DNA from: Balanoglossus misakiensis
Lineage: Eukaryota > Animalia > Hemichordata
Reading direction: 5' to 3'
Assembly (NCBI GenBank): GCA_040954595.2
Contig: CM082580.2
Location: 5,074,783-5,138,782 of the forward strand
DNA length: 64,000 nucleotides
Shown here: in pieces, positions 1-64,000 of the stretch
Position numbering within the stretch: the stretch's first letter is position 1
Layout of the letters: each line of letters opens with the position of its first letter
Notes under the pieces: model-generated
The model's input: the letters and a program-made list of their open reading frames with translations, nothing else
The model's database searches: none
What the model was told of the DNA's origin: nothing
Made by a program: the position numbers and the translations under genes

Positions 1-1122
1 AGACAATGAATAATGGCATAAGTCAGGTGTGAGAAATTCTACTACACCATTGACAAAGCCTAAACTTTTTATATGGGTACATCAACATGCAAGTTTTAAA
101 AGACTGCATAAAGATTTCAGGGCTTTTCAGGTAAGCTGTCAGAAATGATGCACATTTGTCAAGAGTGCAAAGTGGACAGAATTGGTTTAATCTGTCAAAT
201 GTTGTCAAGGAAACCCTAACATACGATAAATCAGTCTCTACTGCAGTCAGCATGCACTTTTGAGTCTAAAACAACATTTTGACCATTTTCAAAATATAAT
301 GGCGTTACATTTCTGCAAATGTTACTTCGACGCATATTCTGCATTGCAGAGGCAAATATTTGTTTCACTTTAGGTTAGCATTATTATTATTATTGGGGGG
401 GGGGGGGGGAGTAGCCAGTCCTGCTTCCCAAGATATCTTATCCTCTCAATGAGTGACACTGCATAGTTTCAATCAGCGATTCACGGCAGCAATATCCATG
501 CACTTAGTAGCTACATGTCTCCCTGCAAATATAGCTCTCAATAATCCTTCCCTACTGATCTGCTGCAGCTATTAGGCATATACATGTACATGGTTGTATG
601 TTACACTAATGTATATCCCTATCTTTTCAGGTTCTCGTAAATTTATGCTTACCAAGTTTAGAAGAAGCGTTTTAGAAAGAATAAATTTAAGTATTCTCGA
701 CTGACTCCTCTTCGTAAAACAGATTCTTCCAGGAATTACGTCACAATCATAGTTACACCTCCAGGGATAAGTCCTATGTTGACATCTTGACAATCATACA
801 TTCGAAGTCCGCAGCAGGAAAAATGTTTCAGCGCAAAACCTCATGGGTAATAACGCCTCGTTCAATATTTGCATACTGTAGTTTTATTTGTTTCTAGGTT
901 TTGAAGGGTTGTCTAGAAAAAAGTGGTTTCCGTAAAATTACAATCATAAGCATCCCATATGTATATGGAAAGAGACTTGAAATATGCATGCCGAAATAAG
1001 TGATTGTGCTAACCATTTCAATCTCAGTAGGGAACGAGCCTGACAATTTCCTGTCAAAATGGCAGCGCCCATTAGTACTTCCGGGCACGCTCAATGTGTT
1101 GTTTTGGTGACAGGCCAGGAAG

Positions 1123-1601
1123 ATGAACCGTAATTTATTCAGGTGTGGTTGTTAAGTCGCATCTATTTGGTTTTGCGTTGTAGCAACATGCCACGTTAAA
1201 ATCATAGTGACATGAAATTTTGGGTGACAATATTCCAAAATGTGTTTGTTCATTGCAAACGCGTTTCACTTCAGATAAGTTCAGTCCTGCACATGACGGC
1301 TGCGTGTTTCATCATGTTCATTTGTGTGTGTGCACAGTCAGATAGGGCTACGGGAAAACGCGTTGATTGTGATGCAAAAGGTTTACATTGTTTCGCCTAG
1401 CGACGACTGGGGGGGGGGTCTCCTTCTAGCTCCTGTGTTCAGAATCAAAACACACACACGTGCCACACTCACACCCCAGGACTCACACATCCACTCACAG
1501 GGAGATAGATACATACATACATACATACATACATACATACATACATACATACATACATACATACATACATACATACATACATACATACATACATACATAC
1601 A

Positions 1602-1633
<32 letters not shown>

Positions 1634-3618
1634 AAGTATTGATTGATTGATTGATTGATTGATTATGTGGTATGTGTCATATTCTATCGTGTGTGATTCC
1701 TCTGACAGGACAATAGTAACGGCAACTCAACATGTGAAAAGTGCTTTTTCAAATCATCAGTCAAAATGTAGAACTTACTGGACGTCTAGTAAATTCTGGT
1801 CTTTATTGGGTCTTGGGACTGGTGTCTCCATATGTGCTCAGGTTGTTAAGCCAGTGGATGATGTTCAAGATAATAAGTCAAAACTGCCAGTAAGTGTGTG
1901 TCTTTCTTTTCATATATTTTACACTTTCATGTTTATGTGGAACTGTAAATAGTGTATATACATAAATTTGTATTAGGTGACCATAAAGGTAATTCACTCC
2001 AAGGCAGTCTGTTGTGGGAGGCCAAACTGAGAGAGAAACAGACCATTCATGCTTTCACCTGAATATACATGTAGTAATTAATGTATACGTGTTGCACATT
2101 GAATTTACCATGCTCAAATTTTGTTTCAGACAGTCGATCCAAGTACATTGACGCACTCAACTTTAATTCGCAATGCAGCATCGTTGACTGTGAACTCTGC
2201 ATCTACACTTTTGTCCCAGACGGTCATTGCTCTGAATGACGCCTTAGAAGACTATGCCAGGGTAAGTGTGTGGGACATTGCATGTTACCTTTAATGTGTA
2301 AAATGTCTATTACGGAAATAGCACATCTTGACCATGTGCGTTTGGAAAGGAAAACGCCTTAGGCATACCCATCATGATTCCTGTGTTATTGTGTGTGAAA
2401 GATTTCCACTACAGTCGTGCAGTCGTCTTCAACAGACAAGTCATCGCACCTGTTCAGACTTTCTTTGTACTTTGAACTTTGTACAGCACATTTACACAAC
2501 AATAACGCTGATGGATCACGAGATGCAAATTCTGGGAGATGAGTTCCGGCAGGAGCAAGTCTGGCAGTTGATCATCCAGCAAAAAAGTGATACAGAAGAG
2601 AAGAGAATAGCTGCAGAGGTAAATACATGAATACATCATACAGTTCTATGCATTGTCAAATCCCAGCTTGTGTATTGTAAAAAGACCATACAATGTCTTA
2701 TCAAGGGAAAATAAGAATAATTTCATTTGGTAATTTGCAAATTATGAAAATTCTGTACAAGACAGACCAGGGATTGTGGGTAACTTCGAAGGGTTCAAGG
2801 ACATTTACTCTTTGAACGCTGCCTACTCACTGGACACTTGCTGTACCATTTGAGAGAGAAAGTAGACAGGACTATACAACACAGTTCACACAAAGGCCCG
2901 CTGAAAGTAGCTGGTAAGAAGAAGGTGAATAGTTTTGCTGACGTGATCTTTATCAAGATCAGTGTACATGTACTTGTATTCTTACTGGTAATTATTTGCA
3001 TTTTCTTCATCACTCGTCAATTATCTTTGTTGTTTTGCAGCAATTGGAATCCATGTTTCATTTTGCCGTCAAAGTCATGGAGTCTGCCTCTATAGCAGCT
3101 TTTCAAGCAGGTGAGACTAGAAACGTAATGCTGTCTGGAATACAAGAATATTTTTTGTGTGGAAATTCTACAATTCCTCGCGTCGACTGAACATTTCGAA
3201 AAATCATGCTGGTACCACATCGCTGGATAAAAATGCTAAAGTACCAGCTGTAGTTTGTTTAAATAAATTGGTAAATATTTTGCATGTCAAACCTTATCCT
3301 TGTCTAGTTCATTTTCATAATGCAGATATGCATTTTTCTTAAATTATGAATACTAGTAAGTAGAAGTCTGTATGAACACCTTTCATGAAATCTCAGTGAT
3401 AACAACGGGTTTGATATCCACCACTAGGTTGTGAAGTGGCAGCCATTTCGGCCGGAGAGAGCATCCACCAAGCTGAGACACAGGTGGAGAACGCACGGAA
3501 GATTGTCAAGCAGGCACAGGAGAGATTGAACCAAGCACAGGCAGAGTCCGTGGAAGCCACCGCGAAGCATGCTGAACAGGCGGAACGTGAAAAGCAAGCT
3601 GCAGAGGAAGAAACCTGA
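1123..3618 (+). CDS. DIABLO: DIABLO/Smac homolog (mitochondrial IAP antagonist), 6 exons
   Basis: Phase-consistent GT-AG exons at 1123-1142, 1709-1889, 2130-2261, 2487-2618, 3041-3110 and 3428-3618. The translation (GLGTGVSICAQVV..LIRNAASLTVNSASTLLSQTVIAL..QVWQLII..SASIAAFQAG..) matches Smac motifs ([37 protein letters not shown]). Exon 1 is the least certain. Confidence 0.88.
1509..1663. repeat. (TACA)n microsatellite followed by (GATT)n
   Basis: Read directly; lies in DIABLO intron 1. Confidence 0.95.
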
Positions 3619-5129
3619 GAGAGAGAGAGCGAGGGAGTTGTGAAGATGCCCTCGTGTGTTGAGGAGCCACACCACAAAATAATATGGACCTGTGACTCCA
3701 TCAGAGAACCAGTAGTCTGAAGTTGATTTTTTGAAAGTGGAAGAATTTGGTACACGGAAACGGCAGGAAGCCTGATATTTTTGCTACGCAGAAATGTTGG
3801 GTAAATTGATGGAGAAGCAAACAATGACTTGAAAATAGGTAGTAAATGTAGAGTCAGTGGACATTTTACCATAGGCATCATTTGTTTTCGTTTCCTGCAT
3901 CTGTCAATTGCATTTGCCAAATTTTGGCATTTTATCTTACAAGGTGCATTTTCAAGATGATCAATACACCTGTATGTATATATAATAAACTGCCAAAATG
4001 ATGTGTGGTAAAATAATTCTTTTATAAGAAAAAAAAACCAATACATCACCACTGACCTTGATCACTCATATTTATTTTTCTCAAAATTACCATTTTTGGT
4101 GGTTCTCTTTCTCACACTTTTACATATAAGATGCTCACCATTTCATAGTATTGTCAGTCAAATACAGTTACTTGCAACCTTTACAAAGAAATGAAATCTA
4201 TATGGAGAAATGGAGATATGTAAATCTGATTTAGTCATTTCCCCCACACCACTTTTTTAACACAAGCCCTATCAAAAAATAAAACTGAAAAGACTGACAA
4301 TTGAGCTTGTAATGACAAGGAAGTACATGTACATGCGAGAAGTTTGAATAATACACTGAAAAGAAGTGTTTTTCACACAGAATTTATTAGAACCCCTCTA
4401 CTAGCAAGGTAACGTTTCCCTTCATTTTATACTACGTGGAAATTTCTCACTGAATGGAATGCTTCTGATGAACTGATTCTGAGTGACATCACAGGGCCGG
4501 AAAATTTTCTTTTTGCTTTTCTACCTAACAATCGTGTGCAGCAATTATTATACGCCGCTATTTATTCAAAACTTTTCACACTCAGCCTCTTTGTGCGCGA
4601 AGATTCAATGACCCAATCAGAAAGACCCAGTGAACAGGCTTGTTTATATAACAACTGCCATCTTGCCTGTAACACCCTCCAATTTTCTGAAACGCGAGAG
4701 TAACTTTACAGCAAAATTTATTTCTACATGATCATAACATTTTAAGGTTTAGATTTAAATAAATGGAGGCACCATCTTTGCCACAAATATAATAAGGTGC
4801 ATGGACATAAAATGTTTTATCTATGTAAAAGTGAAATGGTTTCGGTACGCCATATATCGAGAAATCTATTCAGCAAATGTATAGAGATTACCTATATACC
4901 TTGTTGTATTTACATGTGCACTAGACTACACAAATGACTACGCACTGAGGTTCTGATTCCTTGTTTACAGATATGTCTCAAGACTTTTTTCAAGAAGTTC
5001 TTTTTCGTCAATCTTTCAGTACTGCACAGAAGAATTTTCAGCTGAGAACATCAAGTCTCTTTCCTGCAGAGCTGATGTGAAAAAACAAAAGCCAGTTTGG
5101 GCGATGGGAATGTTGCATTGTTTTTTTTT

Positions 5130-7569
5130 TCAGTCGACATTGTAGCCGCCGTGTTTGCATGTGAGGAAGGCCTTCAAATTCTGCAGGGATCCACCGGCGA
5201 CGAAGAATGACCAGACAATCATGAGAGTCAGGATGATGTAACAGGGTATTATGGACGCCAGGTACAGGGGTGGGTTGGTCTGGTTCAACAGTGTCTGCAA
5301 ATAGGAAGAAATGAAATATAATGTAGTTCCACAATTTCACTATCTAGGTCTACCCTCTATTGATAATTACTCTCTGAATTTTTATTGACCCCCCCCCCCC
5401 CCACACACACACACGCACAAATACACCTGGTTTCTCACCATAGAAGTCTGTCTTTACCATACAAAAGAATGGATTAGAACCAAACCATAATTTTAAGTAG
5501 ATATATTTGTTATTGTGGAGCTGAACGTCCAATATTTCACAAATAAGCTCCATGCAACTTCAACACTGTGAAATAACTACAGACCCAGTGACATGATAAC
5601 CTCTGACCTACCAGGCATGACGCCACCATGTGACTGGCAACCACCGTGGCAACCATCAGGTACTTCTTCTTGTCCATTCCGTCAAAAAGTATCACACCCC
5701 AGAATGTGTGTAGCAACGTGAAACACAGTGTCAGCAGGGCTGAAATGGGTGGAGAAAATATTGAGTTTTATGAGTAATGACCACACTGCAGATTGAACAA
5801 CCTGGACGTCTTTTAGAATACAAATTTATCAGAAAATTTACGGTCAGACATTTTTGGAGTAACTGAAATGGTGGCTTGCAGTTCTAACTTTTCCCTTTGA
5901 ATTGCTTGCCTACATACAGTAATTACCACATCAAGCTATGTGTCAGTCTTTTTTATCGTGCATCTCTAAATTTTCTTTTACGTTATGTTCCCTAAAGGGA
6001 GTAGATAGTTTTCCCCCAAAATCATCAATTTGGTCAGAACAAGTGTGACTGACTCTACCTGATGTGAGGAGAAACATTTCTGGGTCGCCACGGATACCGA
6101 CAGTGCCCGGTCCACTGTTGTCGGCCAGGATGTTGATGAACATCATGCTCCCGCTCATCACTCCAAAGCCCAGGCCAGCGACTGTCGGAAATAAAAAACA
6201 ACAACAGTAAAACATCAGGGAATGGCTCTGACCAACTGCACAAACATGCAAAAACAAAATCATATACAACAACATTTAGGAAACTGTTTTTCTGAACCTC
6301 ATCACCAAACACCATGCTTCAAACCTATCTCTTCAAAGGTATGACTCAGTTTAATCGCATCATATTCTGAGAACTTTGGTTGACATGAGCAAGTAAAATA
6401 AATTTGGTCACAGGTATATATAGTAACTTTCCTGTATGAATTATTTTTCACATCATTCTATTTCTACCCCTATTCCGGTTTAAAACTACCGTAAAATCCC
6501 TATTTGAAGCATCTTCCAAATAAATAGCTGCACCAAAACAATGAGTCGACTAGCACATCTGCAATACAAAACTTACCATAGCCTGTTTGTTTTTTGCTTA
6601 TGAATGCATCGCCGCTATCTGCAAACCTTTGCATGCCCTCATCTGCTTTCCTGTGAAGTGAAGAATTCAGGAGTACAAGGTCAACAATGAGCAAGGTTTA
6701 CATGTAACCCTTTCACCCCTAGTTCTCTCTAGCTCTGGAGAGGTCAAACTGTGTCATAGAAAACATTGAATTTGGACTGACCCACGGTTGTGAAAAGTTT
6801 AAAATAAAGCTATCCTATACTAATGCCATCCACATCCTCAACAATATGGACTTATGTACTAATCTGATTTGCCATCTACAAGCAGTGTATTATATGATAG
6901 TGCTGTCTTTATGTTTTGTGTACAATACACTCCAACTACTCTCACTTGTTCCTCAGCCTGATACATGATTGTACACCAATTCTAAAAAAAAAAAAACAAT
7001 TCAAACAGAATAGTCAAAATCCATTAGCTTACCTTAATATCTTGTAATACGCCAATCTTAAGGCTTCTTGAAAGATGACAGAGAATACCAAAGCAAAGGC
7101 AAGTTGATCTCTGAGGGGCGTCACAGCGTACCATAGAATTGATGACAGCAATAAAGACAGCAGCCAGAAAAATGCACTGAAAATGGAATGCAAAATGGAT
7201 AATTGAACCGAGTTCGACTGCAATTGTATACAGCAAATGGCACCCTCTCTTCATCTGACTTAAAAGTACCAAGTATGTTTTAATTATTTCAAAATCAATT
7301 TACTTCGTAGCCATTCTGTAACCCTTTCACCCCTAGTTCCCTAAACAGATGTCCAACTTTACTGTAGAAAGTAATGGTCTGGTCAACAAGACATATCCAG
7401 AAGTCACGCTATTGATTTGAGAATAGAACTTTCCCACGAATGGCTAGTGTACTCACCCAGCAATCATGAGAATGATTTTCACTGGTTCTCTGGCTATAGT
7501 GAAGATAAACATGGCAAACATGGGCCCAAAGGCAATAAAGGTTGCCCCGAGTAAGTTCATCAGCGTCAT
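5130..7569 (-). CDS. APH1: Gamma-secretase subunit APH-1, 6 coding exons
   Basis: Minus-strand exons at 7569-7457, 7176-7033, 6650-6577, 6181-6059, 5739-5612 and 5294-5130. The translation includes MTLMNLLGATFIAFGP, AFFWLLSLLLSSILW, SVIFQEALR, VAGLGFGVMSG, NILADNSGPGTVGIRGD, LLHTFWGV and AGGSLQNL, all APH-1 hallmarks. Confidence 0.93.
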
Positions 7570-7834
7570 TGTTGGACGAGGTTATCCAAACACACACTCT
7601 AAATATGGATGTTGATTCCCAGAGGTGTATTCCACTTGCAGACAAATTTCACTTTTTCAACAATTCATCTGTAAACTAAAGAGAAGAGTAAATACTTTAT
7701 CATTGAGGAATAACAATTATATTTGCTTTGTGATGACTTTATTTGGCTTATACATACCAACAGCAATGCACTTCTCTGAAAATTCAAAAGACAATTATGA
7801 GGAAAATGAACAATCTTGAGGGGAAAAACTAGCT

Positions 7835-7990
7835 CATCATCCTCGTCCTCATCGTCATCATCATCTGTAACATCATCATCATCATCACCACCACCACCAC
7901 CACCACCACCATCATCATCTTCATATCATCATCATCATCATCATCACCACCACCACCACCACCACCACCACCATCATCATCATCATTTAT
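7835..7990. repeat. Compound (CAT)n/(CAC)n microsatellite
   Basis: Read directly; it produces the spurious poly-S/P/H ORF at 7816-8019. Confidence 0.9.
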
Positions 7991-8429
7991 CATCGTCATT
8001 TATTACCATGAAATTATAACACCTCATACACAACACTTCATACGCATGGGCTTTAAGGAGTACAACAAGAAGCTGAGAACAAAACCTAATATTAAGTCAA
8101 AGGGTGCATTGCCTCCTTTGTCACAAACATCGATGGCACTGGTGGTAGTGGTGCCTGCAGTAGTGAAGAGCGATAGACACGTCCTAAACGATGGAAGGTT
8201 TGAGGAATGACATGAACATGGCGTTCTTATTATCAAATTATATTGACACTAGACAAAACGGAATACAAAACACGGACAGTCGAGACGGCAGGAAATGTGT
8301 TTCAAGTGAATTCAGAGAACATAAATAAATTTTCCATGCCATACAGGAGCCGAAAGACAGTCCCAATAACTACGTAATGTGTACACTTTCGTAGTTATTA
8401 CATATGTAATGTTCATCAAGGTATACTTA

Positions 8430-8997
8430 CCGATAAGATAAAGGTAACTGTCAGGCTTACGAATATTTCACAGGGCTGCTGTCTTCCCTTTCCGATTCAT
8501 AAAAATGCATTGTGTCATTACTTCAGGCTGAAGAAGGGAGGCTATCACTTCCGCATTTCTGCCAACCTCGTACGCAATCTAGAAAAGCCCACTACGGTTA
8601 ACTTTTCTGCCTTTTTTTCTAGTTGACCTAATTATTGAAATGTGCCAGGAAAAATCACGTTTAGGCCCAAATATTAACACTTCAAGGCAGACATATAAAA
8701 GATAAAGAAGCTGACAATGTTTTCGTTACAAACACCGGTATTGCTCGAGGATACCGATCCGGTTTGTATCAAAGAAAATGGCTGCCCCGTTATGCTGATT
8801 TCTCTCTACCGACCGCCATGCTATTGGTTAATACACGTTATATGCCACGACCATTTGTGCAATTTGACACAGGGTCATTGCATATTAAAGATACAAGATA
8901 CACAGCAGGGATCCGGCGGAGAGAACGTAGTTGGCGAATTGCACAAAAGTTTACAGGGAGTGAATCAGCGTCCAGTTGCTGAGGCCGCCGGGGAGAG
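8430..8997. promoter_or_regulatory. Probable bidirectional promoter and non-coding first exons of APH1 (-) and FBXO30 (+)
   Basis: The two genes are head-to-head. The region is CpG-richer, with a plus-strand donor GAG|GTAAGA at 8997 and a minus-strand donor near 8430. An AG acceptor lies just before the FBXO ATG (9841). Confidence 0.45.
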
Positions 8998-9843
8998 GTA
9001 AGACGGGTACGTTTTCATGTTTACCCGAACTTTTATAAGATTATAGTGAACTCATTGTGGAGGGCTGGGAAATTAACCGACTAATTACTTTTTTTGTTCG
9101 GATGTGACACGACAAAGACTGTGTGAATTCGTCGTGAATCACAATACATTTCGACTGATAAGACTTTGACTGTATTAGGAAGCGGACTGACTTTTTTTAG
9201 ATTCTTTCGCCAAACGTTTACGTCAATCTGGCTATTTTTATCACCCGCTGGTAATGTGAGAATGGCTTCGGCGCCTGACATGCCTGACCACGACCGCAAC
9301 GTTTGCAATGTTCTTTTTATTCTGCAGTGGAGCTTTCTTATAAACATTTAATTATTTTATAAACAAACTAATTAATAATCAGTTGAAATTTATGAAAATA
9401 TGCAAGTGATTATTACTATTAAAGAATTGAAGATGTGGATATTTTATCTAATTAATTTGCAATCATTCATTTATGGCAGCAAAATCCATGGTTTCAAATA
9501 GAAACTTGTGGAAACTTATATTGGTGTATAAATTATTTATTTACAGTAGTTGTAATTAGAATACATGTAGTAACATAAAACATTGCACATTTTAATCTCA
9601 CACTCACTATAGATTCTTGGAGATACTGAATATGAGGAAAGTGATCTTTTCATTGATTCATTGTTGTTTTGTGTGATAATGACCAATTGTGAATTGTGAA
9701 TCAGCCCAAACATTGATCATGGAAATTATCAAACCTGAGTCACTATTTGGTCTGCTGTCTACAGAAATTTACTGATGGATTTACAAATATAAATATGTTG
9801 CAAAATAGATACTTAACTCTTCTGGCCTTTATTTTTTTCAGCA

Positions 9844-12800
9844 ATGGATTCATTTACGGATTTACCCCACTCACACTGTGACAATTGTGTGTTGTCGAGG
9901 TGCAGTGTCAGACCTGCCGAGCATGTTGCCTGCGCCGTGGTGGCGTGCGAGCACGACTGCGGCGCCCGATTCCACGGCTGCAAGCTGGCCGAGCACAACC
10001 TGTGGTGCCGGAACCAGAAGGTGGCGTGCATCAACGCGGTGTACGGCTGCCCGCTGACGGTCCTCCGCTCGCAGATGGCCAAGCACCTGTCCGTGTGCCC
10101 GGCCAGCGTCATCCACTGCACCATGGAGTGGAACCGCTGGCCCGTGTGTTCCAGCGAGCGGCAGTCGCACGTGCCCTTCAAGCAGTCCAACCCCGTGGTG
10201 GTGCCCGAGCAGCTGGACATCGCGCTGGCCCTCCGCGACCAGAGGATGCTGAACGAGTCCCTGAAGGCGTCGAAGCAGATCCGCAAGTCGCTGAAGAACA
10301 CGCTGACGCAGCGCTACCCACCGGTGCCGATCATGCACTACCATCATGAACACCTGGATGACGACGGTGATGACGACAGGAGGAGCCCCGCTGGTTTGCA
10401 GTCGAGTATATGCAACGAACTCTACAAAGCTACGCAAAGGACCACAGAAACGCTGTCCGCAGCATTGAACATTGTGACAAACGGCGACGGTTTCCTAAAC
10501 GGCAAAAGTGGTGCCGGTGCGAGCTCCAATAAAGATTTCTACTCTGCCGGCATCGCGGACGCCGCCGACGACAACTACACCATGTCAGCCGAAAACATAT
10601 TCGGCAGCGAAAAATGGAAAGAGAACGTGATATTGCGAACCGAGCCCCCGCCGGTCGGTTTGCTGTCGTCGATCGGACTGCGCCACGTGACGCTGGAACC
10701 CAAACCCAAGCCCAGCCACAGCTACCTCGCCATCGGCCCCCAGGACCTGAACATTGAGTGCGCCCACTGCAAGAAATGGCGCGCCAAGCTGGCGGCCATA
10801 CCCGACCCGCCGCACGTGGTCGAAGCCAAGCAGAAAGCCGAAGCAGAGAAAAGGGAGGCCCTGGAAAGTTCACAGGCAGCGACAGAGGAGACGAGGGGTA
10901 CAGCGGATCACAAACATAGTGACCATGAGACGTGTAATCATGATCACTCCGATGTAAGTGTTCATTTTAGTTTTTACAGTATCAAAGATGACAGTATTCA
11001 TTGCCACCATAGAACACATGGCATGATGTACAGAGATGTTTTAATTTCACATGATAGATTCAGTTTTCCAGCTGCATTGACACCTCAGTAACACAAAGTT
11101 ACAATAAAACCACATGCCCATGGGGGAATAGATAGGCTGAAAATTGGAGCATGCTACTGCAGGTGTTTTCCCCAGGAAGTTCTATTGGCATGCAGTAACT
11201 TTTATTTTGCATAACAATTGTACTGTTAGATGAGTGTTAATATTATGTAAATGAGAACTATACTAGGGATCATAGGATAAAGTGATAACTGTTCTGACTG
11301 GATGCATGTGCATGTATACTATAGCAAGCAGGAAATTCATTGTGCAGAATGCAGAAAGATTGACTTATTTTAGAGGAAATGGTTATAATGTACATGCATG
11401 ACACTGCTTTGTCTTGATATTGGAATATTACCAAGTGAAGCTGACCAAGTGTATTATTCTTTGTCAAGTGGATTTTCATGATACTCACTGCATCTGACTA
11501 TAAAGATATCCTTCTTGTGTCACATCAACATGTATCAAGCCAATCATACCATGTGATAAAAATTAATAAGTAATGTTTGTATTTTGTTTGTACCCAACTT
11601 TACAATTGTCCTTTTCTTACAGGAACCTCACGGTGCAACGGCCGCACCCGATGACGTTTCCAAGGAACCGTCAAACGGCGATCCCGCCAAGAACCAAGAA
11701 ACCCCCTGTTCCGATTCGAGCAGCGATCTGGACGCGCCCATCTTCGCCACCGAGTCGGTGGTGAGCGACGTGTCGGCGGCTCCGGCCGGCGACCACTCCA
11801 GCACCATCGTGGCCGGCCCGCCGCCGTTGCTGGCGGCTCCCCCCGTCCCCCCGGTGCCCCCCCTGTCGCAGAACGAGACGCTGGGGCTGGACCTCACCCT
11901 GGAGGCTATCACCCGCTACCAGCCCAAGCCCAAGTCCATGTACACCTTCCTGTGCGCCCAGGAGTTCCGCCGCGACGAGTTCCCGCACCACTTCCGCAAC
12001 GTGCACAGCGAGATCCACGGCGGCCTCAACGGCTGGATGGAGCAGCGCTGCCCGCTGGCCATCTACGGCTGCACCTTCTCCCAGCGCCGGCTCTACCCGG
12101 GCTGCCGAGACTCCCGCGTCATCCACGACAGGACCCTGGCCAGCTTCGGCGTCAAACCCAAGCCGCCCGACGAGACCAGCGATCCTCGGCAGCCGGGAGA
12201 CGAAGCCGGCTCGGAGAGAGACGGCAGCCAGGCAGCTGCGGCCGGTGAATCGGACGAACACCCACCAGCCAAGAAGAGCGTGGATCTGGTGAGCAGTCTG
12301 CCGTTTGAGCTGCTGCTGCACATCTCCAGATACCTGGACAGCTTCAGCCTCTGCAATCTCTCCATGACCTCGCGCATGCTGAGAGAAGTCTGCTGTGCTC
12401 TGCTCGAAGAGAGGGGCATTGTGATACAGCATTGGCGCCGAAGGAAGTACGGTCAAATCTACTCGTGGCAGATAGCTTATCAGGTAAGACAGCCAGACAG
12501 ACAGCATTCTCTGCATTCCCAAGTATTATGACACACCCATTCAGCTACATGTAATTCTGAAGCGTTCTCAGGGGATACTGACATAAAAATTCATGTGTGA
12601 GAACTGTTCATTTTGTTGGTCTGGAACAGCTTAGATTTGTGACGCCATTACCGGCCTAACCTAAGCCACTGTGGGGATCAACTTTTATCACCAAACACCC
12701 CAAAAAGGGCCATGTGAATGGTCAGAGATGTTGGATGCATATGGTCTATGGTCCAAGCCAGGTTCATAGGGTTAACAGAAAAATCGTGATATTTTTTTTA

Positions 12801-13075
12801 TCTGAAGAGTAAATTTTAATGATGCTAAATAAATTGGCAAATGCTAGAAGTTAGACTCAATGGGCTTCATTCAGTGCCTCGTTTCTTTTTCTTAGGTTTG
12901 GCAGTTCAGCACATCGTTTTCCCCCGTGACGTCGTGGGGCTTCGACGATTTCCCGGCAGTGGCGGAACACCTCAAGACTTGCACCTTCAACAAGAGACTC
13001 GTACGCACCAAGCCCTTCCGCGTCATATCCAAAGAACCGCTGGAACCAATCCAAGACTGTGTCAACGAAGCATAG
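9844..13075 (+). CDS. FBXO30: F-box only protein 30/40-like (N-terminal TRAF-type zinc finger, F-box)
   Basis: Exons at 9844-10953, 11623-12483 and 12896-13075. Motifs: HSHCDNC..CGARFHGCKLAEH..CPASVIHCTMEWNRWP; FLCAQEFRRDEFPHHFRNVHSEIHGGLNGWMEQRCPLAIYGC; F-box LVSSLPFELLLHISRYLDSFSL; C-terminal WQFSTSFSPV..EHLKTC. Confidence 0.9.
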
Positions 13076-16000
13076 CAGTAGCCGTGTCTTGATGCAAACC
13101 AACTGCTGAAAGGTAGTAGCCACAGATACTACCCTGTACACTAGCTGAAATCCCTCATGATGTTTAATAGTTTTACGATGTCAACATGGAATAAACATTG
13201 GTGCTGTCGTTTATAATATCACAACTGAGTAAAATTGTTGAAACCACCCATATAAACTCATTAATATCTAGTCGCAAGAGAGATATATGTTGTTTTTTAA
13301 TTAAATTTTGTACGTCACATTAAGGCATTTGTAATTTTGGTTCAAAAGTGTGTTTTGATATTTACCTTAGCCTCTTGCCAAGCAGAGTTTCATTGCAACT
13401 CCTTCCTCTTGGAAGATCGTGACTTTTTTTATGGAACACACCCATCAATGTTTGGGGCACTGTGCAACGACTTGGAAGGCCTGTTCTCATAGGTTGAAAC
13501 CTGTTTGAAAGTGTGCATTGACGGAAAAACTGACCAATCAAAATCAACCTTAAACGACTGCCGCACTCGGCCAGTGAGTACTCTTCCAAAAGCCCAAAAG
13601 TCCACAACTTTAGAAAATTGCGTCCATGAGTAGAAAACTAAGCATATCAGCCTCAAACTTTTAAAACTTGTAAGTTAGTTACTATTGAGTCAGTCAGGCA
13701 GGATAATTGCCCCTTTTTATCGGTTAATTTGTTAATTTTGTGATGTACCGTAATCATGAATTGTGGTAAATATACTCATCAAATACTATGCATAATTTTC
13801 TGCTGATGCAGAAAAGGGCTGAGTGTTAAGCATGGCCCAGAATTATTTTTATTCTCAAATTCTTTCATTTGAGAGTTTTCCAGCAATGTTTACAAGAGTC
13901 TTTTTTCACAAAAGTTCGATAATAGATCATGTTATTGTCCTTACAATAGAAATGCTAGATATAAGTATTTATTATGCAATAATTATGTATTTTAAACAAA
14001 ATAAATACCGTATATATAACTGAGAAAGTATGACTGGAGTTAGTGATTTCAAAAGTAAACAAACATATATTGATATTGCCTAAACTGTTACCATTCTCCC
14101 TCAAGAAAAATAACTCTTATGATCGGTAAAATTTCACTTTTTTACGAGATATTCATAAAGTTTTTAATGCAAATTAGCTATTTACATTTACATGAACATT
14201 GAGCTTCCGGCCTAGAAATATGTGTTTGGAGATTAAAGACCATTCTGGTGTTTGCCGATTCTGTTTGCACGGCTTTTATACAACAACTGAGAAGATGGAT
14301 AAACTTAAAATGTCCACCAAAATGAGAACATTTTTAGGGATGCAGCCTGTTGGATTCAGAAATGAAAATCTTGTGATCTTGCTGCATGTCCACTTTACAC
14401 AAAAATACGTAGAAAATTCATGAATTATACCAAATAGTGGAATTTTTGACAGATATAATTTTCCCCAAAGATACACAACGAAAGGCTCAAAGTCATTTGT
14501 TTTTGAAAAGTCTCTCATGCAGTGATTTTCCGAAATCAAAGCCAGCAGAATTTGTCATAAACTGTGGAGATTGGGAATGCAGTTATTGTTATTTTGTCAT
14601 AAATGGGATGTGTATTTAAAAATCCCTGACGTTAACTCACCATCACATTTTTTTCGCAGGAATACTCAGAATATTATTTACAGCACCTTTACATTTTGAT
14701 ATCCAATCTTATCTGCCAGTTTGTTTGCTGATGTGTCTCGGATTGTTTTTGCTTTTTAGCTGTTATAGTAATTACAGACGTGTACTTAACTAATTTATTT
14801 TCAGTTGCTTTAGAGTTTTATTTGCTGAAGTTTTAATATCAGCATCTTTGCATAGGGATTGTTTTTATTTTGATATCAAGGGAGAGACAAAAATAAAATT
14901 GTAACTTGCACAGCATGAAATATGGATGCTGGCTGGGTTTTCTTGGCTTCTGTAAACCAGAATTTAACATCTAGAGCATACAGGGTTGTGAAGTTGGTCA
15001 TGTTGACCTTCACATGGCTGAGGCTAGGTTAAGGTGGGATATGGGATGGCTACAGAAAATCATGTGATTCTTCAAGATCAATGGAAAGATATTTCTTTGT
15101 GTGTGGTGTTCCTCTGTTAAGAATTCTAACTAGACGGAAAATCAGGTTTGCAGAACATTATATTCAAGCATTTGGCAAAAGATTAATCAAACAATGAACT
15201 TTCCATAACATGTTCAGAATACACATATTCTTTGTGCATAATGACATTCAACTCCAAGTGTGTCATATAGATGCAGCTCAGTATATATAATTGTCTACTT
15301 TTGATGAATATTTCTTTCTCCCTTTTACTTTTGATTTCTATGATTTGGAATGTTTTTTTTCTCCATGAACACATTCATCATGGGCATTTAATTTATGTAC
15401 TTTGCACATTTCACAGCTAGAAAATCCCAGTAGCATATATTCATTGTATTTATGATTTGTAGAAATATGTATACATTTACAGTATGTACAGACATGCAAT
15501 TTACTGGTACAACTAGTACAAGGTATTGGAAATGCCTGTAAATAGGCTTTTCTTTAATCTGAATGTACCGGTAGTAGATTTTGTGATGTCAGAACTGCGG
15601 TATTAAAAGCCTGTTGAACATAGCAAAACATATCAAGTAGCAGAGCTTTGGGTTCAGTGGTGTCAAATAAAATAGAGTGCAATAGATGTGGTGTGTCTTG
15701 TTGTTGTGTGATTTGAAAATGTTGAACTTGCTAAAGTGCTCACTATTACAATATACCTGCACGCATTTCACATAAGCTAACCTACACGAATCCAGACTGA
15801 TCAAGAATATTATCCAATCGAAAATCTTTTCATTTATAAAATTCAAAGTGAAAACTTTTCAAGGAAATCATGGCAGTCATATAGCTATAGAACAAAATAA
15901 TGTATGAACATTTTTCTCCTTGGCAAAATACTTTCAAAATGAAAGTTAAAATTCTCGAACAATTCACTCTGTCGCAGTCACCTTGTAATTATTATGTTGG

Positions 16001-16163
16001 TTTACCCAACATGCATCTTTGACGAAAATGAGCTGAATACATTGAATGTTTACACATCCCTCAATTTGTCTTGGTATCAAAAAATGGGTCAAAATGGGGA
16101 ACTTTGTCCCTTTAAGAGTTATTACAGCTTTTGGCAAATTTCCTGACTCAATATTTCATGTGA

Positions 16164-18347
16164 CTATTTCGTCACATGATGTTCTTTCTTATCATGTATA
16201 TTCAACGATTTCCGACTGATGAAGGAAATCTGGCAAATGTCACATGACACCTCCGTAGGTGCACCGTGGGCCTTGATGTGTTGTCTCAGTTGTATATTCC
16301 AACAGCTCTGGTATTTGCACTTGCTGCACTTGTAAGGTTTTTCGCCCGTGTGCGTTCTCTCGTGCGATACAAGCTGCGCTCTCTTAGCAAACGCCAGGTC
16401 GCACCATTTGCATTTGAAAGGTTTTTCGCCAGTATGGATCCTCTCATGGTCTCTGCGATACTTTGAGTCTATGAACCCTTTGCCACAGAACTGACACTTG
16501 AACGGTTTGATGTTCAGATGCTTCTTCTTGTGGTTGTCAAACGATATCTTGCAGACAAACTGACTGCCGCACAACTCGCACAGAAACCTCTTCTGGCTCT
16601 TGGCCTTGAACTTCTTCCTGTGTGTTTGAGCGATGTGTTTGGCCAAATAGGCCTTGGATACACTCTTCCCGCAGATATGGCACAGTACCGGTACACTCAC
16701 CCGTGATGTCTTCCGGTGACGTTTCAGGTGGGTTTTGAAATCTAGTTCGAGCGCATACCTCCTGGTACAGTCTGTATGAGGACAGACGAAAACCTTCTCT
16801 GACTCGGAAGCGTGGCACCTCAGGTGGTGTCTTTCCAGAACAAACCTTCGGCATGCTGTATATTCACACTGGCCGCATTGAAAATCCCGCGGACCGTGCT
16901 TGACCTCCGCGTGGCGTTCCAGCAGTGACTTACTGGTTGTCTGGAAACTGCACTCTTTGCAAGCGAATGAAGTGCCATCCCTCTTTTCCTTCCTGTGCTT
17001 GATCAGATGTTGCAGGAGATTCCGGTTTGTGGGAAAACTCTGATTGGGGCACTTTTTACACGCAAAATGTTCGTTTTCCAACAACACAAACATGTCCTTT
17101 TTGTCGTCCAGCATGCTTTCAACCGTGGAGGCATCCAAATGTTCGGCACTTTCATACAAGTCATCCAAAACGTCATACTCGCTGTCACTGGCTCCATCAT
17201 CATTACCTCCAGAGCCATCTTCACTGTCTTTCATATCAAAGTCCCTGTCTTCCTTAGGATTTACTTGTTCCTCCTCTTCATCTGAGCTGCTGTTGTAATT
17301 CCACAAGTAATCCTCATCATCATCACCTTCCTCTTCCTTCTCCTCCTTATCATCTCTTCCTTGATTGACACCATCTCTTTGTTCACTGCTGTTACCACCT
17401 GCAACACCAACAGACGTTTGGTCCTCCTCCGACACAGATTGGCCATCCGCACTGGCCACTCCACGGGGCTTATCCTTGCCAACTGCATATTTCTTCCACC
17501 ATGGAACAAGTGTTTCCTTCATCCCCATAGATGCCTTCCTGCGTGGTCTGCCGTGCGCACCAAGTTCTGTCACTTGCTGCTCAGAAGTGCTTTCGACATC
17601 CTCAGTGCCTGTCATCGTTTCCTCACTATCATCTGCACTGCTTGCTGCTTGATCATCCCTGTCAATTAAATATCAGTAAACTTGGTGAACAAACTTGCAT
17701 CTACACTTACCAGTGTTCTCCCAAGGAATTTCTGATAGCATATTAGCTAATAACAATAGGTGTGATTTTTATGTTAATTTCCTATTGTTGCTAAAGTTAT
17801 GGGGCTACAAAACTGCTTTACTTTTTCAACTTGCCCTGTGTATGGACCTGTGGGTTCCCGGCATTACGGATACAGGGAGACCGTGTACACATGTAACGCC
17901 GTGAGCACTCAGACCCGCGGCCTGTACACAGGGCAACGGGTGCACTTATGTTGCTACACGTACGTAGTTTTATCAGTAATCTACAAAGAACTGACAAACG
18001 ACCACAGACACTCACCTATCTGCTGTGGGCTGTGAGACTTTTCCTGCTGCTTGCGTTGTCGTCATGTCCTGGTCCGATGTCAACCACTGCAGTGACTGCA
18101 GCGACTCGTCTATGTCTCCGTCCTCGACACTGGCACCGTGGGATACACATCGCCTGCATCTCTCGCAAAAATTCCGGTGTATATCAAGCAAATGTGCGGC
18201 AAATTCAGAATTTGGAAGGTTTGCAAAGTTAAACAGCTTTTGCTCTTTCCAACCAGTGAAAGAACTTCCAAGATAAATCTTTGAACTGTCACGTTTCTTA
18301 TAAGATGCTTTCCGTTTTACCGATGAACTCGCACTAGTGGCAGCCAT
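16164..18347 (-). CDS. C2H2 zinc-finger gene A (10 fingers) with ZNF653/692-like N-terminal exon
   Basis: First exon 18347-18016 (MAATS..KIYLG..W..EFAAHLLDIHRNFCERC; AG|GTGAGT) splices in phase 2 to terminal exon 17658-16164. The terminal exon has an acidic region, 10 C2H2 fingers and HTGEKP linkers. Confidence 0.85.
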
Positions 18348-18473
18348 TTTGGAGAGTGTGATATTCGCACGGAATTGTGGGATTGCCAGTGAGTCCCACA
18401 CAACGACGGCCCCAAGCCTGACGAGACCCACCCTTTAAAAAGGAAATTATGAAAAGTTTACTATTATACGTAC

Positions 18474-18571
18474 AATCGTAGAAGGAAGTCGACCGTTTTG
18501 GTTGCACTTCTTGTTTGAAGGCGTAATTGTAAACTGCACCATCGAGAATACTGGTCTCACCGGCTTCCCAT
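18474..18571 (-). pseudogene. Dead alternative first exon (paralog of 29608-29861)
   Basis: Reads ATG GGA AGC CGG TGA GAC CAG TAT..: a stop replaces the Gly of GDQY, followed by DQYSRWCSLQLRLQTRSATKTVDFLLRL and an intact TT|GTACGT donor. Confidence 0.7.
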
Positions 18572-19073
18572 TTTGCTGGCGAACTATTTGAACCCCGCGC
18601 CGGAAGTGGATCGATAACCGGGACGAACCATTGAACGCGCGGGGGGGGGGGGTAGTGGCTGGGGAAAACTGGGAACTTTTTCGGGGTGAAAGAAATATTA
18701 TGAGAAAAAAAACCGTTTCACCGCTTAGGGAAAGTTCAGTTATCTGTAGACGCCGTGTCAAGGAATCAAGCTATAAACGGATCCTACCAACCAAAAGGCC
18801 ATGGCCGCATCTTGCATAATCCCTGTTCATTAGTTTATTGACCTTGGGGATGCCGCAGCATTTGACAACACACTCTGTATAAATTTCACCTCTTGCTAGC
18901 TTTTTGGGGTGGCCATGGCATTCTGTGGATTATCGATTTTTTGACTAGTGGTAATAAAGCTACCCCCTACTTGACCCAAACACCACTGTGCTTGTGTTCT
19001 TTTAGACCGGAGACAGCAACTCAGTATAGCATGGACGTACTAAGCTATAAGTACCTCCATGCATGGTCCATGG

Positions 19074-19264
19074 TACTGTAAAACACTTGTTTTTCGCGAG
19101 TCAAAATTTTCGCGATATAGAGAGAGGCCACTGTTACGCGAGTATTAATTTTCGCGTTTTCTTTCACAACTATATGTACGCGAGTCTTTTTTTTCGCGTT
19201 TTTTTTTTGCCCTCGTGTATTTAGCGTAAATTTAATGCTCGCGAAAATAAAGTGTTTTACAGTA
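19074..19264. mobile_element. MITE with terminal inverted repeats (TACTGTAAAACACTT..AAGTGTTTTACAGTA), TA-flanked, Tc1/mariner-type
   Basis: TIRs are visible directly, with internal TTTTCGCG repeats. Confidence 0.75.
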
Positions 19265-20787
19265 ATAGTCGCAGTCGTAAGGGGAGAACCATTTGATTTC
19301 TAGGGGTGACAGATTTGATTTTGTGAGCATTTCCCCCCGGGTCCCTTTTAGTGTTTCAGCAAATTTTGTATTCTATTACCAGTCCATCTTTTTCTTTAAG
19401 GCATTTCCCCCTCAATACTAACATTTTTTGTCCAAAAATCCTGGATCTAAACCCTACAGAAATCATATGGTTCTCCCAATAAAATGGTATGACCAGACAT
19501 ACCTAAATTTTTACCTGTCAACCTGCACTTGTTGAGAGCGAAATAAATGTAGTAGCGAAACAGGCATTTCTGGCCAAATTTCACACTTTCAGAGTAGTTA
19601 ATAGTTTGGGAAACATGCCCTTGTCAGTAAAACCTTTTGTTCTGTTAGTATCTTTCTAACAACAACCCCCCCCCCCCCCCCAATACAAAAATGACACTGG
19701 ATTGGCCTGACTTTCCCTCAAACTTTCACATTGGAGTCTATTGTGCAACACTGCAAGAAAATTAACAGTTTGATTGAATGTGTACGAGATACAGGGATCT
19801 ATGGAGAATAATCTTCTATAATGGGAAGGCAGAGACTATATTAATGTTGCTACAATATGAAAATCATGACTTGTATTTGTATCACAATATTGTCAATGAG
19901 CAAAAACGTCGTGCACGTTTTTCTCAAAAATCTAAAAACTTCACGTGCTTGGATGCAAAACAAAGAATTTACTTACTTTGGCCTAATGCAAATGCATGCA
20001 CATTCACGTAAAACATGTAGCTAAACCTGTCTATAACTTACCCAGAACTGACAGACTCAGTTGGACAATGAACAAGTATGGATTATTCCAAAGTGACTAC
20101 TGAGAGAAACCAGTGGACAAAAAGATTTGATGCAGTGAGTGATATGTAAAATTTATTTTGAACATTTTATTGGCAAAATCTCAAAAAGACCACTTGACTG
20201 AATCAATGATATTAAAAATTATTTTTTACAGATCATGCACTTGTTAAAATCACAAGCACCAGGAGGGGTCATCTGTCAATCTCCAGTGGTTCCATTAGGT
20301 TTTCTTCCTATGCGTACTTCATTAAGCATTCAGAATTTCTCGCGGTATTTTTAGTTTAGCTTGTAAAAGCTCAATACAACTTGCATATCTCTAGTAGCTA
20401 AAGTCAATGTGTACTGGTGTATGCACCCGTTCCAATATTATCTAAATGCGTGAAATACGCAGGATTTTGCATTAACAGAACCACTTCCTCATATATGAGT
20501 GATTCTTTTGTTCATAAACATAACATGAGCATTGTTCTCATTGTTCAGGAAGAGCATGCCAACAAATTCATGTTATATCATTGTAACTTTGTCTTGAGGA
20601 GGTAACAATGCCATAGTACATAAATAATGCAATAGAAAGTTACAGCCATATTGTTTACAATGACATGTATTGTCGCGCGCAATTACACTTCGCATCTACG
20701 TGTTAGAAACTGTGTTGTTTGGGACCGATACCAGCAGCAACTGAAAAACCATTTAAGACAGCTTTTGGTGATACTCTCTGACTATGA

Positions 20788-23225
20788 CTATTTCGTCACG
20801 TGATGTTCCTTCTTATCGTGTATATTCAACGATTTCTGACTGATGAAGGAAATCCGACAAATGTCACATGACACCTCCGTAGGCGCACCGTGGGCCTTGA
20901 TGTGTTGTCTCAACTGTACGTTCCAACAGCTCTGGTATTTACACTTGCCACACTTGTAAGGTTTTTCGCCCGTATGCGTTCTCTCGTGCGACACAAGCTG
21001 CGCTTTCTTGGCGAACGCCAAGTCGCATGATTTGCATTTGAAAGGTTTTTCGCCAGTATGAATCCTCTGATGGTTTCTGACATGTCTGGCGTCTGTGAAC
21101 CCTTTGCCACAGAACTGACACTTGAACGGCTTGATGTTCAGATGCTTCCTCTTGTGGCTTTCGTATGTTACCTTATCGAGATACTGCTTGCCGCACAACT
21201 CGCACAGAATTCTCTTTTGGCTGCTGGCTCCAACCTCCCTGTGTTTCTGAGTTATGTGGCGCGACAAATAGCTCTTTTTTACACTCTCCCCGCAGATATA
21301 ACACAGTACATTTTCCATCTGGTGATGCTTTAGGTGACACTTAAAATCTTGTTTGAGCGCATACCTCATGCTGCAGTCTTTATGAGGACAGGCAAACACC
21401 TTTTCTGACTCAGAGGCGTGGCACCTCAAGTTGTGTTTATCCAAATTAGACTTGCGGTATGCTGCATACTCGCACTGGTCACACTTAAAATTAAGTGGAC
21501 GGTGTCTGGCCTTCACATGGTTTTCCAGCATTGACTTCATGGTTGTTTGGAAATCGCACTCATTGCAAATGAAAGAAGTGGTGCGGCTCTTTCCCTTGCT
21601 ATGCTTGAGCACGTGTTGCAGGAGATCCCGGTTTGTGGCAAACCTCTGACTGGGGCACTTTTTACACCCTAAACATCCATTTTCCAACACTTTTAACATT
21701 TTCTTTCTGTCATCTAGCATGCTTTCAACTGTGGAATCATCGAAATGTTCTGCACTTCCATCCAAGTCCTCGAAAGAGTCGTATTCGCTGTCATAGTCAC
21801 TGCTATCATCGTCACTGCTACCTCCAGAGCCATCTTCACTGTCTTCCATATCAAAGTCCATGTCCTCTGTAGGCCTTACTCGTTTCTCCTCTTCATCTGA
21901 GCTGCTGCTGTATTTCCACAAATCATCATCATCATCTTTCCCCTCCTCCTCCTCCTCCTCCACATCATCATCATCATCTCTTCCTTGACTGACACTATCT
22001 CTTTGTTCACTGTCGTTACCATCTGCAACACCAACAGACGTTTGGTCCTCCTCCGACACAGATTGGCCATCTGCACTGGCCGTTGCATGAGGCCCGTCAT
22101 TGCTACCTGCATATTCCTTCCACCACGGAATGAGTTTTTTGTTCATCCCCATAGATGCCTTCCTGCGCGGTCTTCCGTGCGCGCCAAGTTCTGTCACTTG
22201 CTGCTCAGAAGTGCTTTCGACATCTGGAGTGCCTGTGGTCGTTTCCTCACCATCCTCTGCACTGCCTGCTGCTTGATCATCCCTGTCAATTAAATATCAG
22301 TAAACTTGGTGAACAAACTTGCATCTATACTTACCAGTGTTCTCCCAAGGAATATCTGATAGCATATTAGCTAATAACAATAGTGTTCTCCCAAGGAATA
22401 TCTGATAGCATATTAGCTAATAACAATAGGAGTGATTGTTATGTTAATTATTCTATTGTTGCCGAAGTTGTGAGGCTACAAAACTGCAGCAAGGTTTTGC
22501 CTTGTAACATCGTGTGGGGACGTTTGTCGTCAACACACACAGTCACATTCGACTGTGTCAACATACCAGGCAAAACTTGAAAGGAAATTATGAAAAGTTT
22601 ACTATTATACGTACAATCCCCCCTGATGACTTGCATGCACACCGAGTTGTGTTATTTGCTGCTCGGCAGTGCTGTCGGCCTCTTCAGTGCTTCCAGCCTC
22701 ACCCTCCTCTTCACTGCTTGCCATTTGATCATCCCTATAGATGAAATATCAGTATCCTTGGTGATCGAAACCTACACACACACCAGACTAGAGTTCTCCC
22801 AAGGAATTTCTCTTAGCATAAATAATGGAGGTGATTGTTATGTTAATGATTTTTATTGTTTTGCAAAACAAAAGTGGCCTTTTGCTTTAATTGCTCTGGG
22901 GAAAACGAACACTTCTCAGTTCGTTGTGTTGCCATTTATTGTTTGTTTTCAAAATATTATCAATATCATGCCTTTTCACAAATTTTAACAGGAAAGTCCT
23001 GGAGTTCAAACACTAATGATCCTTTGTCCTCCTGTGAAACACTGCTGAACAGTCAGTCAGAGTAACTCACTCTCAGCAGTCATCTAAACCAAAAGTCAGT
23101 TATGAACTTCTTATGTTTACCTGCAGAGATTTGGTGGCTCTGGGGTTTCATCCCTATCTTTAGAAGAGTCCAATAATCGTTCAATGTCACCTGCAAATAG
23201 TGGGTGAGAAGAGGCAAGTTCATAC
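20788..23225 (-). CDS. C2H2 zinc-finger gene/terminal exon B (10 fingers); own first exon degenerate
   Basis: Terminal exon 22282-20788 has a phase-2 acceptor and an intact ORF. An upstream 105-nt phase-2 exon at 23225-23121 encodes YELASSHPLFAGDIERLLDSSKDRDETPEPPNLC. Confidence 0.8.
22336..22427. repeat. 46-bp tandem duplication in intron
   Basis: AGTGTTCTCCCAAGGAATATCTGATAGCATATTAGCTAATAACAAT occurs twice; the paralogous intron near 17711 has a single copy. Confidence 0.85.
22615..22734 (-). other. Chimeric 120-nt phase-2 cassette exon (remnant of a deleted fifth ZF unit)
   Basis: The acceptor and DDQMASSEEEGEAGSTEEADSTAEQQITQLGVH are homologous to the terminal-exon 5' ends. They are fused to a first-exon-type donor TT|GTACGTATAATAGT. 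Confidence 0.55.
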
Positions 23226-23617
23226 CTACAAAAAAAAAAAAAAAATTGGTATATAAAACCAAAATTGCAAGACTAGCTCTAGTGGCAGCCATTTTGGAGA
23301 GTTTGATATTTGGCTGGTACCCTGCCTCGGTGACAAACACCAAAGAGGCAGGTAAACACAAACCGCTATATTTAGAATTGTGGAATCTGATTGGCTAATA
23401 AATGAACGTTCTATAACTTCTGGGCTACATTCAATCTGTCGCGTTTCTTGACATTCATTTTTACTCTTCCCGAATATACATATTTTTAAAAAAACCAACA
23501 GTTTATGATGGAAGTGAAGCTAAAATCAATACAACTACTGACACAAATGTACGTAAGTTTTACAACAGACATGCCCATTTGGCTGGTATGCGCATTAGCC
23601 CACTTCCGGGAAAGTGT

Positions 23618-24044
23618 TAGTCTCGGTTACCCAGAGCCCTCTGCTTCTTCCGTTAGGCACTCCAGAAAGAGGGTCTGGGGAAACCCGGTAGACAAATCGC
23701 CGGGCGGAATCGGGACAACTGCGATGCATGACGGGAGCTTAATATTCCAAAATGGCGACGTCCTGCGCGCGAACCTCACGGCCGACATGTATGTCATACG
23801 ATAAAGAAAACATGCTGAGAAGTGCTAGACCTGCTAAAACTGTCTACAAATTGAAAAGAGAGAGAGAAGTTTGGCAAATAGTTTTCTAATATCGTCATAT
23901 CATAATATCGTATCGAATATTAAGCTCCCGTCATGCATCGCAGCTGTCCCGATTCCGCCCGGCGATTTGTCTACCGGGTTTCCCCAGACCCTCTTTCTGG
24001 AGTGCCTAACGGAAGAAGCAGAGGGCTCTGGGTAACCGAGACTA
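23618..24044. mobile_element. Non-autonomous DNA transposon with 130-bp TIRs and 9-bp TSD (Academ/AcademH-like)
   Basis: TIRs at 23618-23747 and 23915-24044 are nearly perfect and begin with TAGTCTCGG. The TSD GGAAAGTGT lies at 23609-23617 and 24045-24053. Confidence 0.85.
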
Positions 24045-24302
24045 GGAAAGTGTCAAAAAACTAACACTTTTCAAAATGGCGGTCGGCGTTTATCTGCGTC
24101 TTCGTGACGCGTCTTTTTGCCAAGTCACGTGAGACGCAGTGTTCAGTGAAATTTGATATTCGCACGGATTTATGGGATTTCTGAGCTCGTCACGCATGCG
24201 CGTAGTGAGTCCCACACAACGACGGCCACACCCAAACGTAACCTGCTGACGAGTCTCACCCTTTAAAAAATGAAAGTATGAAAAGTTTACCATTATACGT
24301 AC

Positions 24303-24446
24303 AAACGTAGAAGGAAGTCGACCGTTTTGGTTGCACATCTTGTGTGAAGGCGTGATTGTAAACTGCACCATCGAGAATACTGGTCTCCCTCGTTATATTC
24401 TATAGTAAATATCACTGGCTTCTTGATCGCACTGTTACCCTGCCAT
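24303..24446 (-). pseudogene. Dead alternative first exon (paralog of 29608-29861)
   Basis: KKPVIFTIEYNEGDQYSRWCSLQSRLHTRCATKTVDFLLRL ends in an intact donor. The homologous ATG is out of frame (ATG GCA GGG TAA) after internal deletions. Confidence 0.65.
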
Positions 24447-24547
24447 TTTGCCGGCACACAACTTGAACCCCGCGCCGGAAGTGGATCACAATGACTGGGA
24501 CGAACCATTGGTCGCGGGAGGGGGGGTAGTGGCTGGGGAAAACCACT

Positions 24548-24613
24548 CATCTCGGTTACCCAGACCCCTCTGCTTCCCACAAAAAAGCAGAGGGGTCTGC
24601 GTAACCGAGACTA
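24548..24613. mobile_element. Minimal hairpin derivative of the 23618-24044 element
   Basis: CTCGGTTACCCAGACCCCTCTGCTT..AAGCAGAGGGGTCTGCGTAACCGAGACTA is flanked by AACCACT repeats and is absent from the paralogous site near 18665. Confidence 0.7.
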
Positions 24614-25446
24614 GGAACCACTTTTTCAGGATGGAAGAAATAGTATGAGCAAAAACTTTTTCGCCTCTTAGGGAGATTTCAGTTATCTGTATTGGCCGTG
24701 TCAAGGAATCAAGCTAACAAATCCTGCCACCAATACACCCCAAGGCCGGCTACAATCATAAGACATTTCAGCTTATCTATGCTCAAATTGTTGTATAACA
24801 ATATTTTTTTTCGGGAAAGTTAAATTTTAACTGAGCGTAAATAAAGCCGGGGCAGCAAAGCCGCATGGGAAATCCCCACCATGAGTGTTTCCCCTTGACA
24901 AAGCCATGGCCGGCCGCATCTTGCACAATCCCTGTTTATTAGTTAATTGTCCTTGGGGATTACCCAGCCTCTCTTCACTAATTAAACATACATGAACACA
25001 TAGACCCTAGGGATGAACATGATGAAGTTGTGGTGTAGATTCCAAATGGTATTACCAGACATACCAGAATTTTTACCAACAACCTGCACCTGTTGAGAGC
25101 CAAATAAATATGTGGTAGCAAAACAGGCATTTCTGGCCAAATTTCACACTTTCAGAGTAGTTTATAGTTTGAAAAACATGCCCTTGTCAGTAAAACCTTT
25201 TGTTCTGTTAAACAACCCCCCCCCCTAAAATACAAAAAACTTTCCCTCAAACGTTTACATGAGAGTCTATTGTGCAACACTGCAAGAAAATTAATAGTTT
25301 GATTGATGTTGGGAATCGTTTATTGCCCAAATTATCGATAAGCCCTATCTCAAAACTCCTCTTAATCAGAATTAAGCTTATACGCTCTCAGTTTATTGGA
25401 ATATTGGATTCATTTGTATGATGCCATTGTTCTGTGCAACAGGTTA

Positions 25447-26438
25447 CAGTCAGGACGTAAGTGGGGTAATTAAGGCGGTGAGATCAAAGAGATCTATTTG
25501 AATGTGAACGTCGCTGAGTGGCAGTTACGGCCAGTTGGAAAAATTTTCAAACGGAGATTTTCGGTACTACAAGTGATCGTAGTGCATCCATTTTTCTAAG
25601 ACGTGTATGAAACACCATAGTCAATGATAGGATGATTTTTCGTGAAGTTTTAACGACGCGTTCCCGAGATAGTCAGTTTCGGTATGTTGGTTTAAATAGT
25701 GGTCCTTGACTCTCGGCAAAGATTTCTTGTCTTGAAAAAAATTGGGTAGGTTAGGAAGATATTGAACTAAGTTACCGTGAAATTATAATAGTGTGAGCCG
25801 CTCCGTTGTGGAGTAATGACGGTGTAAAAATTGCCTTCGCCATCGACGAGTACAGCCGTGTTTGCCATATGTGTATGCATTGAAGTAGGTCAACGCATGT
25901 TAACCCATGACGTAATGGCTTCCTTTTCAACTCGTCGTTATCTCTCATTAGCATATTACATACGGAGTCTATACACTATTCACGCTGACTGACTTCTCAG
26001 GACTGACCTATGGCACTGTAAATTGTGGTCCTTGACTCTCGGCATGGATATATTCATGTCAAAATTATGAATAGAGGAGTTTAATAATGTTTCTAAAACC
26101 TGAGGGGGTTAATTTTTGTGTGGGTATGGCTGATATTTTTTTTTTGATTTTTTAACTTCAAGGTCACTTTGAATTTCGTGATCACAATTTTGTCAGTGGA
26201 AGTAAAGAAATTCTTCTCGATAAAACTTCATGAAAAATCACATGTAGTACACTCATAGTACCAGTAATGTGCCTGGGGTGAAATAATTGTCAGAAATGGG
26301 TTGCAAGTTGCTTAACTTTCGTTGTGAAAAAAGTTGAAAAACTGTATGCAAATGAGCAATTCAAACGTTACTGGCCAGTTTCAGTGTTTGCATTGCATGA
26401 TCCCCTGCGGTTTAATTACCCCACTTACGTCCTGACTG
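25447..26438. mobile_element. Non-autonomous TIR DNA transposon (Tc1/mariner-like)
   Basis: The inverted repeats are CAGTCAGGACGTAAGTGGGGTAATTAA and TTAATTACCCCACTTACGTCCTGACTG. The element lies within sequence absent from the paralogous region near 19775. No transposase ORF is visible. Confidence 0.7.
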
Positions 26439-27474
26439 TTAATCAATGTCTTGACACCATTGTTCTAGCATTATGAGGTGTTGTTAAAATGTCAGAGTTC
26501 GAACTTGGCTATATATACTGTTAATTTTAAAGAATAAAACAGAGACCACATTTGACTTCCCACCGAAGTATTGGCCATCCCGTCTCTCTCTTCATTCCGA
26601 GCCTACTTCCAAAGTGTATGCTGTACAGTTGAATGTGTATACGATATGGGGATCTATGGACAATATGCTTTTTATAATTGGAAGGCAGGGACTATATTAT
26701 GTTATTACAAATACAGGTTGTATGCCCTGTCCCCTATTGGATAGTGACGTTGACTTGGACTCGAAAGGTAAAGTTGGGGGCAAAAGTGACCCCCCTAAAC
26801 ATTTTAAAAAAAAGATGCCCCCTCCCCGGGCGTAAAACCCTGAACGGTCCCTTACTTACTTTGGACTAATGCAAATGCAAAATTTAATTCACATTAACGT
26901 AAACGTCGCTAAACTGACTGACTCAGTTGGACAATGAAAAAGTGTGGATTATTTCAAAGGGACTACACTACTGACAGAAACCAGTGGACAAAAAGTTTTT
27001 TGAACATTTTTATTGGCAATATCTCAAACGACCACTAGACTGAATCCAATTTTGATATTTTTTACAGTTTATGCACTTGTTAAAATCACAAGCACCACTC
27101 TCAAAGGAGGAGGGTCGTCTGTCCCTCTTCAGTGGTTAGAATTTATTTTTCGTAAAATGTAACAAAAATGCATAGGCAGTTGCAAGCTCATAATAGAACA
27201 CCACCATACATTGTTACAAAGTTTAATCGGTCATGTTGCTTGAGTGAAAATTGCAACATTTCTGTGGTAAATGTTGCAAAGTTACATACATGTACATATC
27301 ATACATAAATAATGCAATAGAAAGTTACAGCCACATTGTTTACAATGACATGCATTGTCGCAATTACACTTTGCATCTACTTTGACGAGTTAGAAACTAT
27401 GTTGTTTGTGAACCATACCAGCAGGGACTGAAAAACCATTTAAGACAGCTTTTGGTGATACTCTCTGACTATGA

Positions 27475-29861
27475 CTATTTTGTCATGTGATGTTCCTTCT
27501 TATCATGTATATTCAATGATTTCTGACTGATGAAGGAAATCTGGCAAATGTCACATGACACCTCGGTTGGTGCACCGTGGGCCTTGATGTGTTGTCTCAA
27601 CTGTACGTTCCAACAGCTCTGGTATTTGCACTTGCTGCACTTGTAAGGTTTTTCGCCCGTATGCGTTCTCTCGTGCGACACAAGCTGCGCTTTCTTGGCG
27701 AACGCCAAGTCGCATGATTTGCATTTGAAAGGTTTTTCTCCAGTATGAATCCTCTGATGGTCTTTAAGATTTCTGGCCTCTACGAACCCTTTGCCACAGA
27801 ACTGACACTTGAAAGGCTTGATGTTCAGATGCTTCTTCTTGTGTTTTTCAAATGACACCTTACAGACAAACTGCTTGCCGCACAGCTCGCACAGAAACCT
27901 CTTCTGGCTGCTGGTCTTAAACTTCTCCCGGTGTTTTCCAGATACGTGTTGCGACAAAAAGCGCTTTTTCACACTCTCCCCGCAGATATAACACAGTACA
28001 TTTTCGTCCTGGTGACCCTTCAGGTGATTTGTCAAATCTTGCTTGAGTGCATACCTCATGCTGCAGTCTTTATGAGGACAGACAAAAACCTTTTCTGACT
28101 CAGAGGCGTGGCACCTCAAGTAGTGTTTATCCAAATTAGACTTGCGGTATGCTGCATACTCGCACTGGTCACACTTAAAATTAAGTGGACGGTGTCTGGC
28201 CTTCACATGGTTTGTCAGCGCAAACTTATGGATTGTTTGGTAATCACACTCTTTGCACGTGAAAGAAGTGTTGTGGCTCTTTCCCTTGCTGTGCTTGATG
28301 ATCACATGTTGCAGGAGATCCCTGTTAGTGGAAAACCTCTGACTGGGGCACTTTTTACACCCTAAACATCCATTTTCCAACACTTTTAACATTTTCTTTC
28401 TGTCATCTAGCATGCTTTCAACGGTGGAGTCATCGAAATGTTCTGCACTTCCATCCAAGTCCTCGAAAGAGTCATATTCGCTGTCATAGTCACTGCTATC
28501 ATCGTCACTGCTACCTCCAGAGCCATCTTCACTGTCTTCCATATCAAAGTCCATGTCCTCTGTAGGCCTTACTCGTTTCTCCTCTTCATCTGAGCTGCTG
28601 CTGTATTTCCACAAATCATCATCATCATCTTTCCCCTCCTCCTCCTCCTCCTCCTCCACATCATCATCATCATCTCTTCCTTGACTGACACTATCTCTTT
28701 GTTCACTGTCGTTACCACCTGCAACACCAACAGACGTTTGGTCCTCCTCCGACACAGATTGGCCAGCCGCACTGGCCGTTGCACGAGGCCCGTCATTGCT
28801 ACCTGCGTATTTCTTCCACCACGGAATGAGTTTTTTGTTCATCCCCATAGATGCCTTCCTGCGTGGTCTTCCATGCGCACCAAGTTCTGTCACTTGCTCC
28901 TCAGAAGTGCTTTCGACATCTGGAGTGCCTGTGGTCGTTTCCTCACCATCCTCTGCACTGCTTGCCGTTTGATTATCACTGTGGAAAAAAATCAGTATCC
29001 TTGATGATCAAAGTTGCTTCTACACTTACCAGTGTTCTCCAAAGGAATTAATGATAGAACATTAGGTGCGATTGGAATATTAATTATTATTGCCGAAATT
29101 CATGAGCAACGGCTGTTATGCTCAGGGGAGAACACATACTGCCTACACGCGTAGCAATTAAGGATGAATGGTCAGTAAAATTGAAGTATTGACATTTCTT
29201 TTAATTGTGCACAACTTCTAAAACTGTAGAAAGTGCTGGTGGTTCAAGCTCTCTTGAACTGCCATCCTAAGTGAAACCCTAGGCTCATGTAATACGGTCA
29301 GTGTAATCAGTGTTCCATATAGTTGTCCAAAAAAATGTCATATGTGAATGTTTACCTGCAGAGTTTTGGTGGCTCTGGGGGTTCATCTCTCTTTGTAGAA
29401 GAGTCCAATAATTGTTTGATGTCGTCTGCAAAAAGTGGGTGAGAAGAGGCGTGTTCGTACCTAGAAAGAATCAGAAATTTGTTCTAAGTCAAGTGCTGAA
29501 TAACTCTATCAAATTTTCCTGATATTGTACATGACACATTTTTAATGATACTACCGGGGGTGGTTGAAATGGAGAAGTCTGAAAAGAGTCTACGACTATA
29601 TACGTACAACCGCATAAGGAACTCGGCCGTTCCGTTTGCGCTGCAGTGGAGACGAGACTGCAATCTGCGCCAACGAAAATACTGGTCTCCAACTTGAAAT
29701 AACTGCTGCGATTTAGGCAATCCACGTTTCGTCCCCACAGTCTTCTTGGCACATTTTGGTCGTGAAGTTTCTTTGGTACTAGCATGTTCTATGGTAAAAA
29801 TCGCTGGTTTCTTGGAGGCGCGACGGGAACGCTTCAGAGAAGTCTTCTGCTCGTCCTCCAT
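27475..29861 (-). CDS. C2H2 zinc-finger gene C (10 fingers), 3 exons
   Basis: Exons at 29861-29608 (..FQVGDQYFRWRRLQSRLHCSANGTAEFLMRL), 29460-29356 (YEHASSHPLFADDIKQLLDSS..) and 28978-27475. All junctions are phase 2 and in frame. Confidence 0.85.
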
Positions 29862-31850
29862 TTTGCTGGCGAACTTTGACCCCGCCAGAAGTGGATCATT
29901 GGCAGGGATAAACCATTTGTCGGGGGCGGGGATGAACAGGCTCCAAAAGGCAGCTGGGGCCAGGGCAGATAGATGTGTTATGCTATATTTTAATCAGCTC
30001 GGTTGTGGCTAGCTCAAAACAGTGGATAGCCATTTGTTTAAGCAGTCTGTGGTTTGAGTGTGGAATGAATAATTTTTTTTTTCATGAGTAGTATTCACAA
30101 TGAGAAAACAATGTGTTTGTATGTGTATAACTTAAATCTTTATTATGCTTTATTTCGAGCAAAGTGTAAGCAGTATTTTGTGACCCCCATAGGTTCAAGC
30201 ATGGCAATCTTTTATTGACATCCGTTGATGTCGCACTGAATGCCAACACAGAAAACATACAACAAATAAACAAAAACAAAATAACAATCCAAAAATTGAA
30301 CAGAGAATATACTACGATAACTGAGTCTTCTGAAATGTCTATTTCTACCTAGTGGTTTATCACATCTGTCACAGTCATAAAGACAGTTGTAGAGCTCATA
30401 TGCACAATATAACTGGTATACTATATTTGCAATTCTACTTTGCAAATATGTGCATCAGTTGTCCTTATACACTCAACTCCACTGACAGCCCAAAATCACA
30501 GACCATAATATTGCATCGCAGATATATTGAATGCCCATTACAAAAAAATAGCCAGACTTGTTCATAATTAAAGGAGTTGCACTAGTTTGACAAAAACATG
30601 AAATATACATATAATGTATAAATACTCTGGAATGCAGGTGAAGGTGAAAATATACCAAAGAAAAAAATACGTTGCTCTATAGTCCTACAACTAAGATTCA
30701 CTTCGCAACACACTTTTTGGTGGCTGGTATAATGGGGTAATATGTTGCCTTATCATTCAGTCTACCCATATACATTGTATATATGCAGCACACAGGTCTT
30801 TTGATACAATGCAACCAACATATTGCACATATTAGAAGTGTCACAAAATGTAACCGACCAATTTACATATTTTTGACTGGCAGTCCTTGTTCTTGGCAGT
30901 AGCCAAGACTTTCTTAGTTTTTACAGTTGAGTCCAGACGTGGTAAATTTCTGCTCATGGCATTAGGTGGACATAAATTTACTGATACCTATTGATATGCA
31001 CATGAACATTATACTGCCTTATACAGTATACTAAAATACACTGCCCCAGTGTCACAGTGACATTGAAAGAAATTGGGGGCATTTCAACGTGAATTGAACA
31101 ATTTGTGATTCATGAGCAGACTAAAGCAAACTGAGATGATGTAGGTATCACTATGTAAATACAAGTCTCAAGTCCTTATTATAATGCCATCATAGAAGGC
31201 AATCTGCTTTCACATGTTGGTGACAGGAAAATAACTAAAAATACAGAGAAAGTCCTCTGTGAAGGAAATTGAGTTCATGACCCAAGTGTCTAGCACACAC
31301 TGCAAAAATTATACAATAATTGTACTGTCATTTCTGAAAAATAGGCAACTGGAATGCAATTTGTGAGACTCAGAAAGTGCACTGCCAACTGTGCCAGCTT
31401 AGCATGTAAGGTGCAGATTGGGCCAAAAAAGTAGCTCTGGAAATGATAAAGAAGCAAATGAAATCACCACAAGTTGGCCATCTTGGATTGCATTGCAAAA
31501 GCAAATAGCATTCATGATTTGAAGAAGTGTTAAGTAGTTTTCACATCTTACTGCCAACTCTTACTGAGAAATTCAGAATATCAGTAATTACATGTATTCT
31601 CTAGTCTTACCCTGTCAGAATAATTTATATGACATGATTAATATGCATAAACATTATTGCATCATTTTTCATTCAAAAGTAACAACACAGTGAGTTGGCA
31701 AAGGCAACTGAACAGGCAGACATTTTCACGATGATTAAAAGTTAGGTATGGCACAGTACATTTAAAAACGTACACAAATGTCTGAAACTAAAAATGCCCA
31801 ATACATGTACCCCCCCCCCCCACCTGGACCTGTGCAATGTATAAACTCGG

Positions 31851-33372
31851 TTACACGTCTGTGTTATGTTGTTTCTTCTGATGAATGCTCAGTGCTTTCT
31901 GACTGATGAAAGAAATCTCGCAAACGTTACACGACACCTCGGTGGGCGCACCGTGGGCCTTGACGTGATGCCTCAGTTGGATATTCCAACAGCTCTGGTA
32001 TTTGCACTTGCTGCACTTGTAAGGTCTTTCGCCCGTGTGCGTTCTCTCGTGCGACGACAGCTGCGCCTTTTTGGCGAACGCCAGGTCGCACAGCTGGCAC
32101 TTGTAAGGTTTCTCCCCGGTATGAATGCGCTCGTGGTCCTTCACGAACTTGCTGGCCGAGAAACCCTTGCCGCAGTACCGGCACTTGAAGGGCTTGATGT
32201 TGTAGTGCTTCTTCATGTGGTTCTGGAAGACGCCGATGCTCTTGGAGGAGTACTGCTTGCCGCAGATCTCGCACAGGATCGTCTTCTTGGCCTCGCCCGA
32301 CTCCTCCTCCCCTCCCCCGCCGTGCTCCCGCTTCACGTGCTGGCTCAGGTACGAGCGGCTGACGTTCTTGCCGCAGACGGGGCACGTCTCCGTCTTGTTG
32401 TGCGTCCGCATGTGGCACTTGAGGTCCATCTCCATGGCGTACTTCATGTTGCAGTCCTTCCACGAGCAGGCGTAGATCCGCTCCGAGTCGGGCGCGTGGC
32501 ACCGCAGGTAGTGGCTCTGGTACATGTGCTCCAGGTACGTCTCGTAGTCGCACTCGCCGCACTTGTAGTTCATGGGCCCGTGCTTGGCCTTGTGCCGCGC
32601 CAGGTGCTTCTTGGTGTTGGCGCACCAGCCGCAGTCGCCGCAGATGTACTGGGTGATCTTCTTCCTCTTCCTGTGCGCGTTCATGTGACGCAGCAGCCTC
32701 CTCCCCGTGGTGAAGATGGCCCCCGAACACCTCTTGCACTTCAGGCGGCCGTCCGCCAACGTCTCGAAGAAGTCCTTCTTCTCGGCTAGCATACCCTCCA
32801 CGGTGGCATCATCCAAGTCTTTCAAAATTTTAACCGCGTGCCCACCCGCCGGTTTGTTCTTACTTTCTCCGATCTTACCATCAACAACAACATCCTCATC
32901 ATCTTTTGCATCTGCGTCAGCATCCAAAGCATCGTCCCTCTCCTGCTCCGCTTTATCCTCGTCGCTCAAACAAAAATCGCTGTCTTTGTCCTGTCTCATC
33001 TTTTCCATCTCGTCCCCCGAGCTGCTGCTGAACTCGTAGTCTATTTCATCGTCCTCGTCGCGAGGAACACGTACAGCTATGGGAACCCCGGCCGAGGTGG
33101 CAACGGCTCTCTGCGCGTAATTCCTCTCTAGGCTAAACGGAACCGAGCTCACTGACTGGCCCTCCTGCGTCCCCGCCTGGCTGGCCACGCGCGCGTGCGG
33201 CTTATTCTTCGGTTTCTTCTTCCACCAGGGGATCAGCGTCCTCTTGATCATCAGCGAGGCCTTCCTGCGAGGTCTGCCGTGCGCTCCGAGTCCCAAGTCT
33301 TGTTCCTCACCGGCACTGCCCGCCTCTTCAGCGTCTATGGTCTGCATGGAAGAATTCATTACTTGATCACTT
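31851..33372 (-). CDS. C2H2 zinc-finger terminal exon D (10 fingers), most divergent paralog
   Basis: A phase-2 acceptor at 33372 (SDQVMNSS..) opens an intact 502-aa ORF with the GAHGRPRRKAS..IPWWK motif and 10 C2H2 fingers. Confidence 0.88.
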
Positions 33373-33790
33373 CTGTGAACGGAAGGGGCAGTGAATACCC
33401 AAAATCAGTTCAAGCACGCCCATAGTGGCACTCCTATTGTACAGGAACACGTTGAGGTTCTATGCGCCTTGGCGACAGATTTTCAGAAAATTTTTACTTC
33501 TCCAACCTTTTAATGTTTTGCTATATGGTAAAACCTAACAAGCCCTGCCTTGAATATGTATATAGTCTTGCATCCAATCAAGTACATGAACTGTGCGATT
33601 GACTTTCTCAGCAAGTGTATCAGGTCATTCACATGCAAAATACATACATGACGCTAGGTTGTCTTTTTCGTCAGACCCCCAAAATGCGGGATAGATACTA
33701 AGCCAGGGGTATACTGGTAGCTATAGTTTGTGGAATTTGAGTAGAGATAAAGCTCAACTTCTACATAGTTTGTAATGGGCAACAGCTCAC

Positions 33791-33904
33791 CTGTCAGGTT
33801 GATGAAATGACCCGTCTGCAGACAGCGTGGGTTGCTCAGCTTCGGAGGATGGTCCATGGCTTTGTTGAACATTAAACATCTTAATTTGCGATGAGAGAGA
33901 AATT
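33791..33904 (-). CDS. ZF locus cassette exon, 114 nt, phase 2-2
   Basis: CAG|..|GTGAG boundaries; encodes ISLSSQIKMFNVQQSHGPSSEAEQPTLSADGSFHQPD. Confidence 0.55.
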
Positions 33905-34022
33905 CTGCAGAGAAAACAAAAAAAGTAACCAACTTTTGATATCTAGACTACAGCTGTTGGTAACAGCTAAAAGCATGTATCATCACTGCACACAATCACG
34001 CAGGTTTTTTCATGACACTTAC

Positions 34023-34133
34023 CGTTTTTTCAGTGGCTCTCCGATTTCTCGTCTTTCCTGGTCTTCGTATTCCGGCCACTGACATTCCGGCCACGATTCA
34101 CGTTCTGTTTTGAGATGCAGGTGCTCAAGGTAC
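34023..34133 (-). CDS. ZF locus cassette exon, 111 nt, phase 2-2
   Basis: TAG|..|GTAAGT boundaries; encodes YLEHLHLKTERESWPECQWPEYEDQERREIGEPLKK. Confidence 0.6.
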
Positions 34134-34326
34134 CTAACAAGACAGAAATTTTTATTAAATAAAAGGGAAAATGTTCAAAAAATCAGAAGCATAATTTTAT
34201 GCCGGAGTATGCAGCACAGACTTCGAGACCAGGAATCCACACGTTTTCCCCGATGGCTCACCAAAATACAAGGCTAACGGACATGCATCATACAATTGTG
34301 GAAATCTGAATGACAACACAACATAC

Positions 34327-34425
34327 TTCACTTTCTGCAGCTCTGTACTGTCTTTGGTTCTGTGCGCGTCACTTTCGGAAGAGGTATCAGTCTGTTCAGT
34401 TCCCAAGCCTTGACGGTCTTTGTAT
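34327..34425 (-). CDS. ZF locus cassette exon, 99 nt, phase 2-2
   Basis: CAG|..|GTATGT boundaries; encodes YKDRQGLGTEQTDTSSESDAHRTKDSTELQKV. Confidence 0.6.
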
Positions 34426-34741
34426 CTGAACAGGTATAATGCAAAACAGATTGGATGAGACACTATTAGTATTGTGTGGCATACAAAAACAATTAGATAC
34501 ATTGTAATCACTCTTAGGCATTTGACCACATGGCTGTATGGCTATACACACAGAAAACACACATGTGCAGTAGTAAACACAACAGGCACTCACATATTAC
34601 CAGTACTATAATCATATTCATAAGTACATTGGTAGCTCTTGTTGTTCTGTCCGATGTTCCCTATCTCACTTGTAGCATACAAGCAAACCTCATGCCCATA
34701 CCCCCTAGGGCATATGCAAGTCCAAATGACACAACACTCAC

Positions 34742-34834
34742 TTCTTTTTCTGTGGCTCTGCCATCTCTCGCCTTTCACAATCTTCACTTTCCGACTCCGT
34801 CTCCCCTCTTCCAACATCTTCATATTCGTCGTAT
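34742..34834 (-). CDS. ZF locus cassette exon, 93 nt, phase 2-2
   Basis: CAG|..|GTGAGT boundaries; encodes YDEYEDVGRGETESESEDCERREMAEPQKK, similar to the 34023-34133 exon. Confidence 0.6.
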
Positions 34835-35135
34835 CTGTAAAGTTTACATAAATCTGTGGAAATGTCTACTCACAATAGAAACAATAACAATAGTGACAAT
34901 TGACTTCCGTATTGCATTGTTGTGGGAAATCAAAAGAAAGTTCCATGGCCTAATTTTAGACAAAGCTGTCCCCTTTTCAAGTTTTTGGAACCCATATTTT
35001 TTTTCCTTACTTGAATATACACAGTTTTCACAATTTGCAAATGTTTATACATATTATGCATATGGTTTTGTGGTCAGTTCTATGTATACACATAGTCCAG
35101 ATAAACAATGACATTTTTATGGTGCAAGACATTAC

Positions 35136-35258
35136 CTTTCCCTTTTCACGTTGTGTGATGAGATCCCTGGGGGTGGTACCACAGGGAGTTCGAGTATATG
35201 TGACGGCTCTCTTCTCGGCCCAGTTGATAAATCCTCTGCACCAGACATGCAAGAGTCT
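35136..35258 (-). CDS. ZF locus cassette exon, 123 nt, phase 2-2
   Basis: CAG|..|GTAAT boundaries; encodes DSCMSGAEDLSTGPRREPSHILELPVVPPPGISSHNVKRE. Confidence 0.55.
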
Positions 35259-36262
35259 CTGTAACAATAACAATGAAGAGAGACCAAATCAAATAAATGT
35301 GAAAATATACCACTTTGGTGCAATAGCAAAAATTAAAAGATATTACCGGTACATTTCAACGAAAGTGTCCCAAAAATTGGTGCTGTGACACAGACTTGGC
35401 TTAGGGTCAAGTGGCTAAATGTTACGGAGTAACGGTCTCAGAACAAATCTTTGTTGGGCCTTCCGTATTTTCATCTCTTGTCAAAATAACGGTGTTACCA
35501 TTGGCTGGGTTCAATAAGAAATCAACGGGCCAGGCAGACTTTAAAATGGGATGGTCAGATTAGCACTTTTACAATAACATGACTGCTGCACACAAGTCGC
35601 CATACACTATGAATTTTCACCGTACCCTGATCAAATGCTGTAAATTTACAATGACCTTACAGTACAGCATACTGGCTCATACACTATAGGCAAATTGTGT
35701 GGTAGAAAACACACTTTGAGTCTACCCACCTATCAGCTTCACCCGAAGATGCGTCTGACATTCCTGGGTTTTCAGAGTTTTCTTCTGCCACAACCCGGCC
35801 TTCACTGTTTTGCCCAGCGGGAAAACTATTGCCTTCCCAGGTCAATTTGACCGGGAATACTTGAGGATCTACATGTCTTTTTTTCAACAGGCCATAAAGA
35901 AATGCAACAAGTTAGACAAGAACATTGGGCCGGGAAAGTTCCGTCCTTCATAATGATTGTCACTATCTATGATTATTGTTAGGCAAGGGAAAAAATCCTT
36001 TTCCTCAAATTCAATATGTCTTTTTTAATCACTCATTAATTTGCTTTGCAAAAATATACTGAACATTCTTTTTTTCTCCATGGCTTTATCAGATATAAAA
36101 CGAAGCACCAATATTCCTTCCTGTCACAGTGTACACTACACCTGCATTCTACAGATTTGACCTGTTTCTTTTTGCAATTGACAATGAAGTTTAATAGACT
36201 CCTTTTCAATGAACATGACTTTGAGATACTGAAGAGACGTGTACAAATAATGGAACACTCAC

Positions 36263-36361
36263 CTAGTCCCTTGTTGCTCAGTTTCTTGACTTGCACGGTA
36301 ATGACCTCCTTCTGACAAGGGATCTGACTGCAATGACTTGGGGTCCTGATGTTTATAGTAC
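36263..36361 (-). CDS. ZF locus cassette exon, 99 nt, phase 2-2
   Basis: CAG|..|GTGAGT boundaries; encodes YYKHQDPKSLQSDPLSEGGHYRASQETEQQGT. Confidence 0.6.
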
Positions 36362-36986
36362 CTGTAAAACATACGATTACGGTACAGATCAGCACTAAGA
36401 TTCTAACTGGGCTACCTTTGGGATAATCCTAGGCATCTAACTGTCAATCTTTGTACAAGTTGCTTGCATGAATGATTTGAAGTGGGAGCCAAAAGACTTG
36501 GGAACCAAGCAACCACTTCCTGTTGGAATATGCAGAAACACATCACAGGACATGATTGAATGATGAACAATAAGTCCCCCCCCCCCCCGTAATCAACAGG
36601 TCCTGCCCTAAGGCTCGGCCAAGAACAAGATGGTGTCTCATGAATGTTCTTATGTTTACATGTGTCGAGAATATGCCATCTACCATGATATTTGGGGAAT
36701 ACTAAATTATACCCTGCCAAAATTTTAGCGTCTAATACAATGTACATATAGACAGGAAGCTTCACTCCGCGATCGGGGCTATTTTCGCTTTGTCGGCGTA
36801 TGTTGCGCGCTTCTTCCGGGTCTACTTTAGATACACGGCGAGTGCAACAGACGCAGAGACCACGCACACTCATACCGCTTATTTTCCGAAAGCGAATTTC
36901 TGGTGTGCCAATGCCCGCGCCCGTTCAGGAAGTTCATGTCGGGTCACCAGCCAGGCTGTGATATAAATTTTTATCTGCAGACTTAC

Positions 36987-37210
36987 GAATCAATCATCAC
37001 CATTGCCAATTCGGGACTGGAAAGCCCCGTGAGCCCCTTCAACTCCATCCACCTTCCGATCTGATTGCCGATGTATATTTTGCAACGATTTTTTTGAAGG
37101 TTACTCTCCCGCCTTCGCAACCTCTTAGCTTCGGCTGTTTTACGCGGGCGTCCTCGCCCCCGGCTCTGCTGCTTTTCGCAATTTTCGCCGACTTCACTGA
37201 TCGACGCCAT
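36987..37210 (-). CDS. Alternative first exon: AT-hook plus ZNF653/692-like N-terminal domain
   Basis: Encodes MASISEV..RGRGRPRKTAEAKRLRRRESNLQKNRCKIYIGNQIGRWMELKGLTGLSSPELAMVMIDS and ends in the phase-2 donor TC|GTAAGT. Confidence 0.75.
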
Positions 37211-38135
37211 ATTGTTTCAGTCTTTCTACACGAGCATGCGCATATCGTCGCATTTTCTGTATCCACAGATTTATACAGGCGTCGCAATGCAGTCATGTTT
37301 TGATCTATCTGGCTGCAGTTTTTACATGTTTCATAAAACGAAATAAATACCCATCCACTTTTTGTAGAATAGAAATTTTATTGAATCGTTAAAGCGACGT
37401 CGGCTGTCACTTCCTTGCATTATTTTCATGATTTTAATTTCATAAACATATATTGCCTTTGGTTTATTTACATCCGGCCCAGGGAAAGTTAAATTTTAAC
37501 CGAGTTTAAAGCAGGGGCAGCAAAGCCGCATGGGTAATCCCCTATGAGTGGTCCTCTACATGGTTAATCAGTAAAGTAAAAGTAAATTGTAATATCATGT
37601 GAAGTATCAACCACACTGTTTGCAATGATGTACATTGTAGCGATTACACTTTGCACAATACTTTGACTTGCAAGCAACTGTGTCCATAGACATTGTTCAA
37701 TATTCTGATGTTTCTGCAAGTACATTTTAATAACAGTGACTTGGTGCAGACAAGATTAGTCGTGAATAACTCAAGATATGTAACCTCGATAAAACAGCCA
37801 AGAATGTCTGTCACTGTAAAGCCCTAATAATTAGAGATGCTCATTTCTGCACACATGTAACTTGCTCTATGTCCATTCATTCTCATACCTTACAACACTA
37901 CATGTGACCATACTCTTTGTTCTCTTGGGACATTATCTATGATAATGCACTGGTACCAGTGCAATATCTGGATATTGCACTGCACCTGGCATAATAAGAT
38001 TCACTACGACAAACAAGATAGCTATGACAGGAGGTACTTTAATTCATGCAAAAAATACAAAGCAAATTAGTTGTTATCCATTTTGAAGGATATGCTGCCT
38101 CCGGCGGGGAGAACAGCTTTCACACACGGATTCAC

Positions 38136-38443
38136 CTGAAAGCTTGATTTTTTCGACGTACCAAAACTTCCTTGAAGCACTTTGCTGACTTCGAACTGTT
38201 GCTCGAGACTTGTACGCTGAAAAGAGAGCTGCTACTTACAGAAGAGGATGTGTGCAGTGGGGGCTGCATTTTCGCCAAGTCACATTCCGTGACCGTTGGG
38301 TTATGTACGCTATCTTCGACGAGGCTATCAAAATCTTGGAAAATCCAGTCCATATCGCCACCGTCATCACCTTCGCTTTCGCTTGGGTGTCGGAACGTGC
38401 TCTGGGTAATGAAAAGCTCGTGCTCGTCGCTACTTTCGGCCAT
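38136..38443 (-). CDS. Alternative first exon, acidic (possibly Crypton-transposon derived)
   Basis: Kozak context ACCATGG; encodes MAESSDEHELFITQSTF..KNQAFR with phase-2 donor AG|GTGAAT. CCAAT boxes and a hairpin lie upstream. Confidence 0.55.
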
Positions 38444-38649
38444 GGTGTTTGTCTGTCGAAGGTTGAGTTCCGAATGATGATGGAAACGTGGCACCTCAAT
38501 GACCACGTGACAAATGCCCTGGCTGACAAGTATCCAATCGAAATGAGTCATACACCAGGTGCATTTTGCGACGCTTGTGATTGGTTGATGTGATTGAGAA
38601 GTTGTTTAGCATATATCTAGATCACAGATGTTGCGACGTGTTGTAAGCC

Positions 38650-38720
38650 GGATAATGTACTCGTGTCGTGCAATCGTTCGTTCAATATCTGAACGATTGC
38701 ACTCCACTCGTACATTATCC
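38650..38720. repeat. Imperfect palindrome/hairpin (possible transposon terminus)
   Basis: GGATAATGTAC..GTGCAATCGTTC pairs with GAACGATTGCAC..GTACATTATCC. Confidence 0.7.
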
Positions 38721-39257
38721 ATTACTTATGCCGCGGTTACTAGTAACCGTGCTTATGCATTGCATTAAACGGGGCAAAAACGACCACACACTCCGTCGTA
38801 ACTTAATTTCAAAGTCATGCATGATTTTCTATGATTCAACATGGCACTTAACATGGGTCATTTCAGGCTGCTTGAAAGTGGTCCTCCAGAAATGCCACTA
38901 AATTTCACTTTGTGGTCAAAGTGCATTTCTGGGTAGGATTTGAGATAAATAACAACAATCTTACATTGGGTTCACGCAAAAAGTGATCGAAATTAATGGA
39001 GGACACTTTTTAAACCCGTAGGTATAGTATATTAGAGATACATTCTATTCCCCATTCTCTGTATTCAACTCGTATATACGAATTATCTATAAAGTGCTCG
39101 CTCGCAACATAATAGCACGATTTTCGCGGCTTCACCGCTCGTGGCGCACTTCGTGTGCCCTGAGCGATGTCTGGCAAGCGAGGCTGCGTTTTGCAGGGCT
39201 CGACTGAGCTCTGTTGTTCAGTGCACAGCTACTCAAACGGTCACATGGTGTCCTCAC

Positions 39258-39559
39258 CTTGTGGACTGGAGAGTTGCTGTAAGATCTCCGCTCGCGTTTC
39301 CCAATGTCCGACTGTCGCCCTCATTTTGCGCCTGATGTAGTGGGACATCGACGTGGGGAAAACAGTCGCGACATTTTCCCCTGTGCAAATCCAACAAATG
39401 TTCAGCAAATTTTCCGTTAGACGCTTTCGAATAGTGGACTGCCTTCGCTTTCTTCCACATTTCAAGCGTATCGTATAAGTAGATTCTGGTTTTGTCCCTC
39501 CTTTTCACCCAAGCGGGTGTCTTTTCACGATCTCCGACACAGATTATGGTCGCCGCCAT
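39258..39559 (-). CDS. Alternative first exon: ZNF653/692-like domain with HxxxCxxC (paralog of 18016-18347)
   Basis: Start context AAGATGGCGGC; encodes MAATII..RRDKTRIYLYDTLEMWKKAK..NGKFAEHLLDLHRGKCRDC.. with phase-2 donor AG|GTGAGG. Confidence 0.72.
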
Positions 39560-39642
39560 CTTGTCTGTTGTTTGACAGCACACTGCCTTATGGGATTGAC
39601 TGTTCATTTCCCCCATAGACAATGATCGATGGCCACGGCCAT

Positions 39643-39936
39643 GGTAGCGTTGAGCTAAATATTGCTATTTTATAACTTTCAGCGAGCAGAATCGCTTTAA
39701 GTACAGTCAGAACAAGGTCTGTTTGTGCACAGGCTAAATTTTCGTCCCGGCAAGTCCATTGATTCTTTTCGGGAGGTCAAAAATAGCGCCCTCGGTGGTG
39801 ATTTTGATAAAATTCATGCCAAAGTGTTGGGAATTTTGAACGCATCTCAAGATGCTATTTCCAAATACCCTACATATGATCTGGTAAATCCTACTGAACA
39901 TCAACTAAGGTCTCAAAATATTAGGCAATGCACTAC
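39643..39936. mobile_element. Interspersed repeat/MITE copy 1 (GGTAG..CACTAC ends, Kolobok-like)
   Basis: Highly similar to 44671-45031. Confidence 0.65.
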
Positions 39937-40978
39937 TTTTTTATGAACTGTAAGTTGTACTGAGCGACTAGTAGCTCTGCTTGGCACATGATGGTCACCA
40001 ATAGTGAAGTATGCCTTGCTTCCAATCCCGAGTTGCAACAAATAAAAATGGTGACGCACTTTGAACATCCCTGGTTCAGAAGTCATCGGATTACAATCAA
40101 AGTACACACACACACACACTGTTTAAGGGAGCCATCATTATTTATGGCCTGGGGACACAAAGGAATATGAGAGGGGTCTCTCAAAAATGGAAAGCAGGAA
40201 GGAGTAGGGTTTCAAAATAAAGCGAAGAGGAAGAAGGTGTGATTCAACCTGATTACTGAAGTAGACTAGTGAACATGTTTGTACTGGGCTCATGCTGTAC
40301 ATGACCACAAGGCTTCCCATAAAACTCATGGAATTACACACATAGTCTGAGCCTAATGTATATTTGGTCTGATTATAGCACGAAGCTGCTGGGCCCCCTT
40401 ATCACTATTGATGGTCAAGTCTAATGAATACACCATGCACCTGACCTGTCAATTTTTAATGTTAAATGTTTTCACTGTATCTGGAAGAAAAACTCTGTAA
40501 TGTTTACAAAAAGAATATTGTCTGAACCATTTTCTTGCACAAGTTAACCCAAAACACATGCTTCAGATTGGGTTTTATGTTACATGAAAACTTCAACTCT
40601 ACCTAAAATCAACTCTGATGTAATAACATGCGAGAAATGGATATCTGGTGAAGCACACATACCTTTACAAATTAGTGGTCATTTTTATTTCTATTACAAA
40701 ACGTGCAGTGAAGTTAGCTGCTATTTCCTTACATGCCGCATTATGATTGGTCGGTTTATAATTAGTTTGGAGCCAGGTGCATGACCTGCACTGGTTGATG
40801 TTTTGATGGAGGGGGTGTCATTGAAAATTTGTTAGAAATGGGGGGGGGGGGGGGGTACTGAGATTCTGCATGCTTGGCGGGAGAGGGTGTTACTCAAAAT
40901 TTTAGTTTCAAGTGAAAATCCTTCAACCCCCCCCCCCTCCCCCGGCCGTAAGTAATGGCGGCTCCCTAAATCACATAC

Positions 40979-41190
40979 CAGTCGATCAGGAACGTTGCAA
41001 CTTGATGGTGCGTTTTCAACGAGCGTGTTCGTTTTATATGATTCCACCGACCGATTTCAGAAAATATATTTATGCTGCCTGCTTGTTTTCGGGCCCGTGC
41101 ACGCTTCCGTTCTGTCTCACTCAACCGAGGACGGCCACGCGTCCGTTTCTGTTCCGGACCCACATGCAGGTCCAGGGTGGACTCCGCCAT
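40979..41190 (-). CDS. Alternative first exon: AT-hook plus ZNF653/692-like N-terminal domain
   Basis: Encodes MAESTLD..KRTRGRPRLSETERKRARARKQAGSINIFSEIGRWNHIKRTRSLKTHHQVATFLIDW and ends in the phase-2 donor TG|GTATGT. Confidence 0.72.
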
Positions 41191-41892
41191 TGTTGTTATT
41201 GTAATATTTAATTTGCATAATGCGTAACGCCCTACTTTTTCAAGTAGGCCTCATCAGTCTACTCCGGACTGTGGTGGCGCCCTTGTTATCTGCTAAGATC
41301 GAAAGATAAAATCCCGGGATAAAATCAACTTTTGGCTGTTTATGTCGCCCATACGACATACAGGATGAGCAGACAAGAGTAAAAAAAATCAGCGTAGATC
41401 TTGAACGTGTCGGCCGCCGGTTGCCTAATGTCACATGCGGGGTAATGACCCGGGGTTGTGGTTCTCATAATTTATCTACTTGTTACGTATGATGTGTTTA
41501 CAGAATTAAAGGAAGGTAATCTTTTTTGCGAGCTTCCCTAAAGAAAAAATAATGACGAACAAGATGGGACCCAAGTGTTTATTGTTTGCACGACGAGATA
41601 GGGCACACCCCAGGGAAATAAACCACCGAAGCGGGAAAACGACAAAATACTTTATCGGTGACCGAAGCCTGCAAAGTGATCTAAATCATATTTTCTGACA
41701 TGTTTGGTCATTTTAGTTCCGGGTTCGAAACCCCAAGCATTTCTTTATTCAATTTCTTCCGGGTGGTGGTGGTTCCAAGACGTGGTGCTCCCAAGACAGT
41801 GTGTCAAAACTGCTTGACTGCGTTAACCACCGACATTTTCGATAGATTGGAACACGTAAGGAGTGTAAACCTACGGTGGGCATCGGGCATCT

Positions 41893-44308
41893 ATGTCTGT
41901 GCGTACAATGACTGGATATCATACCCGTCTGTCATGTTTTATTGTGTATCTCTTCGTCTTGCGACAGTCAGGTAAGCAGATTACGATGGTGGTGGTTCAT
42001 ATATGTTTGTCCCGACTGTTTTTCTCCATGCAAACGAAGCCTCTTTTTAAAAGACTTATCACGCGAATTACAATCATTCCGAATGTCAAATTTGATACAA
42101 TTTCGCCTCGTCTGGCATTAAAAACGATATGGTGTGAATCCTTACTTTTGATATAGATTTTGAAAGTTGCCTTGAGCGAAATATGGGGAAAAAAGCTTTT
42201 CAAGGAGCATACTACCTAAAAAAAAAATTAAGTTCTAATACTGCCCTGAATGTTGTATAGTTTGCGGCAAATACAGTCATCTGCGACATTAGTTGCCGCA
42301 GGACAGGTATATACACGAATATGTTGGGTATTTCGAAAAACTACAGTTTCTGACTGGACTGATTGGTACAACTCAGAGAAGGCTGCTCAAGATCATTTCG
42401 ATTCTGAAAAAATTGAAGATATCCAGCATGTTCATCCAAATCTTGCGTGTGACAACCCAACCGCTATGGATGCAGCCACCGTAGATGGCGTACCTGCACT
42501 GGAAACGGGCGATGTATTTCGCCAGTTCAATTCCAGAGGACTACATTGCCAAAACGAAGATCAAACAAATAAAACATGTGAAGATTATAAAGTTCGTTTC
42601 TGCTGTCCAGGTAGAGCCACTGGTTATTACTGCTGTATCTTGTGCTTGTCACGACAACTGATTCTGAATGAATGACGTCATTGGCATCACATTCGTACGT
42701 GCACACTTTCCTAATGACAGAAGCAACAAAACATAAAACTTGGATGTTTATCAATTTATGTTGTTCAGAGAAAACGTTCTGACAAATAATTCAAACTGCA
42801 AGTGGCGTTTCAGATCCTCGAGTCATTACATAAGCGCATCTGAATTTTTGGTACTGGAGGTAATATACACATTTTGTCAAAATACCAACCGGGTATCCAC
42901 GTTACCTCTGACAACATAGTGTCCACAACATATTGGCGCCATTTTAAATGGTCATTCTTTTTAGGGTCACGCGGAGCAACGACTTGTCTGACTGGGGACT
43001 TTTTGAATCAGTATCCAATCTTGACATCAACTGTTATCAAAATACCAGAGGTACGTGTGACCCATCTTTTGAAAAGCATATAATATTTTGATAGAACTTC
43101 TTGACCTTTGCCGTTAGGCCTACTGCAGAACGGTGCGGTAGTGCGAGTGGGCATAAGTGGAAAAACTGCGAAAGCTAGATAGGTTTTAGACTACCCTAAC
43201 TCCTTTTGTGTATTACTTTTCATAGAATACCAGAGTGGGGGTAGCAATATACAACGTATCTGATTTTCAGCGCAATGAACATGACATGAACGTCAACGCC
43301 ACATCTGTCGAAATTGTTTACGGGAACAAGGTAAATCACGTCGTCCAGTTACATGCAAGCATGCATGCATGTATGTATGTATGTATGTACAGTTTGCCAG
43401 CTCTGAAATGGGGTTCAATAACTAAGCAATGTTTTTACAACTTACAAGTCGTTCCCCACACAACTTATACTTTGTAAATGCGCACATATTCACACAAATG
43501 GACAATCAACTTCATCTAGTCAGGTTACAAGCGATTTTTTTTCCACTGCTTGAGTGATGATAGTGTCATCCACCATGAAATACATGTGTCACAGAAAAAA
43601 AAACCCGCATTTTATGCAAAATCTGAATGCAGTGATAAACAGCACTTTATGTTTGTCAATTTTGTTGGCATCGTCTTCTCTAACTGGTGCAACACATATA
43701 CCTTGTTTTTGTTTCAGTACAATCGCTTTGGTGTTGGCGATGATGACGCTCGAATCCTTGTCGCCGCAATTCTATCAGCAGACATAACGCCCCATTTCAA
43801 CCTGACCATACATGTCACAAGAAATGTAAGTACAAAAATGGCCAAACCGTCAACCTATTATTCTAATATATGCCATCAGTCCATCAGCGAATGACAAGTG
43901 TAATGTTTCAGATGTGTGCTGTTTCTTTAGCTTTTCTGTCCCATCACCGGAACAAGCATACCGTGTGAATTATGAAATAAAGTCACCATGTGAGATTTTT
44001 TATACGTGCACGATGTCGCAAGTAGCAGTTCGATCCCAAACATCTCGGCATTTTATTTGTAGTTTTGTCTTGTTTTACAGAATAGTACTATTGAAGCGTT
44101 TGCATTAAATGTAGAGCTTCAAGATATAGACCAGTGGCCACCATACTATAACAGGACATGTGAATCAAAGGAAAGACCATACGTATGTGTGTCTGTTTAA
44201 TATTTTTTGACATCCATAATGTGTACACACATTGTACAATTTTGTTGTCCAAGCAAAAGGTTTTATTTGCGAAGAACAACTTCACATGACTAATTGTGCG
44301 TGTAATTT

Positions 44309-44349
<41 letters not shown>

Positions 44350-47300
44350 GCAAATGTCCACGCCCGCAACTCTTCAAGATTAAATATTGGCCCTGGTTAA
44401 TGGATTGGAAACTCAACGGAATCTGGTCGTCTAAACACCCGTCTTCCCACCGCACGAAGAACGACCCTGTTACTGACATGAGCAGTTCATCAAAGTGTAA
44501 GTACCAACTAATGTGATATTGTTCCACCTTCAAAGTTTGCATTTGTAACTCAACACCCACATCTACTAAAAAACGGATAACAAGAACACAACGAATGACT
44601 AAAGACATATAATAGCAATTCGATGATCAGTGGGCGCAAGACCTGTAATTCATTTCCCATAAACGACAATGGTAGCGTTGAGCTAAATATTCCTATTTTA
44701 TAACGTTCAGCGAGCTGAATCCCATTAACTGCAGTCAGAACATGGTCTGTTTGTGCACAGGCTAAATTTTCGTGCAGGCAAGTCCATGGTTTTTTTTTTG
44801 GGAGAGGTCAAAATAGCGCCCCCAGTGGTAATTTTGAAAAAAATTATGCCAAAGTGCACAGTCACCTCATCTTGCATTACTCCGCTGTGTACAACAACAT
44901 TACACCACATTCTCTCACACCAGTGGGAATTTTGAATGCATCTCAAAATGCTCTCTCCAAAAATGCTACATATCCATGGTAAATCCTATTGAGCATCAAT
45001 TCAGGTCTCAAAATATTAGGCAATGCACTACTTTTTATACGAACCAGGAAGTGAATTACAGGTCTTGTGCCAGTGGATGCTAAACAAATGGAATTACAGT
45101 CAACGGTGGACAAAACAATAAGCTCCTCTTCTTTCGTCCATAGATATGTGTTGTATTTCTTATGTCACGATCTGTCTTGTCCATGTGGCTTAACTGGGGG
45201 AGGTCGCGTAAATCCTGAGATTGTGTTTCTACGGTGTCCGGAGTACATAGAGTTTGGAGTACCCTGTACTACTACAACGGTAGTATATTATGAGAAACCA
45301 AGTTCGGACACGAAAAAGGGCTGAACACATCAAAAGCATAAAATTAAAGATCCACCCCCCCCCCAAAAAAAAGTACAAACCTTTGAAAATACCTTACAAA
45401 TTCAAACCTTTACTCTGGTCACTCTATTTACTTGACAACGCCATATATCGGCGATAATTCACTGTATCGGTATACTTCTCCATATTCATATGTCCAGTGC
45501 GCCATTAGGATGTGTTGTCGCGCAAAGGATAAAAAACACCGATAACAACAATATTGCAGCTGGCAAAGTCAAGTGTTCCATACACACTCAACTCTGACAG
45601 CAAACGCATTCAACATCTTATTTCAGGCACTGTGCATATGTACTATCCCGTACCTCTTGCGCTGCTTGGAAATAGTCCGGATGATTTAGTGGTGGAAGTT
45701 ACAGACAAAACAACTGGCAATGTAGGCGAGTTGAACTTCCTAACCGAAAGTGAATTCGAAATTTTCCACTTGATCCCACTTGCTCGCTTAGACGTAAGTT
45801 TTTTTTTACCACTGGATTTCAGTGGCCCCTGTAAGCTGATACTCAAACGATAATTTCGTATTCAGAAAATATCCTTTGTGTGCACAAATACGCATTTCTG
45901 CAAAATTGTTCATGTAACCTTGGTTAATAATGTTCAGGACAGATGTTGCATAATAGTACATGATCGTCCGCATCAAAGTATTTATCGGACTAAGTTTAAG
46001 GTGTATGTGCGACGACGTGTGGCTTTTCAAGTGATTTTTTTATTGAATTGAATTGTATTGTATTGTATTGTATTGTATTGTATTGTATTGTATTGTATTG
46101 TATTGTATTGTATTGTATTGTATTGTATTGTATTGTGTTGTATTGTATTGTATTGTATTGTATTGTATTGTATTGTATTGTATTGTATTGTATTGTATTG
46201 TACTGTAATGTATTGTAATTTTAAGAATATCAAACAACTTGTAAATGTTTCCAATGCAAATTCTGAAAACAAACAATTAATAAAACTGTTGATGCTTGTG
46301 TTTTTTCTTGAAATACATCAGACTTTTTATCTTTTCAGTGGAACTTCCCTCCTGCCCGGCATTTTATAGACCTGCACTCTAATAACCGAGATTATATAGC
46401 AGAAAACATGTTATTGGAACTAGTAGTGCGAGGTTTTGACACACACCGAGACTGGATATATGATGTGTCTATTCGGGGACCGAGGATAACGATTCCTGCT
46501 TATGAGTCTTTTCAAATTGCGGTTGTCGGTAACTATGAACTTATCATTGCCATGACTGACTCGACCGTGACATATTCTAACTCTAAACCCCCTGGCTCAG
46601 TCTGTATCTAAAACTGGTCCTTCAACACATCATTCCGTCTATATATCTTATTATAAATCTCAGTTCAGCATTATGCCAATATCATTACGTCCGTTGTTCG
46701 ATGTTAGGCTGTTATTACTTTGCTGATAACACCAGAATATTGAACGGTTTGCGATTATTACAAAGTGTGTAGTCCAGCGTTACATTATGTGTCAAACGCC
46801 CAAGGTCAATATACGTCACACGACGGACTGTGCGCAGCAAATTTGAATAACAGTCACACTGGCATTCATCACACGGGGATGCACATTACCAGGTCTTCAA
46901 ACTGTGCCTTTCAATTTCGATCACAAGGTTGTCCGTATGGAACGTATGGAATTAAATGTGAAAAGGAATGCATTTGCAAGAATGGGGCAACCTGCCACGG
47001 GTGGAATGGTGCTTGTAAATGTGCTGTGGGTTGGCAGGGACCGGCGTGTGACATCCGTGAGTAAAAGCATGTGGATTTGTTTTTTTAACGACAGGTACAA
47101 GACAAAATGCGTATAAGTTTCAACTACTTATGTGTTGCTCATATTGTTAAACCACATTTGTATCACCGATGTGAACCGAATATACCCACGTGGTTGGTCT
47201 GTTATATGTAATGTAATGTAATGTAATGTAATGTAATACTGTTTAACCACGGCTCCAAGTGGTAAAACGTCTCTGTGAGAAATATAGGTGCAGTAAGTTT

Positions 47301-50300
47301 CATTAAATTGGCTGTTGTAATTTCATATCATCTTTGGCAGCCATGGCTCCGAGTGTCCGGCTATTTCCAGAGTCTTCTACTACAGTCCCGATTGGTGGTA
47401 ACATTCTTCTTCGCTGCCTTTTCATAAATATGAAGAGACACCGTTTTGACTGGCAGCATAATGGAGAATTGATCCAAGTAGGAAACAGGATACAAGATCT
47501 GTCTGCGGGGTGAATACGTGTATTAAACTTCTCCTTTTTGGATGGAATTAAATCATGTCCTTATGTGTACCCGAAAAATGCAAAATATCTATCCACCGTG
47601 CATTTCCATTCAACTTTCATTCAATATCTTGAAGATGTTTAAGCATTGCCATCTGCTTGTAACCATGCAAAGGAAAATGTTGCAAGTGTGGTTCTCTCAT
47701 CAGGAACATGGTAAAGAAACTAAATATATCAATGGCAACTAAGTCAGATGCGGGTATATACCAATGCGTTGGAACTGGATATAACACGGGCGACATCCTT
47801 ACTTCTAATGTTGCTGTAATTACAGTGGAAGGTTGGTATATCGGAATGGGAGCGTTACGAGATGAATTGGACGACCAATAGGCCACTTCCATGACCCATA
47901 TATGACCTGACGTCCTTGTACTTCCGTTGGTATGGGGTTGTCAAGGTTGAACATTTGGGACAAGAAACGTGCAAAGAGTCCATTTTGTAATTCAGTGCAT
48001 AATGTTGTGTTGACTTCAGCTGCAATTACCAACGGAAGTACTAGGATGAAAGGGCACATCGTGCTCAGGGGAAAACCGTTAATATAAGGCATAATGTTAA
48101 ATGTACTGAAGATTTTCATTCTTCCCCCTTTACTGGTAATGAAATAATGTGTCCAATTATGCATACCGGTAATGCCCAGGTAGTCGTTTTAACATTTCGA
48201 TCACCATCTGCACCTTCTTGGTTATTTGTGTCTGATAGGTTGCCAGGAAAACTTTTGGGGGCGTAATTGTACTGAGAAATGCGACTGTGTTCACGCTACA
48301 AACTGCACGCGGATTGGTGGATGCCAGTGTCTACATGGGTGGACGGGGAAGAGGTGTAATATAGGTAACTCGTTTGTTGAAGAATCACGGGCTAGTTGTA
48401 ATAACGACACACAAAAGCGTACAGCCCAGGAAAGTACAGAAGGCTAACAGTACAGTACAGTACAGTACAGTACAGTACAGTACAGTACAGTACAGTACAG
48501 TACAGTACAGTACAGTACAGTACAACAGACAACCTGCATAGCACATATAATTATAACAAGATCATCAAATCGGCGAAATCGAAAATAACAACAGTATCCT
48601 GTCCCACACATGTGCCACCAGTATTTATCAATTTCTGAGATGAGGTGAGAATATGCTGGGATATGTGTATGTAATGTACATTTCCCCCCAAACCACATAT
48701 TTTGTAAGCCATGTTACATTATAGTTAATCTTGCCTGTTTTATATTCTCAAACTAGATATTCAGAAACCGTTCATCACCAACTGCCCACATGACTTCAAC
48801 AAAACGGTGAAGTACCCTTCAGGAAGAGCCTATGTATCTTGGCAACCAGTAAGAGCAACTGACAATGATGGCATTGCCAACGTAACATCCTCTCATCTGT
48901 CCGGACAAGACTTTCCAGTTGGCACATCAGATGTCGTAATATCCGTGTTTGATCGTTGGGACAATTCAGACACGTGTAACTTTACGGTGACAGTCGAAGG
49001 TACTATATTTCGCCTTATTTAAAGGGTTTATGACATGCTTTGAAAAGTTTTCATTTTTCCCCATCTAAAGCTCACCTAGGGAACCCGTCTATGCATTGCC
49101 TATTGTGTCGGTTCCGAAAAATGTGCGCGAATGCCGGAATTTGTCCCCTTTTTTCATGCCTGTGATCAGGGAGCCACTTCGCACTCGAGCCAGGCGAAGG
49201 TATTTGCATATGGACAAACAAGTACACTACGTCGTAGTGTACCATTCTGTTTACAGTAAAGTGTAATTAGCGGTCCATGAGTAATTAAGTCCACAGACAA
49301 AGGCAAGCTACATAAACAGTGTTCAAAGCAAAGGAAGCCCTTGCCTAACATTACAGGCAGAGGATTTACAAAGGTGTGAAAGACTTTGTCCACATCAAGA
49401 TAAGTCTTCGGCTTAACATTGAAAAGCCGAAAAAAATCGACTGAGTTGGGTTAGGGGTACACGCCCACCCGCCACTTTTACTTGCTTGTTATCTAAGCAC
49501 AAGGGGCAAAACGCATTGCAAGATAGTAACATACGTTAACTTCAAGACCCAAAGAGTGATTTTACGCGTGGTTGTATAGGGCATGGCATGAGACCTTTAA
49601 ATATGTATCCGATGTTCTAGGGTTAGGGCTTATATTCATCCCTTGACATTTCAGACTTATTGGCTTCGAGAGCCAGTTACCTTTTGGTCAGAGACTAGAC
49701 ACATTTCTCCATGTAACACGCCTGGGTAACTCGAACATATAAACGCTGTGGGCATATTATATATACTTCTGCATATAAGATAGATGTTCCAGTGTTTTGT
49801 ATTGAATCCAGTACATTGATATTGGTTTGCAGCATTGTTTAATGAAGACGACAAAAAATCAGCCATTATGGTTATGGGAGTAGTAATCACATGTTTATTT
49901 ATGCTATTATTGACTATTATCGCGGTGGCTATGAGACGGAGGAGCAAGTCAAGGCAAAGACATCTCTATTCTCGGGTTGAACGTGCAGATAATCTATCGA
50001 AAATTCCGGTAAGGCATAATTAATTAATTCATTCATTCATTCATTCATTCATTCATTCATTCATTCATGTTTTGAGTGAATGTAATTGGCAGAGATATCG
50101 TGGAGCTTATATCTGTCGTATGCCTGTCTTAGAAAATACAATTTTGATAATGCACTTAGCCTTGCTGGCTATTATCTTTTACAGTCTCTTCTAGATTAAT
50201 TCACAAGACGATGTTGTATACAAATAATGACTTTGGGAGGGGATTGTTAAGATCTGTAAAATTCATAAGCATCATGTCTGTTATAGAGACACTTTTTGCT

Positions 50301-53300
50301 TAATTCTAATTTTAATTTGAATGAACAATCCGGGGTAAAGATGTTTTACCCAAACCAAGTTAAAGTACTTGAGGTACTGGGCCAAGGAGCTTTTTCGAAG
50401 GTGTGTAAGGCGGAGGTGAGAGTCACCAAAGATGACGTCAGCATGAAAGCAGTGAAAATACCCACAGGTTTGTGTATTTTGGTAAACTGTTTTAGACATA
50501 ATGTATATTCCAAGGGCAAAATTGAACTGGACAATAAATAAAGCTGCTAGTTTTTTTTCCACTCATTATTATAAATTATATTATACCAGTATATTGATGG
50601 TGTAAATCACGCTATTTGATTGGTCGAGACACGACACGTGACCGTGATATATTAGCCATATACCACAGTCATATATCATAGTCAAAGAAAATGCCTTTTT
50701 AAAATGTTTTATGCAAAGTTTCAATATACTGGCATAATATAATAGCAATAAAACACCCCCAGCCATGGTATACCACTCGATTTTGACCAGTTCAACTCCA
50801 TATACGCACTCGCTATCGCTCGTGCGTATATGTCGTGAACTGGTCAAAATCTCGTGGTATACCATGGCTGGGGGTGTTTTATTGCTTAAATGAATTATTG
50901 CAATGCTTTTAACTATTGCGACATATTTTGTAATTCGTGCAATATCACCGTTATTAGCAGAAATTTTGTTTTTACATCTTGAAACTAACTGAGTGACTGT
51001 TGGTGTCTTTCCATCCAGATGAAATCAAATACTACCAAACCTTCGTCCAGGAGATTGAAATATTGAATAAGCTTAAAGAGCATGCCAACATCATCAATCT
51101 TACTGGGGTTATTGAAACGAAGAGTAAGTAAATAGAGTTATATAAGCCTCCTGTGATTTCTGATGCCGACAGAAATACAGAATAAAATTTGTCTTTTGAA
51201 CTTAAAAGGGGGAAAGACTGATATGATCCAGACCTTGGATGTTTCTAAAGCACAGTTCTTTGTTTAACGTCTTAGATAAGTGTCGTATCATTACCGAGCT
51301 GATGGAAACAGATTTACTCGTTTTCCTTAAAAAATACCCGGATGTAAGTAAGATTACCAACTTGAAGCAACTCGATGGACGCCTGCTCGGGTTTGCCTTA
51401 GATGTGGCAAAGGCGTTGAAATACCTGGAAGAACAAAAGGTACGTCTCTTATTTCATGTGAAATCTCATACTTAGTCTTTTAAGCGGTCTGGTTTCTTTT
51501 AAGATACTCTCAGAATTAGGATTATCAAGTATTAAATCTTGCATGCTGTCTCTATTTTTGGACATGCGCAAAATATACCGACTATATGTTAAATCTCTTA
51601 GTACCTCCATGGTTAAATATACAAATGTACGTCGTAAAGAAGTCATTTGCATATTCTTGCTGAGATTTGTATTAGTAAAACTTAACATGATTTTATATAA
51701 CTCCATATGATATTGACAAAATAAAATGGATATATTCGTTAATTTCTAACTTGCAGCAAAAAAACGGGTTATGTTGAATCATTCGCAATGATCAAATTAG
51801 ATCGTGAACATTTAAAATTGCATTTATGAGTAACACATTAACCTGTGTGTCTTTCAGGTTGTCCATCGTGATATTGCGGCCCGTAATATTTTGATATCTT
51901 TTGAAGGTGTCGCAATTGCAAAACTCGCCGATTTCGGTCTTTCTAAAGACGTTGATCAAAAGGGACAGTTCCAAGCGGTATGTTATGTTTGAGTGAATTT
52001 GTATTCAAATTAAAAGAATGTACAATGTATTTGCTAATAACCGAACTGAAAGATACCTCAAAGCAATATCAATGACTGGCTCTTAAAGACGAAGTTCCCA
52101 ATTGAAACTGACATATGTTTACGGTAGATCAGGTTTTTCTACGAAGATGAGAATGGAATTAATTACCGCGTTTGTCGCCGGGTATCATTTCAAATAAAAT
52201 ACTTAGTAGCAACTATCTTGCTTTCTCTGACATCTGCTGTTTTGATGCACAGCAAGGCAATTCTTGTGAACCTATCCAATGGATGTCTCCCGAGTCACTA
52301 CAGATGGGTGTGTATACAAGCAAATCAGATATGTAAGTAAAACATGCTTTTCATGCGACGTTTCTGAATTGGCGGCTAAACTTCGTAGCCAAAATTCGAA
52401 ACGAGATCCCAAGAGATTGATAACTATAGTGGTCAGCTGTCCATGAGTTACCGTCTTCCACAATCAACCGTTGATATACTAGTCCGTACGGTAGTACACG
52501 CCTCGAAAATCACAGTCTTTAATAGAGATTTTGTTTCTCATATTTTGCTCAAGGCAAATTTGCATTATTCTCTCTTAAAATTTAACTAAAAATTAGAAGT
52601 TAAAAGATATATAAATTTAAATCAGAATGAGAAAGCGAATTCTTTTCAAATTTGAAATTCAAAATGTCCGCCATCTCTGTGATAACTGTGATGAAAATAC
52701 AAAATATGCGCCCAAAGAAATATTGTGGGTAAACTAGGGAAATACCCGAATTTTTTGTTTGATAGTCACGTGAAAATAATATTTGATTTCTAAACTTTAA
52801 TACAACTCTTCCCCAACAGTTGGTCCTATGGAGTTCTGCTGTGGGAGATGGTTACATTAGGTAGGATTTGTCGATTCGTATTTCACTAAATAAGCACGAT
52901 CTTCCAAACAGGCAAATAATAATAACATTATAATTTTATTAATAATTTTATTGTTTACGATGTATAACAAGGGATGCCAGGAACGCGGAATTCACGTTTG
53001 CATATTAATAAAACATTTTCTGTTTCGTCCTCTAGCAGGGAATATAAAATTATTATTACTCAAGCGAAACATTCCTAAGATAACGTCTGCATATAAGATA
53101 TTGCAGAGTTGTGTATTATTAGAATTAGCTTTGCATTTTAGTCCAGCACATTAAAATTGGTTTTGCAGGAATGCTTAATGAAGACGAGGATACATCTGCA
53201 ATCACAGTTATTAATTACACCCTTATTTACGCTACTCTGATACGGAGGCTTAAGTCAAGCCATAAACAGCATGGCCGGCTAATGTCGACTTCACTAGCAG

Positions 53301-53624
53301 ATAATAGTATATCGAAAACCAAAACTATTACTATGGCCATTACATAGTAAACCATCGGTGTGTTTCGTTAGCTTTGTTATGTAGCAAATTCTTGACAATA
53401 TATAATACCAATTCATAGGTGATACCCCGTACTCCGAGCTTAAAACATTGGAGGCTTCCTACTTATGTGAACAATTGTGTAAAGGATATCGGATGCCGAA
53501 GCCCGATCATTGTACAGACGACATGTATGGACTTATTAGACATTGTTGGAAGGCAGACCCGGATGAGAGACCCGCAGCTACCGGTGTTGTTAATAACATA
53601 TCCAGGCTTCAACAATGTGACACG
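41893..53624 (+). CDS. TIE-like receptor tyrosine kinase (WxxW, EGF, Ig, EGF, HYR, TM, PTK domain), ~20 exons
   Basis: Candidate signal-peptide exon at ~41893-41971. Ectodomain: WxxW domain (SDWTDWYN..CEDYKVRFCCP) at ~42302-42610, EGF at 46928-47056, Ig at 47341-47831 (DAGIYQC), EGF at 48239-48364, HYR at ~48758-48999. TM at ~49860-49930. Kinase exons at 50287-53624 contain LGQGAFSKV, KAVK, HRDIAARN, DFG, PIQWMSPES, SDIWSYGVLLWEM and CWKADPDERP. The last exon and stop are not resolved. Confidence 0.85.
44310..44350. repeat. (TTG)n microsatellite
   Basis: Read directly. Confidence 0.9.
44671..45031. mobile_element. Interspersed repeat/MITE copy 2 (in RTK intron)
   Basis: Similar to 39643-39936, with an extra ~60-bp internal segment. 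Confidence 0.65.
46051..46200. repeat. (TATTG)n pentanucleotide microsatellite
   Basis: Read directly. Confidence 0.95.
48447..48522. repeat. (CAGTA)n microsatellite
   Basis: Read directly. Confidence 0.95.
50027..50066. repeat. (ATTC)n microsatellite
   Basis: Read directly. Confidence 0.9.
50744..50886. mobile_element. Long near-perfect palindrome (non-autonomous element, possibly Crypton-type) in RTK intron
   Basis: AGCAATAAAACACCCCCAGCCATGGTATACCAC..TTTTGACCAGTTCA pairs with TGAACTGGTCAAAA..GTGGTATACCATGGCTGGGGGTGTTTTATTGCT around a CTCGCTATCGCTCG core. Confidence 0.7.
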
Positions 53625-54628
53625 GTAGGACTATATACACTTTGCGTTCTGGTTTCGATTACATGTATAGCTAGATGTATACTAAGTGTCTGTGTTCTGC
53701 TTTAGGTGCGTGTTTTGTCAACATCACGTCGCTTTTTTTTTTCTATTGGCAATGTACATAGGATGTGAAGCAAAACATTCCTATCGGTAACAATTTGATA
53801 ACCCCAAAAATACATAGCTTTAATACTAGTCTGGAATCCAGACATGGTGTTTTTTTCAGAGATAGACTCACACGGTGTGTACGAGATAGACTCACGCACT
53901 CCGTGTGATATTATCTCTAAAAAAGCACACCATATATATTCCAGACTAATACGATCACTATGGACTCTGTGGCTCCATGGAGATTAGAAAAACTACATTT
54001 TAAAACGAGACAATGTATTCTCTGTACCAAATTGTGGTTGACGATGATGTTACTTCTGTCAGATGATGTGTACCTTTATTGATCATTGTCGCTCTAAGTT
54101 TAGTTGGGAAATTTTGTTAGCGTTTGTTCTGTGAACTTGAGTTGTCTTTTGTTCAGTTGTATATACGTGCGCTGCAGCCAGCCAGCGTGGACTTAGCTAT
54201 GGAAGTAGTTATTATATCTAAGGGACCAGCGTTGACCCTATCCAGAGAAATGTCAGCATGATTTAACAAACAGAACCGCAATTGCATTTCCTACTATCAG
54301 ATTTCCCTTTTTAATGCAGGGATTTTTCAAGTGAAGATAAATGCTGGTGCTGTGCCGTTTGCGTGTTGAAGAGTCTACCAGAACGCTGTTGATATTATTT
54401 AGAGATGCCTTTGTTGCCAGCATCAGACTGACGATGTATCCGTGGATACACGATGATCATAAACTACGCCATCAACTACTTTCACCTGATAGACGTCGAT
54501 GGCACAATACGTCGGTTGCTTGTTTTTTTCGCCCGTTGTAGTATCCTATGACCCCTGAAACACCCGCACGATAAACTTCTTGCTTTGGAAGCAGTTATTA
54601 TCACTCTGAGTTTAATGACTTAATACTA

Positions 54629-54960
54629 TTAAAGGGACAAAGTCTCTCTCTGTCGCTGTCCGTTTTACATTAGGCCTAATTATGCTTGATACAAGACACC
54701 GCTCATGTTATTCTACATGTGAATATGTAGTGAATCGACGTTCAACTACACACAATTTCCATCCCACTTGTAAACACGAGAGTGAAAAACTCACAAAACG
54801 AATAATCGGTGTTTACCATTTATTCATTTTGGCGAGATTTTTACTCTCATATCCTACAAACGGGATGGAAGTTGTGTGTGGTTGAACGTTGATTGACTAT
54901 ATATCCACATGTAGAATAACATACACAGTGTCTTGTATCATACATAATCAATGACATAAT
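54629..54960. mobile_element. Interspersed repeat starting TTAA-AGGGACAAAGT (Kolobok-like MITE)
   Basis: A second copy lies at ~61357-61575, and an inverted terminus (ACTTTGTCCCTTTAA) at ~16100-16115. Confidence 0.6.
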
Positions 54961-56380
54961 TGACATAATAAAACCTAAAAAAACCCTTGGTTTATGTTTT
55001 ACTTTACCAAGGTAATACAGCGCATTTTATTTTTGAAAGCCACTTTCTATTAACTTTCTCTCTTTGCATGGATTGTTATTGTGTCGACATCAACACATTT
55101 TCATTTTTCCAAACCCAAGTGTGTTGCTTATTTTTAAATGAGTAAATCTTTTTTTCTGTATGTGTCGTGAATTTGCACAGATGTCGGCTCATTTTTAGAC
55201 GCACTTAACTAATACCACGCCTTTGTAAGAACGTGCACTTGACATGCATTTGTGATTTTGTACATGAACTAGACAATAAATCATCGAAATGTGGTACGTT
55301 GCATACAACTTATACTTGTGTGGTGTGTATATTATTCAAAAACCAACACTTGGATCTGTTGCGGGTTAATTCTGTATCACTTTTTTCCATTGCCCTGCTC
55401 TTTGCTGTTTTTCTTTCTTTCATAAAATTAAATTAAAAGGGGAAGGTACACGTTTTTGAGACGTGTTGAATTGTCGGGTCGTGTGTCTGGGCACTTTTCA
55501 GTTTGTCTGAACATACTAAAGGCATATTGAATTCAGTGTTGAGTCAGAATGCAGTCACGCCCTCTGGCGTAAGGATTGAGAAAAAAAAACATCGATGAGT
55601 TGTTGGAATAAGTGCGCATGCGTCACATATTTCCACAATATGGCCGAGTCGATAGGAAAGTGACGCTTGGCTGCCAGTATGAATTTTATGTTACCGTTGT
55701 AATTCGGCGAAAATGGCGTACTGTATAAGGTCCTGTCGTAAGCAGTAGTACGCAAGAGGAAACTGAGTCATCTGAAGTGGAATATTTTCGGGTAAGTACA
55801 ACTGACGGTGTAAACATCATTTCGAAGCAGCACAGCTCTCTCGATCGACGACTTGAGTTTGCTCAGCCTTCAATGTTGTGATGTAGCACGGACATATACC
55901 GGCGCGGTAATATTGATGTTGTCTGCATCATCGAACAGTATTCAATCGGTCGGCCGATGGTCGCCGGCGTGCTAGTTAAGCTGAGTCTACCCAACAATAC
56001 TTATTTGTTTTCCTCGAAGAAAACTGACTTAGCCTCCGAGTCCGAACCTCCTATGTTATCAATATGATTATCTGACAGAATTTCACTTTGGATGTAAAAG
56101 GATCATTCGACTAGCCAAACTTTACATTTGTTGATTGCCATTCTAAAGCTGTGTTGACAACCTCATGAGGGCTGGACTCCGCCTCGGATACCTTTATGAC
56201 ATTTCAACAATAATTGTCAAAATGATTTGAAAGCAGGCCATAATATTAAAATTGTGACTTTCTGTAATTAATTGTTGTCAATCATGTCACCATTCTTTCT
56301 GATGTGCGTCTAGTTTCAGGAGGTTATTTTTAGAATTGATATATTTGCCAGAGGCTTGTTGATGTTCACCGGCCTGAGTC

Positions 56381-58868
56381 ATGGTAAGTCGAATGTTTCT
56401 CATCATAATGAAATTTATAACTTCAGCAGATGGAGCAAATATTTTGCACCAATAAATACAATATGTGTCATGCGATACATTTAGTGCACCCAGACATTCT
56501 TGTAAGCAGTGCAACATATTTAATGGTCTTATATGATGCACCTGCCTTTCCTGACTGTATGAGACTGTGAATTAATTAAATCTCATATACATTTCCAAGG
56601 AGTATAATCTCAAGTCAATGTATAGATATTTAATAATTTATGATGAGGCTAAATCCACAGTTTTTCAGCACCGGCAGTTTATTTTGTAATCTGCCAGTGC
56701 CTTGCAAAAGCGATTTGAAGTTAGACTGTCCGTGTGCACCTGTCTGTGCTTAAGAAATGTAACTCATCTGTTTCTATTTTTGTGTGAAATCCGATACAAT
56801 GCTTGCGACCGAGTTCGGCACTTTCTGACGCTGGTTTTCATTTCTTTTAATGAGTTTGGACGTTTCAAACATTCTCCGGAATTTTACATCATAATGAACT
56901 CTGCTTCAAAGTATAATCCAACACTGCTGCCTCCTATTTTTACATCCAAATATTATCCAATTTATATGCATCATGCTATTGCACATTCAGACAGACAGAC
57001 AGTCCAAGAATACTATGTAATTGACACTGTGCCACTGAGCATGAAATTTTCAGCTTTGAGTCAATTGCAGGTTTTCTAAAACAATCTCTGAGTCAGCCCT
57101 ATACCTTTGCATATAGTGTGGATAATTTTCTTGAGTCACCAGTGAGTTTGGTACGTCATATGGGCTTAGGGGGCACAATGGTTATTGATGTCCTAGATGT
57201 CTCATCCTATGATGTTGTCGTTTGATATTGCAGTCTAAAAAGGCGGAGTGCGTGAAGGTGGTGGTGAGATGCCGGCCGATGAACGAGAAGGAAGTGGCCC
57301 AAGGGCACAATAGGGTGGTGGACATGGACGTCAAGAAGGGCGTCATCACTGTCAACAATCCCAAGCAGACGCACGGTGAACCACCCCGCACGTTCACGTT
57401 CGATGCGGTCTACGACTGGAAGTGAGTGTTGCATCCACGACTTTTAACCCTTTCACTGCCAGCCATGGTTCAGTCCAAAGCCATTGTTTTCTATGGTTAG
57501 GTTGGACCTCTAAACAGGGATCCGGGGGCGAAAGGGTTAAGTCCAATGTACATGTTTTGCAGAGTCATGGAAACTTTAATGAATACAATACACCATGGTG
57601 TCTTGTGATTCTGACTAAGAAAGTATGAGTCATAGATAAAGTGGTTTTAGCTGACAGAGGTACATTTTTGTAAACCTTTGTTTATATGATCAACATGCAT
57701 AACCCTCAGATGGAGCGTTACTGCAAAGAGATAATGCTTTCAAAGTTATTATACTTTTGGCATGGATTTTTTTTCTGGTTGGAAAAAAATGGAAAATTAT
57801 TATTTTGTCTATAAATTGTATTTGAATATGCATTTAGTTTAAACAGTTTTATACACACAGACACATTGTTGTCTGTTTGAGCAAATTTTGACTGAACATT
57901 TCACAGGATATTTTTAATCAGTCTATCATGGCTATCATGAACTGTGGGAAAACACATCACAAAATAAATTAATTGGAAACACAATTAACTGCATTGTTTC
58001 GTAAATTAATCATTACTATATCAGAAATTTGTTTTGGGAGGGGGGAGAATACTTCATCAATGCCATGACTGGGGTACGTTTTGATTGACATACAAGTGAA
58101 TGTAATTACTTCTAAAATTGGATGTAAGCCAGGTGATGAATGTAGCTGTAACAAAATGTGACAGGCAGTACAGTGTTTTCTCGATGTACTCTGACTCGTA
58201 AAATTAAATTACTTTGCAGACAGACGAGTGAACTGTGGATGGCCTTTAAATTTCAAGGCTCTGCGTTTGCTATGTTATATGAAACCACTCTGTTATTACA
58301 TTTTAATCACATCCTTCATGTCTGTCCCTTACAGTTATAAAAAGATGTAATGGATATGTTGTACTTATGTTTCTTGAAAAGAATCTCTGAATTTTATTGA
58401 CGTGATCACACATTCAACAATATACAGTTTCATGTCAGTTTCAGGATAATGTTTTGTTCAAGGTTTTGGAGGGAGTCATTTTGACCACATGGTATCAAAT
58501 TGCATTTCAAGTTGTTCTGAAGAATAATGCCACTATTGGTTATTTTAATTTCAATACATGTTCTTATTATAAGATTTTGTATACATTAGCTTTAATGGTT
58601 TCTTCTCCAAGTTCCTTGAACAGTGATGAGAACCTACACTTGATACCGTAATTATCACACTGACACATTTTTTCCTTCCTTTTCTTGATGATATAGCTCA
58701 CAGCAACTAGTGCTGTACGATGAGACATTCCGAGTGTTAGTTGACTCTGTGTTAGAAGGTTTCAACGGTACCATATTTGCGTACGGCCAGACTGGCACGG
58801 GTAAAACGTTCACCATGGAAGGTGAGAGTGCTTTTCTTGTTTCTTAGGGCATTTCATGAGAAATTTGT

Positions 58869-58903
<35 letters not shown>

Positions 58904-61900
58904 GTAGAATTAATTTCAGTTTCGCAATATAGATGACTTTTAATTAGTGTGCAAATGAACTGATTTTGGTTTAATTGAGTATCTGTTGTTATAAATCAGC
59001 CAATATTCCCATTACACCAGATCTTCAAAAAAAAATGTTTCTGATCAGTATAACATTTCCCCTCTGTCACACGCGTCCAGGTGTGCGGTCAGACCCGGAG
59101 CTGCGCGGAGTCATTCCAAATTCCTTCGACCACATATTTACACACATATCCCGGTCGGAGAACCAGCAGTACCTGGTGAGGGCGTCCTACCTGGAGATCT
59201 ACCAGGAAGAGATCCGGGACTTGCTGTCCAAGGATCAGAAGAAGAGGTTGGAGCTCAAGGAGAGGCCCGACACGGGGGTCTATGTCAAGGTAACGGGGCG
59301 CTTTCAACCATCACACATCAGCCATTTGCCGCGTTCTCAAAAGTTAGATAGGGAATGTTGAGTGAATCAATGATGTGTGTGTTATTGACATTTTAAATTC
59401 TAGTAGGTCATATAACTGTAAATCAGTGCTGTGTCTTCGATCATTTTAGATTTTGTATAACCCTTGCCCACTGTGACAATACCCTGTTAACTGCAGGATA
59501 CGTTTAATCTGTCTGATGAGAAATAGCTTACTCTTCCATTGTGATGCTTGGTTCCACCACATTGTTTGCAGTGGTCTTGTTGAAACCACACACACAGAAA
59601 TAGGGGTGACAGCATGAAATAGGCTAAATCTGGTAGACACGACTTGTTTTAGGTTGACCAAAGTGCTTAGTGTTTCTTTGATTTTTTTCCCTCAGGATTT
59701 GTCTTCTTTTGTCACTAAAAGTGTCAAAGAGATTGAACATGTTATGAATGTTGGCAATCAGAACCGATCTGTTGGGTAAGTGATGCCTTCATATACAGCC
59801 GCTTGTCTCTGCTCTCAGACCGTAACTACCTGTCTTGATAACTGGATACTTCTGAATTTCAAATTTATTTTTGCCAAAAATATACTTATAACCAATTGTA
59901 TGCAATTACTTTCCAATTTTGTAAAAGTAAACATCAGACAATAGGTGCTAGTCAAAAATGATATTTATGTTCTTATGTTGTGTGTCTTAATTTCTTGTGT
60001 GCATCTTCACCAATTGTTGACTCCTGTTAAACCTGTTGAACTAATTGTTGTTGTTTTTTCAGGTCAACCAATATGAATGAACACAGTTCCCGATCGCATG
60101 CAATTTTCATAATCACGATAGAATGCAGTGATGTAAGTAGAAAGTTTTGACCTGTCTCTGTGTCATTGGCGATGTTAAACTGTTTTTACCTTGAGGTTGA
60201 ATCTGTTAGTAAGCCATTAATCTTTCGCCTTGAACAAATCTGTGAAAACGTGATTGAACTGGAATCGGGTAAAGGTACAAGATGCTAGTATCGCATAGCA
60301 GAATGGAATGCATGAATTTGTATTTTCTATAAGATGCAAACGTCTAGCTTGAATCACAAAAATTATCCCACTCCAACTTTATAAGATGGCCGATCAAAAT
60401 GTACTCTTGCAAATGCTGGCCATGAATGGGATGGGGGATTTAAATATCTCTGTACAGGGTGACCTTGTAGCTGTTAACTGTCGTGAGGGTCATTGACTTG
60501 ACCTCGAGTTTGGAAATAACCTGACTGCCCATTGAGGGCGCTGTTTTGCTCCTTGATGTGATATGGAACATGTTGATCTCTGTTGGTTTCAGACTGGCTT
60601 GGATGGAGAGAACCACATACGCGTGGGTAAATTGAATCTGGTGGATCTTGCTGGCAGTGAGAGACAAGTGAAAACGGGGGCTACTGTGAGTATCTCTACA
60701 TTCAATTGTTGCCTTTGCCCTGTATCATAAAACTCCAAGGCACACATATATTCTGGAGTCAATAAAATACCTACTTTTCTGACTTATATAGTTAATTTCA
60801 CAAGTTTGAGCACTTAACTGTGCATTGGTTTGAGATGCAGAAAATTGACCAAACCAGGAAAAGAATCTAGCTTTGAGCAAATTGCTGGCAGTGAAAAAAA
60901 AACTATTTGCCACTGAAAACACAAACCCCAATGCAGTGTCTGTTGGGCTCATCTCCATTTTCTAAAAAATAGTGATACAAATCATTAAATCACTCACACC
61001 CCTAGGTGCCCAACACTGGAAAAATCTCAAAGAAATTTCTAGCCAGCTGCACACTCTGACAAAAGCAACTTTTTTTTTATTGAATGATTGCAGGGTGAAC
61101 GCTTGAAAGAAGCGACCAAAATCAACCTGTCACTGTCGGCGTTGGGCAACGTGATCTCGGCGCTGGTGGACGGCAAGAGTACACACATTCCATATCGTGA
61201 TTCCAAACTGACCAGGCTGCTGCAAGACTCCTTGGGCGGTAATGCCAAGACTGTGATGGTGGCCAACATTGGTCCGGCTAGCTACAACTATGACGAGTCT
61301 CTGACTACGTTGAGGTAAGCGTCAGATGTTGTTTGATGTAGCACGAGAACTTTCAATGGACAAAGTCTCTCTCTCTCTCGCTGCCCCTTTTCCATTAATT
61401 ATGTTTGATACAAGACACCACTAGTTATGTTATTCTGCATTTGGATATATAGTGAATCAACGTTCGACAACACACAACTTCCATCCCACTTGTAGACATG
61501 AGAGTAAAAAGCATGCCAAAATGAATAATCGGTGTTTGCCATTTATTCATTTTCGCAAGATTGACCGACTGCTCCTTGACAGAATTTTGCAAGGGAAGTT
61601 TTTTGGAAATTTTGAAGCATAACTAGACAGTTTGTATCTAGACATTTTATTATTTACACCTTTTCGCTATCTTTGACAGGTACGCCAACAGGGCCAAGAA
61701 CATCAAGAACAAACCAAAGATCAACGAGGATCCCAAAGACGCCCTGCTCAGAGAGTTCCAGGATGAGATTGCGAGGTTGAAAGCACAGTTGGACAAGAAA
61801 GGTGGTGGTGGCGGTGGTGGAAAGCACAAGAAGCGAAGGAGGAGAGTCATGAATGCAGGTAATTGGTGCTATTGCTTTGGATGACTTCATTGTCGTCAGG

Positions 61901-63400
61901 GGTGTTGTCATTTTTGCGAAACTCGTAGAGTGTTTCAGATAAAGTCTCTCGTGCTGAGGTAGAAAATGTATATGCTGTTTTGTAGAGAATTTGAGAGTCA
62001 AAGCTAAGTCAATGGTCACTCACTGTTTACGCGTAGCCAGTGGTGTGGTGGACATGGTGACAGTTAACAGTGCCCTACCAATTGGACAATGGGGCTGGCC
62101 ATATCAGTTGTTAAAAAAAATTAAACATAGTGTTGTATTTCAAGAGTGACATTTTCAAGCACAGCACTTTGGATTGTGGGTGTATTACATATGTCTTTGG
62201 AGAATTACAGTAAAATGGTTTGTTTGTTTGGTTGTTGTTGTTTTTTTTTTTTTTTGGGGGGGGGAATTCGCTTTCAAGTGTGTATCATTCTTCACTGCTT
62301 AATCTGTTTTGTTTGTTGGCAAATTGTAATATTTGTAGATGGAGAGATGGTTTCAGAAGATGAAGATGATGATGATGAAGGTGACGAAGCAGATGAAGAG
62401 GAAATCTACAAAGAAGCTCAACAGAAACTGGAAGAAGAAAAGCAGGCCATATTGAATAATAAAAACATGCTTTCTGAGGTCAGTGCTTGATAAATCAATT
62501 TTATATATAGATCTTGTGTCAGCTAATCGTGGTATTTTGAATTGGCATAGCCCAATAACAGATGATAGCATTCTTTCTCCAAGTAAAACTTTTGTCGTTT
62601 TGAGTGGGGAATATTAGATTTACCAACAGCGGAAATGCTGTTTTCCAGCTTTGTTGAGTTTGCCTGAAAAGTCGCCAATGTTACCTTTTATGAAAACAAA
62701 GTCACCCTTGCAAAGGACTTAAAATCTTTAACCCTTTCACCAACATGGTTTGGTCCAAACCCATTGTATTCTATGGTAAAGTTGGACCTCTATAGAGGGA
62801 AATGGGGATGATAGGGTTAACTCGAAAAAAAGCCATGGAAAGCATATTATTTCAGAAGTGCACCACCGGGTAATTTCAGTTGTTACAACACCGATTGGTA
62901 TTTCTTTTCAGGAAAAAGAGAAACTACTCTACGAAACCCAGGAGAAGCAAAAACAGTTGAAGGACCAACAGAAGGCCAAGGAACAGTTAGCCATCAAGAT
63001 CAAAGCCATGGAAAGTAAATTATTGGTTGGAGGAAAGAGTATTGTCGATCACACCAACGAGCAACAGAGGCAATTAGAACAGCATCGGTTGCAGATTGCT
63101 GAACAGACGGTAATTAATTAAGTGTTGTAAATTCAACCAATCCTTAATTGGCGTTGCCTTCCCGACAGGTACAGCTCTGAAAACATTTTTGAGTTTCATT
63201 CAGCGTGTGAAACCTCATATTAAGTACGGTGACATTTCCCTAGTGGTGCTGTGTAGAAATGATGTTGGGTTCCATGTTGATATACTTTGATTTTCTGAAT
63301 GTAAGTGAAGTGTTGCTCCTTGCAATTTCTTGTACTTTGAACTAAAATGTCAGTTTTAGAATGAAACTAAAACAGAAAAGAGCGCCACTAGCAAATGTGA

Positions 63401-63436
<36 letters not shown>

Positions 63437-63638
63437 AAATATGAAAGTCATAACAAGTGAATACAGATTCACCATCTCCAACCAGCGAGCTGATCATTCT
63501 GTTCATAACATTTAACAGAGAAAAGAAAGAGAGATGGAACAGCAATTGATGACAAGAAAAGAAGAAAAACTAGAAATGACAGAGACGTACACATCGTTAC
63601 AACAAGAAGTGGACATCAAGACGAAGAAACTCAAAAAG
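56381..63638 (+). CDS. KIF3B: Kinesin-2 motor subunit KIF3B/KRP95, 3' end beyond the window
   Basis: ATG|GTAAGT at 56381-56383, then exons at 57234-57421, 58697-58821, 59081-59289, ~59696-59775, ~60063-60132, ~60593-60685, 61094-61314, 61680-61858, 62339-62478, 62912-63108 and ~63518-63638. Motifs: [71 protein letters not shown]. Confidence 0.93.
57448..57536. mobile_element. piggyBac-like MITE (TTAA-CCCTTTC..GAAAGGG-TTAA)
   Basis: TIR with TTAA TSD; related copies lie at 62732-62816 and degenerate ones near 6707-6800 and 7320-7390. Confidence 0.75.
61357..61575. mobile_element. Partial copy of the 54629-54960 repeat
   Basis: Shares GGACAAAGTCTCTCTCT..GATACAAGACACC..CCATCCCACTTGTA..AATAATCGGTGTTT. 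Confidence 0.6.
62732..62816. mobile_element. piggyBac-like MITE, second copy
   Basis: TTAA-CCCTTTCAC..GATAGGG-TTAA, with internal sequence similar to 57448-57536. Confidence 0.7.
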
Positions 63639-64000
63639 GTAAAAAATTTGTCTGAATCTGTTGTACATCCACATTGCTGTATAAATCAAGGATGACTAGG
63701 CCAGACTTTGTGTGATTTTGTAAATCTTTCATCACAGAGTGATAGTTTTGGTTGGAAAGTGATCAGTGTGCTCTCTTAAACAAAGTTAACATAATTTTAA
63801 AAGCTTTGAGTCAATTTCAGGAGTTCTAAACATTTCTTTGCATGTATTGTGGATAATTTTCTTGAATCGCCAGTGAGTTCGTTGAGTCAGTGGTGCGTCA
63901 TATGGGCTTAGGGGACACAATAGGAGTGGTTGTTGGTTGATATCACATAAATTAGATGTGGGAGAGTACAGGTGTATTTTCAATGTCTTCATTCCTGTCA

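What the first reader, a model, noticed from the sequence alone, without database searches (positions are those of the whole stretch)
16164..41190. Combinatorial zinc-finger locus: variable first exons x cassette exons x alternative 10-finger terminal exons, all phase 2
Seen: six intact ATG first exons (41190, 39559, 38443, 37210, 29861, 18347) and two dead ones. There are about nine 93-123 nt cassette exons with lengths divisible by 3, and four terminal C2H2 exons (acceptors at 33372, 28978, 22282, 17658). All lie on the minus strand, and every donor and acceptor I read is phase 2, so any upstream module joins any downstream one in frame. Known: Drosophila lola, mod(mdg4) and broad vary their 3' zinc-finger exons, while clustered protocadherins and UGT1A vary their first exons. 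Inference: this locus could vary both ends, pairing different N-terminal domains with different DNA-binding arrays. I do not recognise this as a described system.
Basis: partly seen in the sequence, partly recalled or inferred. Interest (0 to 1): 0.9.

Follow-up and report, generated by a model that had tools for sequence, protein, structure and literature searches.

The report
Zinc-finger genes recruit transposon first exons
Four neighbouring zinc-finger gene copies in a probable acorn worm likely took their first exons, again and again, from a family of jumping genes, each exon encoding a small module predicted to pair like a bacterial DNA-binding fold, so the first copy likely has several interchangeable front ends, while mixing of fronts and ends between the copies is possible on paper but untested.

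Summary
The exons are real: six ATG first exons, nine predicted 93-123 nt internal exons and four 10-finger terminal exons, all phase 2; 20 of 20 downstream joins stay in frame. The shared phase is inherited, not a design. Five first exons encode one unnamed domain that begins Kolobok transposases; that transposon carries promoter, ATG and a phase-2 donor, so each sense insertion into intron 1 gives a ready in-frame first exon. Two exons keep a Kolobok left end. The five are not local duplicates (AU p=6e-11). The domain is predicted to form a ribbon-helix-helix-like homodimer. Terminal exons B, C and D are tandem duplicates that each start with their own first-exon copy, and the nearest relative (Ptychodera flava) has two separately named genes. 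Best reading: a tandem cluster with first-exon turnover, in which copy A has up to four alternative first exons. Cross-copy splicing is untested; copy C, apparently selected yet without an intact first exon, is its best candidate. Varying both ends is known (fruitless). New: recurrent capture of transposon first exons at one locus, and a predicted RHH-like domain in animal zinc-finger proteins.

The parts
40979..41190 (-). First exon F41190, likely the ancestral one: AT-hook-like stretch plus RHH-like domain, phase-2 donor
   Evidence: 54% identical to the N-terminus of P. flava zinc-finger protein P0066, sister to it at 99/89
39687..39700 (-). TTAA plus Kolobok-type left end (AGCGATTCTG), 141 nt upstream of the 39559 ATG
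   Evidence: first 10 bases equal the left end of Xenopus Kolobok subfamily A1 in PMC6004289
39258..39559 (-). First exon F39559: RHH-like domain plus H/CxxC motif, first exon of a Kolobok-like transposase gene
   Evidence: 60% identical over the whole exon to transposase-like P0002 of P. flava, sister at 100/97
38136..38443 (-). First exon F38443: open, acidic/serine-rich, no RHH-like motif, origin unknown
   Evidence: no Pfam match, no match to the RHH-like profile
37389..37406 (.). Candidate right end of the element that starts at 39696 (TTAA plus imperfect inverted repeat); weak
   Evidence: best TTAA-flanked pair in 15-46 kb, but 18 of 100 shuffles scored as high
36987..37210 (-). First exon F37210: AT hook plus RHH-like domain
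   Evidence: Pfam AT_hook E=0.002; homodimer model
36263..36361 (-). Internal exon, 99 nt, 2-2; likely the common second exon of copy A
   Evidence: matches P0066 residues 73-98 directly after its first exon, shuffle p=0.012 uncorrected
35136..35258 (-). Internal exon, 123 nt, 2-2
   Evidence: matches P0066 residues 109-128, shuffle p=0.001 uncorrected
34742..34834 (-). Internal exon, 93 nt, 2-2; duplicate of the 34133 exon
34327..34425 (-). Internal exon, 99 nt, 2-2
34023..34133 (-). Internal exon, 111 nt, 2-2
33791..33904 (-). Internal exon, 114 nt, 2-2, strongest splice sites of copy A
31851..33372 (-). Terminal exon A: acidic linker plus 10 C2H2 fingers
   Evidence: about 55% identical to B, C, D in the finger region
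29608..29861 (-). First exon F29861 of copy B, divergent RHH-like domain
   Evidence: profile E=2e-4
29356..29460 (-). Internal exon of copy B, 105 nt, 2-2
27475..28978 (-). Terminal exon B, 10 fingers
24303..24446 (-). Dead copy of F29861 in copy C (stop after three codons; two deletions); an ATG at 24508 would open the homologous frame to the donor
24245..24266 (-). TTAA plus AGGG left end of the inserted element in copy C (paralogue of 18438); absent from copy B
23302..24160 (.). About 850 bp insertion with the same 9 bases on both sides and an internal 130 bp inverted repeat; splits the promoter of the captured exon in copy C
23272..23310 (-). Remnant of an F18347-type first exon (ATG at 23292); reading on into the 23225 exon is out of frame by one base across a long T run
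23121..23225 (-). Internal exon of copy C, 105 nt, 2-2, duplicate of the 29460 exon
   Evidence: 4 silent and 8 replacement codon changes against B
22615..22734 (-). Chimeric 120 nt 2-2 exon: start of a terminal exon joined to the donor of a dead first exon; probably duplication debris
20788..22282 (-). Terminal exon C, 10 fingers, intact, no intact conserved first exon of its own
18474..18571 (-). Dead copy of F29861 in copy D
18420..18438 (-). TTAA plus AGGG Kolobok-type left end, 91 nt upstream of the 18347 ATG, where similarity to copy B stops
18016..18347 (-). First exon F18347 of copy D: RHH-like domain plus H/CxxC motif; captured exon that replaced the dead one
   Evidence: 45% to multi-copy transposase-like P0070, same clade at 97/83
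16164..17658 (-). Terminal exon D, 10 fingers

Best explanation
This is a tandem cluster of four zinc-finger gene copies whose first exons were likely captured, one at a time, from Kolobok DNA transposons, with copy A likely using up to four alternative first exons and the copies mostly, but not provably, spliced separately. Mechanism: the left end of this transposon family carries a promoter, an ATG, an exon for a roughly 35-residue strand-helix-helix domain and a phase-2 donor (shown in other animals' copies). The host gene itself begins with an old exon of this kind (41190), so its next acceptor is phase 2 (shown). Any new copy that lands in intron 1 in the sense direction is therefore an in-frame alternative first exon without further mutation (inferred). 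Three more first exons accumulated in copy A; in the ancestor of copies C and D a new one landed about 45 nt behind the old donor, and in D it replaced the old exon, which died (sequence shows the junction; the order of events is inferred). The internal exons are likely a mostly constant acidic linker. The proteins would be transcription regulators with a predicted ribbon-helix-helix-like dimerisation or DNA-binding head and a 10-finger array with variable fingers 2-7 and constant fingers 8-10. Copy C is the exception that may borrow a first exon from upstream.
For: Domain family: 209 hits, 150 listed; of the 54 proteins of 150 aa or more, 7 carry C2H2 arrays and about 11 continue into a transposase-like body by eye, with a D..D..DxxH..E pattern in P0107, P0151, P0157, P0189 (signature as in PMC9587614). 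Phase: of 88 short hits in which the motif was located (97 short hits in all), 23 stop one residue after it (1 and 3 at the next two positions) and 18 more read like a run-on through a GTnnGT donor, as a phase-2 donor predicts. Direct DNA: 3 of 6 loci from other animals (L001-L003) begin sharing sequence exactly at TTAA|AGG with unrelated flanks, then promoter, ATG, the exon and, in the two that reach it, AG|GTAAG in phase 2. In the window, TTAA|AG ends lie 141 and 91 nt before two of the ATGs (0.12 expected per 700 nt); one equals a published Kolobok end over 10 bases; the other sits where copy B stops matching C and D. Five window domains are rejected as one clade (p-AU 6e-11; 52 rows, 66 columns). 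All 7 profile matches at E<0.01 in 64 kb are on the gene's strand inside the locus, no transposase body remains, five of the seven are open, whereas L001-L003 are each broken. CpG o/e is 1.0-1.4 at five of six first exons (0.73 at 29861) against 0.24-0.56 in introns and the 3' region of A. B, C, D duplicate first exon and terminal exon together. P. flava has two separately named genes with consecutive accessions, each with its own N-terminus and array, duplicated independently of A-D (100/100); P0066 reads first exon, then matches to two internal exons in order, then the array. Dimer model of F37210 residues 24-74: score 0.36, best of 3 controls 0.01; runs agree in at least 97% of contacts, pLDDT 81; mark reached by 21 of 30 solved pairs and 0 of 23 single chains (eukaryotes 17 of 29, animals 7 of 16, only 1 of 7 without an older solved relative; 0 of 30 single chains); best contacts 43-47 with 47-43 of the partner, as for a two-chain antiparallel strand, and helix 65-73 against the partner.
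Against: No transcript of this locus was seen, so use of any exon is inferred. High CpG and open frames also fit young, untranscribed insertions. F41190, F38443, F37210 and F29861 show no TTAA|AG end within 700 nt, so their transposon origin rests on family membership (and F38443 has none). The right end for the 39559 element is not significant (18 of 100 shuffles), and the 39696 end lies inside a 310 bp stretch repeated at 44663-45044 with shared flank, which blurs that boundary. The whole-chain order test of internal exons against P0066 was not significant (29 of 150 permutations as high). Copy C has no intact conserved first exon yet shows 21 silent to 31 replacement changes on its own branch (20% silent sites; p=5e-4, no correction for transition bias), which 'separate genes' explains poorly. 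P. flava adjacency is inferred from accession numbers and contig length, its DNA was not seen, and gene models miss rare isoforms. The dimer score is just above the mark (0.32) and may reflect memory of solved folds; the tree has few columns.
Confidence: 0.6

Rival explanations
1. One fruitless/lola-like locus varied at both ends: any upstream first exon, through the internal exons, is joined to any of four terminal zinc-finger exons.
For: 20 of 20 joins are in frame. Copy C appears selected but lacks an intact first exon. CpG stays low across the gaps between copies, as continuous transcription would give. Dimerising head plus alternative finger ends is the logic of BTB loci (fruitless).
Against: Each of B, C, D was duplicated with its own first exon, unlike arrays of bare terminal exons. 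Poly(A) signals follow every stop. Acceptors of C and D score lower (1.8) than those of A and B (6.2, 4.2) that would have to be skipped. P. flava models show no shared front. Phase 2 is explained by ancestry.
Confidence: 0.2
2. Four ordinary tandem genes with one first exon each; the exons at 39559, 38443 and 37210 are untranscribed transposon relics, and copy C starts at an internal ATG, uses the ATG at 24508, is split by a homopolymer assembly error, or is a young pseudogene.
For: Only F41190 has a counterpart fused to the same array in P. flava. F39559 is closest to a transposase on another chromosome. Relics of this family are common in animals. The T run before 23225 is one base off frame; an in-exon ATG exists at residue 44 of exon C.
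Against: All relics lie in sense orientation inside the locus and none elsewhere in 64 kb; the three extra exons are open from ATG to donor while the transposase body is gone; dispersed copies L001-L003 are broken; copy D shows that a captured exon can become the only open first exon.
Confidence: 0.17
3. The first exons arose by local duplication of one ancestral first exon, as in protocadherin or UGT1A clusters.
For: Five share one domain and donor position; the dead exons are local duplicates.
Against: One clade is rejected (p-AU 6e-11); each of three has a closer relative in other genes or species; no DNA similarity among the six; no CTCF-like motif near them (8 matches in the window, 6.0 expected).
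Confidence: 0.03

Closest known systems
Host-transposase fusion genes by transposase capture (Cosby et al., bioRxiv 10.1101/2020.05.07.082677; abstract and section 5 read)
   Same: A DNA transposon in an intron supplies an exon and its own splice site, first as an alternative isoform, later often as the only one; transposase DNA-binding domains joined to zinc-finger genes.
   Different: There 8 of 9 traced sites were acceptors and the transposase is added at the C-terminal side of a host domain. Here the element brings promoter, ATG and donor and becomes the N-terminus, and capture recurred several times at one locus from different lineages of the family.
Kolobok DNA transposons (PMC9587614, background and passages read; PMC6004289, passages read)
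   Same: TTAA target, RR ends, DDE transposase with DxxH in the relatives; one window end equals a published Xenopus end over 10 bases.
   Different: The published transposases usually begin with THAP; these begin with an unnamed strand-helix-helix domain. Only first exons remain in the window.
Insect fruitless, and lola, mod(mdg4), broad (fruitless: PMC11943076, PMC3245913, passages read; the others recalled)
   Same: Several promoters, a dimerising N-terminal module, several zinc-finger terminal exons in a row.
   Different: Those loci have one constant BTB block and bare terminal exons. Here the N-terminal module is itself the variable part, and first exons are interleaved with terminal exons.
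Clustered zinc-finger families with an N-terminal accessory exon: KRAB-ZNF, FiNZ-ZNF (Wells et al., bioRxiv 10.1101/2022.11.29.518450; passages read); ZNF692-like proteins
   Same: Small accessory-domain exon upstream of one large finger exon, tandem duplication, variable middle fingers. A bird protein named ZNF692-like carries the same domain.
   Different: No KRAB, BTB, SCAN, ZAD or other Pfam domain in the first exons except an AT hook; no dN/dS above 1.
Ribbon-helix-helix transcription factors (Arc, MetJ, CopG recalled; plant TCP as RHH-like, bioRxiv 10.1101/2022.11.22.517060, passages read)
   Same: Predicted homodimer with a short two-chain antiparallel strand, two helices and a glycine turn; alternating basic and hydrophobic residues on the strand.
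   Different: No significant sequence match to an RHH family; that paper lists RHH among DNA-binding classes absent from the mammalian classification.

Membership tests
Kolobok-derived exon | TTAA target with RR left end | tested here: met
   Met for F39559 and F18347 and for family copies L001-L003; not found for the other four first exons
Kolobok-derived exon | Matching right end with TTAA duplication | tested here: inconclusive
   One candidate pair 37393/39696; 18 of 100 shuffles as good
Kolobok-derived exon | Family linked to a DDE transposase with DxxH | tested here: met
   Read by eye in relatives P0107, P0151, P0157, P0189; no Pfam model matches; no transposase tree was built
Intact Kolobok transposon in the window | Transposase body present | tested here: not met
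   11 transposase bodies against the window: one hit at E=0.08 only
Ribbon-helix-helix domain | Homodimer with two-chain antiparallel strand and two helices | tested here: met
   Predicted only, for one of five exons: score 0.36 against 0.01, contacts 43-47; helices 51-61 and 65-73
Ribbon-helix-helix domain | Sequence or fold match to a solved RHH | tested here: inconclusive
   Monomer fold search best Z 3.3, ruled by a long helix; PDB profile best E=0.26; 1 of 99 members hits PF10723 at E=0.01 (that it is an RHH family is recalled)
Ribbon-helix-helix domain | DNA binding through the strand | not testable with these tools
   needs binding assays
fruitless/lola-type locus | Constant BTB exons | tested here: not met
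   No BTB in any first or terminal exon
fruitless/lola-type locus | One upstream block spliced to several terminal finger exons | not testable with these tools
   In frame on paper; no transcript data at hand
fruitless/lola-type locus | Terminal exons without first exons of their own | tested here: not met
   B and D each have an open first exon directly upstream; C has two broken ones
Protocadherin/UGT1A-type variable first exons | Several first exons with donors upstream of a constant block | tested here: met
   Copy A: four first exons before six internal exons; use not shown
Protocadherin/UGT1A-type variable first exons | First exons are tandem paralogues with a shared promoter element | tested here: not met
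Tandem C2H2 gene cluster | Duplicated units holding first exon, terminal exon and poly(A) signal, under purifying selection | tested here: met
   dN/dS 0.07-0.08 in fingers 8-10, 0.45-0.55 in fingers 1-7 among B, C, D

The most novel reading that the evidence does not exclude
A self-extending combinatorial transcription-factor locus in an acorn worm: Kolobok transposons keep donating in-frame first exons that encode different ribbon-helix-helix heads, these are spliced to any of four 10-finger arrays (up to 20 head-array pairs, more as heterodimers), and the heads, taken from the transposases themselves, let the host recognise or block the very elements that supplied them.
Probability: 0.15. 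Interest if true: 0.9.

Novelty: new variant of a known kind. Interest (0 to 1): 0.62.

Why it matters
It shows a simple route by which arrays of alternative first exons can arise without duplication: a transposon whose left end is a ready-made first exon in the host's reading phase, with a caught-in-the-act replacement in copy D. It also points to an unannotated domain, spread over hemichordates, echinoderms, molluscs, cnidarians, fish, amphibians and birds, that heads both Kolobok transposases and zinc-finger proteins such as ZNF692-like, and is predicted to be a ribbon-helix-helix fold, a class not counted among mammalian DNA-binding domains. If the exons also mix across copies, it would be a deuterostome counterpart of fruitless/lola built from other parts.

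Tried and rejected
Sequencing runs: none was listed for 28000-37500 (no RNA holder listed), so no reads were laid. No whole genome is held. Word-based searches with the N-terminal half of exon B and fingers 9-10 of exon A found nothing, although the P. flava relatives are in that collection, so these blanks say little. The protein atlas did not answer (7 tries), so F38443 has no look-alike search beyond. Monomer models gave no strand and the fold search no clear match; PDB, Pfam and PHROGs profiles gave nothing significant for the domain. CTCF-like motif (consensus recalled): not enriched. Inverted-repeat scans: nothing significant. Positive selection: no region with dN/dS above 1. Exon-order test against P0066: not significant. 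A further candidate exon at 35804-35730 (75 nt, 2-2) has a poor acceptor and was left out of the nine. Loci L004-L006 were weak matches and were not aligned. Hits P0006 and P0138 look spurious (repeats). Part of the output was cut from view. Literature: searches (0 papers) listed no paper that names this domain or an RHH in animal transposases or zinc-finger proteins; searches listed none on this locus or on serial first-exon capture; I saw listings only for these, most subscription journals are not held, and I opened no supplement (the Kolobok alignments in the supplements of PMC9587614 and PMC6004289 may already show the domain).

Full report
Observation. Six exons run open from an ATG to a GT donor with lengths of 3n+2. 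Four terminal exons of about 500 codons start at phase-2 acceptors and hold 10 C2H2 fingers each. Nine short exons of 93-123 nt are open and 2-2. Splicing any first exon to any downstream terminal exon keeps the frame in 20 of 20 cases. All of this is read from DNA; I saw no transcript.

Organism. The closest named relatives are from Ptychodera flava, with others from Glandiceps and sea cucumbers. Identity of the finger arrays to P. flava is 44-51%, so the window is likely another acorn worm. This is inference from homologues.

Layout. Self-comparison shows that B, C and D are tandem duplicates that include upstream DNA. Each begins with a copy of the 29861 first exon, open in B and dead in C and D. 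B and C share the 105 nt second exon. Copy A is older (about 55% identity to the others in the fingers) and has four first exons ahead of six internal exons. The tree of arrays puts the two P. flava proteins on one side and A-D on the other (100/100), so both lineages duplicated the gene on their own. The P. flava proteins have consecutive accessions, different names, isoform numbers that restart, and isoforms that differ by one residue: two genes, each with its own front. One of them, P0066, has an N-terminus 54% identical to the 41190 exon, then stretches like the 36361 and 35258 exons (shuffle p 0.012 and 0.001, uncorrected for 33 comparisons), then the array. That makes 41190 the likely ancestral first exon and the internal exons a likely constant linker; the test of the whole exon order was not significant.

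What the first exons are. Five of six share a motif with no Pfam model. A profile found 209 relatives. Among the 54 longer ones, 7 have C2H2 arrays, 7 ZSWIM3_N, 2 KRAB, and about 11 continue, by eye, into a transposase with the D..D..DxxH..E pattern given for the Kolobok group in PMC9587614. The 39559 exon is 60% identical along its length to one such P. flava protein on another chromosome. In a tree of 52 domains the five window copies fall in five places, and holding them together is rejected (p-AU 6e-11). Three loci from other animals start to agree exactly at TTAA|AGG, with unrelated flanks, and go on through a promoter, an ATG, the exon and a phase-2 donor. TTAA targets and RR ends define Kolobok (PMC9587614). 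In the window, TTAA|AGCGATTCTG lies 141 nt before the 39559 ATG and equals the first 10 bases of a Xenopus Kolobok left end in PMC6004289. TTAA|AGGG lies 91 nt before the 18347 ATG, where copies C and D stop matching copy B. No transposase body is left in the window. The sixth exon, 38443, has no known relative here.

Why everything is phase 2. In the family at large the donor follows the motif in phase 2: 23 of 88 short gene calls stop one residue after it and 18 more read like a run-on through GTnnGT, and L002 and L003 show it directly. A host gene that starts with such an exon has a phase-2 acceptor next, exon duplication keeps 2-2 symmetry (34834 and 34133, 29460 and 23225 are duplicates), and new insertions fit at once.

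Are the extra first exons used? In favour: all 7 profile matches in 64 kb lie in the locus on the gene's strand; the three extra exons of copy A are open while the rest of their elements is gone, and the three dispersed copies from other animals are broken; each sits in a CpG-rich patch (o/e 1.0-1.4) between depleted introns, as unmethylated promoters in a methylated gene body would (inference); and in copy D a captured exon is the only open first exon. Against: young relics would look similar, and only 41190 is conserved in P. flava. I put use of at least one extra exon in copy A at about 0.7.

Do fronts and ends mix across copies? Nothing shows it. Each copy has poly(A) signals after its stop, and the acceptors to be skipped are the stronger ones. 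The open case is copy C. Its first exon is dead, its captured exon is cut down to about 20 coding bases and its promoter split by an 850 bp insertion, yet its branch has 21 silent to 31 replacement changes (p=5e-4 without correction for transition bias; 5 to 2 in fingers 8-10). It may borrow the 29861 exon or copy A's front, or use an ATG at 24508, an ATG inside the terminal exon, or a first exon that is one base off frame across a T run.

The domain. Two copies of F37210 residues 24-74 fold as a symmetric dimer, score 0.36 against 0.01 for the best control, with the calibration and cautions given under the best explanation. The surest contacts pair residues 43-47 with 47-43 of the partner and set helix 65-73 against the partner's strand and first helix. 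I read this as ribbon-helix-helix topology; it is a prediction for one exon, and searches of solved structures neither confirm nor exclude it. Plant-TFClass lists RHH among DNA-binding classes absent from the mammalian scheme, yet a bird ZNF692-like protein carries the domain. Among B, C and D fingers 8-10 are nearly fixed (dN/dS 0.07-0.08) and fingers 1-7 vary (0.45-0.55), with changed recognition residues. The likely product is a dimeric DNA-binding regulator with exchangeable heads; a role against transposons, as proposed for other zinc-finger families (bioRxiv 10.1101/2022.11.29.518450, passages read), is speculation.

Comparison and verdict. Transposase capture with the element's own splice site is known (bioRxiv 10.1101/2020.05.07.082677), mostly through acceptors. 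Variation at both ends of a zinc-finger gene is known from fruitless. Serial capture of promoter-bearing first exons from several lineages of one transposon family at one locus, with a visible replacement, did not appear in my searches (listings only), nor did a name for the domain. Verdict: observation confirmed, interpretation partly supported, new variant of a known kind, interest 0.62.

Noticed in passing
window 9844-13070, + strand: FBXO30/40-like gene (zf-TRAF_2 and F-box) converging on copy D.
   Followed up: partly
window 58975-59358, + strand: Exon of a kinesin motor gene.
   Followed up: no
window 42250-42672, + strand: Exon with a mucin WxxW domain, about 1 kb upstream of the first zinc-finger exon on the other strand.
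   Followed up: no
window 39635-39948 and 44663-45044: About 310 bp repeated at 86% identity, spanning the Kolobok-type end before the 39559 exon; the second copy lacks the exon.
   Followed up: partly
window 23302-24160: Insertion with a 9 bp duplication (Mutator-like by that feature, recalled) and a 130 bp near-perfect inverted repeat inside.
   Followed up: partly
window 50744-50886 and 54629-54953 (also 61352-61562): Palindromic, MITE-like repeats; the second starts at TTAA|AGGG. A similar end lies at 16115 just after the stop of copy D.
   Followed up: no
window 46038-46217 and 48450-48520: Pentanucleotide microsatellites.
   Followed up: no
P0038 / P0153: The second P. flava zinc-finger protein has two copies of the domain in tandem.
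   Followed up: partly
P0003, P0056, P0034, P0116, P0013, P0011: The same domain is joined to KRAB (tailed frog), ZSWIM3_N, PRY/SPRY (fish) and a vertnin-named protein (limpet), so it has been captured many times.
   Followed up: partly
window 27900-28700 against 21200-22000: Copies B and C are nearly identical in the linker (dS 0.08) but not in the fingers (dS 0.2), which suggests gene conversion.
   Followed up: partly
window 35730-35876, - strand: Possible tenth 2-2 exon (75 or 147 nt) with a good donor and a poor acceptor.
   Followed up: partly

Follow-up and report, generated by a model that had tools for sequence, protein, structure and literature searches.

Tandem exon duplications that form predicted clusters of mutually exclusive exons (MXEs) have been described. 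They consist of homologous internal exons of similar length and the same phase, with a tandem origin (PMC3228551, PMC5740500). The exon cluster described here resembled them in each of these features. It differed in that the exons mostly encode disordered linker rather than a folded domain, a non-homologous exon interrupts the series, and no exclusion mechanism was found. The candidate signature (similar length, same phase, homologous neighbours) is shown by only 0.56% of non-MXE exons of the fly X chromosome (PMC3228551). In human, 1,399 of 6,541 MXE candidates were validated and 1,741 were left open; the MXEs lay mainly within folded elements, with 87% in secondary structure, and cassette exons were found in disordered regions (PMC5740500). 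A second system is formed by the 5' cassettes of chelicerate sDscam and clustered protocadherin, where, as here, several possible 5' ends stand on one constant 3' part. The variable exons of sDscam are frame-neutral, as are those of the present locus, and they are also skipped or multiply included (PMC4835542). There each cassette has its own promoter and the exons are interleaved. In contrast, the first exons of the present locus were grouped upstream, with no promoter-like island or first-exon remnant among the second exons. The third system, Drosophila mod(mdg4)/lola, likewise joins a dimer-type N-terminal module to zinc fingers by alternative exons (PMC3228551). The present locus varied at the 5' end and linker instead of the DNA-binding end, and it showed no BTB domain and no sign of trans-splicing.

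The window analysed was a 64-kb stretch of DNA, and its minus strand carried four C2H2 zinc-finger genes in tandem (A, B, C and D) with long last exons (Table 1). The fingers of gene D scored above the Pfam cut-offs of PF00096 (58.5 bits, cut-off 25.2) and PF13465 (84.4, cut-off 40). The closest named relatives were Ptychodera flava proteins, with 53-57% identity to the gene D fingers over ~260 residues, which makes a hemichordate or a related animal the probable source. Gene D was at about the same distance from A, B and C (55-56% identity). The protein search with the finger array gave 1 close relative among the 120 listed, and the linker query gave no match in a word-indexed protein search. 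Pattern searches of metagenome contigs for related loci gave 95 and 152 matches, with 0 confirmed relatives. The P. flava proteins XP_070565588.1/XP_070565587.1 (P0124/P0135) and XP_070552763.1 (P0121) share with this locus the N-domain encoded by the first exons, a low-complexity linker and the homologous C2H2 array. In P0124, as here, a Tyr directly follows the N-domain. However, P0124 duplicates the domain together with its Tyr linker and holds both in one protein, whereas only the Tyr exon was multiplied here; the comparison with P. flava was made between proteins.

Table 1. Exons and other features of the zinc-finger locus, in positions of the window.
Feature	Position	Strand	Description
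E1a first exon	40979..41190	-	AT-hook-like motif and N-domain; ends TG, phase 2; CpG o/e 1.29
E1b first exon	39258..39559	-	N-domain variant with Cys/His extension; needs no Tyr exon
Stretch resembling paralog C 3' UTR	37602..37746	-	77% over 82 nt (37602-37683); looser alignment from 37746
Stretch resembling paralog B upstream region	37482..37550	-	84% over 75 nt
E1c first exon	36987..37210	-	AT-hook and N-domain; ends TC, phase 2; CpG o/e 1.27
Tyr exon a	36361-36263	-	99 nt; 2-2; starts G, then Y; nearest partner of E1c
Candidate exon b	35876-35730	-	147 nt; 2-2; open; doubtful: good donor, acceptor -6.0
Intron site pairing with donor flanks	35375-35400	-	d -23.7 kcal/mol, e -16.8; not significant, matched null
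Non-Tyr exon c	35258-35136	-	123 nt; 2-2; starts A, then D; weakly resembles g
Tyr exon d	34834-34742	-	93 nt; 2-2; starts A, then Y
Tyr exon e	34425-34327	-	99 nt; 2-2; starts A, then Y; weakest splice sites among the six
Tyr exon f	34133-34023	-	111 nt; 2-2; starts G, then Y; in-frame repeat inside exon
Non-Tyr exon g	33904-33791	-	114 nt; 2-2; starts A, then I; strongest splice sites
Gene D last exon	33372-31851	-	acidic linker, then C2H2 zinc-finger array; phase-2 acceptor
Paralog C Tyr second exon, single copy	29356..29460	-	comparison exon
Gene C last exon	28978-27475	-	
Paralog B Tyr second exon, single copy	23121..23225	-	comparison exon
Gene B last exon	22282-20788	-	
Gene A last exon	about 17658-16164	-	

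Six minus-strand exons were located between E1c and the zinc-finger exon of gene D. All were open, of phase 2-2 and bounded by GT-AG. This agreed with a preliminary description of the locus, which had listed six phase 2-2 exons of 93-123 nt and had noted that four of them start with Tyr. The number of Tyr-starting open 2-2 exons was far above expectation: four were found in 3.6 kb, and across 300 Markov simulations the count averaged 0.15 and never exceeded 2 (0/300 reached 4). This statistic was picked after the remark in that description, and the excess arises from the homology of the exons. When the window was divided into tiles, 66 of 68 held 0 or 1 Tyr-starting 2-2 exon and the remaining two overlapped the cluster. 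Open 2-2 candidates with any start numbered 11, and 4.3 were expected (8/300 simulations). Splice sites were scored with generic weights set by the authors and calibrated only on 11 kinesin exons in the window. The six exons gave acceptor scores of 2.1-9.1 and donor scores of 1.4-7.5, comparable to those of the kinesin exons (-0.9 to 8.7 and 1.8-6.7). Weak splice sites, as a sign of alternative use, were not seen against this standard. The acceptor of candidate exon b fell outside the kinesin range, and the weakest donor was that of e (1.4). The CpG o/e of the cluster was 0.50, similar to that of a gene body (kinesin body 0.49), and hydrophobic residues made up 12-28% of the cluster exons. An assembly artefact was rejected, since residue identity among the Tyr exons is only about 20-47%.

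Pairwise comparison indicated homology among the Tyr exons. Exons a and e were identical at 10/32 residues without gaps (1/500 shuffles), and the DNA similarity of the d-e and d-f pairs gave z of 5.3 and 5.7 (0/500 shuffles). The similarity of a-f and e-f was not significant. The motif common to d and f, from which a duplication of two exons had been proposed, was real (73% identity over 60 nt), but the duplication was not limited to this pair: all four Tyr exons were homologous. In the four-way alignment, the TAC (Tyr) codon was invariant together with short runs farther in; of about 30 aligned residues only 3, the Tyr among them, did not vary. In paralogs B and C the corresponding position held just one Tyr exon, which indicated that the Tyr exon was the second exon of the family and was multiplied in gene D. 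Judged from their letters, a, d, e and f are diverged tandem copies of this second exon. The homology of c and g was weak (60/5,000 for residues, 426/5,000 for bases). The cluster is a tandem exon duplication in the linker of a transcription factor, a kind of event that is already known. As it stands, it is clean and ordinary, and it is useful for annotation.

The copies look selected as protein when their substitutions and frames are compared. In 6/6 pairs of Tyr exons pN (0.34-0.51) was lower than pS (0.56-1.14), where pS was saturated and the alignment, made on protein, biased the comparison toward low pN. The probability that all four copies would stay intact under neutral decay was P <= 0.003 in 9 settings. 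The Tyr exons were 93-111 nt long and their lengths differed by multiples of three. Similarity of the flanking introns was gone in 11/12 comparisons; it was retained in the downstream flanks of d and e. Under drift, the Tyr would be kept in the three downstream copies with P of 0.11-0.32. Its conservation was thus not significant, and the idea that it proves splicing straight to a first exon was rejected.

Upstream of the cluster, E1a, E1b and E1c were intact, had phase-2 donors and all lay within CpG islands; the CpG o/e of the intron downstream of E1a was only 0.28. E1b was about 39% identical to the first exon of gene A (18347). An interspersed-repeat copy precedes E1b. E1c was frame-compatible with every downstream exon. 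When E1a was joined to b, c, d, e, g or the zinc-finger exon, a TGA stop appeared at the junction. E1a ends in TG, so a Trp codon forms only when the next exon starts with G, as a and f do. This corrected the 'LIDSY/LIDWY' helix end that had been described for the exons at 37210 and 41190: the former ends M-I-D-S, and the latter gives its Trp only with a or f. Candidates for an own Tyr exon of E1a scored poorly and none was convincing, so E1a would have to splice across 4.6 kb to reach a (or f), unless it is an orphan, possibly the relic of a paralog that once lay upstream. Of the two stretches between E1b and E1c, the one that resembles the 3' UTR of paralog C is a possible remnant of such a paralog, and the other appears to mark a repeat-unit boundary or a small repeat. 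The similarities suggest a paralog lost there, though both stretches could be small repeats.

We searched for relatives of the N-domain, which matched no Pfam family. The E1c query gave 13 relatives among 1.84 billion representatives, and a word-indexed search of E1c against longer proteins found nothing. Most of the relatives were short open frames that end at or just past the same place, as would be expected if an intron follows the domain. The full-length relatives continued into the Tyr; they were clam P0150, P. flava P0130 and P. flava P0124/P0135, the last with two domain-plus-Tyr-linker modules followed by the homologous finger array. The C-terminal part of P0130 resembled Mutator-like transposases (PF20700). 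The N-domain was found on zinc-finger proteins and on this Mutator-like transposase fragment.

The AlphaFold model of clam P0150 showed a helix at residues 59-74 that includes Tyr70. It was consistent with the earlier proposal that the Tyr finishes the last helix of the first-exon domain. Only about five of the 30-36 residues of the second exon are predicted to finish the domain, and the remainder is low in hydrophobic residues. The model matched solved structures weakly, with Z of 3.0-4.4 and identity <=16% (best Z 4.4, rmsd 3.5, 52 aligned). Ribbon-helix-helix was named in one title among the 50 match rows, and about 23 of the 50 were proteins which we take to be ribbon-helix-helix or TCP proteins. 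A PDB sequence search with the N-domain profile gave 0 matches at E<=5, and Foldseek with the N-domain model gave no match at E<=0.001. When P0150 residues 15-80 were predicted in two copies, the score was 0.52 compared to 0.01 for the best control, with pLDDT of at least 67. The runs shared at least 96% of contacts, and the interface was formed by residues 37-40 (strand) and 66-70, including Tyr70. The dimer mark was passed by 21/30 solved pairs and 0/23 single chains in the microbial calibration, and by 17/29 pairs in the eukaryotic one (animals 7/16). Only 1/7 eukaryotic pairs without an older solved relative passed, so the pass of P0150, a proxy for the window's own protein, may reflect memorisation by the predictor.

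The models suggested that the N-domain is a possible ribbon-helix-helix-like dimer domain. Like the ribbon-helix-helix proteins (MatP C-terminal domain, MazE, NikR, ParD, FitA) and the plant TCP domain, it has a short strand and two helices, with an intertwined dimer predicted in the clam homolog. Unlike them, it is an animal domain with an AT-hook and a long basic helix ahead of it, and it is fused to zinc fingers or to the Mutator-like transposase fragment. It is the more interesting lead of this locus, and the modelled dimer would hint that this animal domain, which has no name yet, serves in dimerisation. The human ZNF692/ZNF653/ZFP91 group is a candidate relative: its proteins combine a comparable basic segment at the N terminus with an acidic linker and with C2H2 fingers at the C terminus, although the zinc-finger array is longer here. 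None of these three proteins was among the matches listed by the N-domain or finger sequence searches, and no literature linking ZNF692 to ribbon-helix-helix was found by title or abstract start.

Based on the exon sequences, we lean towards a tandem exon duplication that gave co-included or independently skippable linker exons, not a strict one-of-four cluster. The first ~five residues of the second exon would finish the last helix of the dimer domain predicted for the clam homolog. The Tyr exon next to the first exon, by default a, would complete this domain, and the other Tyr copies together with c and g would add disordered, acidic or Ser/Pro-rich linker. With E1c and all six exons used, the protein would reach up to 794 residues in all. 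Some linker exons may behave as ordinary cassettes, each skipped on its own. Unless it is an orphan, E1a would represent an alternative promoter forced onto a or f. The P. flava RefSeq models P0124 and P0135, which are annotation models, hold two Tyr modules in one protein. This precedent, the disordered content and the lack of an enforcing feature led us to favour co-inclusion, to regard strict exclusion as unlikely and to regard pairing coupled to promoters as improbable. The Tyr codon kept in 4/4 copies is a weak hint in the opposite direction, namely that each copy can splice straight to a first exon. One Tyr exon is enough in paralogs B and C. That each mRNA carries one Tyr exon is the less likely reading.

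Strict mutual exclusion had been put forward in the preliminary description. Each mRNA would then take a single exon from the set d, e and f, or from these three plus a. The same fingers would then be combined with a different dimer-helix end and linker, perhaps via competing RNA pairings beside the donors. The exons do carry the MXE signature in phase, homology and length (within 6 codons), and the Tyr codon is retained in all of them. No feature enforcing the choice was found in the sequence. Each of the 21 possible joins among exons a-g was open, as was every join to the last exon. The cluster introns were 118-1004 nt long (e-f intron 193 nt), all GT-AG and U2-type, with no U12 branch motif. 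Frameshift/NMD, steric closeness and U2/U12 mismatch were looked for as enforcers, and none was found in the cluster. Exons d, e and f are adjacent to one another, but c (and the doubtful b) lies between them and a, and the exon content is disordered.

RNA pairing was also examined as an enforcer. Selector/docking pairs can reportedly arise by tandem duplication (PMC6071210), and a TGTCAT motif was common to the downstream sides of the d, e and f donors (57/20,000 null draws). This motif may be a duplication relic or a regulatory element. A common docking site, upstream or downstream, was at null level (3/20 and 4/20 shuffles). The intron site in Table 1 gave 0/60 with d and e and a borderline 1/60 with d, e and f; it was picked post hoc as 1 of 9 tests, and the remaining 7/9 were null. 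The docking/selector duplex of the d flank passed one narrow test but failed the matched 3.6-kb null (6/40), and equally strong partners (-23.2 and -24.2) were found by 2/8 kinesin donor flanks. In the MFE fold and the centroid fold alike, a helix enclosed c and d and covered the intron bases right after the d donor, but the fold of the whole region had a z of only -1.2. Taken together, no docking/selector pairing clearly beat a fair null. If one Tyr exon per mRNA were nevertheless the rule, the choice would be exclusive although none of the usual sequence enforcers is present, and it would bear on how a dimer helix ends.

A wider arrangement is rather unlikely too. The locus would be combinatorial, with first exons from two promoters, a last interface helix finished by one of four chosen Tyr exons, and a junction stop that limits the upstream promoter to two of them; the domain encoded by the first exons would be a ribbon-helix-helix-like dimer domain shared with Mutator-like transposases. 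One zinc-finger array would in that case gain several dimer interfaces and linkers.

The Tyr exons had also been thought to pair with particular first exons. Such coupling to promoters would lead E1a to exon a or f, E1c to one of a, d and e, and E1b to a non-Tyr exon, all with one zinc-finger exon. The idea held to a limited extent, in that the exon at 41190 fits only a or f. It agrees with the presence of three first exons that are intact, end in phase-2 donors and lie in CpG islands, as well as with E1a, which is without a convincing Tyr exon of its own, and the sole two G-starting Tyr exons are those that E1a can use. However, the second exons of B and C also start with G, which may thus be no more than the ancestral state. 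The order of the exons is not cassette-like, with all the first exons placed before all the second exons. In addition, E1a and E1b seem to have belonged to an upstream paralog that lost its zinc-finger exon, as suggested by the UTR- and promoter-like remnants that separate E1b from E1c. We consider this coupling improbable.

Decay of the copies was weighed as well. Some or all of d, e, f and b would be pseudo-exons from old duplications, decayed or rarely used, as the poor acceptor of b and the weak donor of e might indicate. It is very unlikely given the four intact copies, the lower pN, and exons that retained similarity where the introns had lost it.

Service of the extra Tyr exons by first exons lost from the cluster, or by first exons elsewhere through trans-splicing as in mod(mdg4), is hardly to be expected: four Tyr exons do face two Tyr-needing first exons, and in P0124 an entire domain-plus-Tyr module has been duplicated, so such events do occur in the family, but simple exon duplication explains the count, no N-domain remnant was found in 33373-36986 (tblastn, HMM) or anywhere on the window's plus strand, the cluster has no CpG island, its e-f intron is short, and nothing within the 64 kb points to trans-splicing.

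Two observations concern mobile elements. A Kolobok insertion was rejected as the origin of the gene A first exon: these elements have TTAA plus RR ends (PMC9587614), and no TTAA-bounded terminal repeat pair was found in 3/3 regions. Outside the cluster, a 36-nt inverted repeat (40120-40155/40938-40973) was observed, which looks like the ends of a transposon.

The motif TGTCAT was found within the first 25 intron bases past the donors of exons d, e and f (after 34742, 34327 and 34023), three of the four phase 2-2 exons starting with Tyr in gene D, the zinc-finger gene under study. It was also present downstream of the donor of exon c, at a greater distance. Lys-rich runs were encoded at the ends of d and f. 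The SUMO consensus is hydrophobic-K-x-E, and one candidate match was encoded in each of exons f (34133-34023) and c (35258-35136). The last-exon acceptor of D was a tandem NAGNAG (33372 and 33369). The Ptychodera flava isoforms P0124 and P0135 differed by one Ser, and this difference may lie at the junction matching the NAGNAG acceptor.

AT-hook was the only Pfam family found in the N-terminal domain encoded by first exons E1c and E1a upstream of D (36987-37210 and 40979-41190). Besides these regions, the domain was carried by the proteins P0150, P0130 and P0124. In P0130, a Mutator-like transposase fragment of P. flava, it formed the N-terminal part. In the clam homolog P0150, the domain models as a predicted ribbon-helix-helix-like dimer.

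The tandem paralogs were compared at their first exons (regions 18347-18016, 18570-18470 and 24446-24300). Paralogs A and B contained broken copies of the first exon of the gene C type. Paralog A also had a second, intact type with a Cys/His extension, which resembled E1b, another first exon upstream of D. This exon would be joined directly to the finger exon, with no exon between. An intact first exon of paralog B was not found within the window. One 3'-UTR-like stretch, common to paralog C, and one promoter-like stretch, common to paralog B, were located at 37482-37746. These matches suggest that a zinc-finger paralog was once present between E1b and E1c and has since been lost.

Repeats and neighbouring genes in the window
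Feature	Position	Strand	Remarks
Two palindromes	37931-37995 and 38650-38720		Either side of the 103-codon frame; region 37930-38730
103-codon frame	38443-38135		Between the palindromes
Interspersed repeat	39635-39948 and 44663-45044		86% identical, two blocks
Inverted repeat, 130-nt	23618-23747 and 23915-24044		99% identical; gene B first intron
Partial extra copy of zinc-finger exon start	22630-22860		Upstream of gene B last exon
F-box gene	9817-13100	plus	Presumably FBXO30/40-like
Receptor tyrosine kinase-like gene (presumed)	42250-53700	plus	EGF-like exons
Kinesin-2 gene	57234-63638	plus	Presumably KIF3B-like

The neighbouring genes were called from open frames and named from motifs, and exons of the kinesin gene served as controls. 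The 103-codon frame had no Pfam match; together with its palindromes, it presumably resembles a decayed Crypton-type element. A copy of the interspersed repeat adjoined E1b on its upstream side. The inverted repeat in gene B is likely a recent foldback insertion.

Follow-up and report, generated by a model that had tools for sequence, protein, structure and literature searches.

An array of four ATG exons with candidate promoters upstream of a single C2H2 zinc-finger exon in Balanoglossus misakiensis

The question raised by this locus is how one zinc-finger (ZF) terminal exon comes to be preceded by four exons, each beginning with its own ATG, and how these exons are used. The analysed stretch of DNA (the window) comprises 64,000 nt of the hemichordate Balanoglossus misakiensis (assembly GCA_040954595.2, contig CM082580.2, positions 5,074,783–5,138,782); the coordinates below are those of the window and all exons are on the minus strand. 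It carries a four-gene tandem C2H2 zinc-finger cluster, in which the array of ATG exons forms the 5′ part of the most upstream gene (gene 1). The reading preferred here, at a probability of roughly 55%, is that the four exons are alternative first exons, each transcribed from its own promoter and spliced to a shared exon 2.

The ATG exons and the shared body of gene 1

Three of the ATG exons end at a phase-2 donor: exon A (40979–41190, ATG at 41190, 212 nt, donor GTATGT), exon B (39258–39559, ATG at 39559, 302 nt, donor GTGAGG) and exon D (36987–37210, ATG at 37210, 224 nt, donor GTAAGT). Exon C (38136–38443, ATG at 38443) has two donors, after 38240 and after 38136. The initial annotation had credited all four exons with a canonical phase-2 donor, which held for A, B and D and failed for C, whose canonical site is in phase 0. 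Its claim of strong starts was borne out for all four: the context is ATGGCG in A, B and D and ATGGCC in C, and an A at −3 together with a G at +4 was present in 6 of 6 ATGs (A–D and the first exons of genes 2 and 4). The distances between successive ATGs are 1631, 1116 and 1233 nt. The presence of four ATG exons is far above chance expectation: positions 36400–41400 contain five strong-Kozak ATG ORFs of at least 68 codons with a phase-2 donor-like site (C being counted twice because of a nested ATG), while shuffled sequences (n = 1000) gave a mean of 0.057 and a maximum of 2, with 0 of 1000 reaching 3.

The exons shared downstream of the array start with exon 2 (e2, 36263–36361, 99 nt, phase 2 at both ends), followed by e3 (35730–35804), e4 (35136–35258), e5 (34742–34834), e6 (34327–34425), e7 (34023–34133) and e8 (33791–33904), all with canonical AG/GT borders and an open frame. 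The array is thus separated from the ZF exon by seven exons; the length of every one is divisible by 3 and every intron is in phase 2, so that any extra phase-2 exon would keep the frame. The terminal exon T1 (31851–33372, stop codon 31851–31853) codes for an acidic region and a C2H2 array scoring above the Pfam cut-offs (zf-C2H2 58.1 bits, zf-H2C2_2 84.4 bits, zf-C2H2_4 70.6 bits). Splicing of A, B or D via e2–e8 into T1 gives an open coding sequence of 815, 845 or 819 aa, respectively, and the predicted proteins are identical except for the N-terminal module, the Tyr directly after it being contributed by the shared exon 2. As stated in the initial annotation, there is no terminal exon between the array and position 33372: the C2H2 pattern was absent from all six frames of 33373–42200. 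Neither were ZF remnants detected between the ATG exons by tblastn with two ZF exons (best E 1.6), so that A–D do not simply represent the 5′ ends of entire adjacent genes.

Each ATG exon sits in a CpG-richer patch, as had been proposed from the first inspection, with an observed/expected ratio (o/e) of 1.01–1.31 within ±300 nt of the four ATGs against 0.25–0.75 near the seven internal exons, the A–B and C–D gaps being at 0.28. One CpG-undepleted island covers A and the DNA upstream of it (40900–42299, o/e 1.14 around the ATG), the patches of C and B fuse into a continuous island (38100–39699, o/e 1.19 and 1.01), and a further one covers D (36700–37499, o/e 1.31). Such islands mark germline-unmethylated promoters where gene bodies are methylated; T1 is likewise CpG-undepleted (o/e about 1.0), and CpG richness is hence not promoter-specific at this locus. 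The four exons were not found to share any conserved promoter element. The TATA-like, YY1-like, ETS-like and CCAAT-like sequences upstream of the exons are mere consensus matches and carry no evidential weight. Scans of the array region for tRNAs, Rfam families and direct repeats were negative. One 30-nt inverted repeat is located upstream of C.

The N-terminal module, its age and its copies in genes 2–4

The N-terminal module comprises about 45 residues. It begins with a basic or AT-hook stretch, behind which come two helices separated by a loop; the first helix carries an invariant Trp and the second an invariant Ala. The motif that the initial annotation had noticed in three exons was confirmed: its regular expression had four matches in the six-frame translation of the window, corresponding to A, B, D and the first exon of gene 4, and none in 100 dinucleotide shuffles. 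Profile homology among the peptides, on which that proposal had been staked, was likewise found for A, B and D. In a search among 1662 six-frame pieces of the window, A matched D with an E-value of 8.6e-6, while the first exon of gene 4 was matched by B (E 1.3e-11) and by D (E 0.012). The three exons A, B and D are ancient paralogues that code for one module.

The three exons differ in what accompanies the module, in line with the suggestion that it occurs with or without an AT-hook or a His/Cys motif. Exon D codes for a canonical AT-hook ahead of the module (AT_hook, PF02178, 18.1 bits over the gathering cut-off of 17.4), A for an AT-hook-like stretch that remains under this cut-off (13.1 bits) though the RGRP core is present, and B for a module that has no AT-hook ahead of it and an H-x4-H-x3-C-x2-C tail, possibly metal-binding, behind it. 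At E-values up to 10, the A and D peptides matched in Pfam nothing but AT_hook and one chance-level row each, and the B and C peptides had no match; none of the known N-terminal domains of ZF proteins (KRAB, SCAN, BTB, ZAD and others) was recognised by Pfam in the A–D peptides, and there is no Pfam model for the two-helix module. The predicted structure of D had helices at residues 23–42, 47–61 and 65–73 (pLDDT 69.7, pTM 0.30) and that of B at 28–42 and 48–60, with a tail of low confidence. The D model gave 0 Foldseek matches in the PDB at E up to 10, and in a wide VIA-align comparison with 48161 chains the best Z was 3.8, with none reaching 5. Sequence matches of the module alignment in the PDB (a designed protein, E 0.033; TetR regulators, E 0.17) were taken as chance. 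In the ESM Atlas, the clusters nearest to D (0.91, 0.90 and 0.88) were unnamed eukaryotic, mostly chordate, proteins of 67–81 aa, which are a lead only.

No nucleotide similarity was found among A–D, and neither repeat families nor copies of these exons were present elsewhere in the window; A–D are therefore not recent or repeated copies. A reading of the exons as transposon fragments was rejected, with no Pfam transposase match and no copies elsewhere in the window. At the protein level, A and D share 24 of 56 residues and B and the gene 4 exon 28 of 67. Silent sites are saturated among the module exons (pS 0.78–0.94, pN 0.40–0.43), and dN/dS was not computable because pS exceeded 0.75. Each of A, B and D nevertheless still has its ORF (70–100 codons), ATG context, motif and phase-2 donor, and such intactness despite silent-site saturation points to long-term constraint on these three exons.

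The paralogous genes of the cluster contain both intact and decayed module exons. Gene 2 has an intact module first exon (29608–29861, donor GTACGT, phase 2) whose donor occupies the position in the module that is also seen in A and D, and its exon 2, homologous to that of gene 1, also starts with G-TAC. Gene 4 has an intact B-type module first exon (18016–18347, donor GTGAGT, phase 2) together with a decayed copy of the gene-2-type module exon (18470–18580), which has lost the basic region and meets a stop four codons past the retained ATG. A further decayed copy of the gene-2-type exon in gene 3 (24299–24454) has internal deletions, with the retained ATG out of frame. The terminal ZF exons of these genes are stop-to-stop ORFs: T4 (16164–17672), T3 (20788–22296) and T2 (27475–29007). 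They are 89% identical between T2 and T3, 72–73% between T2/T3 and T4, and 47–50% between T1 and T2–T4. Gene 4 thus repeats the order in which an AT-hook-type exon precedes a B-type one, and the divergence of B from the gene 4 exon (42% identity) is similar to that of T1 from T4 (50%); from both, a multi-exon 5′ end probably predates the old duplication.

The decay of module exons in genes 3 and 4 bears directly on the use of the array, since A, B and D might include exons that went out of use recently and still look intact. By this account a single first exon is active today (for example D as the nearest or A as the outermost one), and the other ATG exons are relics of old exon or gene duplications that have survived by chance or fell out of use too recently for decay to show; the weakness of C as coding sequence fits as well. 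We consider it unlikely: despite saturation of their silent sites, A, B and D have all kept the ATG context, the ORF, the motif and the donor, there are no ZF remnants between the exons, and a CpG-undepleted island is present at each.

Relatives in Ptychodera flava and the place of exon C

When a profile of five module exons from the window was compared with 270 ZF proteins, three matches were obtained, all from Ptychodera flava, with the next best at E 0.11. Two of them, XP_070565587.1 (P0269) and XP_070565588.1 (P0037), are isoforms of one gene (E 3.5e-14) and contain two modules in series in each single polypeptide. The third, XP_070552763.1 (P0270, E 0.0037), is an isoform of the closest P. 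flava gene: it has 898 aa and starts with an AT-hook and the module, while the other annotated isoform, XP_070552764.1 (P0029, 800 aa), is without these 98 residues. The P. flava proteins share with gene 1 the same module and ZF arrays that are 47–55% identical to T1, and P0270 has, like D, a canonical AT-hook ahead of the module; its gene, in contrast to the array of gene 1, is annotated with one module exon. In Pfam the N-termini of P0270 and P0269 gave AT_hook (15.3 bits) and a chance-level row only, P0270 having the RGRP core. PF02178 accounts only for the first part of the N-terminus in A, D and P0270, behind which the two-helix module follows, and B has the module without the hook. Word-based searches retrieved nothing further: P0037 residues 1–170 found only itself among 553 candidates, and the module alignment, run against longer proteins, retrieved P0037 alone from 7992 candidates. 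The search with the T1 protein was dominated by poly-ZF proteins, and of the 120 matches listed 2 were informative.

Two modules in one chain of P0037 mean that module exons can be internal, and the gene 1 array might be built in the same manner, with some of its exons internal and read in series into tandem modules and with the ATGs serving as internal methionines or secondary starts. Both P0037 and P0269 provide the precedent; an added exon would stay in frame because all gene 1 introns are in phase 2, and a 41-nt intron in gene 4 could join the B-type exon to the decayed module exon upstream of it without a change of frame. For gene 1 this arrangement is nevertheless improbable. An in-frame stop lies 9 nt 5′ of the ATG of D, and the exons are 1.1–1.6 kb apart, each within a CpG island. 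In front of B, C and D, a simple score picked out no good phase-2 acceptor that has a pyrimidine tract, and the intervals between the ATG exons yielded no small exons supplying the Tyr. Reading of the sequence by eye gave one weak phase-2 acceptor candidate upstream of the ATG of B, and a splice from A directly into the in-frame sequence ahead of B would depend on a weak acceptor rich in purines.

Exon C is the odd member of the array. Its peptide is acidic and without the module, it had no relatives among the 1662 six-frame pieces of the window (best E 2.2), and in the ESM Atlas its recognition was low (1201) with no usable match; by these comparisons C is unrelated to A, B and D, lying within the array but not paralogous to it. 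Its strong donor GTAAGT after 38240 is in phase 0, with reading stopped after 70 aa, and its only phase-2 donor is the weaker GTGAAT after 38136, which gives a protein of 847 aa. These properties would suit a separate short transcript or a non-coding first exon, formed by C with or without B from the same island, with a module-less protein started from a downstream ATG; the module-less isoform annotated in P. flava, P0029, is a parallel. We hold a separate role of this kind to be hardly probable, given that C has a strong start context, that its ORF of 103 codons ends exactly at the phase-2 GTGAAT, just as those of A, B and D run up to their donors, and that the CpG island around it is no less marked than the rest.

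Proposed promoter choice and comparison with known first-exon arrays

If the four exons are alternative first exons, as preferred here, each transcript would be spliced from the donor of the first exon belonging to its promoter, and the ATG exons downstream would be skipped because good acceptors appear to be lacking there. The choice of promoter would then set the head of the ZF array: the AT-hook module for A or D, the module with the possible His/Cys metal-binding tail for B, and no module for C, either through the weak in-frame donor or with C as an effectively non-coding first exon. The module may help to target the protein to AT-rich DNA, to chromatin or to partner proteins.

A few families, among them the protocadherins, UGT1A and GCNT2, are known to have paralogous coding first exons arranged in arrays, and in the protocadherin and UGT1A arrays the donor of the first exon belonging to the active promoter is used and the first exons downstream are skipped. 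The gene 1 array resembles these clusters in having tandem paralogous ATG-bearing first exons upstream of shared constant exons, in that the variable exon codes for an N-terminal specificity part, and in its apparently donor-only exons, each with a candidate promoter. It differs in having only three to four exons, one of them (C) unrelated, and in that the variable part is a transcription-factor module of about 45 residues rather than a whole extracellular or catalytic domain. Multiple-variable-first-exon clusters are treated as a type of gene organisation in PMC1885805. Among the papers listed by a brief literature search, none dealt with a zinc-finger transcription factor that has such a first-exon array.

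The initial annotation proposed a resemblance of the module to the N-termini of human ZNF653 and ZNF692, in which a basic stretch is likewise followed by a hydrophobic-Trp-Leu/Ala pattern; any such relationship is putative. Neither protein was among the 120 T1 matches listed, which says little because poly-ZF proteins fill the list, and their ZF arrays differ from gene 1 in finger number. According to PMC10956046, residues 1–97 of ZNF692 contain the nucleolar localisation signal, and NPM1 binding requires an Arg-rich motif in the same region. A wider and more tentative proposal, which we regard as rather doubtful, is that the module is an unrecognised deuterostome-wide N-terminal domain of C2H2 proteins with a dedicated 5′ exon and a conserved phase-2 intron before an invariant Tyr, perhaps the same as the N-terminus of ZNF653 and ZNF692, and that this locus swaps three to four such exons by promoter choice in the manner of the protocadherins, giving one DNA-binding array different targeting or partner-binding heads.

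Without a Pfam model or structural match and yet conserved with Ptychodera flava, the module may define a new small domain family. The intact and decayed module exons of the cluster form a natural series on which the partitioning of alternative first exons following gene duplication could be studied. Should the first exons be used as proposed, promoter choice would place different N-terminal heads on a single ZF array, which would be a compact way of diversifying a regulator.

Four ATG exons and the reading frame of gene 1

The four minus-strand ATG exons that the initial annotation had placed upstream of the terminal exon of gene 1, the first of four tandem paralogous C2H2 zinc-finger (ZF) genes, were all recovered at the proposed positions: exon A at 41190–40979 (donor GTATGT), exon B at 39559–39258 (GTGAGG), exon D at 37210–36987 (GTAAGT) and exon C with its start at 38443. 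The canonical phase-2 donor claimed for all of them was present in A, B and D, but not in C, where the canonical GTAAGT (after 38240) is in phase 0 and phase 2 is reached only via a weaker GTGAAT after 38136. Seven internal exons, e2–e8 (99, 75, 123, 93, 99, 111 and 114 nt), were curated for gene 1 with AG/GT sites throughout, and a script check placed every intron of this gene in phase 2. The frame then remained open to the stop of the terminal ZF exon T1, yielding 815, 845 and 819 aa for A, B and D, respectively, and 847 aa for C via GTGAAT; C via GTAAGT met a stop after 70 aa. Since five qualifying ATG ORFs (C counted twice) were present in 5 kb, where 1000 dinucleotide shuffles had 0.057 on average and never more than 2, the arrangement is not due to chance. 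No C2H2 pattern was detected in 33373–42200 and tblastn with T1 and T4 gave there no significant match (best E 1.6), in agreement with the earlier statement that no terminal exon lies between the array and T1.

Several other elements were observed in this region. Exons e5, e6 and e7 (34023–34834, minus strand; 93–111 nt), which are acidic with Lys-rich ends and a Tyr codon right after the split codon, resemble products of tandem exon duplication. A 170-codon stop-to-stop ORF without evident function (36412–36924, minus strand) was noted in the intron that follows D, lying partly within the CpG island, and an inverted repeat of 30 nt, with 87% complementarity and a spacer of 11 nt, is located at 38650–38720, approximately 210–280 nt upstream of the ATG of C.

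The module encoded by A, B and D

In alignments, A, B and D share a module of about 45 residues: a basic stretch, a short hydrophobic segment, a Trp helix, a loop and an Ala helix ending with hydrophobic-hydrophobic-Asp, the Trp and the Ala being invariant. The motif initially proposed for these three exons, written as a regular expression, matched all of them and had four matches in the window and none in 100 shuffles; the fourth match was the first exon of gene 4, which is independent of the three exons from which the motif had been drawn. The peptides also proved homologous in profile searches over 1662 six-frame pieces of the window: A found D (E 8.6e-6), B the gene 4 exon (E 1.3e-11) and D the gene 4 exon (E 0.012). 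A profile of five window exons added two further pieces, at 18556–18467 (E 6.6e-4) and 24610–24296 (E 0.0041), the next being at 1.4. When this same window-only profile was run over 270 ZF proteins, only three were retrieved, all module-bearing and all from Ptychodera flava: XP_070565587.1 and XP_070565588.1, isoforms of one gene with two modules each (E 3.5e-14), and XP_070552763.1 (E 0.0037; next best 0.11).

Exon C found nothing better than E 2.2 among the same 1662 pieces and does not fit well as a coding exon. That it represents a separate or non-coding start is rated improbable.

The donor of A and D cuts two bases into the codon following the final Asp of the module, and the first exon of gene 2 (29861–29608) has a GTACGT donor at the same module position. 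Exon 2 starts with G-TAC in genes 1 and 2, so that the Tyr after the module is supplied by exon 2; XP_070565588.1 has a Tyr at the equivalent position after both of its modules. The B-type exons (B and the gene 4 exon) extend through His-x4-His-x3-Cys-x2-Cys to a later phase-2 donor.

Pfam contained no model for the module, the sole match in A and D being an AT-hook, with scores of 18.1 bits for D and 13.1 bits for A, above and below the cut-off of 17.4 bits, respectively. AlphaFold2 models, built on a shallow alignment of seven rows, predicted at moderate confidence helices at 23–42, 47–61 and 65–73 in D (pLDDT 69.7) and at 28–42 and 48–60 in B (pLDDT 61.5), with a disordered His/Cys tail in the latter. 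Comparison with known structures did not place the fold (no Foldseek matches; best Z 3.8 in a wide VIA-align search). The module may thus represent a new small domain family. The ESM Atlas clusters nearest to D (0.91, 0.90 and 0.88) comprised unnamed eukaryotic, mostly chordate, proteins of 67–81 aa, a lead agreeing with the possible vertebrate relatives, ZNF653 and ZNF692, suggested in the initial annotation.

Age and decay of the module exons in the ZF cluster

The terminal exons of the four genes, identified by ORF and Pfam scans on the minus strand, each encode an acidic region and a C2H2 array: T1 at 31851–33372, T2 at 27475–29007, T3 at 20788–22296 and T4 at 16164–17672. They are paralogous and form a tandem cluster at 16164–33404, with identities of 89% for T2–T3, 72–73% between T2/T3 and T4, and 47–50% between T1 and the other three. 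Genes 2–4 are compact, their terminal exons being 4.6–6.7 kb apart. T2, T3 and T4 each directly follow a very short intron (about 53 nt; 28985–29040, 22300–22350 and 17680–17735, respectively, minus strand), in which the GTAAGT donor is conserved and which is itself preceded by a micro-exon some 21 nt long. Among the matches listed, the closest outside ones to the ZF part were two P. flava proteins with 55% and 47% identity, from which the window, a piece of eukaryotic DNA, probably derives from a hemichordate or another invertebrate deuterostome. Upstream of A, a Mucin2_WxxW exon (PF13330, E 1.6e-18; 42250–42672) and, beyond it, EGF/kinase-like and kinesin-like ORFs are all on the plus strand, which makes A the 5' boundary of the cluster. 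Short tandem repeats at 46000–46370 and 48450–48560, which read as CIVLY or QYNTI/QYSTV peptide repeats in several frames, are simple repeats within this plus-strand gene region. The cluster also adjoins an FBXO30/FBXO40-like gene with two GC-rich exons (9817–12531, plus strand; TRAF-like zinc finger PF15965, E 1.9e-35, and F-box PF15966, E 2e-21).

Judged by their sequences, the ATG exons are old: no nucleotide similarity was detectable among A–D and silent sites are saturated (pS 0.78–0.94; pN 0.40–0.43). A, B and D have nevertheless remained intact in ATG, ORF, motif and donor. What disuse looks like is shown by genes 3 and 4: there, deletion has removed the basic region of the gene-2-type exon, which is intact in gene 2, and the exon is now either out of frame or interrupted by a stop, the ATG context and the donor being kept. 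It is unlikely that the array consists of relics with one active start. Of the B-type exon of gene 3 just the first 39 nt are left (23310–23272). Gene 3 (22250–24610, minus strand) seems to lack an intact module exon, its gene-2-type copy having deletions and an out-of-frame ATG, and retains a homologue of gene 2 exon 2 (23235–23113, 86%). Whether as a pseudogene or as a gene that does without the module, it may differ from its neighbours in this respect.

Gene 4 repeats the order of an AT-hook-type exon followed by a B-type exon, and the divergence between B and the gene 4 exon is about that between T1 and T4, so that several module exons were probably already present at the 5' end before the old duplication.

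Probable alternative first exons

The best reading of A–D is that they are alternative first exons, to which we assign a probability of roughly 0.55. Each of the six module-exon ATGs is flanked by A at -3 and G at +4, and in D the ATG is preceded, at a distance of 9 nt, by an in-frame stop. In a simple scan, neither phase-2 acceptors with a pyrimidine tract ahead of B, C or D nor small exons separating them were detected. The CpG-richer patches noted initially at each ATG exon were evident: CpG o/e within ±300 nt of the ATG was 1.14, 1.01, 1.19 and 1.31 for A–D, compared to 0.25–0.75 at the seven internal exons and their surroundings and 0.28 in the A–B and C–D gaps; in genes 2 and 4 the values at the first exon were 0.89 and 1.10. 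The islands extend over 40900–42299 (A), 38100–39699 (B and C, which share it) and 36700–37499 (D). Where gene bodies are methylated, CpG-undepleted islands of this kind mark promoters lacking methylation in the germ line. T1 is, however, also CpG-undepleted, and CpG content is therefore not promoter-specific. Consensus matches close to the ATGs that were TATA-like, YY1-like, ETS-like or CCAAT-like were given no weight. The Mucin2_WxxW ORF begins about 1 kb upstream of A on the opposite strand and the CpG island of A extends to it, so that one bidirectional promoter region may serve both.

The annotated isoforms of the P. flava gene closest to T1 are of 898 aa, starting with the AT-hook and module, and of 800 aa, without those 98 residues. 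On the other hand, the two modules in series in XP_070565588.1 imply that internal module exons can occur, both module exons of gene 4 could be connected in frame through an intron of 41 nt (the upstream one now being dead), and a single candidate for a phase-2 acceptor, weak and purine-rich, precedes the ATG of B. Serial use of the module exons in gene 1 appears a distant alternative.

In array, paralogy and donor phase, A, B and D resemble the clusters of multiple variable first exons (PCDH, UGT1A, GCNT2; PMC1885805); separate promoters and splicing of one such exon per mRNA would complete the likeness. Each CpG island would hold a promoter, and each transcript would be spliced from the donor of the first exon with which it starts, skipping the downstream ATG exons, presumably because these have no acceptors. 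The isoforms would then differ in their head only: A and D would supply an AT-hook module, B a module whose tail might bind metal, and C no module at all. In ZNF692, a nucleolar localisation signal and an Arg-rich motif on which binding to NPM1 depends both lie within the first 97 residues (PMC10956046). The module may serve in targeting to AT-rich DNA, via the hook and the basic helix, or in binding of a partner.
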